Of a stretch of 64,000 nt of DNA, positions 1-64,000 are shown one piece after another. The stretch covers positions 181,970,001 to 182,034,000 of the forward strand of contig NC_091470.1 in the NCBI RefSeq assembly GCF_036971445.1, given 5' to 3'. The notes beneath the pieces are model-generated. The model ran no database searches, was not told where the DNA came from, and saw only the letters and a list, made by a program, of their open reading frames with translations. Each line of letters opens with the position of its first letter. Within the stretch, counting starts at the first letter, position 1. Both the position numbers and the translations under genes were made by a program. The DNA comes from Narcine bancroftii (taxonomy: Eukaryota).

Positions 1-162
1 TTTTTCCACTTCCACACCTCCTCGACAAAGCGCTGGCGCCCCAGCTCATGTCGGCTCTTGCGTTCCTCACGCCACAGCCGCTTCTCCACCACCACCTGGG
101 TAGCAATGCCAGCATGGTCACAGCCGGGGTTCCACAGCGTCGTCTCCCCCCTCATGCGGTGC
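1..162 (-). CDS. VARS1: Valyl-tRNA synthetase coding exon 8 (continues beyond window start)
   Basis: Minus translation (W)[53 protein letters not shown] matches the ValRS catalytic domain; AG acceptor at 164-163; phase 2 matches the previous exon. Confidence 0.96.
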
Positions 163-259
163 CTGGCCAAGACAGAAACACCACCTTGTCAGAGCGTGCA
201 AGACCCTTTGCACGTGGTAGGTCACTTTTGACCATTCGAACATTCCGGTTTCATGAGCA

Positions 260-1270
260 AGTTAGCAGGAAAGTTGACGAAAGAAAGGCTGTGGCCTTTG
301 ACCAGGTTAGTCAGGCACTCGGTATTTGTGATGAGGTAGTAGATTCGAAATTCAGAAGCCAGAGAATAGTGGCAGTAGATGATCCCTTCTCAGACCGGAG
401 GCCTGTGACTACTGGTGTGCCCCAGGGATCGGTGCTGAGACTGTTGTTGATAATGTGGTAAATTGGATCAGCAAGTTTGCAGATAACACAAAGATGGGAG
501 AGATTGTGGGCAGAGACTGCAGAGGGATCTGAACCAGCTAGAAAAATGGACTGAAAAATGGCAGATGGAATTTAATGCAGACATGGGTGAGGTGTTGCAT
601 TTTGGAAGGGCAGACCAAGAAAGGACGTACACGGTAAATGGTCGGGCAGTGCAGTAGAACAGCGGGATTTGAGAATACAGATCAGGTTGTAAAGAGATTT
701 TTTGCCAAAATGGCCTTCAAAAATCAAAGAATTGACTATCAGTAAAGTTATGCTAAAGTTGTATAGGATATTGGTAGCTACTAAAACTGCACCTAACTAC
801 AGGAAGAATATCAATAAGATAGAAAGAGTGCAGAGATGATTTACTAGGATGTTGCCTGGACTTCAGGGACTGAGTTACAGGGAAAGGTTAAATAGGCTAG
901 GACTTTATTCCCTGGAGCATAGAAGAATGAGGGGAGATTTGATAAAGGCATGCAAAAGTGAGGGGGTCTGGACAGAGTAAATGAAGGCAGGCATTTTTCC
1001 ACTGAAGATGCAAACCAGAGGACATGGGTTATGGGTTAAAGGTGAAAGGTTTACATGGTTTGGGAGGGGGAACTTCAACAGTGAGCGGTGTGGGAGTGTG
1101 GAACGAGCTCCCAGATGAGGTGGTGAATGCGGGCTCAATTTTAACATTTAAGGAGAACTCGGACAGGTATGTGGACGGGAGGGGTTATGGACTTGGCGCA
1201 GGTCAGTGGGACTAATAGTTCAGCACAGTCGAGAAGGGCCTGTTTCTGTGCTGTAATATTCTATGGTTCG
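260..1270 (+). mobile_element. CR1-type LINE 3' fragment (degenerate)
   Basis: RT remnant GVPQGSVL; typical CR1 3' segments (tggcagatggaatttaatgcag, agaggacatgggtt, ctgtttctgtgctgta). Related fragments at about 4140-4670, 5390-5690, 6608-6915, 10520-10805, 16180-16650, 18975-19280 and 46604-46810. Confidence 0.8.
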
Positions 1271-2885
1271 AGGGAAAGACATAACCCCCCCCCCCCACTT
1301 CCCCCAGGGTCTCTTAGCAAAGGGATCGGCCAGTGAGGACATAGATCCCTTCACCCAAGGGGATCCTGCACCCAAGCCTCAGTCACCGAGCCAATGTGAA
1401 GCAGATCATTAGGTGGCACAATGGTTAGAGCAGCTGCCACGCATCCTCCAGTGGCCCTGGTTCTACCCCAGCCTCCAGTTTTGTTCGTGTCCGGCCTACA
1501 CCCTACTCCTAGTGACACCCTCTCCCTATCCCTGAGGTGTACAGGTCAGTGGGTCGAATGGCAACTAGGAATGATCCTTGTCCTGAGAGCTGGGAGGAAA
1601 ATTTTCAGATTTATTGTCAAACACATCACATACAACCCTGAAATCCTTTTTCCCGTGGGCCAGGCAGAATTATCACTTATTGGTAATGCAAAAAAACAAA
1701 TTGTACACAACATACACATGTAAACAAACTGACTGTGCAATACAGAGGGAATTTTTAAAAAATCAATAAAATGCAAAAGTAAGAATCCTTAAATGAGTCC
1801 CTGATTGAATTTGTTTTAAATTTAAACTCAGTGCACTGTTACACTGGATAAATTGCCCCTATGAGTCCGTGCCGCCCAATTTACACCCCATTAACCTACA
1901 CCCCCGGAACATTTTGAAGGGTGGGAGGAAACCGGAACCTCCAGAGAAAATCCACGCAGACATGAGGAGAACTCGCAAGTTCCTTTCAGACAGTGCAGGA
2001 TTCGAACCCGGGTCCGGTCCCAATCGCTGGCCCTGTAAAGGCGTGGCGCTGACCGCGACGCCAAGAGGAGTCTGACAGTTGGAGGGGTTCCTGAACCTGC
2101 GTCCCCCGTGGATGTTCTCGATGGCGGGGAGGGTTTGGCCCGTGATGTCCGGCGGTGAGGTAGCTGCAAAGTATTGGACCGGAGGTCTAAACACGAAAGT
2201 CTGTGGGCACTGAAGTAGAAACACAATGCTGAAGAGATTCAGCAGGTCAAATGGCCACGTATCTTTCTCTTTGCGATATAAAGTGCACAGATCGACCTGC
2301 TGAATTTCTCCAGCATCGTGTTTCCAAGTCTATATAGAGGATCGTGGATGGTCTCCCTTTTCTCCTGATGCCATTTACTGGGAGCACAGTATTTTCACTA
2401 CCATCAGGAAGGAGGTGCAGTAGCATCAAGATCAGGACGGGCTGGCTGGGAAAGAGCTTCTTCCCGCAGGCTGCGAGGTTACTGAATGGAATCCTGTAAC
2501 CAAGTAAATCATCCCAAATATTTATATATATTTTGATTATTTTTGTGATCTTTAGGCGTGCACCGTGGTCCGGAGAGACGCTGTTAGGTCTGGTTCTGTT
2601 GAACCATCAGACGATGACGAACTTCTGTCTTGATGGAGGGCTCACGCCTGAAAGGTTGGTCTTTGCTACATAAAGGGCACTGTTTGATCTGCTGAGATTC
2701 TCCAGCATCCACGGTGTCTACAGATTTGCATGTTTTAATTCTAACTTCTACCTTCAACCTGTTGCACCCTGGCCACAACGCTTGCTAATTCCCCAGAAAG
2801 TCCCCTGCCCCAGAGACGTACCCAACCCGGGGGAAAGGATTGACTGGATAATTGAGGGGGGGGAGGCGGGGGAAGGGGGAGTTAC

Positions 2886-3010
2886 CAGCGAGTGAGCGAG
2901 TCCTGGATGGCGTTGGTTAAGGCGTGGCCCAGGTGGAGCGAGCCGGTCACGTTCGGCGGGGGAATGCAGAGCATGAACTGGCCTCTTGGGTTGGGCTCAG
3001 AGATCCTGCG
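2886..3010 (-). CDS. VARS1: ValRS coding exon 7 with HIGH-type motif
   Basis: [41 protein letters not shown](W); cag acceptor, gtaac donor; 125 nt, phase 0 to 2. Confidence 0.97.
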
Positions 3011-3629
3011 CTGCGGGTGCCAAGAAAGAAAAGACCTCGCGTCAGCTGAATAACCGCCAACAATTTGCCCCCCCCACCCCCTGTCACCTGATGAGACATC
3101 CCACGAAATGCAATCGGCCCACGCAGTTAGAAAGAAAAAACTCCCGAGAAGGGGTTGGGGGGACGCATTATTTCATTCCAGAGTGGGGCCTGGTGGAAAC
3201 ACAGCTGCTCAGATCGGAACTTGGGAAGGACTGCTCCGAGGCCAAGGAAAGGGGAGGAGAAAGCACTGGTACGATGGGCTGAACGGGCAGCATGGACCCC
3301 ATGCAAAGGAACTGTGGCACACCGACCTTTGAGAATGTTTCCCCCCCCCCCCGCCCCCCCCCCAACCCCCCGCCAGTCTGCTCACACAACCTACATCAGG
3401 CCTGTTGTTGGAGACAACTTGTATGGTTGTGGACAGTCAGGTGGGGGTTGCCAGAGGGATATTGATAGGACGCAGAGCTGGGCTGAGAAGGAGTTAAACC
3501 CCCCCCCCACCAAAAAAAAATTGGAAATAAATCGCAGGCATCATATATCAAATAGCAGATACCGTTTCAACATACAGCCAACATTTGGATTAAATTTATG
3601 TATTAAAAAATATATATCTTAAAATTTAT

Positions 3630-3840
3630 ACATACAGCACGGTAACAGGCCATTTCGAATTCATGCCACCCAATTTACACCCGTCCGTTTCGACAGCAAG
3701 AGGAAACCGGAGCCCCCGGGGAAAACCCACGCAAGACATGGGAAGGACATGCAAAATCCTTACAGTCAGCGTGGGATTCGAACCCAGGTCCCAATTGCTG
3801 GTGCCGTAATGACGCGGCGCTAACCGCTACGCCAACCATG
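3630..3840 (-). mobile_element. tRNA-derived SINE
   Basis: Minus strand has A-box-like ggcgtagcggttagcgcc and B-box-like gggttcgaatccc, then the body cgggggctccggtttcct. Related copies at about 1860-2060, 7180-7370, 33020-33155, 34670-34870 and 50590-50780. Confidence 0.75.
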
Positions 3841-5865
3841 CTGCCTGTTGAAGGGTCTGGACTAAGAATAGGGTCATTCGACGGGCACGGTCTCAATGGC
3901 TGGAATTGGCTTCTACTGAGTTGAAAATGGGTCCGGCCCAGATGGCCAGCTTGGTCAGCAGCGATGAGTGGGGTCAAACATGGAAATCTGCAGCACGATG
4001 CAGGCTCTTCAGCCCCGCAGGGTTGTGCTGACCTAATAACCTGCTCTGCTAACTGCCTCTGTAGGACAAATTTGAAGGCCCAGGGTATAATGCTGACCAG
4101 TGTGAGATCACGGGGTCCGTGGGGCACTTAAAGCTGATGCGTAGATTGACAGAGCTGTAAAGAAAGCATGTGGTGTGTGGGCCTTCATTAACCGAGCTCA
4201 AAAGCCGCGAAGTAGTGTGGCAGCTATGGTCAGACCCCACTTGGAATATTGGCCCCCACCTCGTGACAGGGAAGATGGGGGATGCTGTTGAGAGAAGATT
4301 TACAAGGATGCTGCCCGGATTGGAGGATATGCCTCTCTAGGATATTAAGTGAACTCCATAGGGCCGCAGAGGACAAGAGGTGACCTGATGAGGGACGTTG
4401 ATCACGTGGACGGCCAGAGCTGAAATGGCTAACACGAGGGGCATTATTTTAAGGTGCTTGGGAGTAAGTACGGGGGGGGAATGCAAGAGGGAAGCTCTTC
4501 ACACAGAGCGCGGCGGGTGCGTGAAACGCGCCGTCAGCAACGGTGGTGGAGGCAAGGACAATAGATTCTTTCAAGACTGGAAAAAATGAAGGTAGCAGGG
4601 AAAATCCAGGCAGTTGTTAAGAGTAGGTGATTAGGCGAGCACAGCACCATGGGGCGAAGGGCCATTTATTTTAAAAAGCCATCTCGCACCAAGAATACTT
4701 TAAAGCATCAACAATATATTTTTCAAAATAAATGTAGGGTGGGGAAACACGTAACAATAATTTGGTCGCGCGTCTGAATGATGTAAATAGATGCTTCACG
4801 AAGTCGGAACAGAAACGGGAGCCTTATTCCCGTTCCGTGCTTTTTACACAGGCAGCGTCCCGGGAAAATGAGAACAATTTCCTGGAACGCAGCGGCCGTG
4901 TGAATAAACATTTATCTGTCTCCATTCTTCCAGATTCACGTTCACAGAGCCAACGCCCCCATCCGCCCAATCAATTCTCACCTTTCCTCTCTCTCTCTCG
5001 TCCAATGATGGCCTTTCGCCTGTGCTCGTCTCCCACCCCGCCCCCCCACCCCTTCTTCCCTGCTCCCGCCCCAGCCTTTTTATTCAGCCTGATGTTGGCT
5101 CATACCTTGAGCGGGTCTCAGGCTTGAAACCTTTTATTTTAACCTCCCACGGACACCGCCGAGTTCCTCCCACATTTCCGTTTCCCCGCGACAGTCACAG
5201 CCTCCACAGGCTTTCAATTGTCCCTCATGACGCTGGCCTCTCCTCACACTTGCGCTCACCGACAAAGAGCTCCAGCCCGAGTCCCTGACCGTTCCTACCC
5301 TAGCACCACACTATCACGGCGCCAGTAGCCCGGGTTCGAAACCAGCACTGCTGGCAAGGAGCCTTTTCCCAACAGGTGCTCTGGTTCTCTTGATGGGTAA
5401 ATCGAGGACAAGGGGTCACAGACTTAAGATTAGAAGTTATCCAATTAAAACGGAGGAGGAGGAAGAACTTCTTCAGTTAGAGGGTCGTGGATCTGTGGAA
5501 CTCCCTGTCACACAGAGCAGTGGAGGCCGGATCACTGGGAGTATTTAAACAGGAAATGGACGAGTATCTCATTAGTCAGGGTATCAAGGGTTATGGGGAA
5601 TTGGAACTAGGTGTGAGCATAGTGGAGTTACGGAACAGACACGGTGAGCCTAGTGGCCTACCTCTGTTCCTTTATCTTGTGATCTTGTACGGGGAAGGGG
5701 GGGTTAGTGGGTTAATCGGTCACATGGGCATGTTTGGGCGGCGCGCATTACCTGGCGGTGTCTCTGAATTTAAAAAGCTGGCTTCCAGCACTTGCAGGGT
5801 AGGCAGCTTGACAGCTGACGCAGATGAGGCGGATCACAAGGACCACAGTACATCCTCCAGCTTAC

Positions 5866-5966
5866 CCCATACTCAGGTTTGAAGAATCCTTGCTTCTCCC
5901 ACCAGGAGTACCAGGCCGCTTCGACGTACTGCGGGCTGTAGGAGTCTGGCATCGGGCAGGTCACAT
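5866..5966 (-). CDS. VARS1: ValRS coding exon 6
   Basis: (D)[33 protein letters not shown]; tag acceptor, gtaag donor; 101 nt, phase 1 to 0. Confidence 0.97.
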
Positions 5967-6084
5967 CTACGGTGCAGAGGTAACAGCTCATTAGGGGGAG
6001 GGGGCGCACGTGCTCCAACCCTGCCCACAGCCGCTGGCAACCGGGCCACGCTCACCGCATCAGGCAGCGCCCGTGGTGGAAGCC

Positions 6085-6210
6085 CAGTGACCCCCCACCC
6101 CCTGTCCAGAGCTGCAACCTCCCCTCCCCCCGTCCAGAGAGACCATCCCTCCCCTCGACCAGAGAGGCCAAACCCCCTGGCCAGAGCTGCCACCCCTCCA
6201 TCCAGGATTC
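6085..6210. repeat. Degenerate ~25-bp minisatellite (cccc...ccagagNgcca)
   Basis: About five imperfect units seen directly upstream of the exon 6 acceptor. Confidence 0.6.
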
Positions 6211-7438
6211 CACACCTGGGGGGGGGGGGTGGTTTCTGAACTTTATCGGCTGCCACCCCTTTGGCCTCCAGGCCACATCCTGAACACCCCCACTATACAA
6301 CGGTGCTGGTGGGGGGGGGGGGTGTTATTGACAGCACTGATCAAGGTGGGGGTGGCTCTGGGAGGGGGTGGCAGCAGTGCTGGGGGGCTGGGATGTTGTC
6401 AGCGCTGAGTAGGGGGGGTAGTGATGCCAGTACAACATGGTGGCCACTGTGACCAGCTCTTGTGAGAACGCCTATTTTGTTCACTAAGGCCACCCAAAGT
6501 CTGGCCAGGAAATTACTGCACTGGCTTCTTCATTAACCCTTGCAGCTGACTGAATAATAACAAGAGCAACGGTTCCCTCACCGCCCCCTTGGATCTTTCC
6601 ACTACCACTAGTCCAGGACAAGAGTGCATAACTTCAAGAATGAAGGGTGTTCGCTTAGAGCGGAGTTGCAGAGAGATTTCTTCAGCCGGAAGGTGGTGAA
6701 TCTGTGGAATTTGTTGCCACGGGCGGTTGTGGAGGCCAGGTCATTGGGTGTATTTAAGGCAGAGATTGATAGCATTAGCGGAGGAATCAAAGGTTATGGG
6801 GAGGAGGCCGGGTAGTGAGGCTGAGTTGGGGGAAAATGGATCAGCTCATAATAAATGGCGGGGCAGACTCAAAGGGCTGAATGGTCTATTTCTGCTCCTA
6901 TGTCTGATGGTCTTTTGGATTCAAACCTGTGTGGCATTGCGCCAACCACAGTGCCCTCGTTGACTGGAACGGCGGGCGAGCCCCGCGTTTAACCTCTCAC
7001 CGGAGAGTGGCATCTTCATCCCCCTGCCCCCCCCCCACCCCGATGCAAGACCCGAGCTTGCTTGGAAGCGCTACGAGCCAGTGACGCTGCGCTCGTGAAG
7101 GCAGTGCAGAATTTCGACAGGGCGAGGTGGCGGTGTTTGGAGAGGGGAAGACACCGCACTAATCCCTGAACACCGGCTGCGCGGTTAACGCAATGCTATT
7201 GCAGTGCAAGCGATCCAGGTTCAAAACCGTCCACGTAAGGAGACTGTGCCCATGGGTTTCCTCTGGATGCCCTGGTTGCCTCCCACCCTCCAGACGCACG
7301 TAGGTTAATTGGAGTATTTGAGAGGCACGGGGTTGTGGGCCGGAAGGGCCTGTTACTGTACTGTAGATCTACATTTAAATTGACCATCACCGCTCCTCAC
7401 TGCCCAGGAACCAGATACAACGTTTCCACATGCCTCAC

Positions 7439-7523
7439 CTTTCTTCTCTCCGGGGGGGGTTGCAATATCATATGTTATCACTCCCAACTCTTTTTTTTCT
7501 TTCTTGTCGTCTTTGGCCTTCTT
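7439..7523 (-). CDS. VARS1: ValRS coding exon 5
   Basis: KKAKDDKKEKKELGVITYDIATPPGEKK; cag acceptor, gtgag donor; 85 nt, phase 0 to 1. Confidence 0.95.
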
Positions 7524-7767
7524 CTGGGAAATAAATGGAAATAAAATTTGCACCTCGGTGTGAGATCCAGTTAAACGGGGCAAAGGGTCTCTCCCTGGAG
7601 CGTCAACGGTTTCCCCCCTTCAACGAGAGCTGAGCGCTTCCCAACACTTCCGACTTTCAGCCAGGATACAAATCTCAGCAATGCAGCTGGGGAATTTACT
7701 TTCAACCAACTTAAATGTTGTGTGAAGATGAATATTTTTCCTACAATACAATACCCATGACGGATTA

Positions 7768-9330
7768 TGTTATATTTTATATTGTACATAGATATGTTTT
7801 AACAATGGCAATGGCATTCTCCATTAACAATGGCGTGAAGCAAGGCTGTGTTCTCGCACCAACCCTCTTTTCAATCTTCTTCAGCATGATGCTGAACCAA
7901 GCCATGAAAGACCCCAACAATGAAGACGCTGTTTACATTCGGTACCGCACGGATGGCAGTCTCTTCAATCTGAGGCGCCTGCAAGCTCACACCAAGACAC
8001 AAGAGAAATTTGTCCGTGAACTACTCTTTGCAGATGATGCCGCTTTAGTTGCCCATTCAGAGCCAGCTCTTCAGCGTTTGACGTCCTGCTTTGCGGAAAC
8101 TGCCAAAATGTTTGGCCTGGAAGTCAGCCTGAAGAAAACTGAGGTCCTCCATCAGCCAGCTCCCCACCATGACTACCAGCCCCCCCACATCTCCATCGGG
8201 CACACAAAACTCAAAACGGTCAACCAGTTTACCTATCTCGGCTGCACCATTTCATCAGATGCAAGGATCGACAATGAGATAGACAACAGACTCGCCAAGG
8301 CAAATAGCGCCTTTGGAAGACTACACAAAAGAGTCTGGAAAAACAACCAACTGAAAAACCTCACAAAGATAAGCGTATACAGAGCCGTTGTCATACCCAC
8401 ACTCCTGTTTGGCTCCGAATCATGGGTCCTCTACCGGCACCACCTACGGCTCCTAGAACGCTTCCACCAGCGTTGTCTCCGCTCCATCCTCAACATCCAT
8501 TGGAGCGCTAACACCCCTAACGTCGAGGTACTCGAGATGGCAGAGGTCGACAGCATCGAGTCCACGCTGCTGAAGATCCAGCTGCGCTGGATGGGTCACG
8601 TCTCCAGAATGGAGGACCATCGCCTTCCCAAGATCGTATTATATGGCGAGCTCTCCACTGGCCACCGTGACAGAGGTGCACCAAAGAAAAGGTACAAGGA
8701 CTGCCTAAAGAAATCTCTTGGTGCCTGCCACATTGACCACTGCCAGTGGGCTGATAACGCCTCAAACCGTGCATCTTGGCGCCTCACAGTTTGGCGGGCA
8801 GCAGCCTCCTTTGAAGAAGACCGCAGAGCCCACCTCACTGACAAAAGGCAAAGGAGGAAAAACCCAACACCCAACCCCAACCAACCAATTTTCCCTTGCA
8901 ACCGCTGCAATCGTGTCTGCCTGTCCCGCATCGGACTGGTCAGCCACAAACGAGCCTGCAGCTGACGTGGACTTTTTTACACCCTCCATAAATCTTCGTC
9001 CGCGAAGCCAAGCCAAAGAAGAAGAGATATGTTTTAAAGGAGATAAATTGTGACAGGCTTTTTAGTGTAGGACACATACAACACTTCAAAACAGATCTCA
9101 TTTAAAATGCCAGAGCTCTGCTCAAGCCAGACAGTCCAGGCTCTGGTTGCCTTTGCAAAAACTTTATAGAATGCCTACAAGGACTTCACAAGTAGGTGTT
9201 AATTGGACGTGCTATGGAGTAAGGGATTATTGTTTTGGAAAGCAACAGACGAACTCGGAAGATTGGGTCCGGAGCCGCAGTCTGTCTGAGTGCAGTTGGC
9301 AGTTCTTAGAGGATCGTGTGGTTTTCTCTG

Positions 9331-9380
<50 letters not shown>

Positions 9381-9878
9381 GTTCTACAGTTCAGTAGCAG
9401 CAGCTGGGACTGGAACAGGACAAGCTGGCAAGCTTGTGGAAAAACCCCATTTTGAAGATGTTAGGAATTCTGAGTTCAGCCTGTTCAAAGCCCTTGTGGT
9501 CCATACAAGAGGAGAGGACTGGCTGCCTAATGTTTCACGGAATAAGGGAAACAAAAAGGCCCCCTGTGATGACCTGAAAAAAAGAAGTTATCATCTGGAG
9601 AACCCTGATGGGGCAAGTTTCCTCGGCAACACACTGATGTGGCTGATCAGAAGGAATCAGTTGTGGGTGTCCAACGAGCAACAAATCTCGTTCTGAAAAC
9701 CGACAAGAACCTTCCTGAGCAGTAACCATTTACCTTTCAAGCACCAAAGCCTGGTGAACTTCATCAATGTTAAATTCTGTGTACAGTATAAGAATTTCCC
9801 AATACCGGTGAACTTGGGAGGAGTGAGAAGTGAGATTGGACTGTGAATCAAAGAACTTTTCTGAACTTACACACACAT
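7768..9878 (+). mobile_element. Partial solo-LTR-like element interrupted by an RTE LINE; contains (GA)n at about 9333-9374
   Basis: Homologous to the reverse complements of 28730-29725 and 31173-32128 (gcaagcttgtggaaaaaccccattt, aagaaccttcctgagc); starts TG. Confidence 0.7.
7803..9024 (+). mobile_element. 5'-truncated RTE-clade LINE with uninterrupted RT C-terminal ORF
   Basis: GVKQGCVLAPTLF, LFADD, C-terminal C2H2-like CNRC...H; (GAA)n tail; 13-bp TSD AGATATGTTTTAA at 7790-7802 and 9025-9037. Confidence 0.95.
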
Positions 9879-10011
9879 GCTCCTTCCCCCCCAACTCCTC
9901 TCCTCGTTTTAGTCCCCCCACCTCCTCTTTCCATGGCTGCTTCCCCACCCATCCTCCTCTCCTATTTCCACCCCGCCGCTCCCACTTCCCGTTCCAGTCC
10001 CCGCCACCCAC

Positions 10012-10190
10012 CTCGGGCTGTTTCTGCTGCTGCTCCTTCATCTTCTTCTGCAGGAACCTCTCCATCTTCTCCTTCTTCAGTGCCTCCTTCTTCAGCTGGG
10101 CTGCCGACTTCTTCACTGGCTCCGCCCCACTGCCAGCCGCATCCTCCGGGTGCGCCTCACCCGGCTCCGCCCCGACTGCCTCCAGCTGCC
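10012..10190 (-). CDS. VARS1: ValRS coding exon 4 (linker and Lys-rich helix)
   Basis: (G)QLEAVGAEPGEAHPEDAAGSGAEPVKKSAAQLKKEALKKEKMERFLQKKMKEQQQKQPE, cf. mammalian TAAQLKKEAKKREKLEKF; 179 nt, phase 1 to 0. Confidence 0.92.
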
Positions 10191-12898
10191 CTATGGCGGA
10201 GAGGGGACAGGACCATCTGACACAACCACCAACACCAACCTCCCGGAGCGGCTGCCTCTCCCCTTTCCCAACCAAGTTCTCTGGGTAGACAATTCACCTC
10301 CTCGCAGCACCTGAGTACGCCCCCTCCGCCCCCGGGATTCGACCCCCTGCCTGTGCGGAGTTTGCACGCTCTACCTGCACACTCCGGTTTCCTCCCATGT
10401 CTCAAACAGGCGGGTTTATTGACCACAGTAAATAGCCACTGTGTGTGGATTGGAGGTGGGATCTAGTGGAGGTGGGGGTGGAGGGGGTGGTGAAAGAAGG
10501 CATTTCTGAGGGAAAATTGATGGGAACCAGAAACAGGCCCTTCAGTCCATCTAGTCCACGCCGAACTATTATTCCGCCACGTCCCACTGACCTGTACCCG
10601 GACCATCTCCCAATTCCCTTCCCATCTGTGTGCCTGTCCAAATTCTTAAATGTTAAAATTGAGCCCACATTCACTACTCCACTCCACTCTATGCATGAAG
10701 AAACTCCCCCACACCCCCATGCTCCCCCTAAACCTCTCCCCTTTCACCCTTAACCCAAGTCCTCTGGTTTGCATCTTACCCACCCTCAGTGGGAAAAGCC
10801 CACCTACGTGTAGAAGTGAGAATAAAATTTCCACTCCTGTAGAATTAGTTTAAATGTGTCGGTCGACCTGCTCCAGAGAGGGGTTAATGGCAAGGGGGGA
10901 GGGCGGACCGCCCATTGCAGTTTGGTGGGGTGGGGGGAAGGGGATGGAGGCGGGGTGGAAAAGAGAGACCTGCTGTCCAGTTGAAACCCTACCCCCTCAA
11001 TTTGACTCCTCCCAATGTCCTAGAGAAACTCAGCAGGTCACACAGGGTCATAACTGTGTCCAAAATAATTGAGCTGTACACGTAGCTGAGGAATCTAACT
11101 CCCATTCTGAGTTTATTGAGAGAATTAACGACAGACACAGTCTCATCAAACCACACCCGAACTCTCCTTTTCCAAAAATAAATGGAGTGAGCTATTTATA
11201 GAAATTTACCCAAGCACAAGACAGTCTCGTGAGCCATTCAGTTGATTGATGGCTCCAGCAGCAACTGGGTCACTCTGAACAGGGCATCCTAGCTCACAGC
11301 ACCCAAAGTAAAAGCATTTCGGGCCTGAGCCCTTCGTCAAGGTGCGAGCAAATCAGGGTGGAGGAGAGGAGGGAGGAAAGCGCGGGGTAGGAGGAGAAGC
11401 CTACAGGTGGATCGACTTGCATCAGGCTACAGGCTGCTGGAGACGGGCTCACAAGACCCGGGTGCCGGAGCTGGGATTTGAGAGGGCGCTGAGGGGCTCA
11501 GGGTGCTGAAGGGCTTCCTCATCACGCCGGAGGATTGGATCTGGACCCCAGGTGGCCGATGGATCGGACGGGAGCCTGGGCGGCTGCGGGAGGGCTGGAG
11601 GCAGATGCACAGACACTCAGCGACTGTGAGGGGACTCTCTGCCTGTAAGGGCCACCAGGCAATGCTAATGGCGAATCTTCGTTTGCCCTTATGGCAGAAT
11701 AAAGGTAATTTTGTGTAATATTACATTACTGTTTTATTACATGACATTAAATAGTATCTATCTTAAACAGCAGTGTCGGCGCTGCACAATTACTCAGCAA
11801 AAGGAGGTGTCAGGCATTCCTAGCCAACAGGTCACCCTTGGGCAAAGGTACAGTACCTGTTTAGCCTCCCAGTTGGGGTCACATAGACTGCAGATGGTGG
11901 ATGGTTTCTACAAATTGGAATTTATGGCTGTAAACGCTGGGCAGATGAATCTGCTGATCAGTGGCCAGAACGAACGCTGCAACTGAAGGCGGCAACGGGA
12001 AACCCCTTCAGTATTTTTTCCCCCTTGTACAATCAGGAGCTCAACATTGACGGCGGTCTCAGGTCAAAGGCAGAGCCTTCGACGAAGGAGAACGGGGGGA
12101 GGCAATTCCGGAGGGTCAGAGATCGTGGCGGAGGGAGAGACGTGGTCGCCCGCGCCAAACGGCAAGGCCCCTGGATGATGGCGATCTGTCAATAGTTGGG
12201 TGCGAAGAAGAGAAAGGAGCAGAGAAGATGGTCTGCTAGAAAGAGGAAGGGGGGTTGGGGAGAGACGGATAGAGTGAGACACTCAGGAGAGAGGGAGGGG
12301 CAAATGGAGGTCAATGTTAATGTGGTCTGGTTGGGGAGCGCCTGGGTGGAATACAAGCTGTTTGGAGAGGGGGGAGGGTGGAACATGTCCTCTTTCAGCC
12401 CTTCCCCAACCTTTTCACTCAGACACCTGCTTGTTCTTCCTGACACCTCAACATTGGTCCCAACACTCAGGACAAGAAAAAGCTCCAGAGTTGTTAACTC
12501 AGCCTGCGACATCACCAGAACCAAACTTCACTCCATCGAGGACATCTACATGAGGGGGGGTGTCTTAAAAAAAAGCAGGCTCTGTCCTCAAGGACCCCCA
12601 CCACCCAGGCCGTGCCCTCTTCACTCTGCGACCATCAGGGGAAAAAGTCCAGGAGCCTGTAGACGAGCACTCAGCGGCATAAGGATGGCTTCTTACCCTC
12701 TGCCATCAGATTCCTGAACGATCAATGAACCAAAGACATTGGTTTGCTTTGACTTTATGTGCACTTGTTAAAAATATAAGCCCCGATTTCTCAAGGGCGC
12801 TGCGTGACCTGCTGAGTTTCTCCGGCCTTTTTGTGTGTTGCGCTTGACCCCTCCCCAGCGCCCCCAACCATTCTCTGCTCAACTCCCAATGTTCTCAC

Positions 12899-13043
12899 CT
12901 GGGCCTTGCTCCCTGCTCAAGGGTGCCATCTCCTGGCACAGCCTAACCTCTCCGAGAGCCCTCTTAAACTCAGGCTGGTTCACACAGGTCATGAACCAGC
13001 GGTTGACATTGACGTAGGGCTTTCTGAAGTCGGGCTCAAAGAC
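12899..13043 (-). CDS. VARS1: ValRS coding exon 3 (GST-like domain, C-terminal part)
   Basis: [48 protein letters not shown]; cag acceptor, gtgag donor; 145 nt, phase 0 to 1. Confidence 0.94.
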
Positions 13044-13105
13044 CTGCGGGGGAGGGGGGGGGAAAATACACGTGAGCTTTAAGCAGAGAAGCCATTAGTT
13101 TATCC

Positions 13106-13355
13106 CAGTGGTTCTCAACCGTTTTCTTTCCACTCACACACCACTTTAAGTAATCTCTATGCCATCGGTGCTCTGTGATTAGTAAGGGATTGCTTAAGGT
13201 GGGATGTGAGTGGGAAGGAAAGGTCTAAACCCAATTGTTAATGAAATACTTTGCTTGAGAAAAAAATGTCATTAGCCCATTTCTTTTGGTCTGAAACTGT
13301 GCACATAACGAGTCAATGAGGGACAATTAAAACAGTGGTTGTCAAACTTTTGTCT
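13106..13355. mobile_element. hAT/Charlie-like MITE
   Basis: Terminus CAGTGGTTCTCAACC and internal gcttaaggtgggatgtgagtggg. Related copies at about 36458-36780, 41755-41984, 42031-42164 and 42970-43385. Confidence 0.65.
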
Positions 13356-13489
13356 TTTAAATGGTGTATTCTTAATACAGGTGTACTAATTCGGTCTTGG
13401 AAGAGCGAGTCTCTGGAAAATTTGCATATCCGACATCTGCGATCCCTGCAGGTACTGGATAATGGGGATTCTACTGTGTTCAGTAATAA

Positions 13490-14090
13490 ATAATGAACGG
13501 AGTAAGAGTCCTTCAATGAGTCCCTGATCTGAGTTTGTCGTTGAGGGGTCTGATGGTGGAGGGGGAGCAGCTGTTCCTGAACCTGGTGGGTGCGAATCTT
13601 GGGGCACCGTCACCTCTTTCCTGACGGCAGCAGCGAGAACAGAGCATGTGCCAGGTGGTGATGATCACTGCTGGTCTCTGGGGTCAGCGTTCCCCGTCGA
13701 TGCTCTCGATGGCGGGGGAGGGTTTTGCCTGTGGTGTCCTGGGTATGTGTCCGCTCCCTTTGGCAGGGCTTTACGCTCAGGGGTATTGGTGTCCTCAAAC
13801 CAGGCCACGATGCGGCCGGTCAGCATACTTTCCCACCACACCTTTGTAGAAATTTGCAAAGGTTTCCAATTTCACACCAAACCTCGACAAATTCCTGACT
13901 TTATTGATGCATTTCTAATCTCTGTTTTGCACAGTTGGTTTACATTTTTGTTACTTGTTTACAAGTGTACTCTGAGTACAGCTTATGTTTTGCACTACCT
14001 ATTAGTGGTAATTCTGCCTTGCCCGCAGAAAAAAGAATCTCAGGGTTGTACGTGATGTCGTGTATGGACTCTTGACAATGAATCTGAATC
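13490..14090 (-). mobile_element. Rex1/Babar-like LINE 3' fragment
   Basis: Minus-strand remnants SMLTGRIVAWF and HALFSLLPSGKR. Same family at about 16890-17700, 33940-34180, 47610-48150, 51410-52035, 53850-54093 plus 61996-62310, and 63220-63410. Confidence 0.65.
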
Positions 14091-14738
14091 TGCCTCCCAC
14101 TTTGGAACATTCTCCATCACGAGCTGTCACGTTTTTCGACGTCTCACTGAACTATTTAATGGATCAACTTTGAAGCAGCGTAGCTCTGCAGTGCCAGAGG
14201 GCAGAAGTCTGCGGGGGGACCGGCTCACAGTCATCGGAGCCAGCACTCGAGAGGGCCCTGAGGGCAAGAAGGGCCCCCGGGGGCCCTCGGGCGCTAGCTT
14301 GGGCCTGGAGCTTGGGTGGCCGAGCACTGGAGGTGAATCCACGGACACTCAGTGGCTCTGAAGGGACTGTCTTTTGCTTCTCTTTCTCTCGTACTGTAAG
14401 GGGGCGCTGGTCGCCGCTAAAGGTGGCTGCTTGTCTGACTCACGGCCAGGTTTCCGATGTCACACCAAACCTCTGCAAACCCCCGAAGTAGAGGCGCTGA
14501 CGGGCTTTCTTCAACATCCCAATCGTGTGCTGGGGCCAGAATAACTTAAATTGTGGGCTCCTTCACAGTTTATTGCTGGGGTATAACTCTATCCCTTCTC
14601 TGACACTTTACAGCTTTAACATTTTGTTACACGACAGTAAAAGAAACCTTGACATCACTATTGGCCAAAGAGGCTCCAGCAGGCACGTTAGTTACAGCTT
14701 GTTTGAACGCTCTGGGTTCGACATCGCTTGACACTTAC

Positions 14739-14882
14739 GTGTTGGTAGGGCAGCAGCAGAGCACAGGTTACCGCGATGTCCGCCAAGGTGACAGCCTCTC
14801 CCACCAGGTAGGTTCGCAGCTTGAGGTGGTTGTCGAGGAACTGCAGGGTCTTCCTTAGGTCGAGCTGCGCTCTTTCAACTGC
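14739..14882 (-). CDS. VARS1: ValRS coding exon 2 (GST-like domain)
   Basis: AVERAQLDLRKTLQFLDNHLKLRTYLVGEAVTLADIAVTCALLLPYQH; cag acceptor, gtaagt donor; 144 nt, phase 0 to 0. Confidence 0.95.
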
Positions 14883-15067
14883 CTGTGGGAAGGGGAGAGA
14901 GGGACAGTCATTGGGCATCTCATACACATTACAGGAATGCGCCGCTTAAAGTCTGTGAACTTGGGCGTTATGCAATGTGAACGTTGAGCAAACACCATTA
15001 GCAAAGCTACATAGGATGCTGCAGTATCCCTGTAAACTTTTTATTTGTAAATAGGGATCAGCATGGA

Positions 15068-15275
15068 GGTGTGGAGAGTGAACGGGCCAGTGGGATCAGT
15101 GCGGGGACCGACATGGGGCTGTGGGGAGCAAACGGGCTATTAGGATCAGTGTGAAGACTGATACGGGGCTGTGGGGAGAGAGAGCGGGCCAGTGGGATCA
15201 GTGTGGGGACCAACACAAGGCTGTGGGGAGAGAGCTGGGCTGTGGGGACTGATACAGGGCTGTGGGAAAGAGCAG
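15068..15275. repeat. ~58-bp minisatellite (ggggctgtggggagag...ggccagtgggatcagtg)
   Basis: Three to four imperfect units visible. Confidence 0.7.
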
Positions 15276-17906
15276 GGCAGAATTGAACACAAAATTCCAA
15301 GTGTGGTCTCACCAGAGATTTGTTGAGTTGCAACATTACATCATAACTTTTGAACTCAACCCCCCGACTAATGAAGGCCCGGCATCCCATAGGCCTTCTT
15401 ATCTACCCTATGAACCTGCACAGGTTTGGACCCCAAAGTCTCTCTGTTTATGCGTATAACAATATTATATAACACCCTACACGCATTTTGTAAAAATTTA
15501 GACAGAGAGCGGCAACAGGCCCTTCCAGCCCACGAGTCCGTGCCGCCCAATTACCTATACCCCCGTTCGCTTTTGGAGGGTGGGAGGAAACCGGAGCCCC
15601 CGGGGAAAGCCCGCACGGGCACGAGGAGAACACATGAACCCCAACAGCACTTAGAATATTTATTAATCCACCTTGTGGACGCGAGGAGGAGCAACAAACA
15701 AATCACACTGACCATCAGGAGTGAACTAAACCAATGGACTTTAACAGAACTTGCGCGTGGTTTGAAGCCCTCAGAACCCGACAGCGCTCGCGACTCCTGG
15801 GACCTTGAGGACGTCAGCTCGGAGGGCTGGAACCGCAGCCGGCACATCGGGGCTCTCTGCCCCCTGCTCAGCTCCGTTAACCAGTTTGCTTGCAGAGTGG
15901 CTTAGAACGACACGGGCTTCTATATATCAAGTTCATGTATAATTCTTTTATATGCAGAAAGCAGCCGTTTGGCTGCAATAAGCGTATATATTGATGCATA
16001 TACACGTTGTCTGAAAATATTATTATCATTATATTAGGCATATATACTGCAAAGCTTTAATCTACATTTTATGATCTCTTTCTGCCTTAATTTAGTGTAG
16101 CTTTTTTTTTACAAAAGTAGTTGGCTGGAAGATTTTGGTGCACATGACGACTCCTGTATCAGAAACAGCCCGGAAGCACATTTGGAGGATTGTGTGCAGT
16201 TCTGGTCACCTCACTACCGTAAAGAGATCAATAAGATTGAAAGAGGGCAGCGAAGATTGACGAGGATGTTGCCTGGACTTCAGGAACTGAGTTACAGGGA
16301 AAGGTTAAACAGGTTAGAACTTTAATCCCTGGAGTGTAGAAGAATGAGGAGAGATTTGTTCAAGGTGTGCAAAATTATGAGGGGGATAAGACAGAGTAAA
16401 TGTAGGTCAGCTTTTGCCTGAGGGTAGGTGAGATACACACCAGAGGACATGGGGAAAAGTTTAGGGGGGGTGTGGAACGAGCTGCGGGGGGGTGGAACAA
16501 GCTGAAGTGGTGAATGCGGGCTCAGTTTTAACATTTAAGAAGAATTTGGTCAGGGACGTGGATGGGAGGAGTATGGAGGGCGATGGGACTGGGTGAAGGT
16601 CAGTGGGACGAGGCAGAATCAGACTAGAAGGGCTGAAATGTTCCATGGAATTCGTGCAGAGGATAACACCGCTGCTCACGGCTCCAGAGAATCCTGATCC
16701 TTGGGGCTCTCCACTCGCAGTTCTCAGGAGAGCCATGCAGGTCACTTGCAGCTGGAACCGACTGGTCGGTCCACAGGTCTCTGAGACGTGGCGGGAATCT
16801 GGAGCGCCCCAGGACAGATCACCCACGTGGTCCGAGGAGGGACGTGCAAACCCCGCACAGGAGGCTGGGGTCAAACCAGGATAGGCAGCGGTGAGAAGCA
16901 GCAGCCAGAGAGCTGCCCTTCCTGACGAGACCAAGGAGATGATCGTGGACTTGAAGAGGACCAGGAACAATCACCCTTCATTACACATCAATAGTGGAGA
17001 GAACGGAGAGCACCAAGTTCCTTAGAGTTCACTGAACTAGGGATCTATCATGCGAACATTTAACATCTCCTCATTTGCGACCATGACTGCACTTCCTGAG
17101 AAGACTGAAGTGGGCAAGGCCACCGGCCACTGTCATGTCAACCTTCAACAGGAGCACTAACGCATGCATCCTGGCCGCATGCATCACAGTGTGGGCACAG
17201 TTGCTGCAGAGAAACGGATTGGAGGTCAATCCACAGGACCGTAAGAGAGGCAGAGAAGAAGGATCACTGGAGTCTCCCTCCATCCCACCCCTCCCCCCCC
17301 CAACCTCGATCAACGTGATCAACCAGAATCGTTGTCTGAAGAGGGCACGCAAAATCACTTAAGACCCCTTTCACCCTGCACACAGCTGCTCCCGTTGGGG
17401 AAGGAGATATGGGAGGATCAGAGCCAGCATCACCAGGCTGAGGAACAGCTTCTTCCCACGGGCATTGAGAACGCTGAACGACCAAAGGAACCGCTCGCAC
17501 TGACCCTCTGAGCCTCTCATGCTCACAAAGCAATATTTATTTATTTATTTGTATTTTCAAATACCAGTCCCACAATCGTATTATTTGCCTGTATGTGTGT
17601 TACATCTGGTTGTGTGTCTGTGTGTTTTGCATCGAGGACCGGAGAACGCTACTTCGTCAGGTTGTGCTTATACAATCAGATGACAATAAACTTGACTTTA
17701 GACATACAGCACGGGAACAGGCCATTTCAGCCCACAGGTCTGTGCCATCCAATTTACACCCAATTAATCTACAATCCCGGTACAATTCAAATGGTGGGAA
17801 GAAACCAGAGCACCCGTGAAACCCGATGGCTGGCACTGTAACAGCGTGGCGCTAACTGCAACGCCCACCGGGCAGACGCATTGGAATCAGGTTTGAAGGC
17901 TGTCAC

Positions 17907-18269
17907 CTGTATGTTGTGCTTCATCAAGCCCAGAGCCGGAAAGGCCCACGCGCAAGACGACGGCATGACCTCGATGTCCGCATAGCTCAGCCACTGCCGC
18001 ACCAACGCTGCCTCCTTCGAGCCAGACCCCCTCATCCGCTCAGGGACCAGGTAGTGCGCCACAGCTGACGCGCCGCAGACACAGCTCCCAGCATCGGCTT
18101 CCACTGCCGGTAACCTCCTGAGCGGCAGGTTGGCCTGGGAGTCTCCGGCAGACGGCGTGCTGACATCCACCACTGTCAATTTCTGTCTCCCATACTCCAG
18201 AGCAATGAGAACCTTGGCGTTCTGGAAGCTGTGAGAGTGTTGAGACAGATAGAGTGAGGGCAGGGCCAT
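17907..18269 (-). CDS. VARS1: ValRS first coding exon (EF1-gamma/GST-like N-terminal domain)
   Basis: ATG at 18269, MALPSLYLSQHSHSFQNAKVLIALEYG...ALVRQWLSYADIEVMPSSCAWAFPALGLMKHNIQ; 363 nt; gtgac donor; upstream acceptor at about 18286 implies a non-coding exon 1. Confidence 0.93.
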
Positions 18270-20327
18270 CCTGAATGAACCAGGTCTACAGGTTCCTGAG
18301 GGCAAAAAAAACAGATTTTTGTGAAAACAGGCCTTTTAGTTCACCAAGTCTATCCCAAAACCACTTACAGTTAAACAGGCAAGGCTGCAGATTCTGGGGT
18401 CCAGGGTCCGAGAAACCCAGCAGGACATGAAGCATCAGTAGAAAGCAACGTTTCGGGCTTGGGCCCTTTGTCAGGTGCAAGAACAAACAGACAGACCCCC
18501 TGAAAGACCACCCTTTCCATGAATCCAACTTTTTCTTCCTCTCCTCTCCCCCCCTAAAGATTCCATCACGTGGGGCAATTTATGTGTCCAGTGAATCAAC
18601 CAACCCCAATGACTTTTGACACAACAGGTAAGTCCCTGATTTTTGACCTATGCAACTGGTGACCATCTGTATATACGACCGAAATACTGCAAAAATTTAA
18701 AAAAATACGTATGTAGCGTTCACGCTACGTGAGCGTGGAGAACGACGACGCGCACACCAAAGCCTCAGAATCGAGACTGGTTTATTGCTCTGGCCATCTC
18801 GCGCTTGTACGGGCCCCAGGCGCTGACATCAGGGCCCCGCGCCGTCAGGAGCGCCGTCCCGGGATTGGCCAGCATTCCCGCCTGAGTTCCCCATCTTCCC
18901 ACCCAGGACGATGGCTGGTGCCACCCCCCAGGCCCCGCACGGCTACCGGCCGTTTTATGGGCAGGTCCGCGTACATAAGATAAAGGTAGGCAAGTTGTTT
19001 CCATGGGTTGAGGGAGGCGGGGGGAGAAGAGAACTAGGGGATGTCGCCTCAGGATCTAGGGGGGGTAGATTTAGGACGGAGATGAGGAGGAGCTGCTTTT
19101 CCCCAGAATGGTGGGAATTCACTGCCCATTGAAGCAGCAGTGGCAAGTTTACATTGTCGGAGAATTAAGGGATATGGGGAAAAGGCAGGGAGGTGGAGAT
19201 GATCCCATAATCAGATCAGCCATTAAATGGTGGAGTGGGCTCAACAGGCCGAATGGCCAACTCCTGCTCCTATTTCTTACGTTCAGGGGCACCACTCCAG
19301 CACCTCTGTAAAAAGGCGAAATAAACAAGTGGGGAATTATAACTAGTTGGGAATTTAACAGCAGACGCATATTAAATACAGGCAGGGTCAACATCATGGC
19401 CCCGCCTCCCTCTGCTATTTTGAACATCCAAGAAGCCCACATCTTCCACGACAGGTTGTCCTCCTTCCTTGCACTGCCGTTCACTGTCAATTCTACAAGT
19501 ACAAGATGGTGGCCACCAAGGCCAGCCCTCGCAAGGCCTCCTCGCCGCCATTTATTTCAATGCATTGGCCACTCCCTGCCATAAGTGCTATTTTGCCGGT
19601 GCCCCGACCTGCCGCATTTACCTAATTCCCCCCTATTAGATTTGTCCTGACGTTGACTCTGAATACAGGGGATTCTACGGAAGCGGGTGTTGGGGTGGGG
19701 AATGGGGAGGGGGGGTTGGTGGCTGGTGGTAAAATACCACTAATGGCACTGGTGGCCTTCTCTGCATCAGAGAGACCGGCCGCCAACTGAGAGCTCGCTT
19801 TGCTCACCACCTCCGCTCCGTCCGGAACCACAGCGACCTCCCATTTCAATTCCAGGTCAGACTCCCCTCCCCCCAAAATTGGTTCACTGCCCTGCATACT
19901 CTCCCACCCTGACCACCAGTAGATCGATGGAACACCTTATTTTCTGTCTGGCCACCCTCCCTGGCCTTAACCTTGACTTGACTGCCTTCCACAAAACCAG
20001 CTCACCCAGTCTTTGCAGTTCTTCCACCCGCCTGTCCCCCGGCCTCCCCCTCACTGCTGCAGCCCCTCTCTCCAATCTCCACCTGTCACCTCTTGCCTTG
20101 TTATTCTGCCTTTTCCCCATCTCCCTGCTCTATTGTTCCGACGCCTGCCAGCATTCCCTCACATCTTAACGAGGGGCTCAAGCCTGAAACGTCAGTGGTG
20201 GACACTGTTGGACCTGCTGAGTTTCTCCAGCATTTTGTATTACTTGCTCGTTTTTGGTGAGCTCTGGCACCTGAAAAGAAATTTAACACTGCACCCCTGC
20301 TTCTGGTTGGCCCAGCGCTTCTGCCAC

Positions 20328-20560
20328 CTGTCCCAGCATCCACACCTTTTCCACGAAGTCCCCCAGATTGGAATCAGCACAGAAATGTCGCCCTCCCCAG
20401 TGTTGCCGCCGGCTCCGATGTAACAAGTTGCATCAGCTGCTCCGCGCAACCTTGGCTGGTTGGCGGGGACCGGGACCCGCCGATGAAACGCGCCCCACCA
20501 TTGGCGGAGAGCCGGCGCAGCGTGTTGCTCAGCCCCCCCTTTTCCATTCCAACCCCTCCC
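20328..20560 (-). promoter_or_regulatory. Probable VARS1 CpG-rich promoter / non-coding exon 1
   Basis: CpG-dense unique segment 2 kb upstream of the ATG exon; CCAAT (attgg 20500-20504), GC-rich boxes, candidate minus-strand donors after 20346 (aag|gtgtgg) or 20328 (cag|gtggca). Confidence 0.55.
20427..20435 (-). promoter_or_regulatory. C/EBP-ATF (amino-acid response) element TGATGCAAC
   Basis: Exact TGATGNAAN consensus; a near-match CGATGAAAC lies at 20481-20489 (+). Confidence 0.55.
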
Positions 20561-21048
20561 CAGGCGCCTGCACTCGCGGAAGCAGTCCCTTCCCCTCAGC
20601 CCCACTCCCCTCGTGTGGATTTACCTCCGGTTGGAGAGAGAGAAAGAGACCTTGTACGGATGCCTGTCTCCAAAGGGAGGGGGGGGGGGGGAATCGCTTC
20701 CTTGCTTCCTTCCTTCCTTCCTTCCCCCTCTCCCTCTACCAGGCTCTGCAAAGGCCACATAAAATAAGCGCATGCGGATTTATCACCGCGGACTCACTGA
20801 CACCTTGTGGCTGGAAGACTTGATCTGTCACCACCAGCGGGGTTAAGGGAAAGAAACCGAAACGTTCTCAGCCCATGTGCGTCTTCCTTTTGAACTGCCT
20901 TTCGTGAATGAAAACGGCAGCCAAGTGAAACTAGCAGCCAAACAATTGGGGATCTCGCAGCAGCCCCAATGCAACAGTTAAAACATTACATACAATATGG
21001 GTTATTGTATTAGAGCTGAACTTAAGTACCTCAGATCCTTGAGGGAAT

Positions 21049-21240
21049 GGCATTAGCATCTCTTCAACTGGATGGAATTAGCATCTCTTCAACCGGACAG
21101 AATTAGCATCTCTCCAGCCAGACGGCGTCGAGATCCCTCCAGCCAGACGGCGTCGAGATCTCTCCAACCAAATGGCGTCCAGATCTCTCCAGCCAGACGG
21201 CGTCGAAATCTCTCCAACCAAATGGCATTAACATCGACTT
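21049..21240 (+). repeat. 25-bp tandem array derived from a Penelope-like 3' motif
   Basis: About seven units of type atctctccagccagacggcgtcgag, ending in the dispersed motif ctccaaccaaatggcattaacatcgac. Confidence 0.8.
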
Positions 21241-22402
21241 CTCCGGTTTCTGCTAGCCCACTCACCGTTCTCCCTCCCCATCCCTCTGCCCCCTTCCCTC
21301 TCCATTCCCAGAGCCATGCCCCCCAATCCTGCCGTTCGCTGCTGTGCCCTCCCTCCCTTTTCCACCTATTACCTCCTGTCTGTGGGACCGTGCTCCTCTC
21401 CCTGCCCCTCCCCATCCCACTATTTTGTATCGACGCCTGCCGACATTTTTCCATACCTTGTTGAAGGGCTCAACCCTGAAACGACTGCTTAGCTATCTTT
21501 ATCTTTGCTATATAAAGGATGCTGTTTGACCTGTGGAATTTCTCCCGAAATGCATTTTTTAACATTACTGTGTTTGCATAATTACAGACGCTGACACCAA
21601 GATAAATCAGAAACAAGCTTTTTGCACAAAATAATTGAATTCTGATCCATTTCAAACACAACATATTTGGAGGGTATTAAGCCTTTATTTGAATTACTCA
21701 GGGCAAGCACTGTACGTGAAGATCCTTTTTCCTGCAGGTGGGGAGAATTGCCACTAAGTGCAAAAAACCTCAACATACACATGCAAATAAATAAAGAATT
21801 ATAAACAGCCTGACTGTGCAATACAGAGAGGGGAAAACATCAATAAAGTGCAAAAGTAAAATTAATTTTTGTTGAGGAGTCTGACGGTGGAGGGGGAGCA
21901 GCTGTTCCTGAACCTGGTGGTGTGAGTCTTGTGGCACCGAGACCTCTTTTTTTGTTCATATTCATGTCAATATTGTCAATTCTGATTCTGATAAAGAATA
22001 AATTTTTGTGGTTGGTTTACATAGGCCAGATCTCATGGACCGAAGAGCCTGTAATGTTCTTTTGGGTAAGATTCATCTGTGAGAAAGAATTGAACCTATT
22101 TCAGGAGTAAAACACAAAAGTCTGCAGTCACTGTGGTTGAAGTAAAAACCCAACACTGGAGAAACTCAGCAGGTGTCCTTGTCACAAGACCACAAGACAA
22201 AAGAACAGAAACAGGCCACTCGGCCCATTGAGTCTGTTCCATAAATCTACACTAAGCTACTCTACACCAGTTCCAATTTCCAGCCTATCCCCCATATCCC
22301 TTGATGACCTCACTAATGAGATACTTGTCTATTTCTTGTTTAAATAGTCCCAGTGATCTGGCTTCTCCTGCTGGGTGGGTGGCAGCAAGTTCCACAGATC
22401 CA

Positions 22403-22930
22403 TGAGGAATGGTCACAGTGGGATAGTACATGAGGGGAATGGTCACAGGGGAAGGAATGGTCACTGAAGGTATAGAACCATCATTTTGGGCTGAGCCCTT
22501 CATCAGGAATGGAAAAATGTCAACAGGCATCTGAACAAAATGGTGATGGGGGTGGGGGGAGAGGAAAGCATAGTCCAAAAGGCAGCAGGTGGATAAGGAA
22601 GGGGAGTGGGTTGCTGAATGAATGGAGAGGGAAGGAGGTGGAGAGCTGGAGGAAGGAAGATGCAGGGACGGGGGAGAATAGGGAGGGTGCTAGCAGAAAC
22701 AGGTGAAGTCAATAATAATGCCATCCAGTTGGAGAGGGCCCAGAGAAAACTAATGGAATCAGGGTTAGGGTTAGGGTGGTCACAGTGGGATAGTGCATGA
22801 GGAATGGTCACAGTAGGATAGAATACAAGGAATGGTCACAGTGGAAGGAATGATGGTGGGATAGTACACAAGGAATGGTCAGTGAGATAGTTTGAGGAAT
22901 GGCAATGGTGGAATAGGGAATGATCACAGC
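22403..22930. repeat. Minisatellite (ggaatggtcacagtgggatagtacat) split by a Penelope-derived insert at about 22470-22760
   Basis: The same unit occurs on both sides of the insert. Confidence 0.7.
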
Positions 22931-22950
22931 TCTTCCTCGGGCATATTGGT

Positions 22951-22966
22951 GGCTCTGAAAAGAGCC
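22951..22966 (-). terminator. Histone 3' stem-loop of gene A, followed by U7 HDE
   Basis: aaaaGGCTCTTTTCAGAGCCaccaa, then purine-rich GAGGAAGAGCTGT. Confidence 0.95.
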
Positions 22967-22993
22967 TTTTGTGTTGAGGGTGGGGCTCCGACT

Positions 22994-23500
22994 CTAACGC
23001 GTTTTGCCTGCCCGGCGTTGCCGCCCCATGGCTCTAGAGGCAGAGACTCTCTTGGGCGCCGTGCGCTTGCGGGGGCTCTTGGCCGCCGGCTTCCTCACCC
23101 GCTTCTGGGCGGCCGCTTTGGCTCCTGACGCCGTCCTCTTCCTGGCGGGCGCCTTCCTCGTTGCCCCTCTTCCGCCCCGGACCTTGGCTTCTCCCTGCTC
23201 GCCCTCCGCCACCCCCGGCTCGGCGCGCAGAGCGGTAGTTCCCGTCTCATAGGCGGCCGCCGAGGCTACTTTCTTCGCCGCGGCGGCGCCCGCCCTGGGG
23301 ACCTGGCGCTCCTTGGCGGCGGCCACCGCCTCTAGGATGTGCTCGGCGACGGCAGCCGGTGCGCCTTTTTGCCGATGGGCCGCCTTCTTCTTGGCGGCGG
23401 CCAAGACAGCGGAGGAGGCAGGGGCGGCAGGGACCCCGGAGAAATCGGGACCAGCAGCACCGGTGGGAGCGTCCGCTTCAGCGGGAACAGTCTCGGCCAT
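22994..23500 (-). CDS. H1-like gene A, 168 aa, incomplete globular domain
   Basis: MAETVPA N-terminus, VAEHILEAVAAAKER (H1 helix 1), K/R/A/P tail with KSPRK; intronless, CpG-rich; histone stem-loop 27 nt past the stop. Confidence 0.8.
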   Translation of the reverse strand: MAETVPAEADAPTGAAGPDFSGVPAAPASSAVLAAAKKKAAHRQKGAPAAVAEHILEAVAAAKERQVPRAGAAAAKKVASAAAYETGTTALRAEPGVAEGEQGEAKVRGGRGATRKAPARKRTASGAKAAAQKRVRKPAAKSPRKRTAPKRVSASRAMGRQRRAGKTR

Positions 23501-25161
23501 CAACCCCTCAGAGTCGACGCTCACCGCGCCAAGTGGCGGCGCTGACGCCCAGTCCGACCTATTATGAGGGGAAGGCGGACGGGGTGGAGCCGATGCGCTC
23601 GGCTCCGCCTCTATCCGCTGCCCCAATCACACCTAGCCCCGCCTACCAGTCCTTCCCTCGCCTGCCGCCCCACAGCCTCCCCGCCCGAAGCATCGCCGCC
23701 TCCTCAAACGTGATCCCATCACCAGCCACATCTTCCCTTCTCCGACCGCGTCTTTCTCGTCCACTCCTCCCTCCTTACCAATCGCCCCCTTGGCACCTCC
23801 CCCTGCGGGAGATGCTGCCCTTGGGTCCACATCCCCTTCCCTCACCACCACTATGGGCCCCAAACGCTCCTTCTAAGTGAAGCAACACTTCACTTGTGTA
23901 CTCGTGGGAGGCTAGAAAGGCCGTTCGGCCCTTCTAATCTGTGCTGGCCAATAAAACAAGCTAGTCCCACTGAACTACTCTCTTATCCATGCATTTATTC
24001 AATTTATTTACCTACTGCTCTGGCCTCTTCTACAACATAGAGACTGGCCACGGTCTGGGAGCTCGTTACGCTGAGTCTCTTCAGTCCATCCGCATGACCT
24101 CCCAGTGGCCAAACATTTCAATACTGCGTCCCTCTCCCGCGCCGACGTATCTGTCAAACCAGGGCTACCTGTAAATTTGATATGAGGAGCAACCCCTCAT
24201 ATCCCGTCCGAGCGCTCTCCAACCGGATAGTTTTAACTACGAATTCTCCGGTTTCTGCTAGCCCACTCCCCGTTCTCCTTCTCTTCCCCGTCCCTCTGTC
24301 TTATTTCCTTCCAGCTCTCCACCCACTTCCCTCTGCATTCACAGAGCCATCCCCTCTTCCCCGTTTATATGCGCTCCCTCCCTTCTCCACATATTACCTC
24401 CTGCTTGTGGGCGCGTCCTCCTCCCCCTGTCCCTCCATTTCATTTGCATATCTGCCTACCATACCCTGATGAGGCTTAAGACCAAAAAGGTTGGTTGTCT
24501 TTGCTATGTTAAACGTTGGTTAAATCCTTGCTGTTTGACCTGATGACTTTCTCCAGTTCAGTGTTTTACTGGGGGTGGGTTGTGGGGAGAGTTCGGGGAA
24601 CTAACATCATTACGGCCCGAAAAGCTGCAAACTAATCTGATGGATCAGCAAGTTGGGGGTTGGTTCACGCACCGTCGCGGCGGGTTGATCGAAGGAGCCG
24701 GACGCAGATCGGAAGGAGCGGATAGGAGAGAATAAAGAACCGTAAACAGATAACAAATGTAAACAGACTCTGCAATACAGACAGAACAAAGAAAATCAAT
24801 AAAGTGCACAAGTCCTTATATGAGTCCGAGTTTGGTTTTGAGTGGGGTGGTAGCTGTGTCCTGAACCTGGTGATGCAAGTCTTGCGGGACGCTACCTCTT
24901 TCCTGATGGTAGAAGCAAGAACAGATTCATCTTAAGAATCGTTTTGATAATGATTGGATTGATAAAAGGTTTTGGGTTTAATATGGTAAGAACAGAGCAT
25001 ATGCTGGGTGGCGTGGGTCCTCGATGATCGCTACTGCTCTCCGACGGCTGCATTCCCCGCAGATGGGAGGGTTTTACCTGCAATCCATCCCTTAAAAATC
25101 ATTTTGTAAATTGAACACAGTACAAGTGGTTATTGCAATCTACTGCGTAAATATTGTTGGA

Positions 25162-25177
25162 GGCTCTGAAAAGAGCC
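25162..25177 (-). terminator. Histone stem-loop of gene B with AATAAA abutting its 5' side
   Basis: AATAAAcGGCTCTTTTCAGAGCCtccaa; no convincing HDE seen. Confidence 0.9.
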
Positions 25178-25203
25178 GTTTATTTCGAATTCCAAACTTT
25201 AAT

Positions 25204-25683
25204 TTACTCCGAAGGCCATTTCGTTTTCAGCTTTTTTTTTCTATTTTGGGTTTTACGTTTTTTCTGGCCATTCGGTTTCTGCTTCTTGGTTCCCTTCTTG
25301 GCCTTGGTTTCAGTCGCAGCTTCCTTCTGCTGTCGTCTCTGCCGCTTGCTGAGGTCGAAGGAGTCCGAGGTCCTCTTGCCGCCTTTGGTCTGCACCAACG
25401 AGCCGCTGCTCACCAGGCCCTTGACCACCTTGTCGAGCCGGGCCTTGTCCAGTTCCACGTCGTAGCCATTGGCCAGCAGCACCTCCCTCAGCGAAGCGAG
25501 CGACAGGCCCCCGCGCTGCTTGCGGACGGACAGAGCCTGCAGGATCAGCTGCGAGATCCGCAGGTCCTGCTTCCGCCGGCGCCGGCCAGGCCGCGGCTGG
25601 CGGAGCTGGTGCTTCTTCTTCGACTTCTGTGGCTGCTCGGCTTTAACGCCAGGAGTAGGGGTAGCCCTGCGCCCCTTGGGCAT
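25204..25683 (-). CDS. H1-like gene B, 159 aa
   Basis: Winged helix ISQLILQALSVRKQRGGLSLASLREVLLANGYDVELDKARLDKVVKGLVSSGSLVQTKGGKRTSDSFDL; short K/Q tail; TTTAAA and a CCAAT box upstream. Confidence 0.9.
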   Translation of the reverse strand: MPKGRRATPTPGVKAEQPQKSKKKHQLRQPRPGRRRRKQDLRISQLILQALSVRKQRGGLSLASLREVLLANGYDVELDKARLDKVVKGLVSSGSLVQTKGGKRTSDSFDLSKRQRRQQKEAATETKAKKGTKKQKPNGQKKRKTQNRKKKLKTKWPSE

Positions 25684-28600
25684 GAGTCTGAACGCCGGGT
25701 AAGGAGCGGTACTCCTCCCCCAGCAGAGCCAGAGGACACCGCTCAAACACCTAAGCGGACGTCGGCCTTTAAAGATGCAAGGCGGACGTCGGTGGAAACA
25801 ACCTCCGGCGGCGTCCTCCAGAACCCACCAATCATGTGCCTCCTCTGCTTGCAACAGCGAGGCAATTTTGCCGCGCTCAGGCCGGACTCATCGACGCCCC
25901 GAATCTCTGGGCGATGGTAAACTTAAATGAAAATCAGAATGTGTCCCTCATGAACATGTCACGAAATTCATTGTTTTGCGCCAGGGCAGACATTGCTGTA
26001 AATTACCCTTCAAAAAAAAATCAATAGTGTAAGATAGGAAAAAAAATGGGTTCATTGTGAATTCAGGAGGCAGAGGGGAAGATGCTGTTTCTAAAACGTT
26101 GAGTCTCTTCAGGCTCCTGTACCTCCTTCCTGATGGTAGCAGATGTTATCAGATCAGCTGTGAGCTCACTGAATGGTGCAGCAGGCTCCACAGGCAGAAT
26201 GACCAACTACTGCTCCTTCTTCTTACATTCTTATGAACACATGTCATGAAATTAGTTGCTTTGCGGCAGGAGTGCTGCACAAAAATCCCTGTCAATTGCA
26301 TTTCTGTGAATACTCTCTTTAAAATTAAATAAATACGTGCAGAAGAGAGAAAGTGAGGTCGTGTCTATGGTTCGTTGTCAATGGTGGAGGCTGTTTCTGA
26401 AACGTTGGGTCGTCTTCAGTCTCTTGTCCCTCCCTCCTGATGGAAGCAGAGGGCACAGCCTGGGGATGTTGGTGGGGGGGGAGGGTGTCCTTGATAGAAG
26501 CTGCTTCCTTGAGACGTCTCTTTGGAGCAAACACCAATGCCCATGATGTCACTGGCCTCAGTTCAGAACCCAGACATAATGTCCCCAAAATCTCAAGGCA
26601 AGTTGGAATGGAAAGGACTTTTTGTGGGCTGCAAATGTCTGAGAAATGCAAAATATTGGTTTGTTGAACATCCTGAGATAATATAATGAAATTTGAATCC
26701 ATTTGTTCATGCAGAGCATCTTCCACAATATTTCAAATTAAGATTTCTCTTTAATGATGTGGAACAAGAAAGTCTGTGATTGTTGTTTACACAAGAATGC
26801 TGGAGAAACTCGGCAAGGCACGCAGTGTTCTTTCTTTTGTAGCAAAGACTTGGCAAATTGTTTCTTAAATGTACCCTTTACCTGACTGTTTTTCCCCCTT
26901 TGGTATCCGGGCGGGACTGTCTACGAGGAACGAATTAAATCCATATTTTGGAGACCCACACTGCGGAAACTGACTAAACTAAGCAGCTTAATAATCCATA
27001 TCGAAATGTTACATGTTAGTTAGTGAAATACATGAGCTGGTCTGTTACACGCGCAGCTAATCAAATGCAAAATTGGCAATTTTAACATAACTGCCACCTC
27101 TTGAGGCCTAGGTTGTTATTGTTCACAAAACACTCATAGAAAATATGTCGTCTGGAACAATTTAAAGGGAAACGAGAAAGAACCAGTTTAAAATGAACCC
27201 ACCTGTCACGACTGTGGTTTTTTTAATGTTTACTTGTATGCTGCATTTGTTTATTTTCATCAATAAAGCAACATTAAGTTATCCCAATAAACATAGCCAT
27301 TTAAGTACCTTGGAACAATTGGAAAGTGGGATGTGGTCAGATTACTGTCTCCCTATTTAAAAAAAAATTATGTTGTCTCGTTTGAATGGGATCACTGTTG
27401 GTTCGATTCACTAATCAATATACAAAACACACATTTTAAATGTAGGTGATTTTAAGAGGGTGCTGCTACAAATAAATCATCCCTGAATCCAATCTAGGAA
27501 ATATTCTGCTTCTTTCTTGATGAAGGTCTCAGGCCCAAAATGTTAGCAATATTTCTTTGTCTCCAGAAAAGACCGGCTGCACTCCTCCAGCATTTTGGCG
27601 TGTTTTTAACCACAGTCACGTCGTCTGCAGCCTTTTGTGCTTCACCCAATCTAAGAAACACATGGATCACTGCTTGAAGTCTTTGGAATGGGAGATTTTG
27701 TGCAGTGATGTTCATTTCACTTTATTGAAGCAGAGCGACAGGAATTTCTGACTGTGTTAATGTGCTGGGTTTTGAGTTCATGTCACTTCCCAGCTCTCGG
27801 TGCACAACTCCTCAAACACCCATGGACTGGAGAATGCTGTTTAGTTGGGGTTCAAACTGTAAACTTGGCTTAATTAAATCAGCCCATGTTTCAACAACCA
27901 ATTCCATCTTTTAACCTTGAGTTGACTTTTTTTTCTCTCTGGGGTTTTTTTTTCAATTATTTTCAAAATTTATGGATCAATTATTTTTGCTCTTTATCAA
28001 AAATCTTTTCTTTTTTATTCTTCCTCATTTTTTGTACTATTATTATTGAAATTAGTAGTTGACACTTGGTTTTGATTGTAATTGTTCAGATAATAGGTTG
28101 GGATTAGAAATTACATTAGTTACAGATTTTTTTCATATATGTGTATCTTGTTTACCGTTTTGTTTACTATCTGTCATTTTAATTCACTTTTACCTGAACT
28201 TTATATCATATGTATTTATGATATAATTATCTTATCAAAAACCAATGAAAAGATTGAAAAAGAAGATTTATGGTTTTGCTTGAGCTTGGAGAAAATTAGA
28301 TATTGTAGCAAGTCGGGTCAAACCGCATATGATGGGCCGAATTGCCATAACAGGGCACAGGGGCTTCCCCGCCCCCCCACCACCGCACAGAAGTTACAGG
28401 CTGCAGGAGTGCATTGCCAGGGGAATGGCCAGGCCTCACAGCATCATTATGACATCACTCCTGTGAGCCTGTTACACCACCCCCCCAAAAAAAGGAATGT
28501 GTGTGGTTTGAATAAACGGCATTTAATGGTTTACTTGCTTGGTGTGGACAGCAGCTCTGCCTTTAGCAGTGCTACAATATAACATTAAAGAGTTCTTAAT

Positions 28601-28729
28601 TGAATTTGATAAGGTATGGGCCCATTTACGGATTATTATCATAGATAGAATACTGCTGCAATTCACTCCACAACATGCACTACATCGCTAGCTCTCCACT
28701 CAGCTCCAGATCACCTCAAAAACTCATTC

Positions 28730-29725
28730 TGTTATGAGCCCAGAGGACACCCCAAAACCCAGCAGCAATAGAAATTCACCAAGACAAATGGTTGCTTAAA
28801 CAAAAGTTGCTTTTAATTATCTATGAACATGAAAACTGGATCAAACTTTAACTTATCACTATTAACTTACTTAACCTAACTTAACCCACTTCTAATTCTA
28901 AGTGCATGTGTGTGTGTAATGTGTATGTAAGTTCTGTAAAGTTCTTTGATTCACAGTCCATTCTCATTCCTCCAAGTTCATTGGTTGCAGCAATTCTTAT
29001 ACTGTGGACGGAATTTAACATTTATGATGTTCACCAGGCTTTGGTGCTTGAACGGTAAATGGTTACCACTCAGGAAGGTTCTTGTTGGTTTTCAGAGAGA
29101 GATTTGTTCTTCGCTGGTCACCCACAACTCCTTCCTTTTAATCAGCCACTTCAGTATTTTGCCAAAGAAACTTGCCCCATCAGGGTTCTTCAGTTGATAA
29201 CCTTTATTTCAGGTCACCACAGATTTCCTTTTTGTTTCCATTATTTCAAGTGAAACATGATGCAGCTAGTCCTTTCCTCTTGTATGGACCACATGAGCTT
29301 TGACCAGGCTGAACTAAGGACTCTCAACCTGTCATCCAAATGGGGTTTTCCACAAGCTTGCCATCTAGTCCTGATCCAATCCCAGCTACTGCTGCTGGCT
29401 GTAACACTGTAGAACTGAATTCCCTCTTTTTCTCTCAGAGAAAAAACCTGTTTGACTCCTTCTCTGCTTGCAAAAACCACACTCCAGGACAGGCTAGGCT
29501 CCGAACCTACTCCTCCAGCTCTTTCATCTGTTGCTTTTCAAAACAGCAATCCATTAGTGAAGTCGCTTGGGCACTCCCCAAAGCTCTTCCAAAGGCTCTG
29601 GGAGCTGGCCTGTCCAAGCTTGAGCAGAGCTCCAGTATTTTAAATCAGTTCTGTGAAGTGACCAACACTAAAAAAAAGAACCTGCCCCAATTTATCTCCC
29701 AAAAGCATATCTATAATCTGTCACA
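28730..29725 (-). mobile_element. ~1-kb solo LTR-like element
   Basis: TGT...ACA termini; homologous along its length to 31173-32128; no clean TSD. Confidence 0.75.
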
Positions 29726-30148
29726 CTTTGATCGTTCAGCATTCTCACTGCCCCTGGTAAGAAGCCACACCATTGGCTGCAATGGAGTGCGATTCCTGAT
29801 TGACCTGTGTTACTGCAGCGACCTTTAGAGAAGTGTTTCAGAAATAAAGTAACCCCAGACACCACCGATTCTTTCTGAAACATCTTCCTCGGCCGCTCGA
29901 CAGGGAAGGGAAATGTTGAACGCCGACCGAGCGTCGAGCCCATTGCCCAATTTCTGCCGAGGAATGGGTCAAACAGGGAGGCGCCCCGATGAGTTTGGGG
30001 GACCGGGCGGTGGTGGGGGCGAGTTGGGGCGACCGCGGGCGGAGACGCCGGGGGATTCCGAGGCACGGCGGCCGACGGGTCGGCATGCGGCGGGTCGGGC
30101 GTGACGGGGAGGGCGGTTTGGCCGGCTCTCCGGGGATTTGGCGGAGGG

Positions 30149-30240
30149 AAGAAACACAAATCGGGTGTTGGGCGACCCAGCGGCGGCGGCGGAATCGGGG
30201 AGGGGGGTCTCCTTTCCGTCCGCTTCCCGGGTACAAAGGG
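30149..30240 (+). promoter_or_regulatory. H1-type promoter of gene C
   Basis: H1 (AC) box AAACACA at 30152-30158, G-rich box, TATA-like TACAAA at 30232-30237. Confidence 0.7.
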
Positions 30241-30292
30241 GATCTCCTGCGCGTCGAGTTCGACACCCTTGCGGCAGCGGGAAGAGGACGCC

Positions 30293-30937
30293 ATGGCTGA
30301 GGAGTCGAGGACCGAAGACGTCGGCGATCTCGGCCGAGGGGGTGGCGGCGGAGCAGTGGCCAGGAGCAAGAGGAAGCGGCCGCGGGGCCGTCAGGGCGCC
30401 GAGGGTCCCACGGTGACCGAGCGCGTCCTGACGGCAGCGGCGGCCACCGAGAAGCGGCGCGGCCTCTCGCTCACCGCCCTTAAGAAGGCGCTGGCGGCCA
30501 AGGGCTACGACGTGGCGCGGCACAACGGCCGCGTCAATCGCGCTGTCCGCCAGCTGGTGAAGCAGGGGTCACTGGTGAAGACCAGCGGCGCCGGCGCCGC
30601 CGGTTCCTTCCGCCTCGGTCGGGCGGCGAGTGCCGGGTCCCGGCCGCCGCCGGCCCAGCGGGCCAGGAAGCGGCCGAGCAAGAGGGCCACCCCGGCGGCG
30701 CTGCGGGCGAAGGGCAGCCAGGTCTCGCAGCAGGGCAAGGGGGTGACCAGGCCCAGGAGCGCTCAAAGCCGACGCCTCAAGGTCAAGGCTTCCTCCAAAT
30801 ACAAGGCGGCCCGGGCCAAGAGACCGGACAACCCCAGAAGGAGGCGGCCGCCCAGCAACGCGCCGAAGCTACCGGTCGGGCGCCCGCGACTCCACCCAGT
30901 TGCCCAAAGATCGAAAGTGCCCTCCGGGGTGAAATGA
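30293..30937 (+). CDS. H1-like gene C, 214 aa, Arg > Lys
   Basis: gccATGG Kozak context; GPTVTERVLTAAAATEKRRGLSLTALKKALAAKGYDV...LVKQGSLVKTSGAGAAGSFRL winged helix; hand count about 35 R and 20 K. Confidence 0.93.
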   Translation: MAEESRTEDVGDLGRGGGGGAVARSKRKRPRGRQGAEGPTVTERVLTAAAATEKRRGLSLTALKKALAAKGYDVARHNGRVNRAVRQLVKQGSLVKTSGAGAAGSFRLGRAASAGSRPPPAQRARKRPSKRATPAALRAKGSQVSQQGKGVTRPRSAQSRRLKVKASSKYKAARAKRPDNPRRRRPPSNAPKLPVGRPRLHPVAQRSKVPSGVK

Positions 30938-30966
30938 ACCTGCTCTCTCCGAACCCCCAACACAAA

Positions 30967-31000
30967 GGCTCTTTTCAGAGCCACTACATATAGCAATAAA
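30967..31000 (+). terminator. Histone stem-loop (30967-30982) plus AATAAA (30995-31000) of gene C
   Basis: caaaGGCTCTTTTCAGAGCCactacatatagcAATAAA. Confidence 0.92.
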
Positions 31001-31172
31001 ATGAGCCAAATGCCACTGCAAATTATTTAAAAAAATATATTCATATTTTATTTGTAAAAGATTGAGTTTAACATTAAATACAAAATTGACAATTCCATAA
31101 TCGTTTGTAAAGCATTTCAGTTCTCTGTCACATGTCTGTTCATGGCCTCCTGTACTGTCTCACCAAGACCCA

Positions 31173-32128
31173 TGTTACCAGCCCAGAGGACCCCAAAATC
31201 CAGCAGCAATTGATATTCAGCAAGACAAATGGTGACTTAAACAAAAGTTGTTGTTAATTATCTTTTAAATAGGATCAAACTTAAACTAACCTAACTTGAC
31301 CCCCTTCTAATTCTAAGTGCACTGTGTGTGGAAGTTCAGAAAAGTTTTTTAGTTCACAGCCCAATCTCACTTCACACCCCTCCAAGTTCACTGGTTGCAG
31401 GCAATTCTTACACCGTGCATAGAATTTAACGAGTATAAAGTTCACCAGGCTGCGGTACTCGAAAGGTAGATGGTCACCGCTCAGGAAGGTTCTTGTCGAT
31501 TTTCAGAGAGAGATTTGTTGTACGATGACATTCACAACTGATTCTTATTTAATCGCCCACTCCAGTGTCTTGCTGATGAAACTTGGGCCCTTCAGGGTTC
31601 TCCAGATGATAACCTCTTTTTTTCAGGTCACCACAGAGTTCCTTTCTGTTTCACTTATTCCAAATGAAACATTAGACAGCCTGTCCTCTCCTCTTGCATG
31701 GACCACAAAGGCTTTGACGAAACTGAACTAGGAATTCACAACCAATTTTCAAAATGGGGTTTTTCCACAAGCTTTCCAGCTTGTCCTATTCCAGTCCCAG
31801 CTGCTGTTGCTGGCTGTAACATTGTAGAATTATATATCACTCTCTCTGAGAGAAAGCCTGTTTGACTCTCTCTGCTTGCAAAACCTCTTAGAACAAGTTC
31901 TCTTCCAGACTGTCTGCGGCTCCAACAAGATCTTTCATCTGTTGCTTTTTGTAAACAACAATCCATTAAGTAAAGTCTCTTGAGCACTCTTCAAAGCTCT
32001 TGCCAAAACTGTAGAGCCGATATGTCTAGCATGGGGCAGAGATCTGTTTTAAAGTGTTTGTCTGTGACCTACTCTAACAAACCTTTCCCAATTTACCTCC
32101 CAAAAACATATTAATATACTCTGTCACA
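31173..32128 (-). mobile_element. ~1-kb solo LTR-like element (same family as 28730-29725)
   Basis: tgttac...ctgtcaca termini; shared blocks cccagaggac, acaaaagttg, ggttcttgt. Confidence 0.75.
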
Positions 32129-34952
32129 CTCCAATCTGATTGCATTATCACTGACTTTTCTGCTTTCTGCTAACCTGCTCTCCTCCCTCCCTTCCTTTGC
32201 CCAGCCATCCCTCCTCCCCTTGATAGCTGCTGTCCCCTCCCTTCCTTCTCCACCTCCTGCCTTTGCGAGAACACCTCCCCCCCACCCCCTTAACTCTTGT
32301 TTGGACACCTGCCAATGTTTTTTCCATACCTTGATGACTGGCTCAAACCCAAAATGTCAATTATGCATTGTGACCTTTCCCACATTTAGGACACTGCTTG
32401 ACCTGCTGGGCTTCTCCAGCATTTTGTTTTTACTGTTGCAGAGAACAGAACTCTTCAACCCAGCAGGACCTTGAACCTACTTGCACGTGACTGATAAACT
32501 TTGACCACCTTGAACTCTGACCCCTCTTCCAAATTACATTGTACTTCCGAGATGAATTAGGTACTTCACGAGCTATGTCTGCAAACCTCCATCACCCACC
32601 AACACCCCCCCCCCCGCCCATCCTGATTCTTTTTCTTATGTATTAAACATAACGAGGGTTGATGAAGAATTTTTATTTTTCTCAACATCCCTTTTACAAG
32701 CATGTAGTTCGGTTGTCAGATTAATACTTTACGACACTCCAAAACTTCACAAAGTTTGCTCCCAAGAGGTTGTGTATTGCTTTGGAGAACATTTCCTTTT
32801 ACAATTTTAAACTTTCAGTTAGACCTTTATTTAAAATCTTTTTTGTTTCAAAAGTTATGGATTGTTTTGAGTTTCTGGTTGATTGAATTCTGGGTCATGG
32901 GCCTTCTACCGTACTTATCTTCTCTTTTTACAGATTAGCAGGGTGGGGGACTGTTTTATTTTCATCTAAGGTTACATGAAAGTGAGAGCTAAACTGTTGG
33001 TCTGCTCGCAGAAGACCCCTACTCTGTGTAGCAGTTAGCGCAACACTTTTATAGTGTCAGCAACAAATCCGGCGCTGTCTGTAAGGAGTTTGTACTTTCC
33101 ACCGTGACCTACATGGGTTCCCTCTGGGTGCTCTGGTTTCCTCCCACCCTTCAGGTGTACTAAATTAATTCATTTTTCAAAAATAAACTTTAAGATCATT
33201 TACAAATGAGAAAACTCCCATCCCTGCACATTGTTGTTCCCCCCTCTTTCAATTGAGGGAGCTTCTCCTCGGTCTCAGCCCCTCAATGCCCAGTAATGGG
33301 AGGACTCTAGTCTTTCCCCACAGCGCTCTCGCATTGGCTGTGCCAAGCGTCAGAGCATCCCTCTGCACATACTCCTGCAACCTGGAGCGTGCCAGTCAGC
33401 AGCATTCCCCTCCCTGGCATCTCTGTGCTGAAAGACCGACAAGTTTCAGGCAGACCCAAGGGCATCTTTCAGCGGGTGGATGATCTGCCTGGATGCCTGA
33501 CTCAGTGTGTGCCCCCGCCCCCCAGCAACAGCCCATGGTAGATCAGAGAGTCGTCTGACATGGAGATGAACCATGGCACACTTAGTGAATCTGCATTGGT
33601 CAAAGAGATGGGCGACTGTCTCCATCTTGGAGACCATGTGCATGAAGGGTGATGTTCCAGTTGTGCAGGAAGGATGTGACTCGAAGAGCTCCTCCCACTG
33701 CCAGTCCGGTCAAGTCCTGGTCCTTGTTTATGAGCCCTGGCCATGAGACTTCCACCAGATGATGCTCAGGAACCATCCCACCCGATCCATTGAGTCCTCG
33801 TCGCTCAATATCTGCAGGAAGTTCTATGTTGATCACAATTGTGGTCAAATGTAATTCATATGACAAATAAGCTTAATATAATGCTACATTGCATTATTTC
33901 TATAACTAATATTGAGGAAACAAGGAGTTTGCAGAGGTTTTGTATGACATCATTGGAAAATTTCAATAGAAATGTGATGGGAAGCATGCTGACTGGCTGC
34001 ATCACAGTCTGGTACAGGGGACACCAATACCCCTGAGCGTAAAGCCCTGCAAAAGGTAGTGGACACAGCCCAGGACATCACAGTCAAAACCCTCCCCACC
34101 GTCAAGAGCATCTACAGGGAATGCTGCTGTCAGAGAGCAGCAGCGATCTTCAAGAATCCACACCACCCAACACATATTCAGGCCATCCGGCCACCCAAGA
34201 AAGCAGGCCAGCCAGCCCAGCAAAGTTTACACCTAAATGCTGCAAGGAGAGACTGAAGCAAAGGCCACACAAACTTGTCTTTAAAAAGAGATTAATTATA
34301 GATTTATTCCAATAATTTTCTTTGTGGAATTTATTGTATAGTTCAACAATTTAGCCTATTGAGTTCTGCATTTAACAAAGAACAAGGTGATGGAGTGATC
34401 AGATTTTTTTGTTAAATAAATATTCGAGTGAATGTTTAACATTAGCTTACCGGGGATATTCCATGCCGAAAGATTGCACGAGCAAATAGAGAAAGAGTCC
34501 TGCTGTGGGGGAGGGGGGCATCAGATTTTACAAAGAACCACAAAAATCAAGTCAATGGAACATCACAACATAGAAACTAGCCCTGCGGCCCTTTCAGTCT
34601 GTGCTAAACCATCATTCTGGTCTCATTGACCTGCACCCCCCCCCCCCCCCCATCCTTGTACCTGTCCAAAAAAGGGTGGCTCGGTTGGCATAGCAGTTAG
34701 AGTAATGCCTTTACAGTGCCAGCACCAGGGTTCAAATCCCATACTCTTTATGATCTCCCTGTGCCCGTGTGGCTTCCCCCCATCCCGGGGGCTCAGCACG
34801 AGCCGGGGGTGAATTGGATGGCACGGGCTTGTGGGCCGAAATGGCTTGCTAACCATGCTGTATGCCTGCACTCACTTTAGCTGGCAACTCATTTCACACT
34901 CCCACCACTCTCTGTGTGAAGAAGTTCCCCCTAAGTTTTCTCCCTTTCACCC

Positions 34953-35176
34953 TGTAATGCACGTCGAAAGAACCAAAGACTTGTTGATCCAAACCAAGGC
35001 TTTTATTAACTAAAAGACTGGAGTGTATCACAAGTAGGTCGACCAGTCCAAAATGACCTAGTTTGGCTAAGAGCAATCCTTTAGGACCTGCCAGTAGGTG
35101 TAACTACACTCTCAGCCAATCAGTCATCCTACCATCTGTACATAGACACATTGGTGATAGAATCTGTACTATCACA
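34953..35176 (-). mobile_element. Gypsy solo LTR (224 bp) inserted in a CR1 fragment
   Basis: TG...CA termini; 5-bp TSD CACCC (34948-34952, 35177-35181); homologous to the LTR at 46366-46603. Confidence 0.88.
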
Positions 35177-35793
35177 CACCCTTAACCTGGTTTGTATCTC
35201 ACCAGCCCTCAGTAGGAAAAGTCTATCTGCATTTACTCTGAAAGCACTTCCAGGTGGCCAAAACACTCCCATGTTGAGCCACCTATTCTACCCCTACACG
35301 GCTGTCAGGAGGCCACCAGGAAATAGAGAACCCAACCAGTAAGGAGCACTTCCCTCACCTTCCTCCCGTAGGTATGACTTCCGGCTCCGAGCATCCCCCG
35401 TCGCACCCAAAAGCAGCAGTGGGACTTACGGCCGTAGTCGCCACCATTCGCGGCTTCTCTTTGAGCCAGCGCATCCGGGTGACAGAAAGGCAGCTTCTCC
35501 ATGGCCACCTGAACGTCTCAGCTGCACTCACCGGCCCATTATCTGCATTACGAGCACCTGAAGGCAGCTTCTGTCTACCACCCTGATCATTCTTCTGCAC
35601 TCTGGGGAATAAAGTCCTGAACTGTCTCTTTCCCTACAGTTCAAGTCTTAGCAACATCCTGGTAAATCTCTACCCTCAATCCTTTTTGCTCTCCCGTTAG
35701 TTGACAGGCTGAATGCAAATTTAGTCAAACCCAGAACCATTCCCTTTTTCCTTCCCCATCCACGTTACAGATCCTTTCTATAGTGTATTTGAC

Positions 35794-35809
35794 GGCTCTT
35801 AAAAGAGCC
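35794..35809 (-). terminator. Histone stem-loop of the H3 pseudogene
   Basis: GGCTCTTTTAAGAGCC, 27 nt after the stop. Confidence 0.9.
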
Positions 35810-35836
35810 ATTGTGCTGCGGGTTTGCGGAAGAAAC

Positions 35837-36246
<410 letters not shown>

Positions 36247-36272
36247 CCTGAGGCACTCGCAATTCAAGCGCC

Positions 36273-36343
36273 TTTTATACAACAACCGGCCCATCGGCGT
36301 CTTGTGATTGGTCAAGGGATTCACCGCCCTCGCACTTGATTGG
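36273..36343 (-). promoter_or_regulatory. H3-type promoter: TATAAAA and two CCAAT boxes 32 bp apart
   Basis: ttttata 36273-36279; attgg 36307-36311 and 36339-36343. Confidence 0.85.
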
Positions 36344-37299
36344 CACGCTTCTCCATGCGCTCAAAATTGCAACACCGGTAAACATTCGCAGAAGGCTGCC
36401 GGTCGAATGGCTCCCTCGTCCGGGGGGCTGGGTTATTAGTTCTCTGCTGCATACCCGTTGTTTTCAAATGACTTCCCGCTCACTTCCCACCTTAAGCAAT
36501 CCCTAGGCAGTCGTTGCTCTGTAAGGGATTGCTTAAGGTGGGATGTGAGTGGGAAAGGAAGGTTGAGAATCACTGCTCTTGACCCAATTGTTACAAATAT
36601 TTTGCTTGAGAAACATTGTCATTGTCCTATTTCCTTCAGAGTTTTGAAACCGTGCACATAACGATGAGGGGCAATTAAAACTTTTTCTTTCCAGTCACAC
36701 ACACCTTAAGTAATCCCTTACTAATCACAGAGCATTTATGGCATAGGGAATAGTTGAAAGAAACCGTTTAAAAACCACTCCTTTACATCGATGACTGGGT
36801 GGTACTCGGTACAGCAACACCGTCCACAAATAAAACACTAAAGTTTGAAGACCCCAAGAGCCAACCATTTCTGTGTCACACTCCCACATCCACAAATCTG
36901 TCCATGGCCTTATGTACTGTCCTACCTTTAAATTGGAGGAACAATACCTGATTTTCTGTCTGGGCGCTCTTCAGCCGGGTGGCATTAACATCGACTTTTC
37001 CGATTTCGGCTAACCTGCTCTCCTCTCCCCCCCCTCGCCCCTTCCCCTTTCCAGTTCTCCTCCCCCCCATTCCCTCTCTATTTACTTGCTGTCCCCTCCT
37101 CCCTTCTTCACCTATTACCTTCTAGCTTTGCAACCACACCTTCCACCTCCTATTTTATTCAGAAGCCTGCCAACGTTTTTCCATAAATTGATGTAGGGCT
37201 CAAGCCCGAAATGTCGGTTATGTATCTTTATCTTTGCTATATAAAGGAATTGTGTTTTTACTTCAACCACGGTGTCTACAGATTTTCGTCCTTTACTAT

Positions 37300-39858
37300 T
37301 CTTCTTTCTTTGGCTTGGCTTCGCGGATGAAGATTTATGGAGGGGGTAAATGTCCACGTCAGCTGCAGGCTCGTTTGTGGCTGACAAGTCCGATGCGGGA
37401 CAGGCAGACACGGTTGCAGCGGTTGCAGGGGAAAATTGGTTGGTTGGGGATGGGTGTTGGGTTTTTCCTCCTTTGCCTTTTGTCAGTGAGGTGGGCTCTG
37501 CGGTCTTCTTCAAAGGAGGTTGCTGCCCGCCAAACTGTGAGGCACCAAGATGCACGGTTTGAGGCGATATCAGCTCACTGGCGGTGGTCAATGTGGCAGG
37601 CACCAACAGATTTCTTTAGGCAGCCCTTGTACCTTTTCTTTGGGGCACCTCTGTCCTGGTGGCCAGTGGAGAGCTCGCCATATAACACGATCTTGGGAAG
37701 GCGATGGTCCTCCATTCTGGAGACGTGACCCACCCAGCGCAGCTGGATCATCAGCAGCGTGGACTCGATGCTGTCGACCTCTGCCATCTCGAGTACTTCG
37801 ACGTTAGGGATGAAAGCGCTCCAATGAATGTTGAGGATGGAGCAGAGACAACGCTGGTGGAAGCGTTCTAGGAGCCGTAGGTGATGCCGGTAGAGGACCC
37901 ATGATTCGGAGCCGAACAGGAGTGTGGGTATGACAACGGCTCTGTATACGCTTATCTTTGTGAGGTTTTTCAGTTGGTTGTTTTTCCAGACTCTTTTGTG
38001 TAGTCTTCCAAAGGCGCTATTTGCCTTGGCGAGTCTGTTGTCTATCTCGTTGTCGATCCTTGTATCTGATGAAATGGTGCAGCCGAGATAGGTAAACTGG
38101 TTGACCGTTTTGAGTTTTGTGTGCCCAATGGAGATGTGGGGGGGGGGCTGGTAGTCATGGTGGGGAGCTGGCTGATGGAGGACCTCAGTTTTCTTCAGGT
38201 TGACTTCCAGGCCAAACATTTTGGCAGTTTCCGCAAAACAGGACGTCAAGCGCTGAAGAGCTGGCTCTGAATGGGCAACTAAAGCGGCATCGTCTGCAAA
38301 GAGTAGTTCACGAACAAGTTTCTCTTGTGTTTTGGTGTGAGCTTGTAGGCGCCTCAGATTGAAGAGACTGCCATCCGTGCGGTACCGGATGTAAACAGCA
38401 TCTTCATTGTTGAGGTCTTTCATGGCTTGGTTCAGCATCATGCTGAAGAAGATTGAAAAGAGGGTTGGTGAGAGAACACAGCCTTGCTTCACGCCATTGT
38501 TAATGGAGAAGGGTTCAGAGAGCTCATTGCTGTATCTGACCCGACCTTGTTGGTTTTCCTGGTGCGAGAAAGTGACAAACGAGATGTGCTCCACACCAGG
38601 GTCATGCCCAGCGCGGAATGCCACACTGACCACCGGCTGGTTCGCTGCAAGCTCAACCTTCACTTCAAGCCAAAGCCCAGGAACAGTAAAGCCCCCAGAA
38701 AGAGGTTCAATGTTGGAAACCTGCAGTCAGACGAAGCGAGAGGAAACTTCCAGGCAAACCTCAAAGCAAAGCTTGACGATGCAATCCGCCTCACGGACCC
38801 GTCCCCTGAAACCCTCTGGGATCAGTTGAAGACTACCATCCTGCAATCCACTGAAGAGGTACTGGGCTTCTCCTCCAGGAAAAACAAGGACTGGTTCGAA
38901 GAAAACAGCCAGGAAATCCAGGAGCTGCTGGCAAAGAAGCGAGCTGCCCACCAGGCTCACCTTACAAAGCCGTCCTGTCCAGAGAAGAAACAAGCCTTCC
39001 GTCGCGCATGCAGCCATCTTCAGCGCAAACTCTGGGAGATCCAAAATGAGTGGTGGACTAGCCTCGCCAAGCGAACCCAGCTCAGCGCGGACATTGGCGA
39101 CTTCAGGGGTTTCTACGAGGCTCTAAAGGCTGTGTACGCCCCCTCACCCCAAGTCCAAAGCCCGCTGCACAGCTCAGACGGCAAAGTCCTCCTCAGTGAC
39201 AAGATCTCCATCCTCAACCGATGGTCAGAACACTTCCAATCTCTTTTCAGTGCCAACCGCTCAGTCCAAGATTCCGCCCTGCTCCAGCTCCCTCAACAGC
39301 CCCTAAGGCTAGAGCTGGATGAGGTCCTCACCCAGGATGAGACATATAAGGCAATCGAACAACTGAAAAGTGGCAAAGCAGCAGGTATGGATGGAATCCC
39401 CCCCAGAGGTCTGGAAGGCTGGCGGCAAAACTCTGCATGTCAAACTGCATGAGTTTTTCAAGCTTTGTTGGGACCAAGGAAAACTGCCTCAGGACCTTCG
39501 TGATGCCACCATCATCACCCTGTACAAAAACAAAGGTGAGAAATCAGACTGGGGAATCACGCTGCTCTCCATTGCAGGCAAAATCTTCGCTAGGATTCTC
39601 CTAAATAGAATAATACCTAGTGTCGCCGAGAATATTCTCCCAGAATCACAGTGCGGCTTTCGCTCAGAGGAACTACTGACATGGTCTTTGCCCTCAGACA
39701 GCTCCAAGAAAAGTGCAGAGAACAAAACAAAGGACTCTACATCACCTTTGTTGACCTCACCAAAGCCTTCGACACCGTGAGCAGGAAAGGGCTTTGGCAA
39801 ATACTAGAGCGCATCGGATGCCCCCCAAAGTTCCTCAACATGATTATCCAACTGCACG
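37300..39858 (-). mobile_element. RTE LINE with inverted 5' segment
   Basis: RT 3' part on minus (37300-38558); APE end/linker/RT start on plus (38557-39858); TSD CGTCCTTTACTAT at 37287-37299 and 39857-39869. Confidence 0.93.
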
Positions 39859-40479
39859 TCCTTTACTATAATGCTGGAGAAACTATACCAAAGGAGGTAA
39901 AACATGAAAGTCTGTAGACACCATGGGTGAAGTAAAAACACAAAGCTGGAGAAATTCAGCAGGTCAAACAGTGTCCTTTATGTAGCAAAGGTAAAAATAC
40001 ATCACCAACATTTCAGGCTTGAGCCCTTAATCAGGTTATAAGTAAAATGATGGCAGGCGAGTCTAGATGAGTATGTGGCCATAGAGCTTGAAGTCTGGGT
40101 GAGTACATAGTAGTGGGTTCTATAAAAAGGGGCAATGTCAGTTTACAGGAAGAAGATTGAAAACTTGGCTGAATGGGGCACCAACAACAACCAGAGTTGT
40201 ACGATCCAGTGATCATTGGGGGAAATCAGAGGTGAGTAAGTTAAAGTTCTTGGGAGTCACCATCTTGGAGGATCTTTCCTGCACCCAACACACTAATGTC
40301 ATTGTGAAAAAAGCACCCAGCCCATAACCGTCCATACCTCTCCCATCTATGTACCTGTCCCTGTTAAAATTAAGCCTGCATTTGCCACTTCATTCTGCAT
40401 TCCCACCACTCTCTGCAATGAAGATATTCCCCCTCACTTCCCCCACTCTCCCCACTGGCTTTTCCCCTTACATTTTCAC

Positions 40480-40850
40480 CCCTGCTCCCCCACTTCCTTC
40501 CCTTTCCTTATCCCCTTTCAACCCCCACTTCATTTTCCCCTTCCTTCTTCCCATTCCCTTCCTTCTCCAACTTCCTTCTTCCCCATTCCCCCTTTCCCTT
40601 TTCCTTCTTTCCCCTTTCCCCCTCCACCCCACTTCTCCCTTCCTTCTTCCCCCTTTTCACCTTCCCCCACTTCCCCTTCCTTTTTCCCCTTCCCCTTTCT
40701 TTCCCCTTCCCTTTACTTTCCCCCTTTTTTTCCTCCTTCCCCCTTTCATTCCCCTTCCCCTTTCTTTCCCCCTTCTTTTCCTCCTTCCCCTTTTCTTTCC
40801 CCCTTCTTTTCTCCTTCCCCTCCTCCCTTCTTTTCTCCTTCCCTTCCCCC
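40480..40850. repeat. Polypyrimidine low-complexity tract inside a minus-strand CR1 fragment (about 40320-40970)
   Basis: Almost pure C/T for about 370 bp; CR1 sequence resumes on both sides. Confidence 0.9.
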
Positions 40851-41155
40851 CGTGTCCTCTTATTTGTATCTCATCCACTCTCCGTGGAAAAAGCCTATCT
40901 ACATTTACTCTGTCTATCCCCCTAATTTTAAATACCTCAATCAAATCTCCTCTCATTCTTCCACGCTAATCTTCCTGGTACTCATCAGGACATGGACTGG
41001 TCAATTGTAATATTTTATAAGAAAGATCAATAATCTGGGCAGTGCATTCACATGGGGTTCACGTACATGCATCTGAAGCCAGGACAGTCATTTTAGCTTC
41101 AGAGAATCCAAAAAAAACAGTAATAAAATATTGTCTTTACTCGATACTGTCCTTT

Positions 41156-41171
41156 GGCTCTGAAAAGAGCC
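41156..41171 (-). terminator. Orphan histone stem-loop
   Basis: ccaaaGGCTCTTTTCAGAGCC, identical core to genes A-C; no histone ORF upstream. Confidence 0.85.
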
Positions 41172-41296
41172 TTTGGAGTTGAGCGTTTGTGGTTAGGATT
41201 TATCAATCAGACTGAAACGATTAAGAATAAAATACGATTGAAGTAAAAACGCAATGGGGAAACACAGCAGGTCACACAGTGTCCTTTATGTACATA

Positions 41297-41560
41297 CCCT
41301 CCATAATGTTTGGGAGAAAGACACTTTTTTCCATTATTTGCCCCTGTGCACCATGTTTTAAATTTGTAATCAAACAATTCACATGTAATTAAAGTACACA
41401 TTCCAGATTTTATTCAAGGTTTGGTTTGACCATGTAGAAATGACAGCATGTTTTTTACATAGTCCCCTCTTTTCAGGGCACTGTAATGTTTGGGACATTT
41501 GGCTTCACATGTTATGTTTAATTGCTTCATTGCTGCAGGTACAAGGGAGCTGGGCTTGCT
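41297..41560. mobile_element. Tc1-like terminal repeat remnant
   Basis: ccctccataatgtttggga at 41297 and the internal direct repeat taatgtttgggac at about 41484, as in IR/DR-type Tc1 ends. Confidence 0.5.
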
Positions 41561-43629
41561 TCATTTTACATTGCAGCCGCTCTGTAAAAATGTGTAGGGG
41601 GACAAGTGGAAAAATTACGGGATGGAATTTACATAATAAATTCCGCCTCAATATTTTTACACAGAAAATTGCCTGCTCTTCAGCTGCTTTGTAAAAGTGC
41701 CCGACAGCTCTGACCTGAGCCCATTTGAAGGTTCAAAAAGTTTTAGCCTTGTAGTTTGAAAACCACTGTTCCAATCGTCCCTAATTGACTCGTTATGTGC
41801 ACGGTTTCAGAACTCCAATGGGCCAATGGAAATTTTTCTCAGGAAAATTATTTCAGATTGGGTCAAGAGCAGGGATTCTCAACCTTCCCTTCCCACTCAC
41901 ATCCCTTACTAATCACAGAGCACCGATGGCATGGGGATTACTGAAAGTGGTACGTGAGTGGAATCAAAAGGATGAGAACCACTGAACTAAGAGCTCTCTG
42001 ACTGATGTGCTTTGATTTTTACTGTTGAATGCAATGGTTCTCATCCTTTTTCTTCCCACCCGCATCCCACCTTAAGCAATCCTTTACTAATCACAGAGCA
42101 CCGATGGCAGAGGGAATACTTAAAATGCGATGTGAGTGGAAATAAAAAGGTTGAGAACCATTGGTTTAATGCTTTCGCAGCTGTACAAGAATAAAATTCC
42201 AAGTTCAGTTCTCAAGACTTATGTCTTCCCAAAATGAAACTTTATTGGTAATAACTTATTTACAGAAGGAACCCTGTTCAGAGTCTGTTCCCACCCACAC
42301 TCCCACCCACATTCCCGTCACTAATATTGTTATATTCGATTCCACTTCCACCCCTTACCGCTTCTCCCGCCCACGTCTCAGCACACCCAAAATAAATACA
42401 TCTCCAGATTGAAATTATCCCAATAATCAGTCTCTGGGCCATATAAGATTTTGAGCGCATGTTAGACTGCCTCATTTGTTCGCGTAGCGAGGTTTTGAAA
42501 CTTTTTCCCCCCTCTCCGGCCAACCAGCAGACGTTCCATTTCGATTCTGGAGGTTTTCAGTTCAAGGACACCCAGTGTTCACCATATAACCATATTACCA
42601 TTTACAGCACGGAAACAGGCCATGTCGGCCCTTCAAGTCCGTACCAGTTCACTTGAACAACTCCACTAGCTCCTCCGCAAACTCCTGAGGAATCAGACAT
42701 AACTGAATAAGCAATAATGATAAACCACACAATATAGATGTTATGTGGAGGAAGACAACAACAGTATCCACTACCCTTGACCAGGTGCAGATAGAGAAAG
42801 AAACTTGTATTAATAATGTGGGAAGTTTAAAAGAAACAATATGAGCAAACATTGATTCTCCTTGAAAAAAATTGGCTTTATTACTGGTTTCCTTTTCTTT
42901 CACCTTATAATTTTTATTTTGTTGAAGCCACAGTGCCAAGGTTTTATGTCACATTCTTGACCACACAGAACAGCGGTTTTCAAACGTTTTCTTTTCATTC
43001 ACATTCCACCTTAGGTAATCACAAAATATCTATATGCCTCACATGGTATGTGAGTGGAAAGAGAAAGTTTGAAAAGCCAGTGCAGGCTCTTGTGCCAACC
43101 AATGTAAACATACTCCATAATCTAAACCAGGATGCTCAACCATTTTTCTTTCCACTCACACCCTACTTTAAGTAATCTCTATGCCATAGGTGCTCTGTGA
43201 TTAGTAAGGGGTTGCTTAAGGTGGGGTCTGGGTGAAAAATCACTGTTTAAATCATCCCTAATTGACTCGTTATGTGCCCAGTTTCAGAACTCCAAAGGAA
43301 ATGGGGCAATGACAATTTTTCTCAAGCAAAATATTTCAATAGCAATTGGGTCTAGAGCAGGGATTCTCGACCTTCCCACTTACTTATGCAAAGTGTTTAT
43401 CTGTTTTATTAGTGAATTAAAGCTACATAAATCTGCGTCTACTAAGTTTGGTTGATAATAATTTGGAATATCGTCCCCACATTTCCTTGCAGATGACATG
43501 TTTTGCAATTAGGAGATACTAGAACCTGGAAAGTGTCATCTACAGAGAGTAAAGGATAAAATGAATCCTCTTGAAGATTGGAGTGGTGGGCTATGTATGG
43601 AACTCAAAGTGTCGGGGAAGACATAAAAC

Positions 43630-44487
43630 CATATATAAAAATTACAGTATGGAAACAGGCCATCACCGCCCCTCTAGTCTGCACCGATTTAAGTGATCTC
43701 TAGTCCCACCTACCCACTCCCTGTCCATAACCCTCCAATCCCCTCACATCCATGCACTCATCCAACCATCTCTTAAATGACAAAACTGACCCTACTACAA
43801 TTACCTCCTCCAGAAGGTCATTCCACTCAGCCACCATTCTCTCATGTTACTTCTAAATCTTTGACCCCTAACCCTTAACTTATGACCCCTCATTCCAATC
43901 TCACCTACCCTCAAGGGGAAGAGCCTATTCACATCTACTCTGTCCATCCCCCTTATTTTTTAAATACCGCTATCAAATCCCCCATCAAGCTTTTACATTC
44001 CAATGAATAAAGACCCAGTCTACTCACTCTTTCTATGTATTCTAGATCCTGCAATCCAAGCAACGTTTTTGTAAATCTTTGCACCTCTCTACCTTATTGA
44101 TATCCATCCTATAATTTGGGACCAGAACTGCTCACAGTATTCCAAATTTGGCCTCACCATTACCTTGAATAGTCTCAATATCTCCTCCCAGCTCCTATAT
44201 TCTTTGCTTTGATTTATAAAGGCCTGAATACCAAAGAATCTTCTTCACCACCCTGTCTACATGAGCATCTAATTTCAAAGAACCATTATTCCAATATCTC
44301 TCTGTTCCTCTGCATTCCTCAATGCCCTCCTCTTCACTGCATATGTCCTGTTTTAATTATTCTTCCCAAAATGAAGCACCTCAGACTTATTGATATTAAA
44401 CTCCATCCGCCATCTTTCAGCCCACTCTTCTAAGCTGTCCAAATCCCTCTGCAGTCCCTGAAAACCTAGACAAATTTCTTCAAACTG
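43630..44487 (-). mobile_element. CR1-type LINE 3' fragment
   Basis: Minus translation LQRDLDSLEEWAERWRMEFNINKSEVLHFGKNN. Confidence 0.85.
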
Positions 44488-46603
44488 CCTGTCGGCTGAA
44501 CCTGACTTACAATTTGGACAAGTGTGTCTTCCGGACCACACGACTCGCGATTCTAGGTTGCGTGGTGGAGAACGGGATAGTCATGCCAGATCCTGACCGC
44601 ATGCGTCCCCTAATGGACGCTCCCCCCACCCCATACCCAGAAAGCGCTCAAATGCTCCCTGGGGCCTTTTCTCATATTACGCCAAATGGGTTCCACACTA
44701 TGCCGACAAGGCACGTCATCTTATCAAGACCACCTCCTTTCCCCTCTCGACCGAAGCCAGAGCGGCTTTCAATCGAATCAAATCCGACATCGCCACTGCG
44801 ATGCTGCACACGATCAACGAGTCTGTCCCGTTTCAAGTCAAGAGCGATGCATCCGACTTCGCCCTGGCAGCCACCTTGAACCAGGCTGGTCGGCCTGTAG
44901 CCTTCTTCTCCAAAACCCTCCAGGGTCCAGAGAGTAGACACTCCTCAATCGAGAAGGAGGCCCAGGCCATAGTTGAAGTGGTGCGTCGTTGGAGACATTA
45001 CCTCACTGGGAGGCGCTTTACACTGTTGACTGATCAACGCGCAGTCTCCTTCGTGTTCAGCAACACCCAGCGTGGTAAGATAAAAAATGACAAAATCGCC
45101 AGATGGAGAATCAAACTCTCCACCTTTAACTATGACACCCTTTACCGGCCTGGTAAGCTCAACAACCCGCCTGACGCGCTCTCCAGGGGGACGTGCGCCA
45201 GCGTACAGATGGACAGACTACAGAAACTCCATGAGGCGCTCTGTCATCCAGGGGTCTCTAGGTTTGCCCACTTTGTGAAGGCACGCAACCTACCCTACAC
45301 AGTCGAGGAGATCCGCTCCATGACCCGAGCCTGTTCGGTGTGCGCTGAATGCAAGCCCCACTTCTTCCGTCCAGATAACTCCCATGTTATCAAATCCACC
45401 CGCCCCTTCAAGCGTCTTAGCGTAGACCTTAAGGGGCCCCTACCGTTGACCAACCGTAATAACTACATCCTTACGGCCATCGACAAGTACTCCCGCTTCC
45501 CGTTCACTGTGCCCTGCCCAGACACCACTGCCACTTCAGTGATACAGTATTTTCGCCATTTTCGGGTACCCCAATTCCATCCACAGTGATAGGGAGTCCT
45601 CATTCATGAGCGCAGAGCTGCAACAGTACCTTCTGGAGTGTGGTATTGCTTCAAGCAGGACCACCAGCTATAACCCATGTGGTAACGGCCGGGTCGAAAG
45701 GGAGAATGCCACCATATGGAGAGCGGTTACACTGGCTCTCCGGTCTAAAGGTCTCCCCACCTCTCACTGGCAGGAGGTTCTCACTAGTGCCTTACACTCC
45801 ATCCGCTCCCTCCTATGTACCACAACAAATGCCACCCCCTACGAAAGGATGTTCCTTTTCCCGAGGAAATCCGAATCAGGAACCACTGTACCGGCATGGC
45901 TCACCGTCCCTGGCCCCGTCCTTTTGTGACGCCATGTCCGGCACTCAAAGAACGACCCCTTGGTCGACCGAGTGACTCTACTCCACGCGAACCTGCATTA
46001 CGCCTACGTTGAGTTCCCAGACGGGTGGGAGGACACTGTTTCGGTGCGGGACCTAGCTCAGGACGCAGTAGACCCAGCAAACCCCCCAACCCAACCTTCC
46101 CCAACTCTTTATTCCCCAGGCCCCATGCCGCAACAGAAGGACCAACAGCACCCCAACGACCTGGGCCACCCTGCCGACAACACGACTGGGGAATTGAGCG
46201 AAGGAGCGGTCACACCCGACGAGCCTGCTGGCGACCCCAATCCCAGCACCATGGCGGTCACGCCAGATGGTCAGACCCCCTGACCGCTACAGTCCTTAAC
46301 CTACCCCTTCCTTTCATTCTCTCCCTCGTTTTTTTTTCCAGGGTCGTTCTCTAAGAAGGGGTGAATGTGATAGTACAGAGCTATCACCAATGTATATAGT
46401 GTATATAATTACAGATTCTAGACTGTGCTTACAGCGATTGGCTGAGAGCTAAGCCACGCATACTGTCTGGGCCTTAAAGGGTTGTGTCCCTAGCCAGGTC
46501 GGATCATTTCGGACTGGTCGGCCACCTGTGAAGAGCTCCTGTCTTTTGCTAATAAAAGCCTTGGTTTGGATTGACAAGTCTTTGATTCTTTCGACGAGCT
46601 CTA
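44488..46603 (+). mobile_element. 5'-truncated Ty3/Gypsy LTR retrotransposon (RT end, RNase H, integrase, PPT, 3' LTR 46366-46603)
   Basis: SDASDFALAATL, SSIEKEAQAIV, LLTDQRA, HHCC zinc finger, NGRVERENATI; frameshifts and stops; PPT aagaaggggtgaa before TGTGATAG. Confidence 0.92.
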
Positions 46604-46911
46604 GAGTGAGGTCTTGCACTTTGGAAGACAAACCACGATAGGACATACACAGTTAAAAGTTATTGAGGAGTACGGTGGAACAGAGGGATCTGGAATACAT
46701 ATACAAAATTCCCTGAACGTGGTGTCACAAGAAGATAGGCACACTGCCTTGTAAATCAAAGCATCGAGAGTAGGAGTTGGGATTGATCGGTGAAGTTGTA
46801 TAAAATGATGCAACCGTATCTGGTCTCATCAGCCACAACGATGGGTTGCACTACAGAGAAGAAGTGGAAAATCTTGTGAAATGGTGCGAGAGTAACAAGC
46901 TGAGTCTCTAC

Positions 46912-47611
46912 TGTTATGAACCGCGCATAGCGAGCAGCAATAGGTAATGAATGTGTGATATACCCAAACCATTACAGTCCAGGCCAAAATCTAGAAAGTT
47001 ACTTCAAAGTTCAGCCTTTCAAACTCACCGTTGAAGTGTAGGCCTTTGAAGTGTGATGCCCAGAATTAACGTTGAACTGATGGGAAGACTGGAGTTGTGG
47101 CTACTACAGACTCACGAATTCTTCTTGCATTGCCTTTGAAGAAATGTCCATCCACACGAGCTGTGGTCACTACACTGGTCCTTCTGTAGGTGAGACTCGA
47201 ACTGGGCGGCCTCCATGGAGCTTCCAAGACCCAGGCACTGGTCTCTCCAAGTAACTTCACTGTTAGTCACAATCAAAATTAAGCATTTTGCTTCTCAAAA
47301 AGACCATCCTGGCACAGGTCAATCCACTGAAGAGTCCAGTCATCACTCTAAATTCCACAAATATGCCTGGCTGCTTCGAAGAGTATGATTTCTCCCTTTG
47401 CAAAATCACAATCTATCGAATTCTGGAACAGACTGTGACAAAGCCTTCCCTCAGTGCTTCCAATGTATCTAATTGTCACTGGGCTATGGCCTGTGTTATG
47501 ATGGTGCTTGTGTGAAATATTAATATTAACTGTGACCATTCAGTTCCTCCTGTCTATACTGTCCCTTACAGTGATAATCCCATTTTACTAAAATGGAAGC
47601 TTCTAATACAA
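46912..47611. mobile_element. Probable solo LTR inserted into a Rex-like LINE
   Basis: TGTTAT...AATACA termini; LINE sequence ctgagtctc / atgtggacaagac resumes across it. Confidence 0.5.
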
Positions 47612-48516
47612 TGTGGACAAGACAAAGGAGATGATTGTGAACTTTAGGAGGATCAGGGACCACCAGCCTCCACTACACATTAATAATACAGTAGTGAAGA
47701 CAGTAGAGAGCACCAGGTGCCTCAGAGTCCACTTTTCATCTATCCTGGATGCAGGAAGGCGCAACAACAACTGCACTTCCCGAGAAGACTGAAGTGGGCA
47801 AGGCTTCCGGCCACCATCACGTCAACCTTCTACAGGAGCTCTATCGAGAGCATCTTGTCCGGCTGCATCACAGGGTGGGCACGGTTGCTACAGAGAAATG
47901 GATTATAGGTCAATCCACAGGACCATGAAAGTGGCAAAGATTACTGTCGTCTCCCTCCCCTCCTCTCCCCACCTCTGCCCCCCACCACCACTCCTCTCAC
48001 CCTCAGCAAGGACCTCTTCCACCCTGCACACAACATCGTTCAGCTGCTCCCGTCGGGGGAAGAGGTACAGGAGGATAAGAGCCAGAACCACCAGGCCGAG
48101 GAAGAGCTTCTTCCCATGGGCAGTGAGGACACTGAACCCTCTCAGACTCCATAATCGAATTTCGGTCCACGACTCTTCACTCTGCCAGGATTTATATAAG
48201 ACAATAATTAATTGGAGCAGAAATAGGCCATTCAGCCCATCAAGCCTGTCCCACCATTGAGCCAATCCATTCTCCCAATGCCCGGCCTTCTCCCGGTAAC
48301 CTTTGATGCCCCTGGCTAATCAACAGCCAATGAATCTCTGTCTTTAATACATCCAGTGACCCAGCCTCCACAACATCCTGCGCAACACATTCCACAGACT
48401 CACCACCCTCTGGAATACACCCATTTCAGTGTAATTTAGGCTGGTAAAAGAGAATTGAACATCGAGTCCATTGCGATTTCTTCACCAGCCAGTTGTCAGA
48501 TTGTGAGTTTAGCTGC

Positions 48517-48861
48517 TTTCAGGTGGCCAGAATACCCAAATGTAAAGCTGCCTCTTCTACCCCAACGCGGATGTCAGGTGGCCACCTGAAAGCTGTGAAC
48601 CCTGCCAGGAGGAGCACTTCCCTGACCCTCCTCCTGTAGGTATAATCTCCGGCTTGGGGAATCCCCCATTGCACCTGAAAGGAGCAGCAGGACTTAAGGC
48701 CACGGTCTGCAGGGGCCGGCATTCGCTTGGACGTGGCTTCTCCTTCAGCCAGGGCGTCATGGTGGCAGGAAGGCGTCTTTCTCTGCGCCACCTGAACGTC
48801 CCAGCTGCACTCCCCTTAAGCTGCGTCTGCCGGCGCATTATCTGTGTTCGAGCACCTGAAA
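48517..48861. mobile_element. MITE with TTTCAGGTG...CACCTGAAA inverted ends
   Basis: Terminal inverted repeat, internal palindrome tcaggtggccacctga; second copy at about 35246-35565. Confidence 0.65.
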
Positions 48862-49297
48862 TCAGCTTTAGATAGTTGAGGAGATATACAATGGGAGGGG
48901 GGGGGGGGGAAGGGGAGGAGGAATTTATTTGGACTTTAATGCAGCCAACCTAGTGTGTTAATGACAGCAGGGTTAGCAAGATCTTCTTCTGCTGCACATG
49001 ACATTAGGGCCCCGGATCCTTATGGAATATAAACCTCAACTCTTCCTCTGAACGCCCAAGGTTCAATATATGCCCATGGGTCGAATTCGTCCAATGTTCC
49101 AACCGCGTAAACAGGGCGGGCGTTCCCTTCGGGGCGCCAAGGGCGACCTAATGTGGAGCCGGAAAGGCTGGCAGGGCTTGGCTGCGCCCCGAACCGCCGC
49201 TCGGGCGAGGCGTGGCGGCTGGCGGGAACAGGGCGGCAGGCGGGAACGGGCGGGCGCTCGCTCTTTCCTGCGCTCCCAGCTCGGTTTTGGGCCAGGA

Positions 49298-49350
49298 GAA
49301 AGCACAAACCCGGGTTGGGTGACTCTACCACGTCCGCGCCGCCACTATAA
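49298..49350 (+). promoter_or_regulatory. Promoter of H1-like gene D
   Basis: Variant H1 box AAGCACA (49300-49306) and TATAA at 49346-49350. Confidence 0.7.
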
Positions 49351-49414
49351 CCGCGGCCGCGGCGTCGCCGCCGGCATCATGGTGGCCCCCTGTAGTTGCG
49401 ACGAGCGGGAGCGG

Positions 49415-49999
49415 ATGGCAGAGACGGGCGCGGAGGTAACGACGGCGGCGGCCGCTTCCCCGCCGGCGGACGAGAAGAAGAAACGGCGGCCGTTTCGCCA
49501 CAAGAAGCTGGGTGGAGGTATGGCCGAGCAGATCATGAAGGCGGTGGCCTTGACCAAAGAGCGACGGGGTCTGTCGGTGGCTGCCATGAAGAAGATCCTG
49601 ACGGCCAGCGGTTACAACCTGGAGCGCCGCAACTCGCGCGTCAACCGCGCCGTGCGCACCCTGGTGAGCCGCGGCTCACTGGTGCAGACGGCCGGCTGCG
49701 GCGCCTCGGGCTCGGTCAGGCTCGGCGGCGGCCCCCTGGTGGAGCCGGCCGTGCGCCGGCGGCGAGCCCGGCGGCTGACGGCTCCGAGGAAGAGGAGGAG
49801 GACGAAGGGGCGCAGCCGGCGGAAGAAGGCGGGCACCTCGAGGAAGGCGGCCAGGCGCTGGCAAGGCAGCCGGGCGCGGCGAGCCGCGGGCCGGCGCCGC
49901 CCCGTGAAAGGTGTCGAGGAGGAGACGAAGGCGGCCTCGGACAGCGAGAAGCCGGCAAACTTGGAGCAGCAGGGAACTGCCGAGCTCGACAAGGGCTAA
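49415..49999 (+). CDS. H1-like gene D, 194 aa, protamine-like Arg-rich tail plus acidic C-terminus
   Basis: MAETGAE start; winged helix MAEQIMKAVALTKERRGLSVAAMKKILTASGYNL...LVSRGSLVQTAGCGASGSVRL; tail RRRRARRLTAPRKRRRTKGRSRRKK; hand count about 34 R and 18 K; in-frame upstream ATG at 49379 lies near the expected TSS. Confidence 0.93.
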   Translation: MAETGAEVTTAAAASPPADEKKKRRPFRHKKLGGGMAEQIMKAVALTKERRGLSVAAMKKILTASGYNLERRNSRVNRAVRTLVSRGSLVQTAGCGASGSVRLGGGPLVEPAVRRRRARRLTAPRKRRRTKGRSRRKKAGTSRKAARRWQGSRARRAAGRRRPVKGVEEETKAASDSEKPANLEQQGTAELDKG

Positions 50000-50076
50000 A
50001 CCACTTATACGATGTTAACTTAAAATGTAGCAAATTTAAAATGTAGCGAACTTGTGTCCTAAATGATTCTTGATGT

Positions 50077-50082
50077 AATAAA
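50077..50082 (+). terminator. Poly(A) signal of gene D
   Basis: AATAAA 77 nt after the stop; no histone stem-loop seen downstream. Confidence 0.7.
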
Positions 50083-53064
50083 GAATGAAATGAACGAGTC
50101 ATTTTAATCTAAAATTACCTAAGGGAATGCTGATCGAGTTGGAGGTTACAGAAATATTCAGGTTTATTGTACAAAAACCGAACCAAAAGTCCGCACCACA
50201 AAACTACTTAAATGGAGAGCAGGCGTGTGTGTTCACTTTTATTTACATTTATTTATATATTTTATTTTATATATCTATATATATATATATCTAAATATCC
50301 ATTCACACCGCTGGGAGCGAGGAAGAGCTCAACTGGGGGGGGGGGGAATCCTGCCATTATCTCCCCCCCCCCCCCAAAACAAACGGGTGCTTTGTCCCTC
50401 CACTCTGGTCCAGTTCTTGAGCTGTGGGACCCGCACGAACCCGGATCACACCGTGTGCGGTTAGGATTTCAACAAGCCTGGGGGGGGGGGGGGGGGGGAA
50501 GAGTCAGAATTAGAAGTCATCCTCAGCGTCGCTGCAAACATTTCTATGGACCACGTGTCAAAATAAATAAGATACAAGAAGTCTTCGTGGGCGCGGAACA
50601 GTTCGCGCGACGCCGTGGCGGCGCCAGCAACCGGGGTTCGAATCCCGCAATTTCCCCGGGGGCTCCGGTTTCCTCCCGCCCTTCAAAGCGTATTGGGGGG
50701 TTGGGGGTTGTTGGACAAATGAGGCTGTAAATTTGGCGCCACGGACTCGTGGGCCAAAAGGGCCCTGTCCCCGCGCTACGTCTCTAACTTTCTTCTCGGA
50801 AATCTGCTGACGCTGTTGGCACCGACATTGCTCGGCAGGTCACTGAGGGTTCTTTATGCGGCAACAGAGGTCAGGTTTGAGCCCTTCATCGTTAAAAACA
50901 CAGGGAGGAGGCCGGCCGGGGGGTGGGGGCATGGGTTCCAAGGGCAAAAGTTATCGTAAGGTGGATATGGGTGGGAGGAGGGAAGAAAAATGGCTGGGAA
51001 TTGATAGGGGAAGGGCCAACTCTCTGAATGGAGAGAGAGGGAATGGGGCAGAGAGAGGGGGAGGGGGAGAGGGAAGGGGAGGGGAGGGGGTGAGGGAGGG
51101 GGAGAGGGAAGGGGAGGGGAGGGGGTGAGAGAGGGGGAGGGGATTTCTCTCTGTAGCCAAACATTTCAAATTTAAGCCCCATTTCTGTGCCATCATATCT
51201 CTCTGCAGCCCTCGTGCTCTCCCGTATATTGGAGGAGCAACACCTGGCCCCTCTCCAACCGGATGGAATTAACATCGACTCCTCTGGTTTCTGCTAGATA
51301 GATTTTCATCTCCTACGTCAGAGAGAATGGACTCAGACTGGGAGATGGTTTGATTGAGCACACGACCAAAATGGGGACCTCCCAGTGGCCATCTCGATTC
51401 CACACCCCATTCTTATGCCGACATTGTTTGTCCATTCAACCCGAGGCACCCTGGCAAATTTCAACAGGTGTGGTGGAAAGTGCATCACGGCCTGTTCGAA
51501 GGAGACCAATATCCCTGAGCGAAAAGCCCTCCAAAAGGAAGAGGACACAGCCCAGGACATTACAGCCCAGGACATTACAGATCCTTCCCCTCCCCACTAC
51601 TGAGCACATCTACGGGGAACGCCGCCGTCGGAGAGCAGCAGCGATCGTCAAGGATCCCCACCACCCGGCACACGCTCTGTTCTTGCTTCTGCCAACAAGA
51701 AAGAAGTGTCGGGGCCACAAGACTCGCACCCACCAGGTTCAGGAACAACGGCTCCCCCTCCACCATCAGAGTCCTCAACGACAAACTAAATCAGGGACTC
51801 ATTTAAGGACTCTGACTTGTGCATTTTATTGATTTTATTTGCTCTCCCTGTATTGCACAGTCAGTTTGTTTACATTCGTTCCCTGTTTACAGTTCTGTAT
51901 TTGTTACGTTTACTCTGTGAACAGTTTAGTTTTTGCAATACTCATTAGTGGTAATTCAGCCGGGCCCGCGGGAAAAAGGAATCTCAGGTTTGTATGTGAT
52001 GTCATGTACGTCCTGGGACAATAAATCTGAAATCTGAACCACTCCTAATATTCCATCTGGTCACTCTCCAACCAGATGGCATTAACATCAATTTCTCCCG
52101 TTTCTGGGTGACCCTTCCCCTCCTCACTCTCTTCCCCTGCCCCCCGTCTCCTTTCCGCCAGCTCCCCGACCTTTCCCTCTCCGCTCAGCGAGCTACCTGC
52201 TCCCCCCTCACCTCAGCTCTTTTCTCTCCTTGCCGTCCCATCAGTAACTCGCCCTGCGTACCCCGCGGCGGATCGTGACACTTGATTGTCTAACCGTCGT
52301 TCGGACTCTCGCTTTGCCCCTCTCTGAGTGGGGTATAAATAACAACATCTGTACTGAACCGTTGGAATTATTAAACTTAATGTTTGTACCAAATTGTTAG
52401 ACAATTAAACTCAGTGTTTGTATAACTCACCAATGACTACAACATAATATTGGTCTTTTTTTTAGACATACAGCACATTTCGGCCCACGGGTCCATGCCG
52501 CCCAATTTGCACCCCATGACCCTACAACCCTCCCTTTTCATTCAGAGAGCCTGCCTTCTTTCTGAGCGCACCTTCAGGCCCGAAACGCTGGTTGCCCATG
52601 AACGCCTTGTGGCCTGCTGAGTTTAGTGGACATTCATTGGACCTCATTCATTTGATGTCGTCTGATGTGCTGACAACTACTATTGGCGATAATTTCACTC
52701 TGTAACTATCAGAGGAGAGGAATGGCCATAATGCATATAATTATATTTTGAGGGAGCCGCACGTTTAATCACATTTGAACATCCGCGGATGATTAACCTT
52801 CGTGATGCGCCACCAATTACTCGAAAGACTGTGGTTGAGAAACCAATAGGCCTTTATTCACAAGATCAATGGCACATCCATGCTGTTCGATTGCCCTGCA
52901 CTGAAGAAGGGGCTGTGGAACAGTCACCTTTATACGGGAGCCTGCGGGGGTGGGCACAGATACAGCTGGCCATTAGATGTGCCCGACCGGACAATTCCAT
53001 GCAACCGTAGTTTATCACACTTTGAAACCCTTAAGCATGTAACATTTTCTGCCAACCAGCTTTT

Positions 53065-53670
53065 TTAAGCCTGCGAATGCGATTCCCTTTGGGTTCCCTT
53101 GGAACCTTCATATTTCTTTAAGGCTCTTTCCACCGCTCTGCGTAGATGTTTCGTTATCCTACTGTAAGGGCCTTGCAATTTGATTTTCCACCCGAGTTTA
53201 CCCCTGCCCTCTTCTTGCCCAGATCTGGCTTCTTGGTCATTTGGACCACATGCATTTTCTGCGTTCCCTGCTGATTCGCCCAGCCAAATATTCAGATCCG
53301 GCTCCTGCCGCGCGTCCCTCTGCTCTTCGCCTTCCATCAGGCGATCGCCAAGAGGATTCTGACCATTTTCGTCGGGGGGGACCCTGAAATCATCTGGATA
53401 TTCAATCCTTGCAAAGCCAGCCGAAGAAATGTGCTCCCATGCTTCTTCCGCGCCACCGGCGAGGGCGTGGGTTTCGTTCTTATAGATGCGCTCCGCTCTC
53501 CGGCTAGCGCTCTCCTTCAGACCACTGAGAACGATCCTCTCCGTCTCCTCCAGATACATCTGCTGATACTCCCACCAGTAGTAAGGCTTCCCACAACGGC
53601 GAGACACGTGGCAGCAACTGATACAAACGGCGATCGCCACAAGGAGAAGCAGGAGACCCAGTCCAATTAA
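53065..53670 (-). CDS. Probable terminal coding exon of an unidentified single-pass membrane protein
   Basis: Strong acceptor ttttcccttctctcccgacag (AG 53672-53671); phase-0 frame LIGLGLLLLLVAIAVCISCCHVSRR...; 201 open codons in non-repeat sequence; AATAAA on minus at 52858-52853. Confidence 0.6.
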   Translation of the reverse strand, partial: LIGLGLLLLLVAIAVCISCCHVSRRCGKPYYWWEYQQMYLEETERIVLSGLKESASRRAERIYKNETHALAGGAEEAWEHISSAGFARIEYPDDFRVPPDENGQNPLGDRLMEGEEQRDARQEPDLNIWLGESAGNAENACGPNDQEARSGQEEGRGKLGWKIKLQGPYSRITKHLRRAVERALKKYEGSKGTQRESHSQA

Positions 53671-54093
53671 CTGTCGGGAGAGAAGGGAAAATCACCTGGT
53701 CAAATTAATCCAGATAATTTGACAAGCCAAATAACAGAGGTAGTCCCTATTATGCAAGGATGTTAACGAAAACGTAAAAAAAAGCATGCTTTATATTTTC
53801 TTTTAATTCCAAAAATTAAAAATAGAAATAGAAAAGCTCGTCAATGCCTCCATTTCTTCAGGAATTTGGTGTGACATCAGAAACCCTGGCAAATTTCTAC
53901 TGATGTGTGTGTGGGGATGGAAAAGGTGTTGACCGGCTGCATCACGGTCTGGGGGGTGGGGGGACGCCAATACCCCTGGCGTAAAGCCCTGCAAAAGGTC
54001 GTAGACGCAGCCCAGGACATCACGGGTGAGCACAGCTACGTCGGAGGGCAGCAGCGATCATCAAAGGCCCAGAGGGCATGCTCTGCCCTCACT

Positions 54094-54571
54094 TGTTATA
54101 TATTGAGAATTTAGGTTAAAATGGCTTAAGTTAAAATGTGATGATTAATCATAAAAAGGGAAGCCAGAACGGACAGGGAGCTTACTAACAGCCAAGGACA
54201 AAAGGTTCAGCTGGATATGTTTTTTTAAACATATCTTTTCATGGTCATAGTGAGAGACATGCAGGAGACAAAAGATTGATAAGAAGGGTGAGAAACAGAA
54301 TTTAGTGTATGTAGAGTTCGCAGCGTACGTAACGAACGTGATAATTAAAAATGCAGTTGTACTTAGAATGCTTTTGCAATACTAACCAATTAAAACAGTA
54401 TTAATAAGAAGGGGAAGGGCAAACAACAAGGGTATAAAAATCAATGCACTGTATGTATCGGGGCTTAACTGGTGAAAAGCCAGTTGAGTCCAACTCTGCA
54501 GACTTGTAAATAAAGCTTGTCGTGTCATCAGTTTTAAAGAGACTCATGTGTGAGAAGTTTTATTTCTGACA
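54094..54571 (+). repeat. ERV 5' LTR (478 bp)
   Basis: TG...CA; TATAAA and AATAAA; four substitutions versus the 3' LTR by eye. Confidence 0.97.
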
Positions 54572-54573
54572 AA

Positions 54574-54591
54574 TGGGGGCTCGTCCGGGAT
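54574..54591 (+). other. Primer-binding site, tRNA-Pro
   Basis: TGGGGGCTCGTCCGGGAT, the 18-nt PBS-Pro used by MLV. Confidence 0.95.
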
Positions 54592-55119
54592 CTACACTCC
54601 GGCCGTGAGGGGAGGCGAGAAGAGGGACATCGGAGGTGGTGCACCCCGCTGAGTTCAGCGGCTCCTAGTCCCTTGCTCGTCGCTTCGGGCGGCTTGAGCG
54701 AGTGGTATCCGGACAAGGTGACACGACAAGACGGAGAGGAGAAGGGTGACAGTTCAATCCCCGAGAAGACACCGGTAAGTGACGACTTACGATTGTGGTG
54801 TGGGGATTGGGTAACAGGTGTAACGGGATACACCTGTTAGGATAAAAAAAACCTAACGTAATAGATCAGGTATAGAGCTTTTGTCGTGGCGTGAGGACCC
54901 TGTCGTGGGACTCTAGGATAGACCCCAGGGAAACCTCGGCGGTAACCGAAGGAGGGACAGCACCTCCGAAGAAGTGCCGAGAAGAGAGGGGTCGACCCCA
55001 GGGAAACCTCAGCGGTAACCGAAGGAGGGACAGTACCTCCGACGAGGCGTCTGAGAAGAAGGGAGTAGGGTCCAGAACGAGAGGGTCCTCAGCAACGATA
55101 AACGGATCTAGGTGGGAAA

Positions 55120-56601
55120 ATGGGAGGATCAAAATCTAAGGGCTCGTCTGAAAATTCAGGACAATTCCCGGGAGTTCCCCTTGACAGCCCTTTGGGGAGA
55201 ATGTTTGAAAATTGGGATAGTAAAAGATATCGAGACAAAAACAAGAAAAAGATGGTCCAATATTGTCTCCTTTGGTCGAAACAACCTATTAAAGGTTCCT
55301 CGGTCTGGTGGCCGAAATTTGGATCTGATGAGGATTGGGTTAGACAAGCATTAAACATATATGTAAATTCGAGACCAAAGGTGAATCAAGAAGAGTCAGC
55401 ATATGCATTTTGTTGGGTTCCCTGGCCAGGATCCTTAACAAAATGTTTTAAATTGAGGGTAGCGGGAGAAAAGAAGTGGGAACCTCTGGACAACCTTCCC
55501 CCTCCTTATATTCCCCCGGTGCCTACTGCGCCCGAGGAAAGCTCATTACCGGAGGGGAAAGGTGATGAATCTGATTGCCCCGAAAGGGGCCGGGAAAAAA
55601 AGAATGAATTAAGGGAGTCGGACCCTAAACTTCCACCGGTAAACTGACCCTGGACAAGATCCCAGACTGGTCCAGGACCATCAAAGTTTTCAGTAAGCCT
55701 AAATCCCCTGAGGGAAGTTCCTATGGGAGGACCGGGAGGGGGAACGGGATATGTGAATGTTCCCCTAACTAGTACAGAGGTGCGGGGATTTAAGAAAGAA
55801 ATGAAAAAGTTATTGGAAGATCCTATAGGACTGGCCGAACAGCTCGACCAATTCCTGGGACCAAACACATATACGTGGGAAGAGATGCAGGCAATAATGG
55901 GAACATTATTCTCACCCCAGGAGAGGCAGATGATTCGACGGGCTGCCCTCCTCATGTGGGAATATGAACAACCTGGGGACCCCAGACCCCATGAACAAAA
56001 ATATCCCTTAAATGAACCCAGGTGGGACAAACGAACACCCGAGGGATTGGCAAGTATGAGACAATATAGAGAGTGGACAATTAAAGGGATACGGGAGGCT
56101 GTGCCAAAGAGTCACAATTTCACCAAGGCATTTGGGAACCACCAGGGGAAAGACGAGTCCCCTACTGATTTCTTGGAGAGGGTGAGAAAGAATGTCCAAC
56201 AGTATGCGGGCGTGGACCCTAGTACACCAATGGGTGAACAGCTTATTCGAATTGAATTTGTTTCCAAATCATGGCAGGACATTAGAAAGAAACTAGAAAA
56301 GGAGGAGGACTGGAGCGAAAAACCCCTAAGCGACCTGTTAAAAAGGCGCAAAAAGTATATGTGCAGAGAGAAGAAGAAGATCAAAAGAGGGCGACAAAGG
56401 TTATGGTACAGACTATCCAACAGATGAATGCCGAATCCAGAGGGGAAAGAAAACAAAACCTTCCTCTAAACATATCCAAGAGAGGGAAGACCCCGGAGGT
56501 TCGTTAAGTGCTATTACTGCAATGAGGAAGGACACTTTAAGAGGGAATGCCCCCGATACAAGAGGGAATTGCGTGCCCTCGAACTTATGGAAGAAGATTA
56601 G
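55120..56601 (+). pseudogene. gag: ERV gag (disrupted)
   Basis: MGGSKSK myristoylation-type start, PPPY and PTAP late motifs, MHR QGKDESPTDFLERV, CCHC knuckle CYYCNEEGHFKREC; in-frame TGA at 55645 and frameshifts at about 56340 and 56450-56500. Confidence 0.92.
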
Positions 56602-59600
56602 GGGGGTCAGAGGTTCCAAATGTTGGGGACCAAGTATAAGAGGGAACCCCTGGTAAAACTAAAAATTGGTCCCAAGGGAGAAGAGGTGGTGTTTATGGTG
56701 GACACAGGAGCGGAACGAAGTAGTGTAATAACTGTGCCAATCGGGACTGAACCTGTAAAAAGTAATTTAAAAATTTCTGGGATAGAAGGGGCTCCCAGAA
56801 TGGTATCAATAATTCCCCAAGTAACAGTGAAACTGGAAGAAAGAGAAGGGGTACAAGACCTCTTGTTGTTACCGTCGGCTGGATTTAACCTCCTAGGAAG
56901 GGACTTACAGGCTCTCCTAGGTTTGGGTGCTCTCCCTGTGGACGGAGAAGTGCGAGTCCACCTCTGTGCTCTAAAGGAAGAGGATGAACGGCAGATTGAC
57001 GAGAGAGTCTGGTATAGGGAGGGAAATCGAGGAGGTCTGGACATCCCACCTTTACATGTCACATTAATACCAGGTCATCAGCCGGTAAGGAAACGTCAGT
57101 ATCCTATTTCTTTGGAAGGGAGAAAAGGGCTGCAGCCGGTAATTGAGACTATAATACGAGACGGACTATTAGAAGAATGCATGTCACCTTATAACACCCC
57201 TATACTCCCAGTAAAAAAGTCAGATGGATCCTATCGCCTAGTTCAGGATCTAAGAAGTTTGAATGCTATTGTTCAGACCCGCCACCCAGTGGTGCCTAAT
57301 CCCTATACTATTATGAGTCGGATTCCCCCAGACCATGAGTGGTTTAGTGTTATCGACTTGAAGGATGCCTTCTGGACGTGTCCATTAGAAGAGGAAAGTA
57401 GAGATATGTTCGCGTTTGAATGGGAAAATCCATGGACAGGTAGACGGAGACAGCTTCGGTGGACTGTATTGCCCCAAGGGTTCACTGAATCTCCGAACCT
57501 GTTTGGACAAATGCTAGAACAAATCCTGGCGGACTATCCACAATCTGATGATTCCCAACTAATGCAGTATGTGGACGATTTACTATTATCAGGACCCAAG
57601 GAACAAGAAATGAGGGGAGATACAATTAGACTCTTGAATTATCTGGGGAAAAAGGGTCTACGGGTGTCCAGGAACAAGTTACAGTTCGTTGAGAGAACTG
57701 TGGTATATCTGGGACACCAGATAAGTAAAGGACAGAAATGGATTATCCCTGAACGGATTGCGGGAATCACTAGAATGCCGTTATCCCGTAATAAGAAGGA
57801 AATAAGACAATTCCTGGGACTCTTAGGTTACTGTAGGTTATGGATAAAGGACTACTCAGCGTTGGTGAAGTTTATGTATGAAAAGCTGACAAATGAAAAT
57901 GAATATCCATTGAAATGGACCCAGGAGGAGGAGGGATGGTTTGAGGACTTGAAGCATCGCCTGACACGAGCCCCGGTACTCACTCTGCCCTCTTTAAAAC
58001 AGCCCTTCCAGCTATTTGTCACTCATAACCAAGGAACAGCTGTGGGAGTTTTAACACAGGAAAAAGGCGGTCAGCGACACCCAGTGGCTTTCCTTTCCAA
58101 AATGATGGACCCAGTGTCTCGTGGATGGTCGACGTGTATCCAGGGAGTAGCGGCTGCTGCTCTGTTGGTAGAGGAAGCACGTAAACTTACTTTTGGAGGA
58201 AAGATGACTGTGTACACCTCCCATTCTGTGAGTGTTTTATTAATACAAACTGCCCATCGATGGCTGACTGATTCTCGCATATTAAAGTATGAAACCATTT
58301 TAATGGTCGGAGAAGATCTACAGTTTGCAAAGATTAATAGCTGCAACCCAGCTCAGTTTTTATACGGCAGTGAAACAGAGAGAGAGGTGGAGCACGACTG
58401 TGTCGAGTTGATGGATCTTCAGACCAAGACCCGAGAAGACCTTTGCGATACTCCTCTGGGAGAAGGATATGAATTCTACATTGACGGCTCCGCCAGATGT
58501 GTTGAAGGAATGAGAAGAAGTGGGTATGCTATAATAGAAGGAAATACTTGGAAAGTAGTAGAATCCACGAGACTACCCGGAAGCTGGTCAGCACAGTCCT
58601 GTGAACTATATGCCTTGCAGAGAGCCCTCAGAATACTGGCAGAGAAAACTGGAACGATTTACACTGATTCCAAATACGCATACGGGGTAGTGCATACCTT
58701 TGGTAAGATCTGGAAGGAGCGTGGTCTAATTACATCAAGAGGAAAGGAATTGGCACACGAACAGATGATTACTCTGACTTTAGAAGCCTTGACATTACCC
58801 CAGGAAATAGCAGTGGTCTACATACCAGGCCATCAGAGGGGAGATACCCCGACAGCAATTGGAAACAGACTGGCTGATGAAGAAGCCAAAAGGGCAGCCA
58901 TGCAACAAGAAGTCCGTTTGCTGACCTTAATCCCAATAAGACAAGGCATAAAGAAGGCTCCCATTTTCACTGATAAGGAAGAAAAGGACATGGCTCAGCT
59001 GGGCGCAAGCCAGCTGCCTGATGGAACATGGAAGACACCAGATGGAAGAATGGTTCTAAATAAAGAAATAACTCGCAATATTTTAAAACACCTGCATTAT
59101 CAGAGCCACTGGGGCACCCAAGCCTTATGTGACACAGTGCTTCGAGAATATGTGTGTAAGGGAATCTACACCTTGGCCCAACAGGAGGTGCAGAACTGTC
59201 ACCTATGCACAAAAATTAATAAGAATATAATGAGGACAGGGACCATGGGAGGTCAACCATTAGCCATACGCCCTTTTCAAAGTATCCAGATCGACTTCAC
59301 AGAGTTACCTCAAGTCCAAAGATGGAAGTATCTGTTGGTGGTAATAGATCACTTTACCCGATGGGTGGAAGCCTTCCCAACAGTAAATGCTACAGCCTCT
59401 ACAGTAGCTCGCCTCCTCCTAGAGCAGATAATCCCCAGATATGGTATAATGGATTCTATAGACTCAGACAGGGGTCCACATTTTTGTTCAAAAATCCAGC
59501 AATTGATTTGTAATGCATTACAGGTCTCTTGGAAATTGCATACCCCTTGGTATCCACAAAGCTCAGGGAGGGTTGAACGTATGAATGGAACCCTAAAAAT

Positions 59601-60165
59601 GCAATTGACAAAAATAATGGTGGAAACTAAAATGCCTTGGATAAAGTGTCTGCCCCTGGCTTTATTAAGAATTCGTACTGCCCCACGAAAAGATGTAGGG
59701 TTGTCCCCTTATGAAATGATGTTTGGGCTTCCCTTCTGGAGTACAGTTGAGGGGTGTCCCACCTTGGGGGAAGGGGATATATTTGTTAGGAACTATTTAC
59801 AGGCACTGTCACGCTCTCTTACAGATTTACGAAAGAGAGGACTATTGGCACAAACACCGCCTCTAGACTTTTCTTTGCACAAAGTGGAACCAGGAGACTG
59901 GATTCTCATCAAGACCTGGAAAACTGAAAAACTCCAGCCCCAGTGGGAAGGTCCATACCAAGTTCTCTTAACTACAGAGGCTGCAGCACGAACAAGAGAG
60001 AAGGGGTGGACGCACACATCCAGATTTAAGGGACCTGTAGAGGCGCCTCAGGACCCTGATACGAACTCAGATTGGACGTGTTCCTGGAGAAAAACCTCTT
60101 ACCTTGCGATTTCGCAGAAAGACTTGATTCACAATGTTATTGTTATGTTCTTTGATTTTTCTTAG
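56602..60165 (+). CDS. pol: ERV pro-pol (PR, RT, RNase H, IN), open except for a probable frameshift near 60080
   Basis: DTGA protease, LPQGF and YVDD RT, YIDGS RNase H, HHCC and DDE integrase, GPY motif; in frame with the gag TAG. Confidence 0.96.
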   Translation, partial: GGQRFQMLGTKYKREPLVKLKIGPKGEEVVFMVDTGAERSSVITVPIGTEPVKSNLKISGIEGAPRMVSIIPQVTVKLEEREGVQDLLLLPSAGFNLLGRDLQALLGLGALPVDGEVRVHLCALKEEDERQIDERVWYREGNRGGLDIPPLHVTLIPGHQPVRKRQYPISLEGRKGLQPVIETIIRDGLLEECMSPYNTPILPVKKSDGSYRLVQDLRSLNAIVQTRHPVVPNPYTIMSRIPPDHEWFSVIDLKDAFWTCPLEEESRDMFAFEWENPWTGRRRQLRWTVLPQGFTESPNLFGQMLEQILADYPQSDDSQLMQYVDDLLLSGPKEQEMRGDTIRLLNYLGKKGLRVSRNKLQFVERTVVYLGHQISKGQKWIIPERIAGITRMPLSRNKKEIRQFLGLLGYCRLWIKDYSALVKFMYEKLTNENEYPLKWTQEEEGWFEDLKHRLTRAPVLTLPSLKQPFQLFVTHNQGTAVGVLTQEKGGQRHPVAFLSKMMDPVSRGWSTCIQGVAAAALLVEEARKLTFGGKMTVYTSHSVSVLLIQTAHRWLTDSRILKYETILMVGEDLQFAKINSCNPAQFLYGSETEREVEHDCVELMDLQTKTREDLCDTPLGEGYEFYIDGSARCVEGMRRSGYAIIEGNTWKVVESTRLPGSWSAQSCELYALQRALRILAEKTGTIYTDSKYAYGVVHTFGKIWKERGLITSRGKELAHEQMITLTLEALTLPQEIAVVYIPGHQRGDTPTAIGNRLADEEAKRAAMQQEVRLLTLIPIRQGIKKAPIFTDKEEKDMAQLGASQLPDGTWKTPDGRMVLNKEITRNILKHLHYQSHWGTQALCDTVLREYVCKGIYTLAQQEVQNCHLCTKINKNIMRTGTMGGQPLAIRPFQSIQIDFTELPQVQRWKYLLVVIDHFTRWVEAFPTVNATASTVARLLLEQIIPRYGIMDSIDSDRGPHFCSKIQQLICNALQVSWKLHTPWYPQSSGRVERMNGTLKMQLTKIMVETKMPWIKCLPLALLRIRTAPRKDVGLSPYEMMFGLPFWSTVEGCPTLGEGDIFVRNYLQALSRSLTDLRKRGLLAQTPPLDFSLHKVEPGDWILIKTWKTEKLQPQWEGPYQVLLTTEAAARTREKGWTHTSRFKGPVEAPQDPDTNSDWTCSWRKTSYLAISQKDLIHNVIVMFFDFS

Positions 60166-61434
60166 TTTGCCTATGTCTTTATCAGGTGTGAAAGGTAAGA
60201 AATGCAAAGACACAGTGGTCCTGTTTCAGGAGGGTAATTTTATTTCCCATACCTCAGTTCCTGAGAAATGCTGAGCAGAAAATACCACCCAACATCCATA
60301 TACCCCTTGTGTGGAAAAAGAAGGAAATAATATGGGTCATTATATACAGATTCCTAATACCACTCCTTTCCCTCTTAACGGTTGGAAGGGTGACTCAGGC
60401 CCACCATGCCCTGATGGACTCTGGTTTTGCATACACCAGCGTACTGTTCCAATAAGAAGTTCCACTCCACACTCAAAAGTGCCTGCCCCTTTAAGACAGC
60501 CGGACTTAGTTCGAGTCCATCCAAATAACCATGAAAGTTTCGGTCACGCAGTTGGGGGAGATAACCTTTTTGTTGATCTTGCAACTAGAATTGCAGGAAC
60601 TTTTAATGTAACCAATTGTTGGGTCTGCGGGGGTCCACGGATGTCAGAGCAATGGCCTTGGTGGGGGGAGTCCCTCAATTCATTGACCATGATTTCCCGA
60701 ATTTGGACAACTAACCGAACGAGATCAAGAGAAACTTGGTCTCTCTCCAACGTCCCCTCTGGTTTTTATTGTCTCTCACGAACCGGCAAATACCCAGTAG
60801 GAAAAAGTCCCTGCAAGGCTGTATGGATTCGCATTTCGCCTAGTATTTTCACTTGGTTTCCTAAACCCCTGACTTGGTTCTTATCCACTGTTTTTAAAAC
60901 TAATTGCCTGCCCCTGTCTAATAGCAGTATTCAGCTTTGGAATTGTACCAGTTCCACCATCACAGGACCATACCAATCAAACCCCACTCTTAAAAGAGTT
61001 TGGGAACGGGGATATGGAGTATCCCCAAATGGATTATTCTGGATATGTGGTAATAAAGCTTATACTCGTCTCCCCTTACAGTGGAGTGGAACTTGTTTCC
61101 TAGGAATAATCTGCCCAGAATTTTTCCTCCTACCCCACGATCACGGTCATAAATTAGGAGTGAAAATTTTTGATACATTACACCGTCAGCCCCGCTCTAG
61201 TACGGTACATTTTGGACAATGGGGAGATGATTGGCCTCCAGAACGCATAATTCAATATTATGGTCCCGCTACATGGGGGTCATCGGAGGTATTTTATTCC
61301 TCCTACTTGTTTTGCCCTGTATTATTCCCTGTCTACGCAGCCTGGTGATTTCCATGGTCCAACAGGCTATGCAACCAGGGGGACTGGGAGACCCCGTTAG
61401 AATTTTACTTCAGCACGAGATTAATTTATCATGA
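60134..61434 (+). pseudogene. env: ERV env, ERV3-like, with a premature stop and a TM-ectodomain deletion
   Basis: Signal peptide MLLLCSLIFLSLPMSLSG; TGA at 60272; CWVC motif; RQPR furin-like site; WPPERIIQYYGPATW; then a jump to the membrane anchor GVIGGILFLLLVLPCIIPCL in another frame. Confidence 0.9.
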
Positions 61435-61512
61435 GACGTTTCTCTTCCCCTAGTTAAAATCCCCATTCATATATATATAATACACACATTTTAAAGAGAG
61501 AAAGGGGTGGAT

Positions 61513-61990
61513 TGTTATATATAGAGAATTTAGGTTAAAATGGCTTAAGTTAAAATGTGATGATTAATCATAAAAAGGGAAGCCAGAACGGACAGGGAGC
61601 TTACTAGCAGCCAAGGACAAAAGGTTCAGCTGGATATGTTTTTTTAAACATATCTTTTCATGGTCATAGTGAGAGACATGCAGGAGACAAAAGATTGATA
61701 AGAAGGGTGAGAAACAGAATTTAGTGTATGTAGAGTTCGCAGCGTACGTAACGAATGTGATAATTAAAAATGCAGTTGTACTTAGAATGCTTTTGCAATA
61801 CTAACCAATTAAAACAGTATTAATAAGAAGGGGAAGGGCAAACAACAAGGGTATAAAAATCAATGCACTGTATGTATCGGGGCTTAACTGGTGAGAAGCC
61901 AGTTGAGTCCAACTCTGCAGACTTGTAAATAAAGCTTGTCGTGTCATCAGTTTTAAAGAGACTCATGTGTGAGAAGTTTTATTTCTGACA
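61513..61990 (+). repeat. ERV 3' LTR (478 bp), preceded by PPT aaagagagaaaggggtgg
   Basis: Near-identical to the 5' LTR. Confidence 0.97.
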
Positions 61991-64000
61991 TCACTGATGC
62001 CAGCAGGCAAAAGGTGCAGGTGCCCCAAGACCCCACCAGGTTCAGGGACAGCTGCTAATCCCTCCACCATCGGGATCTTCATCGATAAACTCAATCAGGG
62101 ACTCATTTAAGGACCCTTACTTGTGTACGTTATTGTATTGCACAGTCAGCTTGTTTACATTTCTTTGTTTACACGTGTACATTAGATACAGTTCCGCTCT
62201 ACCAATAAGTGGTAATTCTGCCTGGCCTATAGGAAAAGAACCTTAGGGTTGTATGTGATGTCATGTATGTCATAAATACATACATGACAAAAAACCTGAA
62301 ATCTGAAAACACTGGACGTGCTTAGCAGATAAGACAGATCTGAAGAAAAGGAAACAGTCAAGATTTTGGGTTCCATGCCATTCATTTTGCCATCTACATT
62401 TCCCCACATTAGAACCACTTAGTTAAGGGTCTGTTTAAATGCATCTTCAACAATAACACTTTGCCTCCTGAACTCGTTTGGTTCTATTTTATTGAGTTTT
62501 GGCTGTTGAGCACAAAACTCACCTCACCATTTTCCTATCACGTACTGTGCTTTTTTTAAAGATACAACCTATTTTTGTGATTTCCCGGCCTCAAGCGCAC
62601 AAACCCATGAACAGCAACATGCCATTAAAAGCTCATGTTCTGCATTCGCACCTTCCCGGCTGATCTTGGTGACGACCATGGTGAAAGGTTTCACAGGGGC
62701 ATTGCGACCAATGGTGTCATGGCAACCGGAATCCAACAACATTGGCCGACGACTGTGGGACACTGACACGAGAGGCATCAGATGCTGAGTACAAACGAAA
62801 ATCAGCGGCAAAACATTTTTAGGTCGACCGAACTAACGGTATGTGCCAGCATCATTAAACATGCTAAATTCAATGCACGTTCATTTAATTCCAATTTCCT
62901 ACGTGATACAACAATCCTGAAATTACCTTTGTGTTTAGATGAAAGTTGTCGATCATAATGCTCTTTTTATTCAAGAAGCAAACGTTTTGGAAAAACATTA
63001 CTCTCCAGTGTAATTTAATCTGCTTTCTACTGTCTCTTCTGCAGGGTATTCTAAATATCAACCACTCTCTGTTATTTTTTTAAAAACTCCATGCAGCTTT
63101 TAAACCTTTTAACTTCTTAAGGTGGTGACTGTTGTCACTTGTATCCCTGTCACTGGAAAACAGATTTGGAAGATCTACTCTTACAGAGCACCTTCTCATT
63201 TTGTATCAGTTCCCCTAATCGTCAATCACTCCAGGGAAAATAAGCTAGACCACTTGCCTGATGGCAGCAGTGAGAACAGAGCTTGTCCTGGGTGATGTGG
63301 ATCATTGATGGTCGCTGCTGCTCTCCCCAATGGCAGCGTTCCCCTGTAGATTTTCTCGATGGTGGGGAGGGGGGGAGGGGGAGGGTGTGGTTTGCCTGGG
63401 CTGTGTCCACAATCATTCTCTGTTATTAAAATCATGTCGTGAAGCATTGTTTCTTGTCCACAGCTGCTGACTGATCTTCCAAGTTCCTTTTCTGGCATTA
63501 TTGTGTCAGTTCTGTATGTTATCAATGTCACACATACATGCGTGGGGAAAAAAATCCAGGGTATGGGGGGCAGTGAAATGAGGCCAACATGAATCTTAAC
63601 CCTTCCCTTTCCAAGCTGGATCAAGCTGAATCTACAGGGTTTTACAAAGTTTGGCTACACTAAATAATTAGCAATTGCAGGCGTGCACAGTTTCCCCATT
63701 TCGATTCTGCGCTCCACTCCCACGTCTGCCCATGGGCTAGTACACTGTCAAACCAAGTCTGCCATTAAATTACAGAAGAAACATCCAATATCCTGCCCGG
63801 GGCGCTCTCTGCCCGCATGGCATTAACGCAGACTTCGGCTCACCAGCTTCCCGCTCTCTCTCTCCCTCTCTCTCTCTATTCACTAGAGCGATCCCCCCTT
63901 TCCTCTGTTTGCTCCTTCCCCTATCTACCTATGACCTCCTGCCTGTGGGATTGTGCTCTTCCCTCCACCATTTTGTTCAGACATCTGCCTCCATTTTACT

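Follow-up and report, generated by a model that had tools for sequence, protein, structure and literature searches.

Introduction

The H1 variants H1.0/H5, H1.7 and H1.9/HILS1 are served by poly(A) signals only. In amphibian oocytes, histone mRNAs are first processed at the stem-loop and tailed afterwards, with no use of an AATAAA. Other histone genes carry both kinds of signal. Human HIST1H1C and HIST2H2AA3 have a poly(A) signal within the histone downstream element (HDE), their poly(A) RNAs have been shown, and HIST2H2AA3 is polyadenylated in mouse round spermatids, according to the available part of the source (PMC5100578). H2A.X undergoes dual 3' processing, with a working HDE whose deletion stops U7 processing (PMC7807067, available in part), and germline H2B.1 and H2B.W carry both signals in the accessible sections of a third paper (PMC8857922). 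An earlier note on the DNA studied here took stem-loop/U7 processing to mark replication-dependent mRNAs and poly(A) processing replication-independent ones; this division is too strict, as genes with both signals are documented in the sections of these papers available. At the protein level, protamines reach up to 80% arginine at 3-10 kDa, and the H1-related protamine-like (PL) sperm proteins are arginine and lysine rich, 6-40 kDa in size and have an H1-type globular domain, in the part of the source at hand (PMC11607694).

Most of what is known about the escape of histone genes from S-phase-only processing, and about the approach of H1 to sperm proteins, comes from mammals, birds and molluscs. 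Here we describe four adjacent linker-histone genes of the electric ray Narcine bancroftii, A to D, whose mRNA 3'-end signals differ and are arranged in ways familiar chiefly from histone genes of mammals. The window, meaning the whole stretch of DNA analysed, is 64,000 nucleotides long. Four 3'-end layouts in one locus, in lineages common to sharks and rays, make the question of escape testable.

Results

Each of the four genes had been credited with its own arrangement of 3'-end signals, and all four layouts are present in the sequence. The stem-loop and strong HDE of A were borne out.

22994..23500, minus strand: gene A, H1-derived, 168 codons; of the globular domain, no more than helix 1 and a degenerate helix 2 can be made out
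22951..22966, minus strand: stem-loop of A, a perfect 16-mer; Rfam RF00032 score 40.3 bits
22926..22935, minus strand: HDE of A, GAAGAGCTGT, 15 nt past the stem-loop

Against our probe, a 10-nt HDE consensus used in place of the ray's own U7, GAAGAGCTGT paired at 10 of 10 positions (-14.6 kcal/mol), and none of 1000 shuffles did as well (P<0.001). Among the four H1 genes HDE pairing was strong in A only; the gathering score of the Rfam Histone3 model was reached at A and C only.

The protein encoded by A matched positions 4-40 only of the 78-position H1 domain HMM, half of the globular domain being lost, and gave no Pfam match at E<=0.1, and no complete PF00538 domain; B, C and D all passed the linker histone H1 (PF00538) cut-off of 22.4 bits. 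Among clade profiles A scored best with D (26.1 bits, the others 23.6, 17.7, 9.6 and 6.9), and the free tree placed it within the D clade (97.9/77) on a long branch. AU tests on its placement rejected nothing, a ladder with A basal giving P 0.56-0.67, and the position of A on the tree cannot be fixed. Gene A is probably a decaying copy with ancestral signals kept and a broken globular domain. Against an old pseudogene stand the uninterrupted 168-codon frame of A and its perfect 3' signals. Single-sequence AlphaFold predicted no wing in A, nor in the control D, and was uninformative. A search of the Atlas with A returned nothing above 0.85.

The layout claimed for B, an AATAAA directly 5' of the stem-loop without a clear HDE, was also recovered.

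25204..25683, minus strand: gene B, a 159-aa H1 variant, the most lysine-rich of the four; PF00538 33.6 bits
25179..25184, minus strand: AATAAA of B, 1 nt 5' of the stem-loop, within an A-rich flank
25162..25177, minus strand: stem-loop of B, a perfect 16-mer with no HDE past it
25114..25125, minus strand: GU-rich stretch TTGTACTGTGTT, a candidate downstream element for the B AATAAA

The consensus probe detected no HDE after the B stem-loop (-2.2, shuffle P 0.73). The flank that holds the B hexamer is A-rich at all five stem-loops, and the U-content 21-60 nt past the hexamer is average in both B (0.30) and D (0.33), the window median being 0.30.

For C, the AATAAA was found as described, at the place of the HDE.

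30293..30937, plus strand: gene C, an arginine-rich H1 variant of 214 aa; PF00538 55 bits; clade support 99
30967..30982, plus strand: stem-loop of C, a perfect 16-mer; Rfam RF00032 score 38 bits
30995..31006, plus strand: AATAAA (30995-31000), 12 nt past the stem-loop, overlapping a weak HDE remnant (30998-31006)

The absence of an HDE from C was less clean than had been supposed, as the bulged remnant AAAATGAGC overlaps the hexamer (-6.0, shuffle P 0.07 with the consensus probe). Gene C is identical to residues 173-386 of XP_069771695.1 from N. bancroftii. Three of the gene models are doubtful. The database proteins for C and D, at 386 and 309 aa, are extended by a long additional stretch at the N-terminus, and neither A nor B occurs in the protein collection in the form given above.

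Gene D has an AATAAA only, as claimed.

49331..49350, plus strand: promoter of D, CGTCCGC then a TATA-like box, an arrangement that also occurs ahead of A (23581), B (25788) and C (30217)
49415..49999, plus strand: gene D, an arginine-rich H1 variant of 194 aa with an acidic C-terminal end; PF00538 55.1 bits; clade support 96
50026..50082, plus strand: poly(A) signal region of D, with TGTA at 50026, 50042 and 50074, AATAAA at 50077-50082 and no stem-loop

CGTCCGC is followed by a TATA-like word at four of its ten sites in the window, and these four are the H1 promoters. The D hexamer lies 77 nt past the stop with three UGUA upstream, a combination found at 3 of the 100 AATAAA sites in the window. 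A more distal stem-loop had been named as the observation that would count against D; there is no histone-type hairpin on the D strand in 49901-64000, and a relaxed whole-window scan found none for D. These motifs make poly(A)-only processing the most likely mode for D. We had considered that the stop region ACAAGGGCTAAACCAC was a deleted stem-loop and the acidic tail a frameshift from an arginine-rich frame, which is ruled out by the same tail and stop position in skate and sawfish relatives.

In shuffled 120-nt 3' regions an AATAAA arose with P 0.19 (B), 0.27 (C) and 0.30 (D), so one hexamer alone is weak evidence. The post hoc probability of hexamers in at least three of the four genes was 0.022 with matched composition and 0.002 at the window-wide rate. 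The flanks of these H1 genes are A/T-rich, and lone hexamers are common there.

The stretch from A to D holds two further perfect stem-loops.

35837..36246, minus strand: histone H3 pseudogene, interrupted by an in-frame stop at codon 6 and by a single frameshift, with CCAAT boxes and a TATA box
35767..35809, minus strand: perfect stem-loop of the H3 pseudogene (35809-35794) and its HDE AAAGGATCTGT (35777-35767)
41136..41171, minus strand: perfect orphan stem-loop (41171-41156), followed at 14 nt by AGTAAA

Upstream of the orphan stem-loop we found no histone ORF and no H1 or core-histone remnant. The earlier note mentions neither the H3 pseudogene nor these two stem-loops (35809-35794 and 41171-41156), nor that the globular domain of A is broken.

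Contigs from three presumed RNA runs of one study, X1-X3, were examined over 22860-31600, the part that holds A, B and C. In X1 all three genes carry contigs, and two bins between genes are empty. One contig runs unbroken across the stem-loop of A (22911-23563) and another across that of B (24788-25314), although bridging contigs cannot show mRNA ends, and no listed contig spans the 3' end of C. There was no poly(A) junction among the 18 loose ends listed (there are 285 others). Depth was about 32 on A and thousands on B and C, figures that cannot rank genes. None of the three genes was covered by X3, and X2 reached B alone, with a 171-nt piece; we claim no tissue restriction from this, absent cover proving nothing. 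Arithmetic on the mean depth of the B contig would have most B RNA end within 25087-25224 and suggests signal on both sides of A; this asks more of contig depth than it can tell, and we give it no weight.

Three lineages, B, C and D, are present within the cluster, each in its own shark-plus-ray clade (SH-aLRT 100, 99 and 96). B has six shark relatives (clade support 100), and 11 of the 13 matches to D are from cartilaginous fish, in which at least two further variant clades occur. The large tree came from a quick version of the search, and in the trees no row was identified as H1.0/H5 or a mammalian spermatid H1. A word-index search with C gave only two teleost H1s among 4470 candidates and missed the relatives found by HMMER. 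Relatives from different H1 lineages sit on contigs of equal length in Heptranchias, Heterodontus, Hypanus, Carcharodon, Scyliorhinus and Callorhinchus, which implies linkage; in Rhinoraja, the contigs that carry relatives of D and of C differ in length. A search for orthologous shark or ray DNA gave one unrelated locus from 59 candidates in metagenomes and no matches in viral contigs.

Arginine content rises from A (11.3%) through B (11.9%) and C (16.4%) to D (17.5%; exact P 0.042). This is one of five measures, and the other four are not monotonic from A to D. The claim that D is the most protamine-like holds for arginine percentage and for RR pairs (14, against 1, 5 and 5 in the other three); it does not hold for R/(K+R), which is equal in C (0.64) and D (0.65), nor for charge, D having an acidic tail and a net charge below those of B and C. 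Loss of the globular domain runs counter to the A-D order, A being worst, and the median arginine percentages of the orthologues (B 12.6, C 15.1, D 12.6) do not keep it.

Discussion

B, C and D are old gene lineages common to sharks and the ray, as opposed to demonstrated steps of one switch. We think it probable, by no great measure, that we are looking at an old cluster of cartilaginous-fish H1 genes beside VARS1, intronless and coding for divergent variants enriched in arginine, whose lineages altered their 3' ends independently; the outcome would be parallel states, with no ordered succession that follows protamine likeness. The cluster would have arisen by common descent from stem-loop H1 genes. 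D, with hairpin and HDE lost, would use ordinary cleavage and polyadenylation. C, with its hairpin kept and an AATAAA in a weakened HDE, probably yields a poly(A)-tailed mRNA in which the stem-loop is still present, and perhaps also a U7-cut form, as for human HIST1H1C. The least sure step is B, where the hairpin is kept, the HDE is missing and the AATAAA would direct cleavage close to the normal stem-loop end. The likely benefit of altered 3' ends would be that mRNA is available when cells are not in S phase, perhaps in the case of germ cells.

The earlier note proposed instead a stepwise passage from U7 to poly(A) processing, from A through B and C to D, tracking a move toward a protamine-like protein. 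The monotonic arginine percentage (P 0.042) and the RR pairs of D favour such a series, as does a tree in which B lies outside the group of C and D. It is opposed by the four non-monotonic measures, the reversed order of domain loss and the orthologue medians. The free tree puts A, on its long branch, inside the D clade, at least two further clades exist in other cartilaginous fish, and all four products are far from protamine composition as given in the part of the source available (PMC11607694). The hexamer lies on opposite sides of the hairpin in B and C, which suggests independent gains. We therefore find the stepwise switch unsupported and, as a whole, improbable. It is unproven and not refuted because the ladder with A basal is not rejected by the tree.

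It is rather unlikely, though a reading to be taken seriously, that the hexamers of B and C are incidental, with SLBP/U7 cutting at the stem-loop despite weak HDEs and only D polyadenylated. Both hairpins are perfect 16-mers, a hexamer is expected by chance often enough in each gene (0.19 and 0.27), no poly(A) end occurs among the 18 loose ends listed, and AAAATGAGC, retained in C, might yet base-pair with U7 at the conserved UCUUU box, as that box appears in the available part of the source (PMC5054213). The undetectable HDE of B, the joint enrichment (P 0.022) and the position of the C hexamer, which matches that of used signals in the accessible account of HIST1H1C and HIST2H2AA3, speak against it. 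By analogy with amphibian oocytes, B and C might be cut at the stem-loop and then A-tailed without the AATAAA. The perfect hairpins would suit this, and in B the ends made by either route nearly coincide and are inseparable from sequence; it leaves the HDE loss of B and the hexamer position of C unexplained, and we regard it as very improbable.

Parallel change in separate lineages, our preferred reading, has a more ambitious form that we hold as doubtful speculation. The cartilaginous fish would have a family of germline H1 variants, rich in arginine, linked to VARS1/MHC and made up of at least five lineages, which left U7 processing several times and kept the SLBP hairpin. The hairpin of lineage B would lie between AATAAA and cleavage site, so that the poly(A) machinery cuts near the former U7 site and makes an mRNA that has the hairpin and also a tail. 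If this is true, a comparison of the lineages in sharks and rays would amount to a natural experiment in the departure of histone genes from replication-dependent processing. We found no description of these H1 variants in the literature searched (few subscription journals, main texts without supplements).

Comparison with known systems

The mechanisms invoked already have precedent, so the gain is comparative. The 16-nt stem-loop near the stop that characterises replication-dependent genes is present in A, B and C and absent from D. Like HIST1H1C and HIST2H2AA3, in the sections available, C is intronless and keeps its hairpin, with the poly(A) signal directly after it, within the HDE; those genes encode canonical proteins (H1.2 in the case of HIST1H1C), whereas C encodes a divergent arginine-rich variant whose poly(A) RNA is predicted. 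B departs from the HIST1H1C arrangement, its hexamer being 5' of the hairpin. Both B and C resemble H2A.X, H2B.1 and H2B.W, as far as the accessible text describes them, in being variants with a stem-loop and a poly(A) signal. B is unlike H2A.X in its lack of a detectable HDE and the side on which its hexamer lies, a layout that did not occur in the available parts of the literature compared on dual-signal histones.

For D the comparison is with the poly(A)-only H1 variants and, in the part of the source available, mussel orphon H1 genes (PMC6210712). D has a poly(A) signal and no hairpin, as they do, and the arginine enrichment and domain decay in some of its relatives resemble spermatid H1s. 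It differs from the poly(A)-only H1s in being clustered with stem-loop genes and in grouping with cartilaginous-fish variants.

None of the four products, at 159-214 aa and 11-18% arginine, is a protamine. Set against the PL proteins, as the accessible part of their description gives them, they have only that 11-18% arginine, with 10-16 acidic residues each. They share with PL proteins a richness in arginine and lysine, a size within 6-40 kDa and, in B, C and D, the globular domain.

3' ends of the four H1-like genes

The earlier note had described the 3' ends of the four neighbouring H1-like linker-histone genes (A to D), and its description holds for each: a hairpin (the 16-nt histone stem-loop) with a strong histone downstream element (HDE) in A, an AATAAA hexamer directly 5' of the hairpin and no clear HDE in B, a hexamer downstream of the hairpin in C, and a hexamer alone in D. 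No more distal hairpin for D was found between the gene and the window end. The earlier note was silent on two more hairpins, one belonging to an H3 pseudogene and one at 41171.

3'-end features and further hairpins
22966-22951, minus strand: A hairpin, then GAAGAGCTGT (HDE) after 15 nt
25177-25162, minus strand: B hairpin; AATAAA ends 1 nt 5' of it
25125-25114, minus strand: B GU-rich stretch
30967-30982, plus strand: C hairpin; AATAAA 12 nt downstream
77 nt past the stop, plus strand: D AATAAA, without hairpin
36246-35837, through 3' signals to 35767, minus strand: H3 pseudogene, early stop and one frameshift
41171-41136, minus strand: perfect orphan hairpin, AGTAAA where C has AATAAA

Measured against a 10-nt consensus HDE probe rather than the ray U7, and against 1000 shuffles, HDE duplex energies were -14.6 for A (0/1000 shuffles as good), -2.2 for B (P 0.73), -6.0 for C (P 0.07), -7.1 for the H3 pseudogene and -4.8 for the orphan hairpin. 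The pseudogene's CCAAT boxes, TATA, hairpin and HDE are still recognisable. The 5' flank of the orphan hairpin is of the H1 type, matching A's at 91% over 32 nt, and no histone coding remnant was found upstream of this hairpin.

A and T make up about 70% of the 3' flanks of B, C and D, and AATAAA occurs in shuffled 120-nt flanks with P 0.19, 0.27 and 0.30, respectively; for at least three of four genes P is 0.022, a post hoc value. Hexamer searches are prone to many false positives, according to PMC8857922. Downstream U-richness is high in C (0.45) and average in B and D. Three TGTA words lie upstream of D's hexamer, as at 3 of 100 AATAAA sites of the window; UGUA is a CFIm site. The chance values, TGTA context and downstream U/GU content make D a good candidate for polyadenylation, C a fair candidate and B a possible one, with poly(A) use likely in D and plausible in C.

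Three runs from a single study, presumed to be RNA, supplied contigs that were placed on 22860-31600; those of the first run cover A, B and C. A single contig spans A (23563-22911), reaching 35 nt beyond the expected U7 cut, and another leads from the end of B's coding region across hexamer and hairpin to 24788, the start of a dispersed repeat. In random-primed libraries, reads from histone mRNAs that terminate in the hairpin stop short of it (PMC5100578), so this bridging indicates that extended RNA, precursor or DNA exists, in a share the contigs do not give. Among the 18 loose contig ends listed for 22860-31600 (there were 285 others) none carried a tail of A letters. Adapter letters adjoin 25737 (B) and 30275 (C), some 30-40 nt past their TATA-like boxes, in the adapter form used by a stranded RNA ligation kit. 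This fits the runs being RNA and makes both positions candidate start regions, which contigs alone do not prove.

Relatives and the ordered series

B, C and D pass PF00538 and A fails it; A's match to a 78-position domain profile is restricted to positions 4-40, which means that helix 3 and the wing are either absent or no longer recognisable. The D search gave 13 matches among 5275 candidates (D, 11 proteins of cartilaginous fish ranging from skates to Callorhinchus, and a single teleost protein), and the B search 6 among 76, sharks only. A word search with C missed its relatives; HMMER, used instead, gave 487 matches, with 150 listed and species assigned for 20, among which C-grouping proteins came from Hypanus, Hemitrygon, Rhinoraja and Carcharodon.

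A quick tree built on 169 domains placed B, C and D in separate clades (support 100, 99 and 96), with C and D inside a wider group of 34 rows (98) in which every named member is a cartilaginous fish. A 48-row tree repeated the separation, with at least two further variant clades. As the B and C clades hold shark and ray members, both genes predate the shark-ray split, more than 250 million years ago; the D lineage has a chimaera relative, a relationship of about 400 million years. Relatives from different lineages lie on contigs of equal size in six species, not in Rhinoraja. A scored best with the D profile, and the 48-row tree placed it within the D clade, on a long branch. Helix 3 and the wing are decayed in D relatives of stingray, devil ray, horn shark and bamboo sharks, so the D lineage may lose its globular domain repeatedly. 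No account of these variants was found in the literature searched, which covered few subscription journals.

The earlier note read A to D as a stepwise switch from U7 to poly(A) processing, with poly(A)-only processing in the most protamine-like gene. The protamine gradient stands in part: arginine rises in order (11.3, 11.9, 16.4 and 17.5%; exact P 0.042, one measure among five) and D has 14 RR pairs. Against it are R/(K+R) (0.53, 0.40, 0.64, 0.65), net charge per residue (0.14, 0.23, 0.21, 0.19), the orthologue medians for arginine (B 12.6% in 6 proteins, C 15.1% in 8, D 12.6% in 11) and globular-domain loss, which marks the most derived protamine-like proteins and is worst in A. AU tests rejected no placement of A (P 0.56-0.67), so a ladder is possible as a topology; even then B and C would not be intermediate states, because the hexamer is 5' of the hairpin in one and 3' of it in the other. 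A series ordered by protamine likeness is unproven and unlikely; the more durable finding is an old family of variants whose 3' ends are mixed.

Locus and proposed mechanism

The window is repeat-rich vertebrate DNA. Minus-strand exons of a VARS1-like gene (window 1-18300) lie directly beside the histone genes, with GST-like N-terminal exons and synthetase motifs. The motifs fit valyl-tRNA synthetase, and one search gave only a weak match, to leucyl-tRNA synthetase. In mammals VARS1 belongs to MHC class III, and this neighbour suggests that the histone cluster is MHC-linked. Retrovirus-like gag, pol and env frames (55120-61348, plus strand) were recognised by eye; there are also two LINE-like reverse-transcriptase copies (7817-9025 and 37300-38510, 96% alike, opposite orientation), a Gypsy-like fragment (about 44800-46000) and a low-complexity pyrimidine-rich tract (40540-40850).

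Residues 173-386 of a Narcine bancroftii protein named histone H1-like by NCBI are identical to gene C. Compared with the genes read in the window (C from 30293, D from 49415), the database models, of 386 aa for C and 309 aa for D, have long N-terminal extensions reaching upstream of the TATA-like boxes; the starts of these models are probably wrong.

CGTCCGC is followed by a TATA-like box at four of its ten window sites, the four H1 promoters.

CGTCCGC before a TATA-like box
23581, minus strand: A
25788, minus strand: B
30217, plus strand: C
49331, plus strand: D

The shared word resembles the core of the H4 box in promoters of replication-independent H1 genes and may point to common control of transcription. 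An AC-rich box also occurs at C (30152) and D (49299).

Motifs, lineages and contig cover are observed; beyond them, we infer that all four genes derive from H1 genes with hairpin and HDE. A need for mRNA outside S phase would have selected for poly(A) use, the lineages reaching it separately: C by a hexamer arising in the HDE, B by a hexamer in the hairpin's 5' flank together with HDE loss, and D by full replacement of the hairpin/HDE signals. In A the original signals would have survived as the domain decayed. Arginine richness and mammalian precedent prompt the guess that these genes act in the germline.

Comparison with known systems

Dual processing occurs in two chicken H1 genes and in H2B of avian spermatids. 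PMC11607694 defines sperm protein types, PMC5054213 describes the UCUUU box of U7, PMC6210712 covers mussel orphon H1 genes, and PMC8812575 is further literature. H2A.X serves as a comparison system (PMC7807067), H2B.1 and H2B.W carry both signals (PMC8857922), and HIST1H1C and HIST2H2AA3 have a poly(A) signal inside the HDE (PMC5100578, which cites Moss 1994 and Cheng 1989).

Follow-up and report, generated by a model that had tools for sequence, protein, structure and literature searches.

Germ-cell H1 variants are known from mammals and lack clear orthologues in other animals. Testis-specific variants are, according to one source, common, quickly evolving and of polyphyletic origin, and H1t (H1.6, HIST1H1T), which it places in Histone Gene Cluster 1, is given there as having clear orthologues in mammals only (PMC3380720). 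Protamine-like proteins (PLs) are characterized as proteins with a winged helix and a cleavable Arg/Lys-rich stretch of 30-50 residues, and are said to descend from the H5, or replication-independent, branch (PMC13148410), while PL-I proteins are reported to contain more basic residues than somatic H1 (PMC4584325). The last source also describes an Arg-rich H1 in erythrocytes (H5), which means that an Arg-rich composition does not by itself indicate sperm.

The window analyzed here, 64,000 nucleotides of Narcine bancroftii (contig NC_091470.1), contains four H1-derived ORFs, A-D, which probably represent an old cartilaginous-fish set of non-somatic, Arg-shifted H1 variants, likely employed in spermatocytes or spermatids in the manner of H1t. 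The likeness to H1t consists in divergent H1 genes of replication-dependent type located in a histone cluster, with more Arg and few S/TPxK sites, as seen in two H1t-type matches; the differences are that H1t and the window genes grouped together in neither of the trees, that at least five parallel subfamilies stand here against one gene, and that Arg exceeds Lys in most genes of the window type. With PL-I (bivalves, tunicates, Mullus surmuletus, Nasonia) B, C and D share the winged helix and Arg-rich disordered tails, but they show no rise in basic residues over somatic H1, belong to a set of stem-loop genes that resemble replication-dependent H1, and lack SPxR repeat arrays, of which the flounder protein P0019 has 21 sites. 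Somatic H1 (human H1.1-H1.5, chicken GH1 and the genome's own clusters C11 and C9) is similar in domain sequence, single exon, stem-loop and, for C, the AAACACA element, whereas the genome's own somatic copies are Lys-rich, near-identical multicopy genes found together with canonical core histones, on contigs other than this one. Finally, database models of rays, sharks and Callorhinchus called 'histone H1-like' (for example P0152, P0155, P0010, P0012, P0013, P0053, P0070, P0041) fall into the same subfamilies by tree and motifs, differing in that their names are automatic only and the proteins are unstudied.

Table 1. Histone-related features of the window (positions counted from its first nucleotide)
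Feature	Positions	Strand	Description
Gene A	22994..23500	-	168-aa H1-derived ORF; helices I-II kept (aa 51-82)
Stem-loop of A (histone 3' type)	22951..22966	-	28 nt past stop
Gene B	25204..25683	-	159-aa H1 variant; globular domain aa 43-113
B 3' elements	25162..25184	-	AATAAA 25179-25184, then directly histone stem-loop 25162-25177
AAACACA element	30152..30158	+	141 nt before the ATG of C
Gene C	30293..30937	+	214-aa H1 variant; globular domain aa 39-110
C 3' elements	30967..31000	+	histone stem-loop 30967-30982; AATAAA 30995-31000
H3-variant pseudogene	35837..36246	-	broken by a stop (codon 6) and by the loss of one base near codon 69
Stem-loop of H3 pseudogene	35794..35809	-	histone stem-loop pattern
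Orphan histone stem-loop	41156..41171	-	no histone coding remnant upstream
Gene D	49415..49999	+	194-aa H1 variant; globular domain aa 36-104; no stem-loop
AATAAA of D	50077..50082	+	78 nt past stop of D; putative polyadenylation signal replacing the stem-loop

The four ATG-initiated ORFs were verified (Table 1), with GC of 0.60-0.72 and CpG observed/expected ratios of 0.83-1.09. The first-pass annotation had described them as intronless, CpG-rich and bearing H1 winged-helix signatures; the ORFs stand, and the domain was recovered by Pfam PF00538 in B (33.6 bits, 4.7e-8), C (55.0 bits, 9.5e-15) and D (55.1 bits, 9.2e-15; cut-off 22.4), but in A neither Pfam PF00538 nor PDB sequences gave a match, even at E<=10. 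An intronless gene with a 3' stem-loop, a replication-dependent feature, was found in A, B and C; B and C carry AATAAA as well, and D, for which no stem-loop was found within two mismatches of the pattern, carries AATAAA only. The stem-loop pattern yielded five exact matches and, with up to two mismatches, seven matches against 1.89 expected, a number reached in none of 100 shuffles. The AAACACA upstream of C, which we take to be the H1 AC-box, occurs in this genome's somatic H1 promoters too.

Among PDB sequences, C matched best chicken GH1 and human H1.4 (E 1e-19 to 3e-18), against 4e-7 or weaker for H5/H1.0; the protein carries a VGRPR motif at its C-terminus. A database record, P0003 ('histone H1-like [Narcine bancroftii]'), holds C letter for letter with 172 additional N-terminal residues, and P0004 adds 115 residues to D, whose ORF at 49415 forms the 3' portion of an ORF of 309 aa. 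Relatives beginning at the Met matching position 49415 back this start of D, and the relatives together with the promoter elements favour the shorter starts of both C and D over the database models. D carries three Arg runs, and its relatives keep a KKKRRPxRHKK head and tail motifs; the claim that the tails are not alignable is true among A-D and fails for D, whose tail aligns with its counterparts in other species.

The composition of the four proteins was compared with that of 14 somatic H1 copies from this genome. R/(R+K) amounts to 0.40-0.65 in A-D (B 0.40, C 0.64, D 0.65) against 0.11-0.15 in somatic H1, and the earlier observation that Arg exceeds Lys in C (R35/K20) and D (R34/K18) is correct and extends to A (R19/K17), B having R19/K29. 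The near absence of S/TPxK sites was likewise confirmed: A has one S/TPx[KR] site and B, C and D none, against 2-4 per somatic copy, i.e., the Lys-rich tail with several such sites typical of somatic H1 is lacking in A-D. Total K+R is 21.4% in A, 30.2% in B, 25.7% in C and 26.8% in D versus 29.3-30.9% in somatic H1; thus, Lys is largely swapped for Arg, and total basic residues are not raised above somatic H1. Acidic residues make up 4.7-8.2% versus 3.7-4.8%, and the most Arg-rich windows of 30 residues contain 14 Arg (18 K+R) in D, 8 (13) in C, 9 (16) in B and 9 (13) in A. GC3 is also elevated, 0.76-0.89 versus 0.63-0.75 in somatic H1. The two H1.0-type genes of the genome, however, have GC3 of 0.77-0.80 and stay Lys-rich (R/(R+K) 0.12-0.19), so high GC3 alone does not yield Arg, and GC drift as the sole cause of the Arg content is ruled out.

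The domain region of D is 57-85% identical to proteins of seven other rays and sharks, and D counterparts occur in rays, skates, sharks and a chimaera. In a tree built on a domain alignment of 75 columns, in which 23 of the 56 inner branches were unresolved, D-type proteins joined with a Callorhinchus protein (100/96), the C/E type formed a group (100/96; E lies outside the window, see below), and B grouped with Heptranchias, Heterodontus and Scyliorhinus proteins (100/99). Forcing B, C, D and E of Narcine bancroftii into one clade was rejected (AU p 2.1e-5), which rules out a species-specific expansion. Hence the narrow sense of a lineage-specific array, as initially proposed, has to be given up: B, C and D have ray and shark counterparts and, on the sequences compared, appear to be specific to cartilaginous fishes as a whole rather than to a narrower lineage. 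Forced groupings of the globular domains with H1.0 (AU p 0.38), H1t (0.197) or the genome's somatic H1 (0.29) were not rejected; similarity and stem-loops point to replication-dependent descent of A-D, of which the tree gives no proof. Judged from contig records and accession numbers rather than DNA gene order, members of different subfamilies lie together on one contig in Heterodontus (three consecutive accessions), Heptranchias, Hypanus, Scyliorhinus and Carcharodon. R/(R+K) measured in 27 database relatives was 0.42-0.73, similar across subfamilies. By a crude count, dN/dS between paralogous domains is 0.48 for C/E, 0.54 for C/D and 0.99 for D/E. The whole-protein search with C retrieved only two teleost H1s among 4469 candidates.

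Searching with seven of the genome's own core histones (tblastn) revealed no intact core-histone gene in the window, as had been stated for the interval among A-D, and only a broken H3-variant gene, which lies among A-D together with an orphan stem-loop and was overlooked in the first-pass annotation. This pseudogene retains promoter boxes and its stem-loop. An intact H3 variant located 1.8 Mb off on this contig shares 398 of the 411 aligned bases with it, compared with 349 and 359 for two canonical H3 copies. Outside the window, at 115-143 kb, two further Arg-rich H1 derivatives, E (a close paralogue of C, 120 kb off) and F, occur with intact H4, H2A and H2B genes, and the contig also bears H2B genes of divergent sequence as well as an H3 variant. 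Each of A-F is a single gene that diverges from the others. The initial description of A-D as H1-derived, non-somatic and Arg-shifted is largely upheld, the genes lying apart from the Lys-rich somatic H1 clusters of the same genome.

The part of the locus most worth attention is the loss of the globular domain in A and F. The match of A to the D-type profile (score 52.7; none of 300 shuffles reached it, their maximum being 23.7) runs through the N-terminus and helices I-II, the only parts that align, helix III and the wing being unrecognisable; by this profile evidence A (Ala 29.8%) is H1-derived despite the absent domain match. A Carcharodon-P0041-type profile also exceeded all shuffles (40.6), leaving two candidate subfamilies. 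DNA alignments of A with B, C, D, E and F stayed at or near the shuffle level (z 0.6-3.0), with no frameshift history readable, and a protein atlas search with A returned only bacterial matches below 0.9. Low-confidence structure models, too poor for a structure search, gave two helices for A and three for D (pTM 0.16 and 0.18). F, 140 kb off, has 30.2% Arg and 34.6% K+R and has lost most of the globular domain; its origin from the B type is indicated by a profile score of 37.3, reached by none of 300 shuffles, while Pfam gave no match and the whole-protein search no relative. It is conceivable, albeit doubtful, that cartilaginous fishes keep a male germ-line locus in which paralogues of replication-dependent H1 became Arg-rich and shed the winged helix twice (A, F); this would be a living, independent path leading from clustered H1 to protamine-like sperm proteins without the domain, distinct from the H1.0/H5 route assumed for known PLs.

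Considering these data, germ-line use of A-D is the likeliest reading. The proteins would replace somatic H1 on spermatocyte and spermatid chromatin, as H1t does in mammals, acting on still-nucleosomal chromatin ahead of the final sperm proteins and not as final packers. B, C and D would presumably bind the nucleosome entry/exit site by the globular domain, like any H1; their tails would be poor targets of CDK-type phosphorylation, and, with polyadenylation signals added, mRNA could also be made outside S phase. A, devoid of helix III and the wing, would bind DNA via its tail only, or the gene may be decaying.

It has to be asked whether A-D are instead PL-type sperm nuclear basic proteins or their precursors, displacing histones in mature sperm, with the steps from H1 to protamine held at one locus. 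The winged helix with an Arg-rich disordered tail in C and D, the 14 Arg within 30 residues of D and the two genes deprived of most of the domain, of which F is the more basic, would suit such proteins, but the basicity that defines PLs is not found in A-D, acidic residues equal or exceed those of somatic H1, A-C resemble replication-dependent H1 and bear stem-loops, unlike the H5-branch PLs, and F is without a relative in the search, all of which makes this explanation quite unlikely. Nor do the data bear out the view of the first-pass annotation that the locus captures stages of sperm nuclear basic protein evolution: the subfamilies are parallel and old, their Arg fractions are similar rather than graded, and the basicity of somatic H1 is exceeded by no gene of the window.

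Transcription was observed in an RNA run, X1, picked because it contains C; although none of the listed runs is recorded as RNA, X1 represents RNA, since a 2572-nt contig follows a VARS1 exon and diverges from the genomic sequence at its splice sites, and the non-genic bins are near-empty. Its contigs cover A, B and C. Bin depth, which indicates cover only and cannot rank genes, was 6396 for B and 9602/22546 for C, against 0 and 0.21 in two unique non-genic bins, and the contig over A had a depth of 32, only 1.5-3 times that of neighbouring non-coding contigs (10-22). B and C, and weakly A, are thus transcribed in one RNA run. Cross-mapping of E reads onto C was ruled out, the identity of 86% over 213 nt being below the 95% threshold. 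A contig downstream of B (24788-25314) overlaps repeats and was left out of 3'-end inference. Two further runs of that study, X2 and X3, gave depths of 127 and 126 for the VARS1 exon contig, 0 for the C bins, and 1.12 and 0 for the B bin, X2 containing one 171-nt B contig of depth 3.6; this pattern would fit tissue-restricted expression, missing contig cover not being counted as evidence.

A-D could instead serve another specialised cell type (erythrocytes, oocytes, early embryos) as Arg-rich variants comparable to bird H5, Arg enrichment being known for the erythrocyte protein (PMC4584325). Yet two H1.0-type genes and oocyte-H1-like exons, so labelled by sequence reading and tree, are encoded elsewhere in this genome, which renders such a role rather improbable. 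Co-located divergent core-histone variants, here H2B and H3, are also more typical of germ-line histone sets. That the locus is a decaying, largely functionless remnant of a replication-dependent histone cluster, with GC-rich drift from Lys to Arg, is highly improbable, as the H3 pseudogene, the orphan stem-loop, the raised GC3, the D/E dN/dS near 1 and the eroded domain of A (for which alone decay may well hold) are opposed by open frames, intact domains and ray and shark counterparts of B, C and D, by the kept head and tail motifs of D, by Lys-rich H1.0-type genes at similar GC3 and by transcription of B and C.

With at least five H1 subfamilies retained in both rays and sharks, one of them also in a chimaera, germ-line H1 variants of the kind proposed for A-D would constitute a case independent of, and much older than, the mammalian one, and A and F would open the long-standing idea of protamines arising from H1 by domain loss and Arg gain to a direct test in a vertebrate; should the genes be expressed outside the germ line, they are an undescribed but ordinary H1 variant set.

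VARS1 adjoins the window, and a Pfam scan of 59 of the 254 long frames to the right of the window detected repeats only. VARS1 is an MHC-region gene in mammals, where HIST1 adjoins the MHC, and an MHC linkage of the present locus may be suggested by this single gene. Among marker families searched for in the genome, IZUMO and AKAP_110 gave no match; SYCE3 and THEG are present.

The first-pass annotation had reported four intronless H1-like open reading frames (A to D), and all four were found in place, GC- and CpG-rich (GC 0.60-0.72; CpG observed/expected 0.83-1.09), with the described composition (A, R19/K17; B, R19/K29; C, R35/K20; D, R34/K18) and with CDK-type S/TPx[KR] sites nearly absent (one in A, none in B, C and D). 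The winged helix attributed to each of them was recovered in B, C and D, which match the Pfam linker-histone model, and only by half in A, which has no match to that model and none to PDB sequences at E up to 10. A D-type profile built from relatives scored A at 52.7 (maximum of 300 shuffles, 23.7), the score being carried by the N-terminus and the first two helices; the segment corresponding to helix III and the wing could not be aligned to the relatives' profiles. Taken together, the Pfam, PDB and profile results indicate a winged helix in three genes and half of one in the fourth, with which low-confidence structure models, showing two helices for A and three for D, weakly agree.

Fourteen somatic H1 copies of the same genome served as composition controls. 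R/(R+K) is 0.11-0.15 in these copies versus 0.40-0.65 in A-D, K+R 29.3-30.9% versus 21.4-30.2%, and S/TPx[KR] sites number 2-4 per copy versus 0-1, so that the shift in A-D is a swap of Lys for Arg without gain of charge. Base composition alone is insufficient to account for it, since the two H1.0-type genes have a GC3 of 0.77-0.80, yet are Lys-rich. These two genes are distinct and lie 22 kb apart on another contig, C27.

Coordinates of the features (C5, contig holding the window; positions without prefix are window-relative)
Feature	Position	Strand	Remarks
A	22994-23500	-	
B	25204-25683	-	
C	30293-30937	+	
D	49415-49999	+	
F	C5:181827435-181827914	+	159 aa; 30.2% Arg; four Arg runs; stem-loop and AATAAA
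H4, intact	C5:181832174-181832482	-	98% to canonical copy
H2A, intact	C5:181840282-181840659	-	90%
E	C5:181847325-181848062	+	245-aa H1; 20% Arg; stem-loop
H2B, divergent	C5:181854873-181855280	-	79% over 117 aa
GST-domain class I tRNA synthetase exons	2885-18297, continuing left	-	
Histone stem-loop	35794-35809		exact match; of H3-variant pseudogene
Histone stem-loop	41156-41171		exact match; orphan
Endogenous retrovirus	55120-61348	+	Gag p30, protease-RT-RNase H-integrase, env-like ORFs

The profile of B, C, D and E, run against 1.84 billion representatives, listed 150 matches, the names of 30 of which were examined; for the D domain region alone, seven further proteins of rays and sharks are 57-85% identical. 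In a domain tree of 60 rows and 75 columns (rows hand-chosen from profile and domain matches, with this genome's H1s added but A and F excluded; 23 of 56 inner branches unresolved), support was 100/96 for a group of D, its counterparts and one Callorhinchus protein, 100/96 for C and E together with proteins of rays and sharks, and 100/99 for B with three from sharks; two additional shark subfamilies appeared, and every type except B was joined at 95/86. After 19 rows had been removed as long or redundant, topology tests on the remaining 41 rejected a species-specific clade of Narcine B, C, D and E (AU p 2.1e-5), but did not reject placing the entire set with H1.0 (0.38), with H1t (0.20) or with this genome's somatic H1 (0.29). 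In sequence, C lies much nearer to replication-dependent H1 (E 1e-19 for GH1) than to H5/H1.0, where E is 4e-7 or weaker. In several species one contig carries different subfamilies (in Heterodontus, under three consecutive accessions), and R/(R+K) is 0.42-0.73, without gradient, in all 27 relatives measured (cartilaginous-fish or unnamed). The subfamilies are parallel and old, neither a graded series nor a recent array; the proposals of a lineage-specific array, in the narrow sense, and of stages of sperm nuclear basic protein (SNBP) evolution captured at one locus are accordingly not supported. A VGRP[RK] motif, reminiscent of an AT-hook core, occurs near the C-terminus of C (30878-30895), in E and in 8 of 28 relatives checked, spanning three subfamilies.

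No intact core-histone gene lies among A-D, in agreement with the first-pass annotation. Within the 464 kb read around the window, a second histone group 115-143 kb to the left comprises F, H4, H2A, E and H2B. E, with the tail SPARRRRSPSPRRR, is a paralogue of C (86% identity across 213 nt of domain). The match of F to the B-type profile (score 37.3, reached by none of 300 shuffles) is confined to helices I-II, which makes it a second domain-eroded derivative, one of B-type origin in which only these helices are kept; no database relatives of F were found, and it is the most protamine-like gene at the locus. Between the two groups lies the gene whose exons are GST-like and of class I tRNA-synthetase type, probably VARS1, an MHC-region gene in mammals. 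The window's H3-variant pseudogene carries a stop at codon 6 and, near codon 69, a one-base deletion; it agrees in 398 of 411 aligned bases with an intact H3 variant lying 1.8 Mb away (within C5:180179001-180189000), which has several substitutions in common with it and is adjoined by an H2B variant whose N-tail is Arg-rich. Exact stem-loops stand 3' of A, B and C, accompanied by AATAAA in B and C; D has no stem-loop, with AATAAA 78 nt past its stop. No coding remnant was found for the orphan stem-loop. The retrovirus carries protease-RT-RNase H-integrase in a 1181-aa open frame, with gag lying in more than one ORF; the stretches 7715-8965, 37575-39780 and 44801-45929 hold reverse-transcriptase fragments of LINE-like type and a fragment of an LTR-retrotransposon RNase H/integrase.

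Three public runs of a single study were listed, and one of them, X1, in which 63% of the words sampled from C occur, was picked out through its C content; run contigs were compared with window 16500-32000. A 2572-nt X1 contig matches one VARS1 exon over 392 nt, ending at its splice sites, and X1 is therefore RNA. Depth in X1 was 0 and 0.21 in unique non-genic bins, 6396 in the bin over B and 9602/22546 in those over C, values that give no basis for ranking the genes; the one contig across A has depth 32, close to the local background of 10-22. VARS1 gave a spliced contig in all three runs.

We consider it fairly probable that these genes encode spermatocyte/spermatid linker histones acting ahead of the final sperm proteins. 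B, C and D would be equipped as H1s for the nucleosome entry/exit, their Arg-shifted tails almost devoid of CDK-type sites; a polyadenylation signal that accompanies the stem-loop or takes its place would allow expression outside S phase. The co-located H2B and H3 variants make the whole resemble a germ-line histone set. Mammalian H1t would be closest in way of working, as an analogue. True protamine-like (PL) sperm proteins are an unlikely reading: PL proteins, mainly defined by dominance in sperm, also have more basic residues than somatic H1, a feature that A-D lack. Linker histones of another specialised cell type are equally improbable. A may be decaying whichever explanation holds; decay of the locus itself is still harder to credit. 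The boldest reading, that clustered H1 has independently given rise to protamine-like proteins without the domain, via A and F, is rather doubtful.

Older protein chemistry on dogfish spermatid proteins and protamines could already include some of A-F. In the literature searched, which takes in few of the subscription journals, no description of the cluster was found, and the genes belong to a real, old and apparently undescribed family of Arg-rich H1 variants. For comparison, PMC13148410, PMC3750513, PMC12216123, PMC4584325, PMC3380720 and PMC5011920 were used; by analogy only, a coelacanth testis table has a testis-specific histone and PL-I among its top transcripts (PMC3750513).

The genome search returned 29 linker-histone matches, the Lys-rich somatic H1s being clustered on contigs C11 and C9, flanked by canonical core histones in both stretches read. 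The globular domain of these somatic H1s is unusually divergent, with a long branch and 1-2 Cys, and their genes have a variant stem-loop in which the loop reads TTCT; the window's H1 variants are nearer to tetrapod somatic H1 domains than these somatic copies are.

Follow-up and report, generated by a model that had tools for sequence, protein, structure and literature searches.

Sequences exist for sperm and spermatid proteins of dogfish. Among these, the protamines (scylliorhinines Z1-Z3 and S4) and the spermatid proteins S1/S2 are Arg-rich basic nuclear proteins of elasmobranch spermiogenesis, which are short and have no winged helix. Arg-rich basicity is common to these proteins and the product of the gene described here, gene D in a 64,000-nucleotide stretch of the Narcine bancroftii genome (the window), but only gene D encodes a winged helix. 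Mammalian H1t (H1.6) is a germ-line H1 from the replication-dependent lineage, which keeps a stem-loop, K69, K85 and the S/TPxK motif (these and the other DNA-binding residues are numbered as in H1.0). Gene D is like H1t in its apparent lineage and in its Arg-shifted tail sequence, but it has retained neither K69 and K85 nor S/TPxK, and the two were not grouped together in our trees.

Protamine-like (PL) proteins are defined in PMC13148410 by a winged helix and an Arg/Lys stretch of 30–50 aa in the disordered C-terminal half, and the idea that protamines originated from H1 traces them to the H5/H1.0 line (PMC4584325, PMC11607694, PMC13148410). As these are described in PMC4584325, PMC13251019 and PMC13148410, gene D shares with Mullus surmuletus PL-I, the PLs of molluscs and tunicates and the germ-line H1s of Marchantia a winged helix followed by an Arg/Lys stretch, together with a fast-evolving C-terminal half. 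M. surmuletus PL-I is listed as poly(A)+ (PMC4584325) and gene D likewise has a candidate poly(A)-type 3' end. However, the PLs are described as coming from a replication-independent line, whereas gene D is closer to replication-dependent H1. Unlike the PLs, it continues past the basic stretch into a non-basic tail and retains the hairpin of the globular domain, which was reported to be dispensable in a fish PL-I (PMC4584325).

The mammalian spermatid histones H1T2/H1FNT (H1.7) and HILS1 (H1.9) are divergent H1s without S/TPxK, as is gene D, and they are described as acting uncut during histone replacement (PMC7788777, PMC6069787). H1T2 has a basic SR region in its extended C-terminus (PMC7788777). 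In their globular domains they have diverged much further than gene D, which has no SR repeats or Walker motif, and since neither protein was among the named matches of gene D, orthology is not suggested. Erythrocyte H5 resembles gene D in being intronless, poly(A)+ and Arg-enriched in its tail (PMC4584325), but H5/H1.0 represent a different lineage, whose matches to gene D (E 2e-5 or weaker) are far behind that of GH1 (4e-19).

Anatomy of Gene D

The first-pass annotation of the window had described gene D as a winged helix followed by a protamine-like Arg block of about 50 aa and a tail, and this anatomy was confirmed (Table 1). The intronless reading frame has a GC3 of 0.88 and a CpG observed/expected ratio of 1.09, and its product has a net charge of +36 with 26.8% K+R. 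Pfam Linker_histone (PF00538) matches aa 37–104 with 55.1 bits (cut-off 22.4), and a low-confidence structure model (mean pLDDT 55.6) places three helices at aa 36–85. The protein thus has the layout of a linker histone H1 (H15 domain), a winged helix between disordered tails.

Table 1. Features of gene D and its flanks (window positions).
Feature	Position	Strand	Remark
CGTCCGC promoter motif	49331..49337	+	also upstream of genes A, B and C
TATA-like box	49346..49350	+	3' of the ATG at 49070
In-frame upstream ATG	49379..49381	+	strong context, ~30 nt past the TATA-like box; would add 12 aa if used
Gene D reading frame	49415..49999	+	194 aa, without intron
Acidic N-terminal leader, aa 1–20	49415..49474	+	net -4
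Basic signature segment, aa 21–33	49475..49513	+	best conserved part of the orthogroup
Winged-helix globular domain, aa 34–104	49514..49726	+	Pfam, solved-structure matches, low-confidence model
Arg-rich block, aa 113–162, with Trp-containing basic motif near aa 148	49751..49900	+	
Non-basic C-terminal tail, aa 163–194	49901..49996	+	last 27 aa (aa 168–194, 49916–49996) net -5
AATAAA, candidate polyadenylation signal	50077..50082	+	78 nt past the stop; without histone stem-loop

With 22 Arg and 5 Lys, the block contains 27 K+R in 50 aa, which is the PL anatomy as given in PMC13148410 and agrees with the earlier protamine-like label. The chance of finding at least 22 Arg per 50 aa is 5e-10 at a background of 10%, and downstream of the globular domain as a whole gene D has 22 Arg against 9 Lys. 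A PVKGV spacer sits between the block and the last 27 aa, which contain 8 D/E and 3 K. The acidity of this segment is a modest excess over chance (P 0.01–0.04 at 12–15% D+E). The structure model contains a further low-confidence helix at aa 148–157 and gives the tail no structure, and an ESM Atlas search with aa 105–194 was uninformative, with a best score of 0.78.

Two origins of the C-terminal half were considered and rejected. A tail derived from a former 3' UTR by read-through is disfavoured by the lack of a decayed stem-loop in or after gene D and by the GC3 of the tail, which at 0.84 equals that of the remaining gene. A frameshift of a Lys-rich tail is the model proposed for the Arg block of tunicates; in gene D it is unsupported, as the other two frames of the block hold 1 and 0 Lys.

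Genomic Surroundings

Gene D is part of a divergent histone cluster of ~190 kb (G000:C5:181827297-182019999, of which positions 22994–49999 of the window form part). The cluster contains six H1-like genes, most of them Arg-shifted, as well as H4, H2A, a divergent H2B and an H3 pseudogene, and it flanks a class I tRNA synthetase gene with an EF1-gamma-like first domain, which we read as a valyl-tRNA-synthetase-like gene. As an intronless gene in a histone cluster, gene D conforms to canonical H1 genes. A scan of 384 kb around the window gave ten exact stem-loops; apart from one at 41171, they follow genes A, B and C, two further Arg-rich H1-like frames, H4, H2A, the divergent H2B and the H3 pseudogene, and gene D is the only H1-like gene of the cluster without one. 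Two further contigs carry the Lys-rich bulk H1 genes, and the two H1.0-type genes and the single H1x-type gene lie elsewhere in the genome, off the contig of the cluster. Within several other species, related Arg-rich H1s are on contigs of equal length.

Gene A (22994–23500, minus strand) has H1-like ends, the promoter motif and a stem-loop, with a truncated globular domain that gave no Pfam match. The H3 pseudogene (35836–36246, minus strand) is interrupted by a stop at codon 6 and by a frameshift but retains promoter elements and a stem-loop. A canonical stem-loop at ~41156–41171 (minus strand) has no histone reading frame in the preceding 900 nt. At G000:C5:181827297, a 205-aa Arg-rich frame with a stem-loop contains an apparent remnant of H1 helices 1–2, and it may represent a further stage on the way from H1 to a protamine. 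Searching the genome with the protamine family PF00260 gave no match; since controls equally gave none, this result is uninformative.

The remainder of the window contains mobile elements. An endogenous-retrovirus-like element, labelled from motifs, is presumably present at 55120–61348 (plus strand), where gag-like sequence extends over two frames, a frame of 1181 aa is pol-like and another is env-like. The pieces at 7715–8965, 37575–39780 and 44583–45929 we take to be LINE-like reverse-transcriptase fragments and an LTR-retrotransposon-like RNase H/integrase fragment.

Orthogroup and Ancestry

A search with the single sequence gave 13 matches, consisting of the database model of gene D itself, 11 chondrichthyan proteins and one weak teleost H1. 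A profile search against 1.84 billion representatives added Pristiophorus and Scyliorhinus torazame, and a profile search at E 1e-30 returned 14 proteins, all chondrichthyan and one per species, the model of gene D included. The orthogroup thus spans chimaeras to rays, with one intact copy in each of 14 species. In databases its members are named just 'histone H1-like' or similar, and we found no description of the orthogroup or the cluster in the open literature, most shark protamine work being in subscription journals.

Trees of the globular domain were calculated from all 174 rows (quick) and from 54 chosen rows (careful), the latter set being without gene B and without most of the unnamed Lys-rich H1s, and the two were in agreement. 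On 75–79 columns and with bootstrap values not fully settled, the orthogroup including Callorhinchus received 97/96 support and was nested in a clade of chondrichthyan Arg-rich H1s (98/94) that includes gene C, while H1.0 and H1x fell outside this clade on long branches. Among solved structures, gene D matched GH1 (E 3.6e-19) and H1.1–H1.4 (E 4e-19 to 3e-13), whereas matches to H1.0/H5 were much weaker (E 2e-5 or weaker). By sequence, gene D is therefore closer to replication-dependent H1 than to H1.0/H5, and in these short-column trees it does not show the descent from the replication-independent H5/H1.0 lineage that is part of the PL definition. We consequently call it PL-like rather than a PL, as it has the anatomy but not the descent.

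H1-like proteins of sturgeon and paddlefish (Acipenser, Polyodon) share the helix-3 signature of gene D. Their position next to the Arg-rich clade of chondrichthyans is weakly supported (82/74) and is possibly a hint of an older origin.

Conservation and the Globular Domain

Conservation is unevenly distributed over the protein. Mean pairwise identity among the 14 orthologues is 0.85 for aa 21–33 and 0.82 for helices 1–2, so that aa 21–66 are conserved at 82–85%, but it drops to 0.54 for helix 3 and the wing. The leader (0.48) and the Arg block (0.33) are lower still, and the tail (0.22) is the least conserved of all regions. Helix 3 and the wing are visibly eroded in several orthologues, whereas helices 1–2 are intact. 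With identities of 33% and 22%, the C-terminal half behaves like the C-terminal tails of PL proteins, which are described as fast-evolving (PMC13148410).

The DNA-binding residues of sites I and II were taken from PMC2685081. At the positions of K69 and K85, K or R occurs in 0/14 and 0/14 orthologues, against 98/125 and 111/125 of other H1s, while the position of R73 is basic in 13/14. The orthogroup therefore lacks the complete site I of canonical H1 (K69, R73, K85). R42, K52, R73 and R94 are largely kept among the orthologues and all kept in gene D, which also retains the GASGS hairpin. The loss of K85 does not single out gene D, because this residue is also missing in four of six ordinary Lys-rich chondrichthyan H1s and in all 25 Arg-rich paralogues. 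No S/TPxK motif is present in gene D, and it does not have the Lys-rich C-terminal domain with S/TPxK of canonical H1.

The bulk Lys-rich H1 genes of this genome (C9 ~208 Mb, C11 ~211 Mb) have unusually divergent globular domains, often without K85, and the globular domain of the Arg-rich variants is closer to the H1 of other vertebrates than theirs is.

The low identity of the tail could imply that gene D is a weakly constrained variant, or a germ-line H1 of another stage (H1t-like in spermatocytes, in the oocyte or in the early embryo), in which block and tail differ by drift. The segment DIAVAV, which most orthologues keep, was lost in gene D, and the cluster contains an H3 pseudogene and a degenerate H1, as would be expected under this explanation. 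However, one intact copy in 14 species including a chimaera, the strong conservation of aa 21–66 and the abundant contigs in one sequencing run (see below) all count against it, and we regard it as quite improbable.

Promoter, 3' End and Transcription

The motif CGTCCGC occurs ten times in the window against 2.4 expected, a number reached by 0/100 shuffles. It is found at 23575, 25755/25782, 30217 and 49331, upstream of genes A, B, C and D, respectively, and we assume that it resembles the HINFP / H4 site II element of replication-dependent histone promoters. Because its neighbours carry stem-loops and share this promoter motif, gene D appears to have originated in a replication-dependent cluster. 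The database model of 309 aa, starting at 49070, is probably over-extended, as the TATA-like box and the CGTCCGC motif lie downstream of that ATG; the orthologues align from the ATG at 49415.

Canonical replication-dependent H1 genes end in a stem-loop that replaces the poly(A) signal, and gene D departs from this. Genes A, B and C each have a canonical stem-loop 27–30 nt after the stop, whereas no exact histone stem-loop is present in the 400 nt 3' of gene D. Allowing two mismatches gave three matches against 7.5 expected in the surrounding 3.8 kb, with none up to 800 nt past the stop. Since the neighbours carry a stem-loop, its absence from gene D is a real contrast. The AATAAA without stem-loop reported in the first-pass annotation is indeed present, but taken alone it is weak evidence and not significant: AATAAA also appears in the first 100 nt in 19% of shuffles of the A+T-rich 3' flank.

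Three runs of one study, presumed to be RNA, contained 0.93, 0.19 and 0.14 of the query words. Contigs on 48950–50225 numbered 3988, 1 and 1 in these runs, counts that cannot show level, start or end of a transcript. In the first run the contigs densely cover the bins from 49380 to 50110, with transposase adapter ends present. The upstream flank is covered by just one contig of low depth, and stretches lacking contigs carry no weight as evidence. The densely covered span fits a transcript from just past the TATA-like box to just past AATAAA that is abundant in one sample alone. The uneven counts hint at abundance restricted to certain tissues, for which testis and blood would be equally good candidates.

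The same lopsided contig pattern would be expected from blood or blood-forming tissue if gene D were a somatic differentiation H1, derived from replication-dependent H1 and analogous to H5 in nucleated erythrocytes or other post-mitotic cells. That H5 itself is intronless, poly(A)+ and Arg-enriched (PMC4584325) agrees with such a role. On the other hand, H1.0-type genes (two) and an H1x-type gene are already present in the genome, H5 keeps K69 and K85 and gene D does not, and the erosion of helix 3 and wing together with fast tail evolution better fits reproductive proteins. It is therefore rather unlikely that gene D has this somatic function.

Arg Block, Tail and the Question of Cleavage

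The Arg block is conserved as composition only. The best 50-aa window contains 20–27 K+R, including 11–22 Arg, in 12/12 orthologues examined, and a Trp-containing basic motif is found in ten of the 14 aligned orthologues, while the block is mixed with Lys in several of them. By an alignment-free rule, a non-basic tail of at least 20 aa follows the last basic window in 12/14 orthologues and is short or missing in Heptranchias and Callorhinchus. Arg-rich shark and ray paralogues have such a tail in five of 15 examined (22–37 aa, net -2 to -6), and the same rule finds none in 14 of 15 Lys-rich H1s. To judge from this distribution, the non-basic tail is ancestral for the elasmobranch orthologues; that of gene D is identical to those of sawfish and skates at 10 of 32 positions, against 0–5 in sharks and the chimaera.

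Strong acidity is a different matter. The net charge of the tail is -4 or lower in two of the 14 orthologues (gene D and Chiloscyllium punctatum), -1 to -3 in nine and positive in three. The first-pass annotation had asked for block and tail to be conserved in related species, and the answer is split, because the non-basic tail is old but the clearly acidic tail is not: the composition of the block (12/12) and the presence of a non-basic tail (12/14) held up, and the acidity (2/14) did not. A conserved, strongly acidic segment that could neutralise the block was not found, and in gene D itself a tail of -5 stands against a block of +27. The earlier suggestion of a charge shield or pro-peptide, for a tail with 22% identity, is thus not supported; the tail is only mildly acidic and probably not a removable pro-peptide.

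These data bear on the possibility that gene D encodes a PL precursor, from which cleavage at either side of the Arg block would release a protamine-like peptide of ~50 aa in late spermatids, with the tail and N-leader discarded or damping DNA binding until then. Some PLs of molluscs, tunicates and liverworts are reported to be cleaved (PMC13148410, PMC13251019), and PMC11607694 provides further precedent for such precursors. Gene D has the PL anatomy with 44% Arg in its block, an acidic leader (net -3 to -11) is present in 13/13 full-length orthologues, and the occurrence of the tail in orthologues and some paralogues but hardly in Lys-rich H1s would agree with a precursor. However, the orthologue alignment contains no conserved motif at either edge of the block, and the mixing with Lys (down to 11 Arg per best 50 aa), the rarity of tails at -4 or lower and the lack of a tail in Callorhinchus also speak against it. 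A search for short proteins also came out blank: although dogfish proteins have been sequenced, no protein of 30–100 aa had words in common with the S. torazame orthologue in its C-terminal half, in an insensitive search with this one orthologue from a dogfish congener. Taken together, processing of gene D into a free peptide is possible but unlikely, and that part of the model in which the acidic tail acts as a shield is highly improbable, since its charge cannot neutralise the block.

Copies of the 5' Half in a Transposon-Like Element

Besides the gene itself, 39 further genomic DNA matches to the 5' half of gene D were found. Retrocopies (processed pseudogenes) would be a sign of a germ-line poly(A) mRNA, but this interpretation was rejected as all 19 copies examined sit inside an element with terminal inverted repeats. 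The dispersed matches therefore say nothing on expression. The element is 1.3–1.4 kb long, ~65–80% alike between copies and bounded by 16-bp imperfect terminal inverted repeats, with both ends found in nine of the 19 copies. The 8-bp flanks match at seven of eight positions in four of these nine (two of them near-identical loci) and at 0–5 in the others. In 19/19 copies the captured piece is closest to gene D among eight of the genome's H1 genes. Searching with a 500-bp part of the element that excludes the H1 piece yielded 144 candidates; 40 were scored, and all 40 matched. An example is G000:C5:153255679-153258880, one of at least 39 places genome-wide. The element is likely a non-autonomous DNA transposon with 8-bp target duplications, which we presume to be hAT-like, and it fits a multicopy hAT-like Pack-TIR carrying a 5' half derived from the gene D lineage. 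Multicopy Pack-TIRs are reported to be rare in animals, with only four cases among 100 genomes surveyed (PMC8277862).

Proposed Role and Implications

We propose that gene D encodes a protamine-like spermatid H1 that acts full length, a reading to which we assign a probability of roughly 0.55. The switch from a stem-loop to a poly(A)-type 3' end would free the gene from S phase and it would be made after meiosis. The conserved basic N-segment and helices 1–2 may load the protein onto DNA or a partner, while the weakened dyad-binding face would make it a loose nucleosome binder. In the uncut protein, the Arg block could then cross-link or bridge DNA during nucleosome loss. For the tail, we envisage a disordered and weakly acidic extension with Ser/Thr, which would adjust solubility or affinity rather than act as a stoichiometric shield.

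A more far-reaching scenario is that chondrichthyan PL-like proteins evolved independently from replication-dependent H1 in one ancient Arg-rich cluster, and that the product of the poly(A)-type gene D appears in spermatids and is trimmed at either end to yield a true protamine, with the acidic leader and tail restraining the core until cleavage. We consider this combination speculative and improbable.

Evidence for a transition from H1 to protamine comes so far mainly from invertebrates, a liverwort and one bony fish. What gene D adds is a single-copy, PL-shaped H1 that is present from chimaeras to rays and was apparently built from replication-dependent H1, with Arg-rich relatives in the cluster of its own genome that still carry stem-loops. 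If only the full-length protein exists, the gene D orthogroup would still represent an undescribed vertebrate germ-line H1 family.
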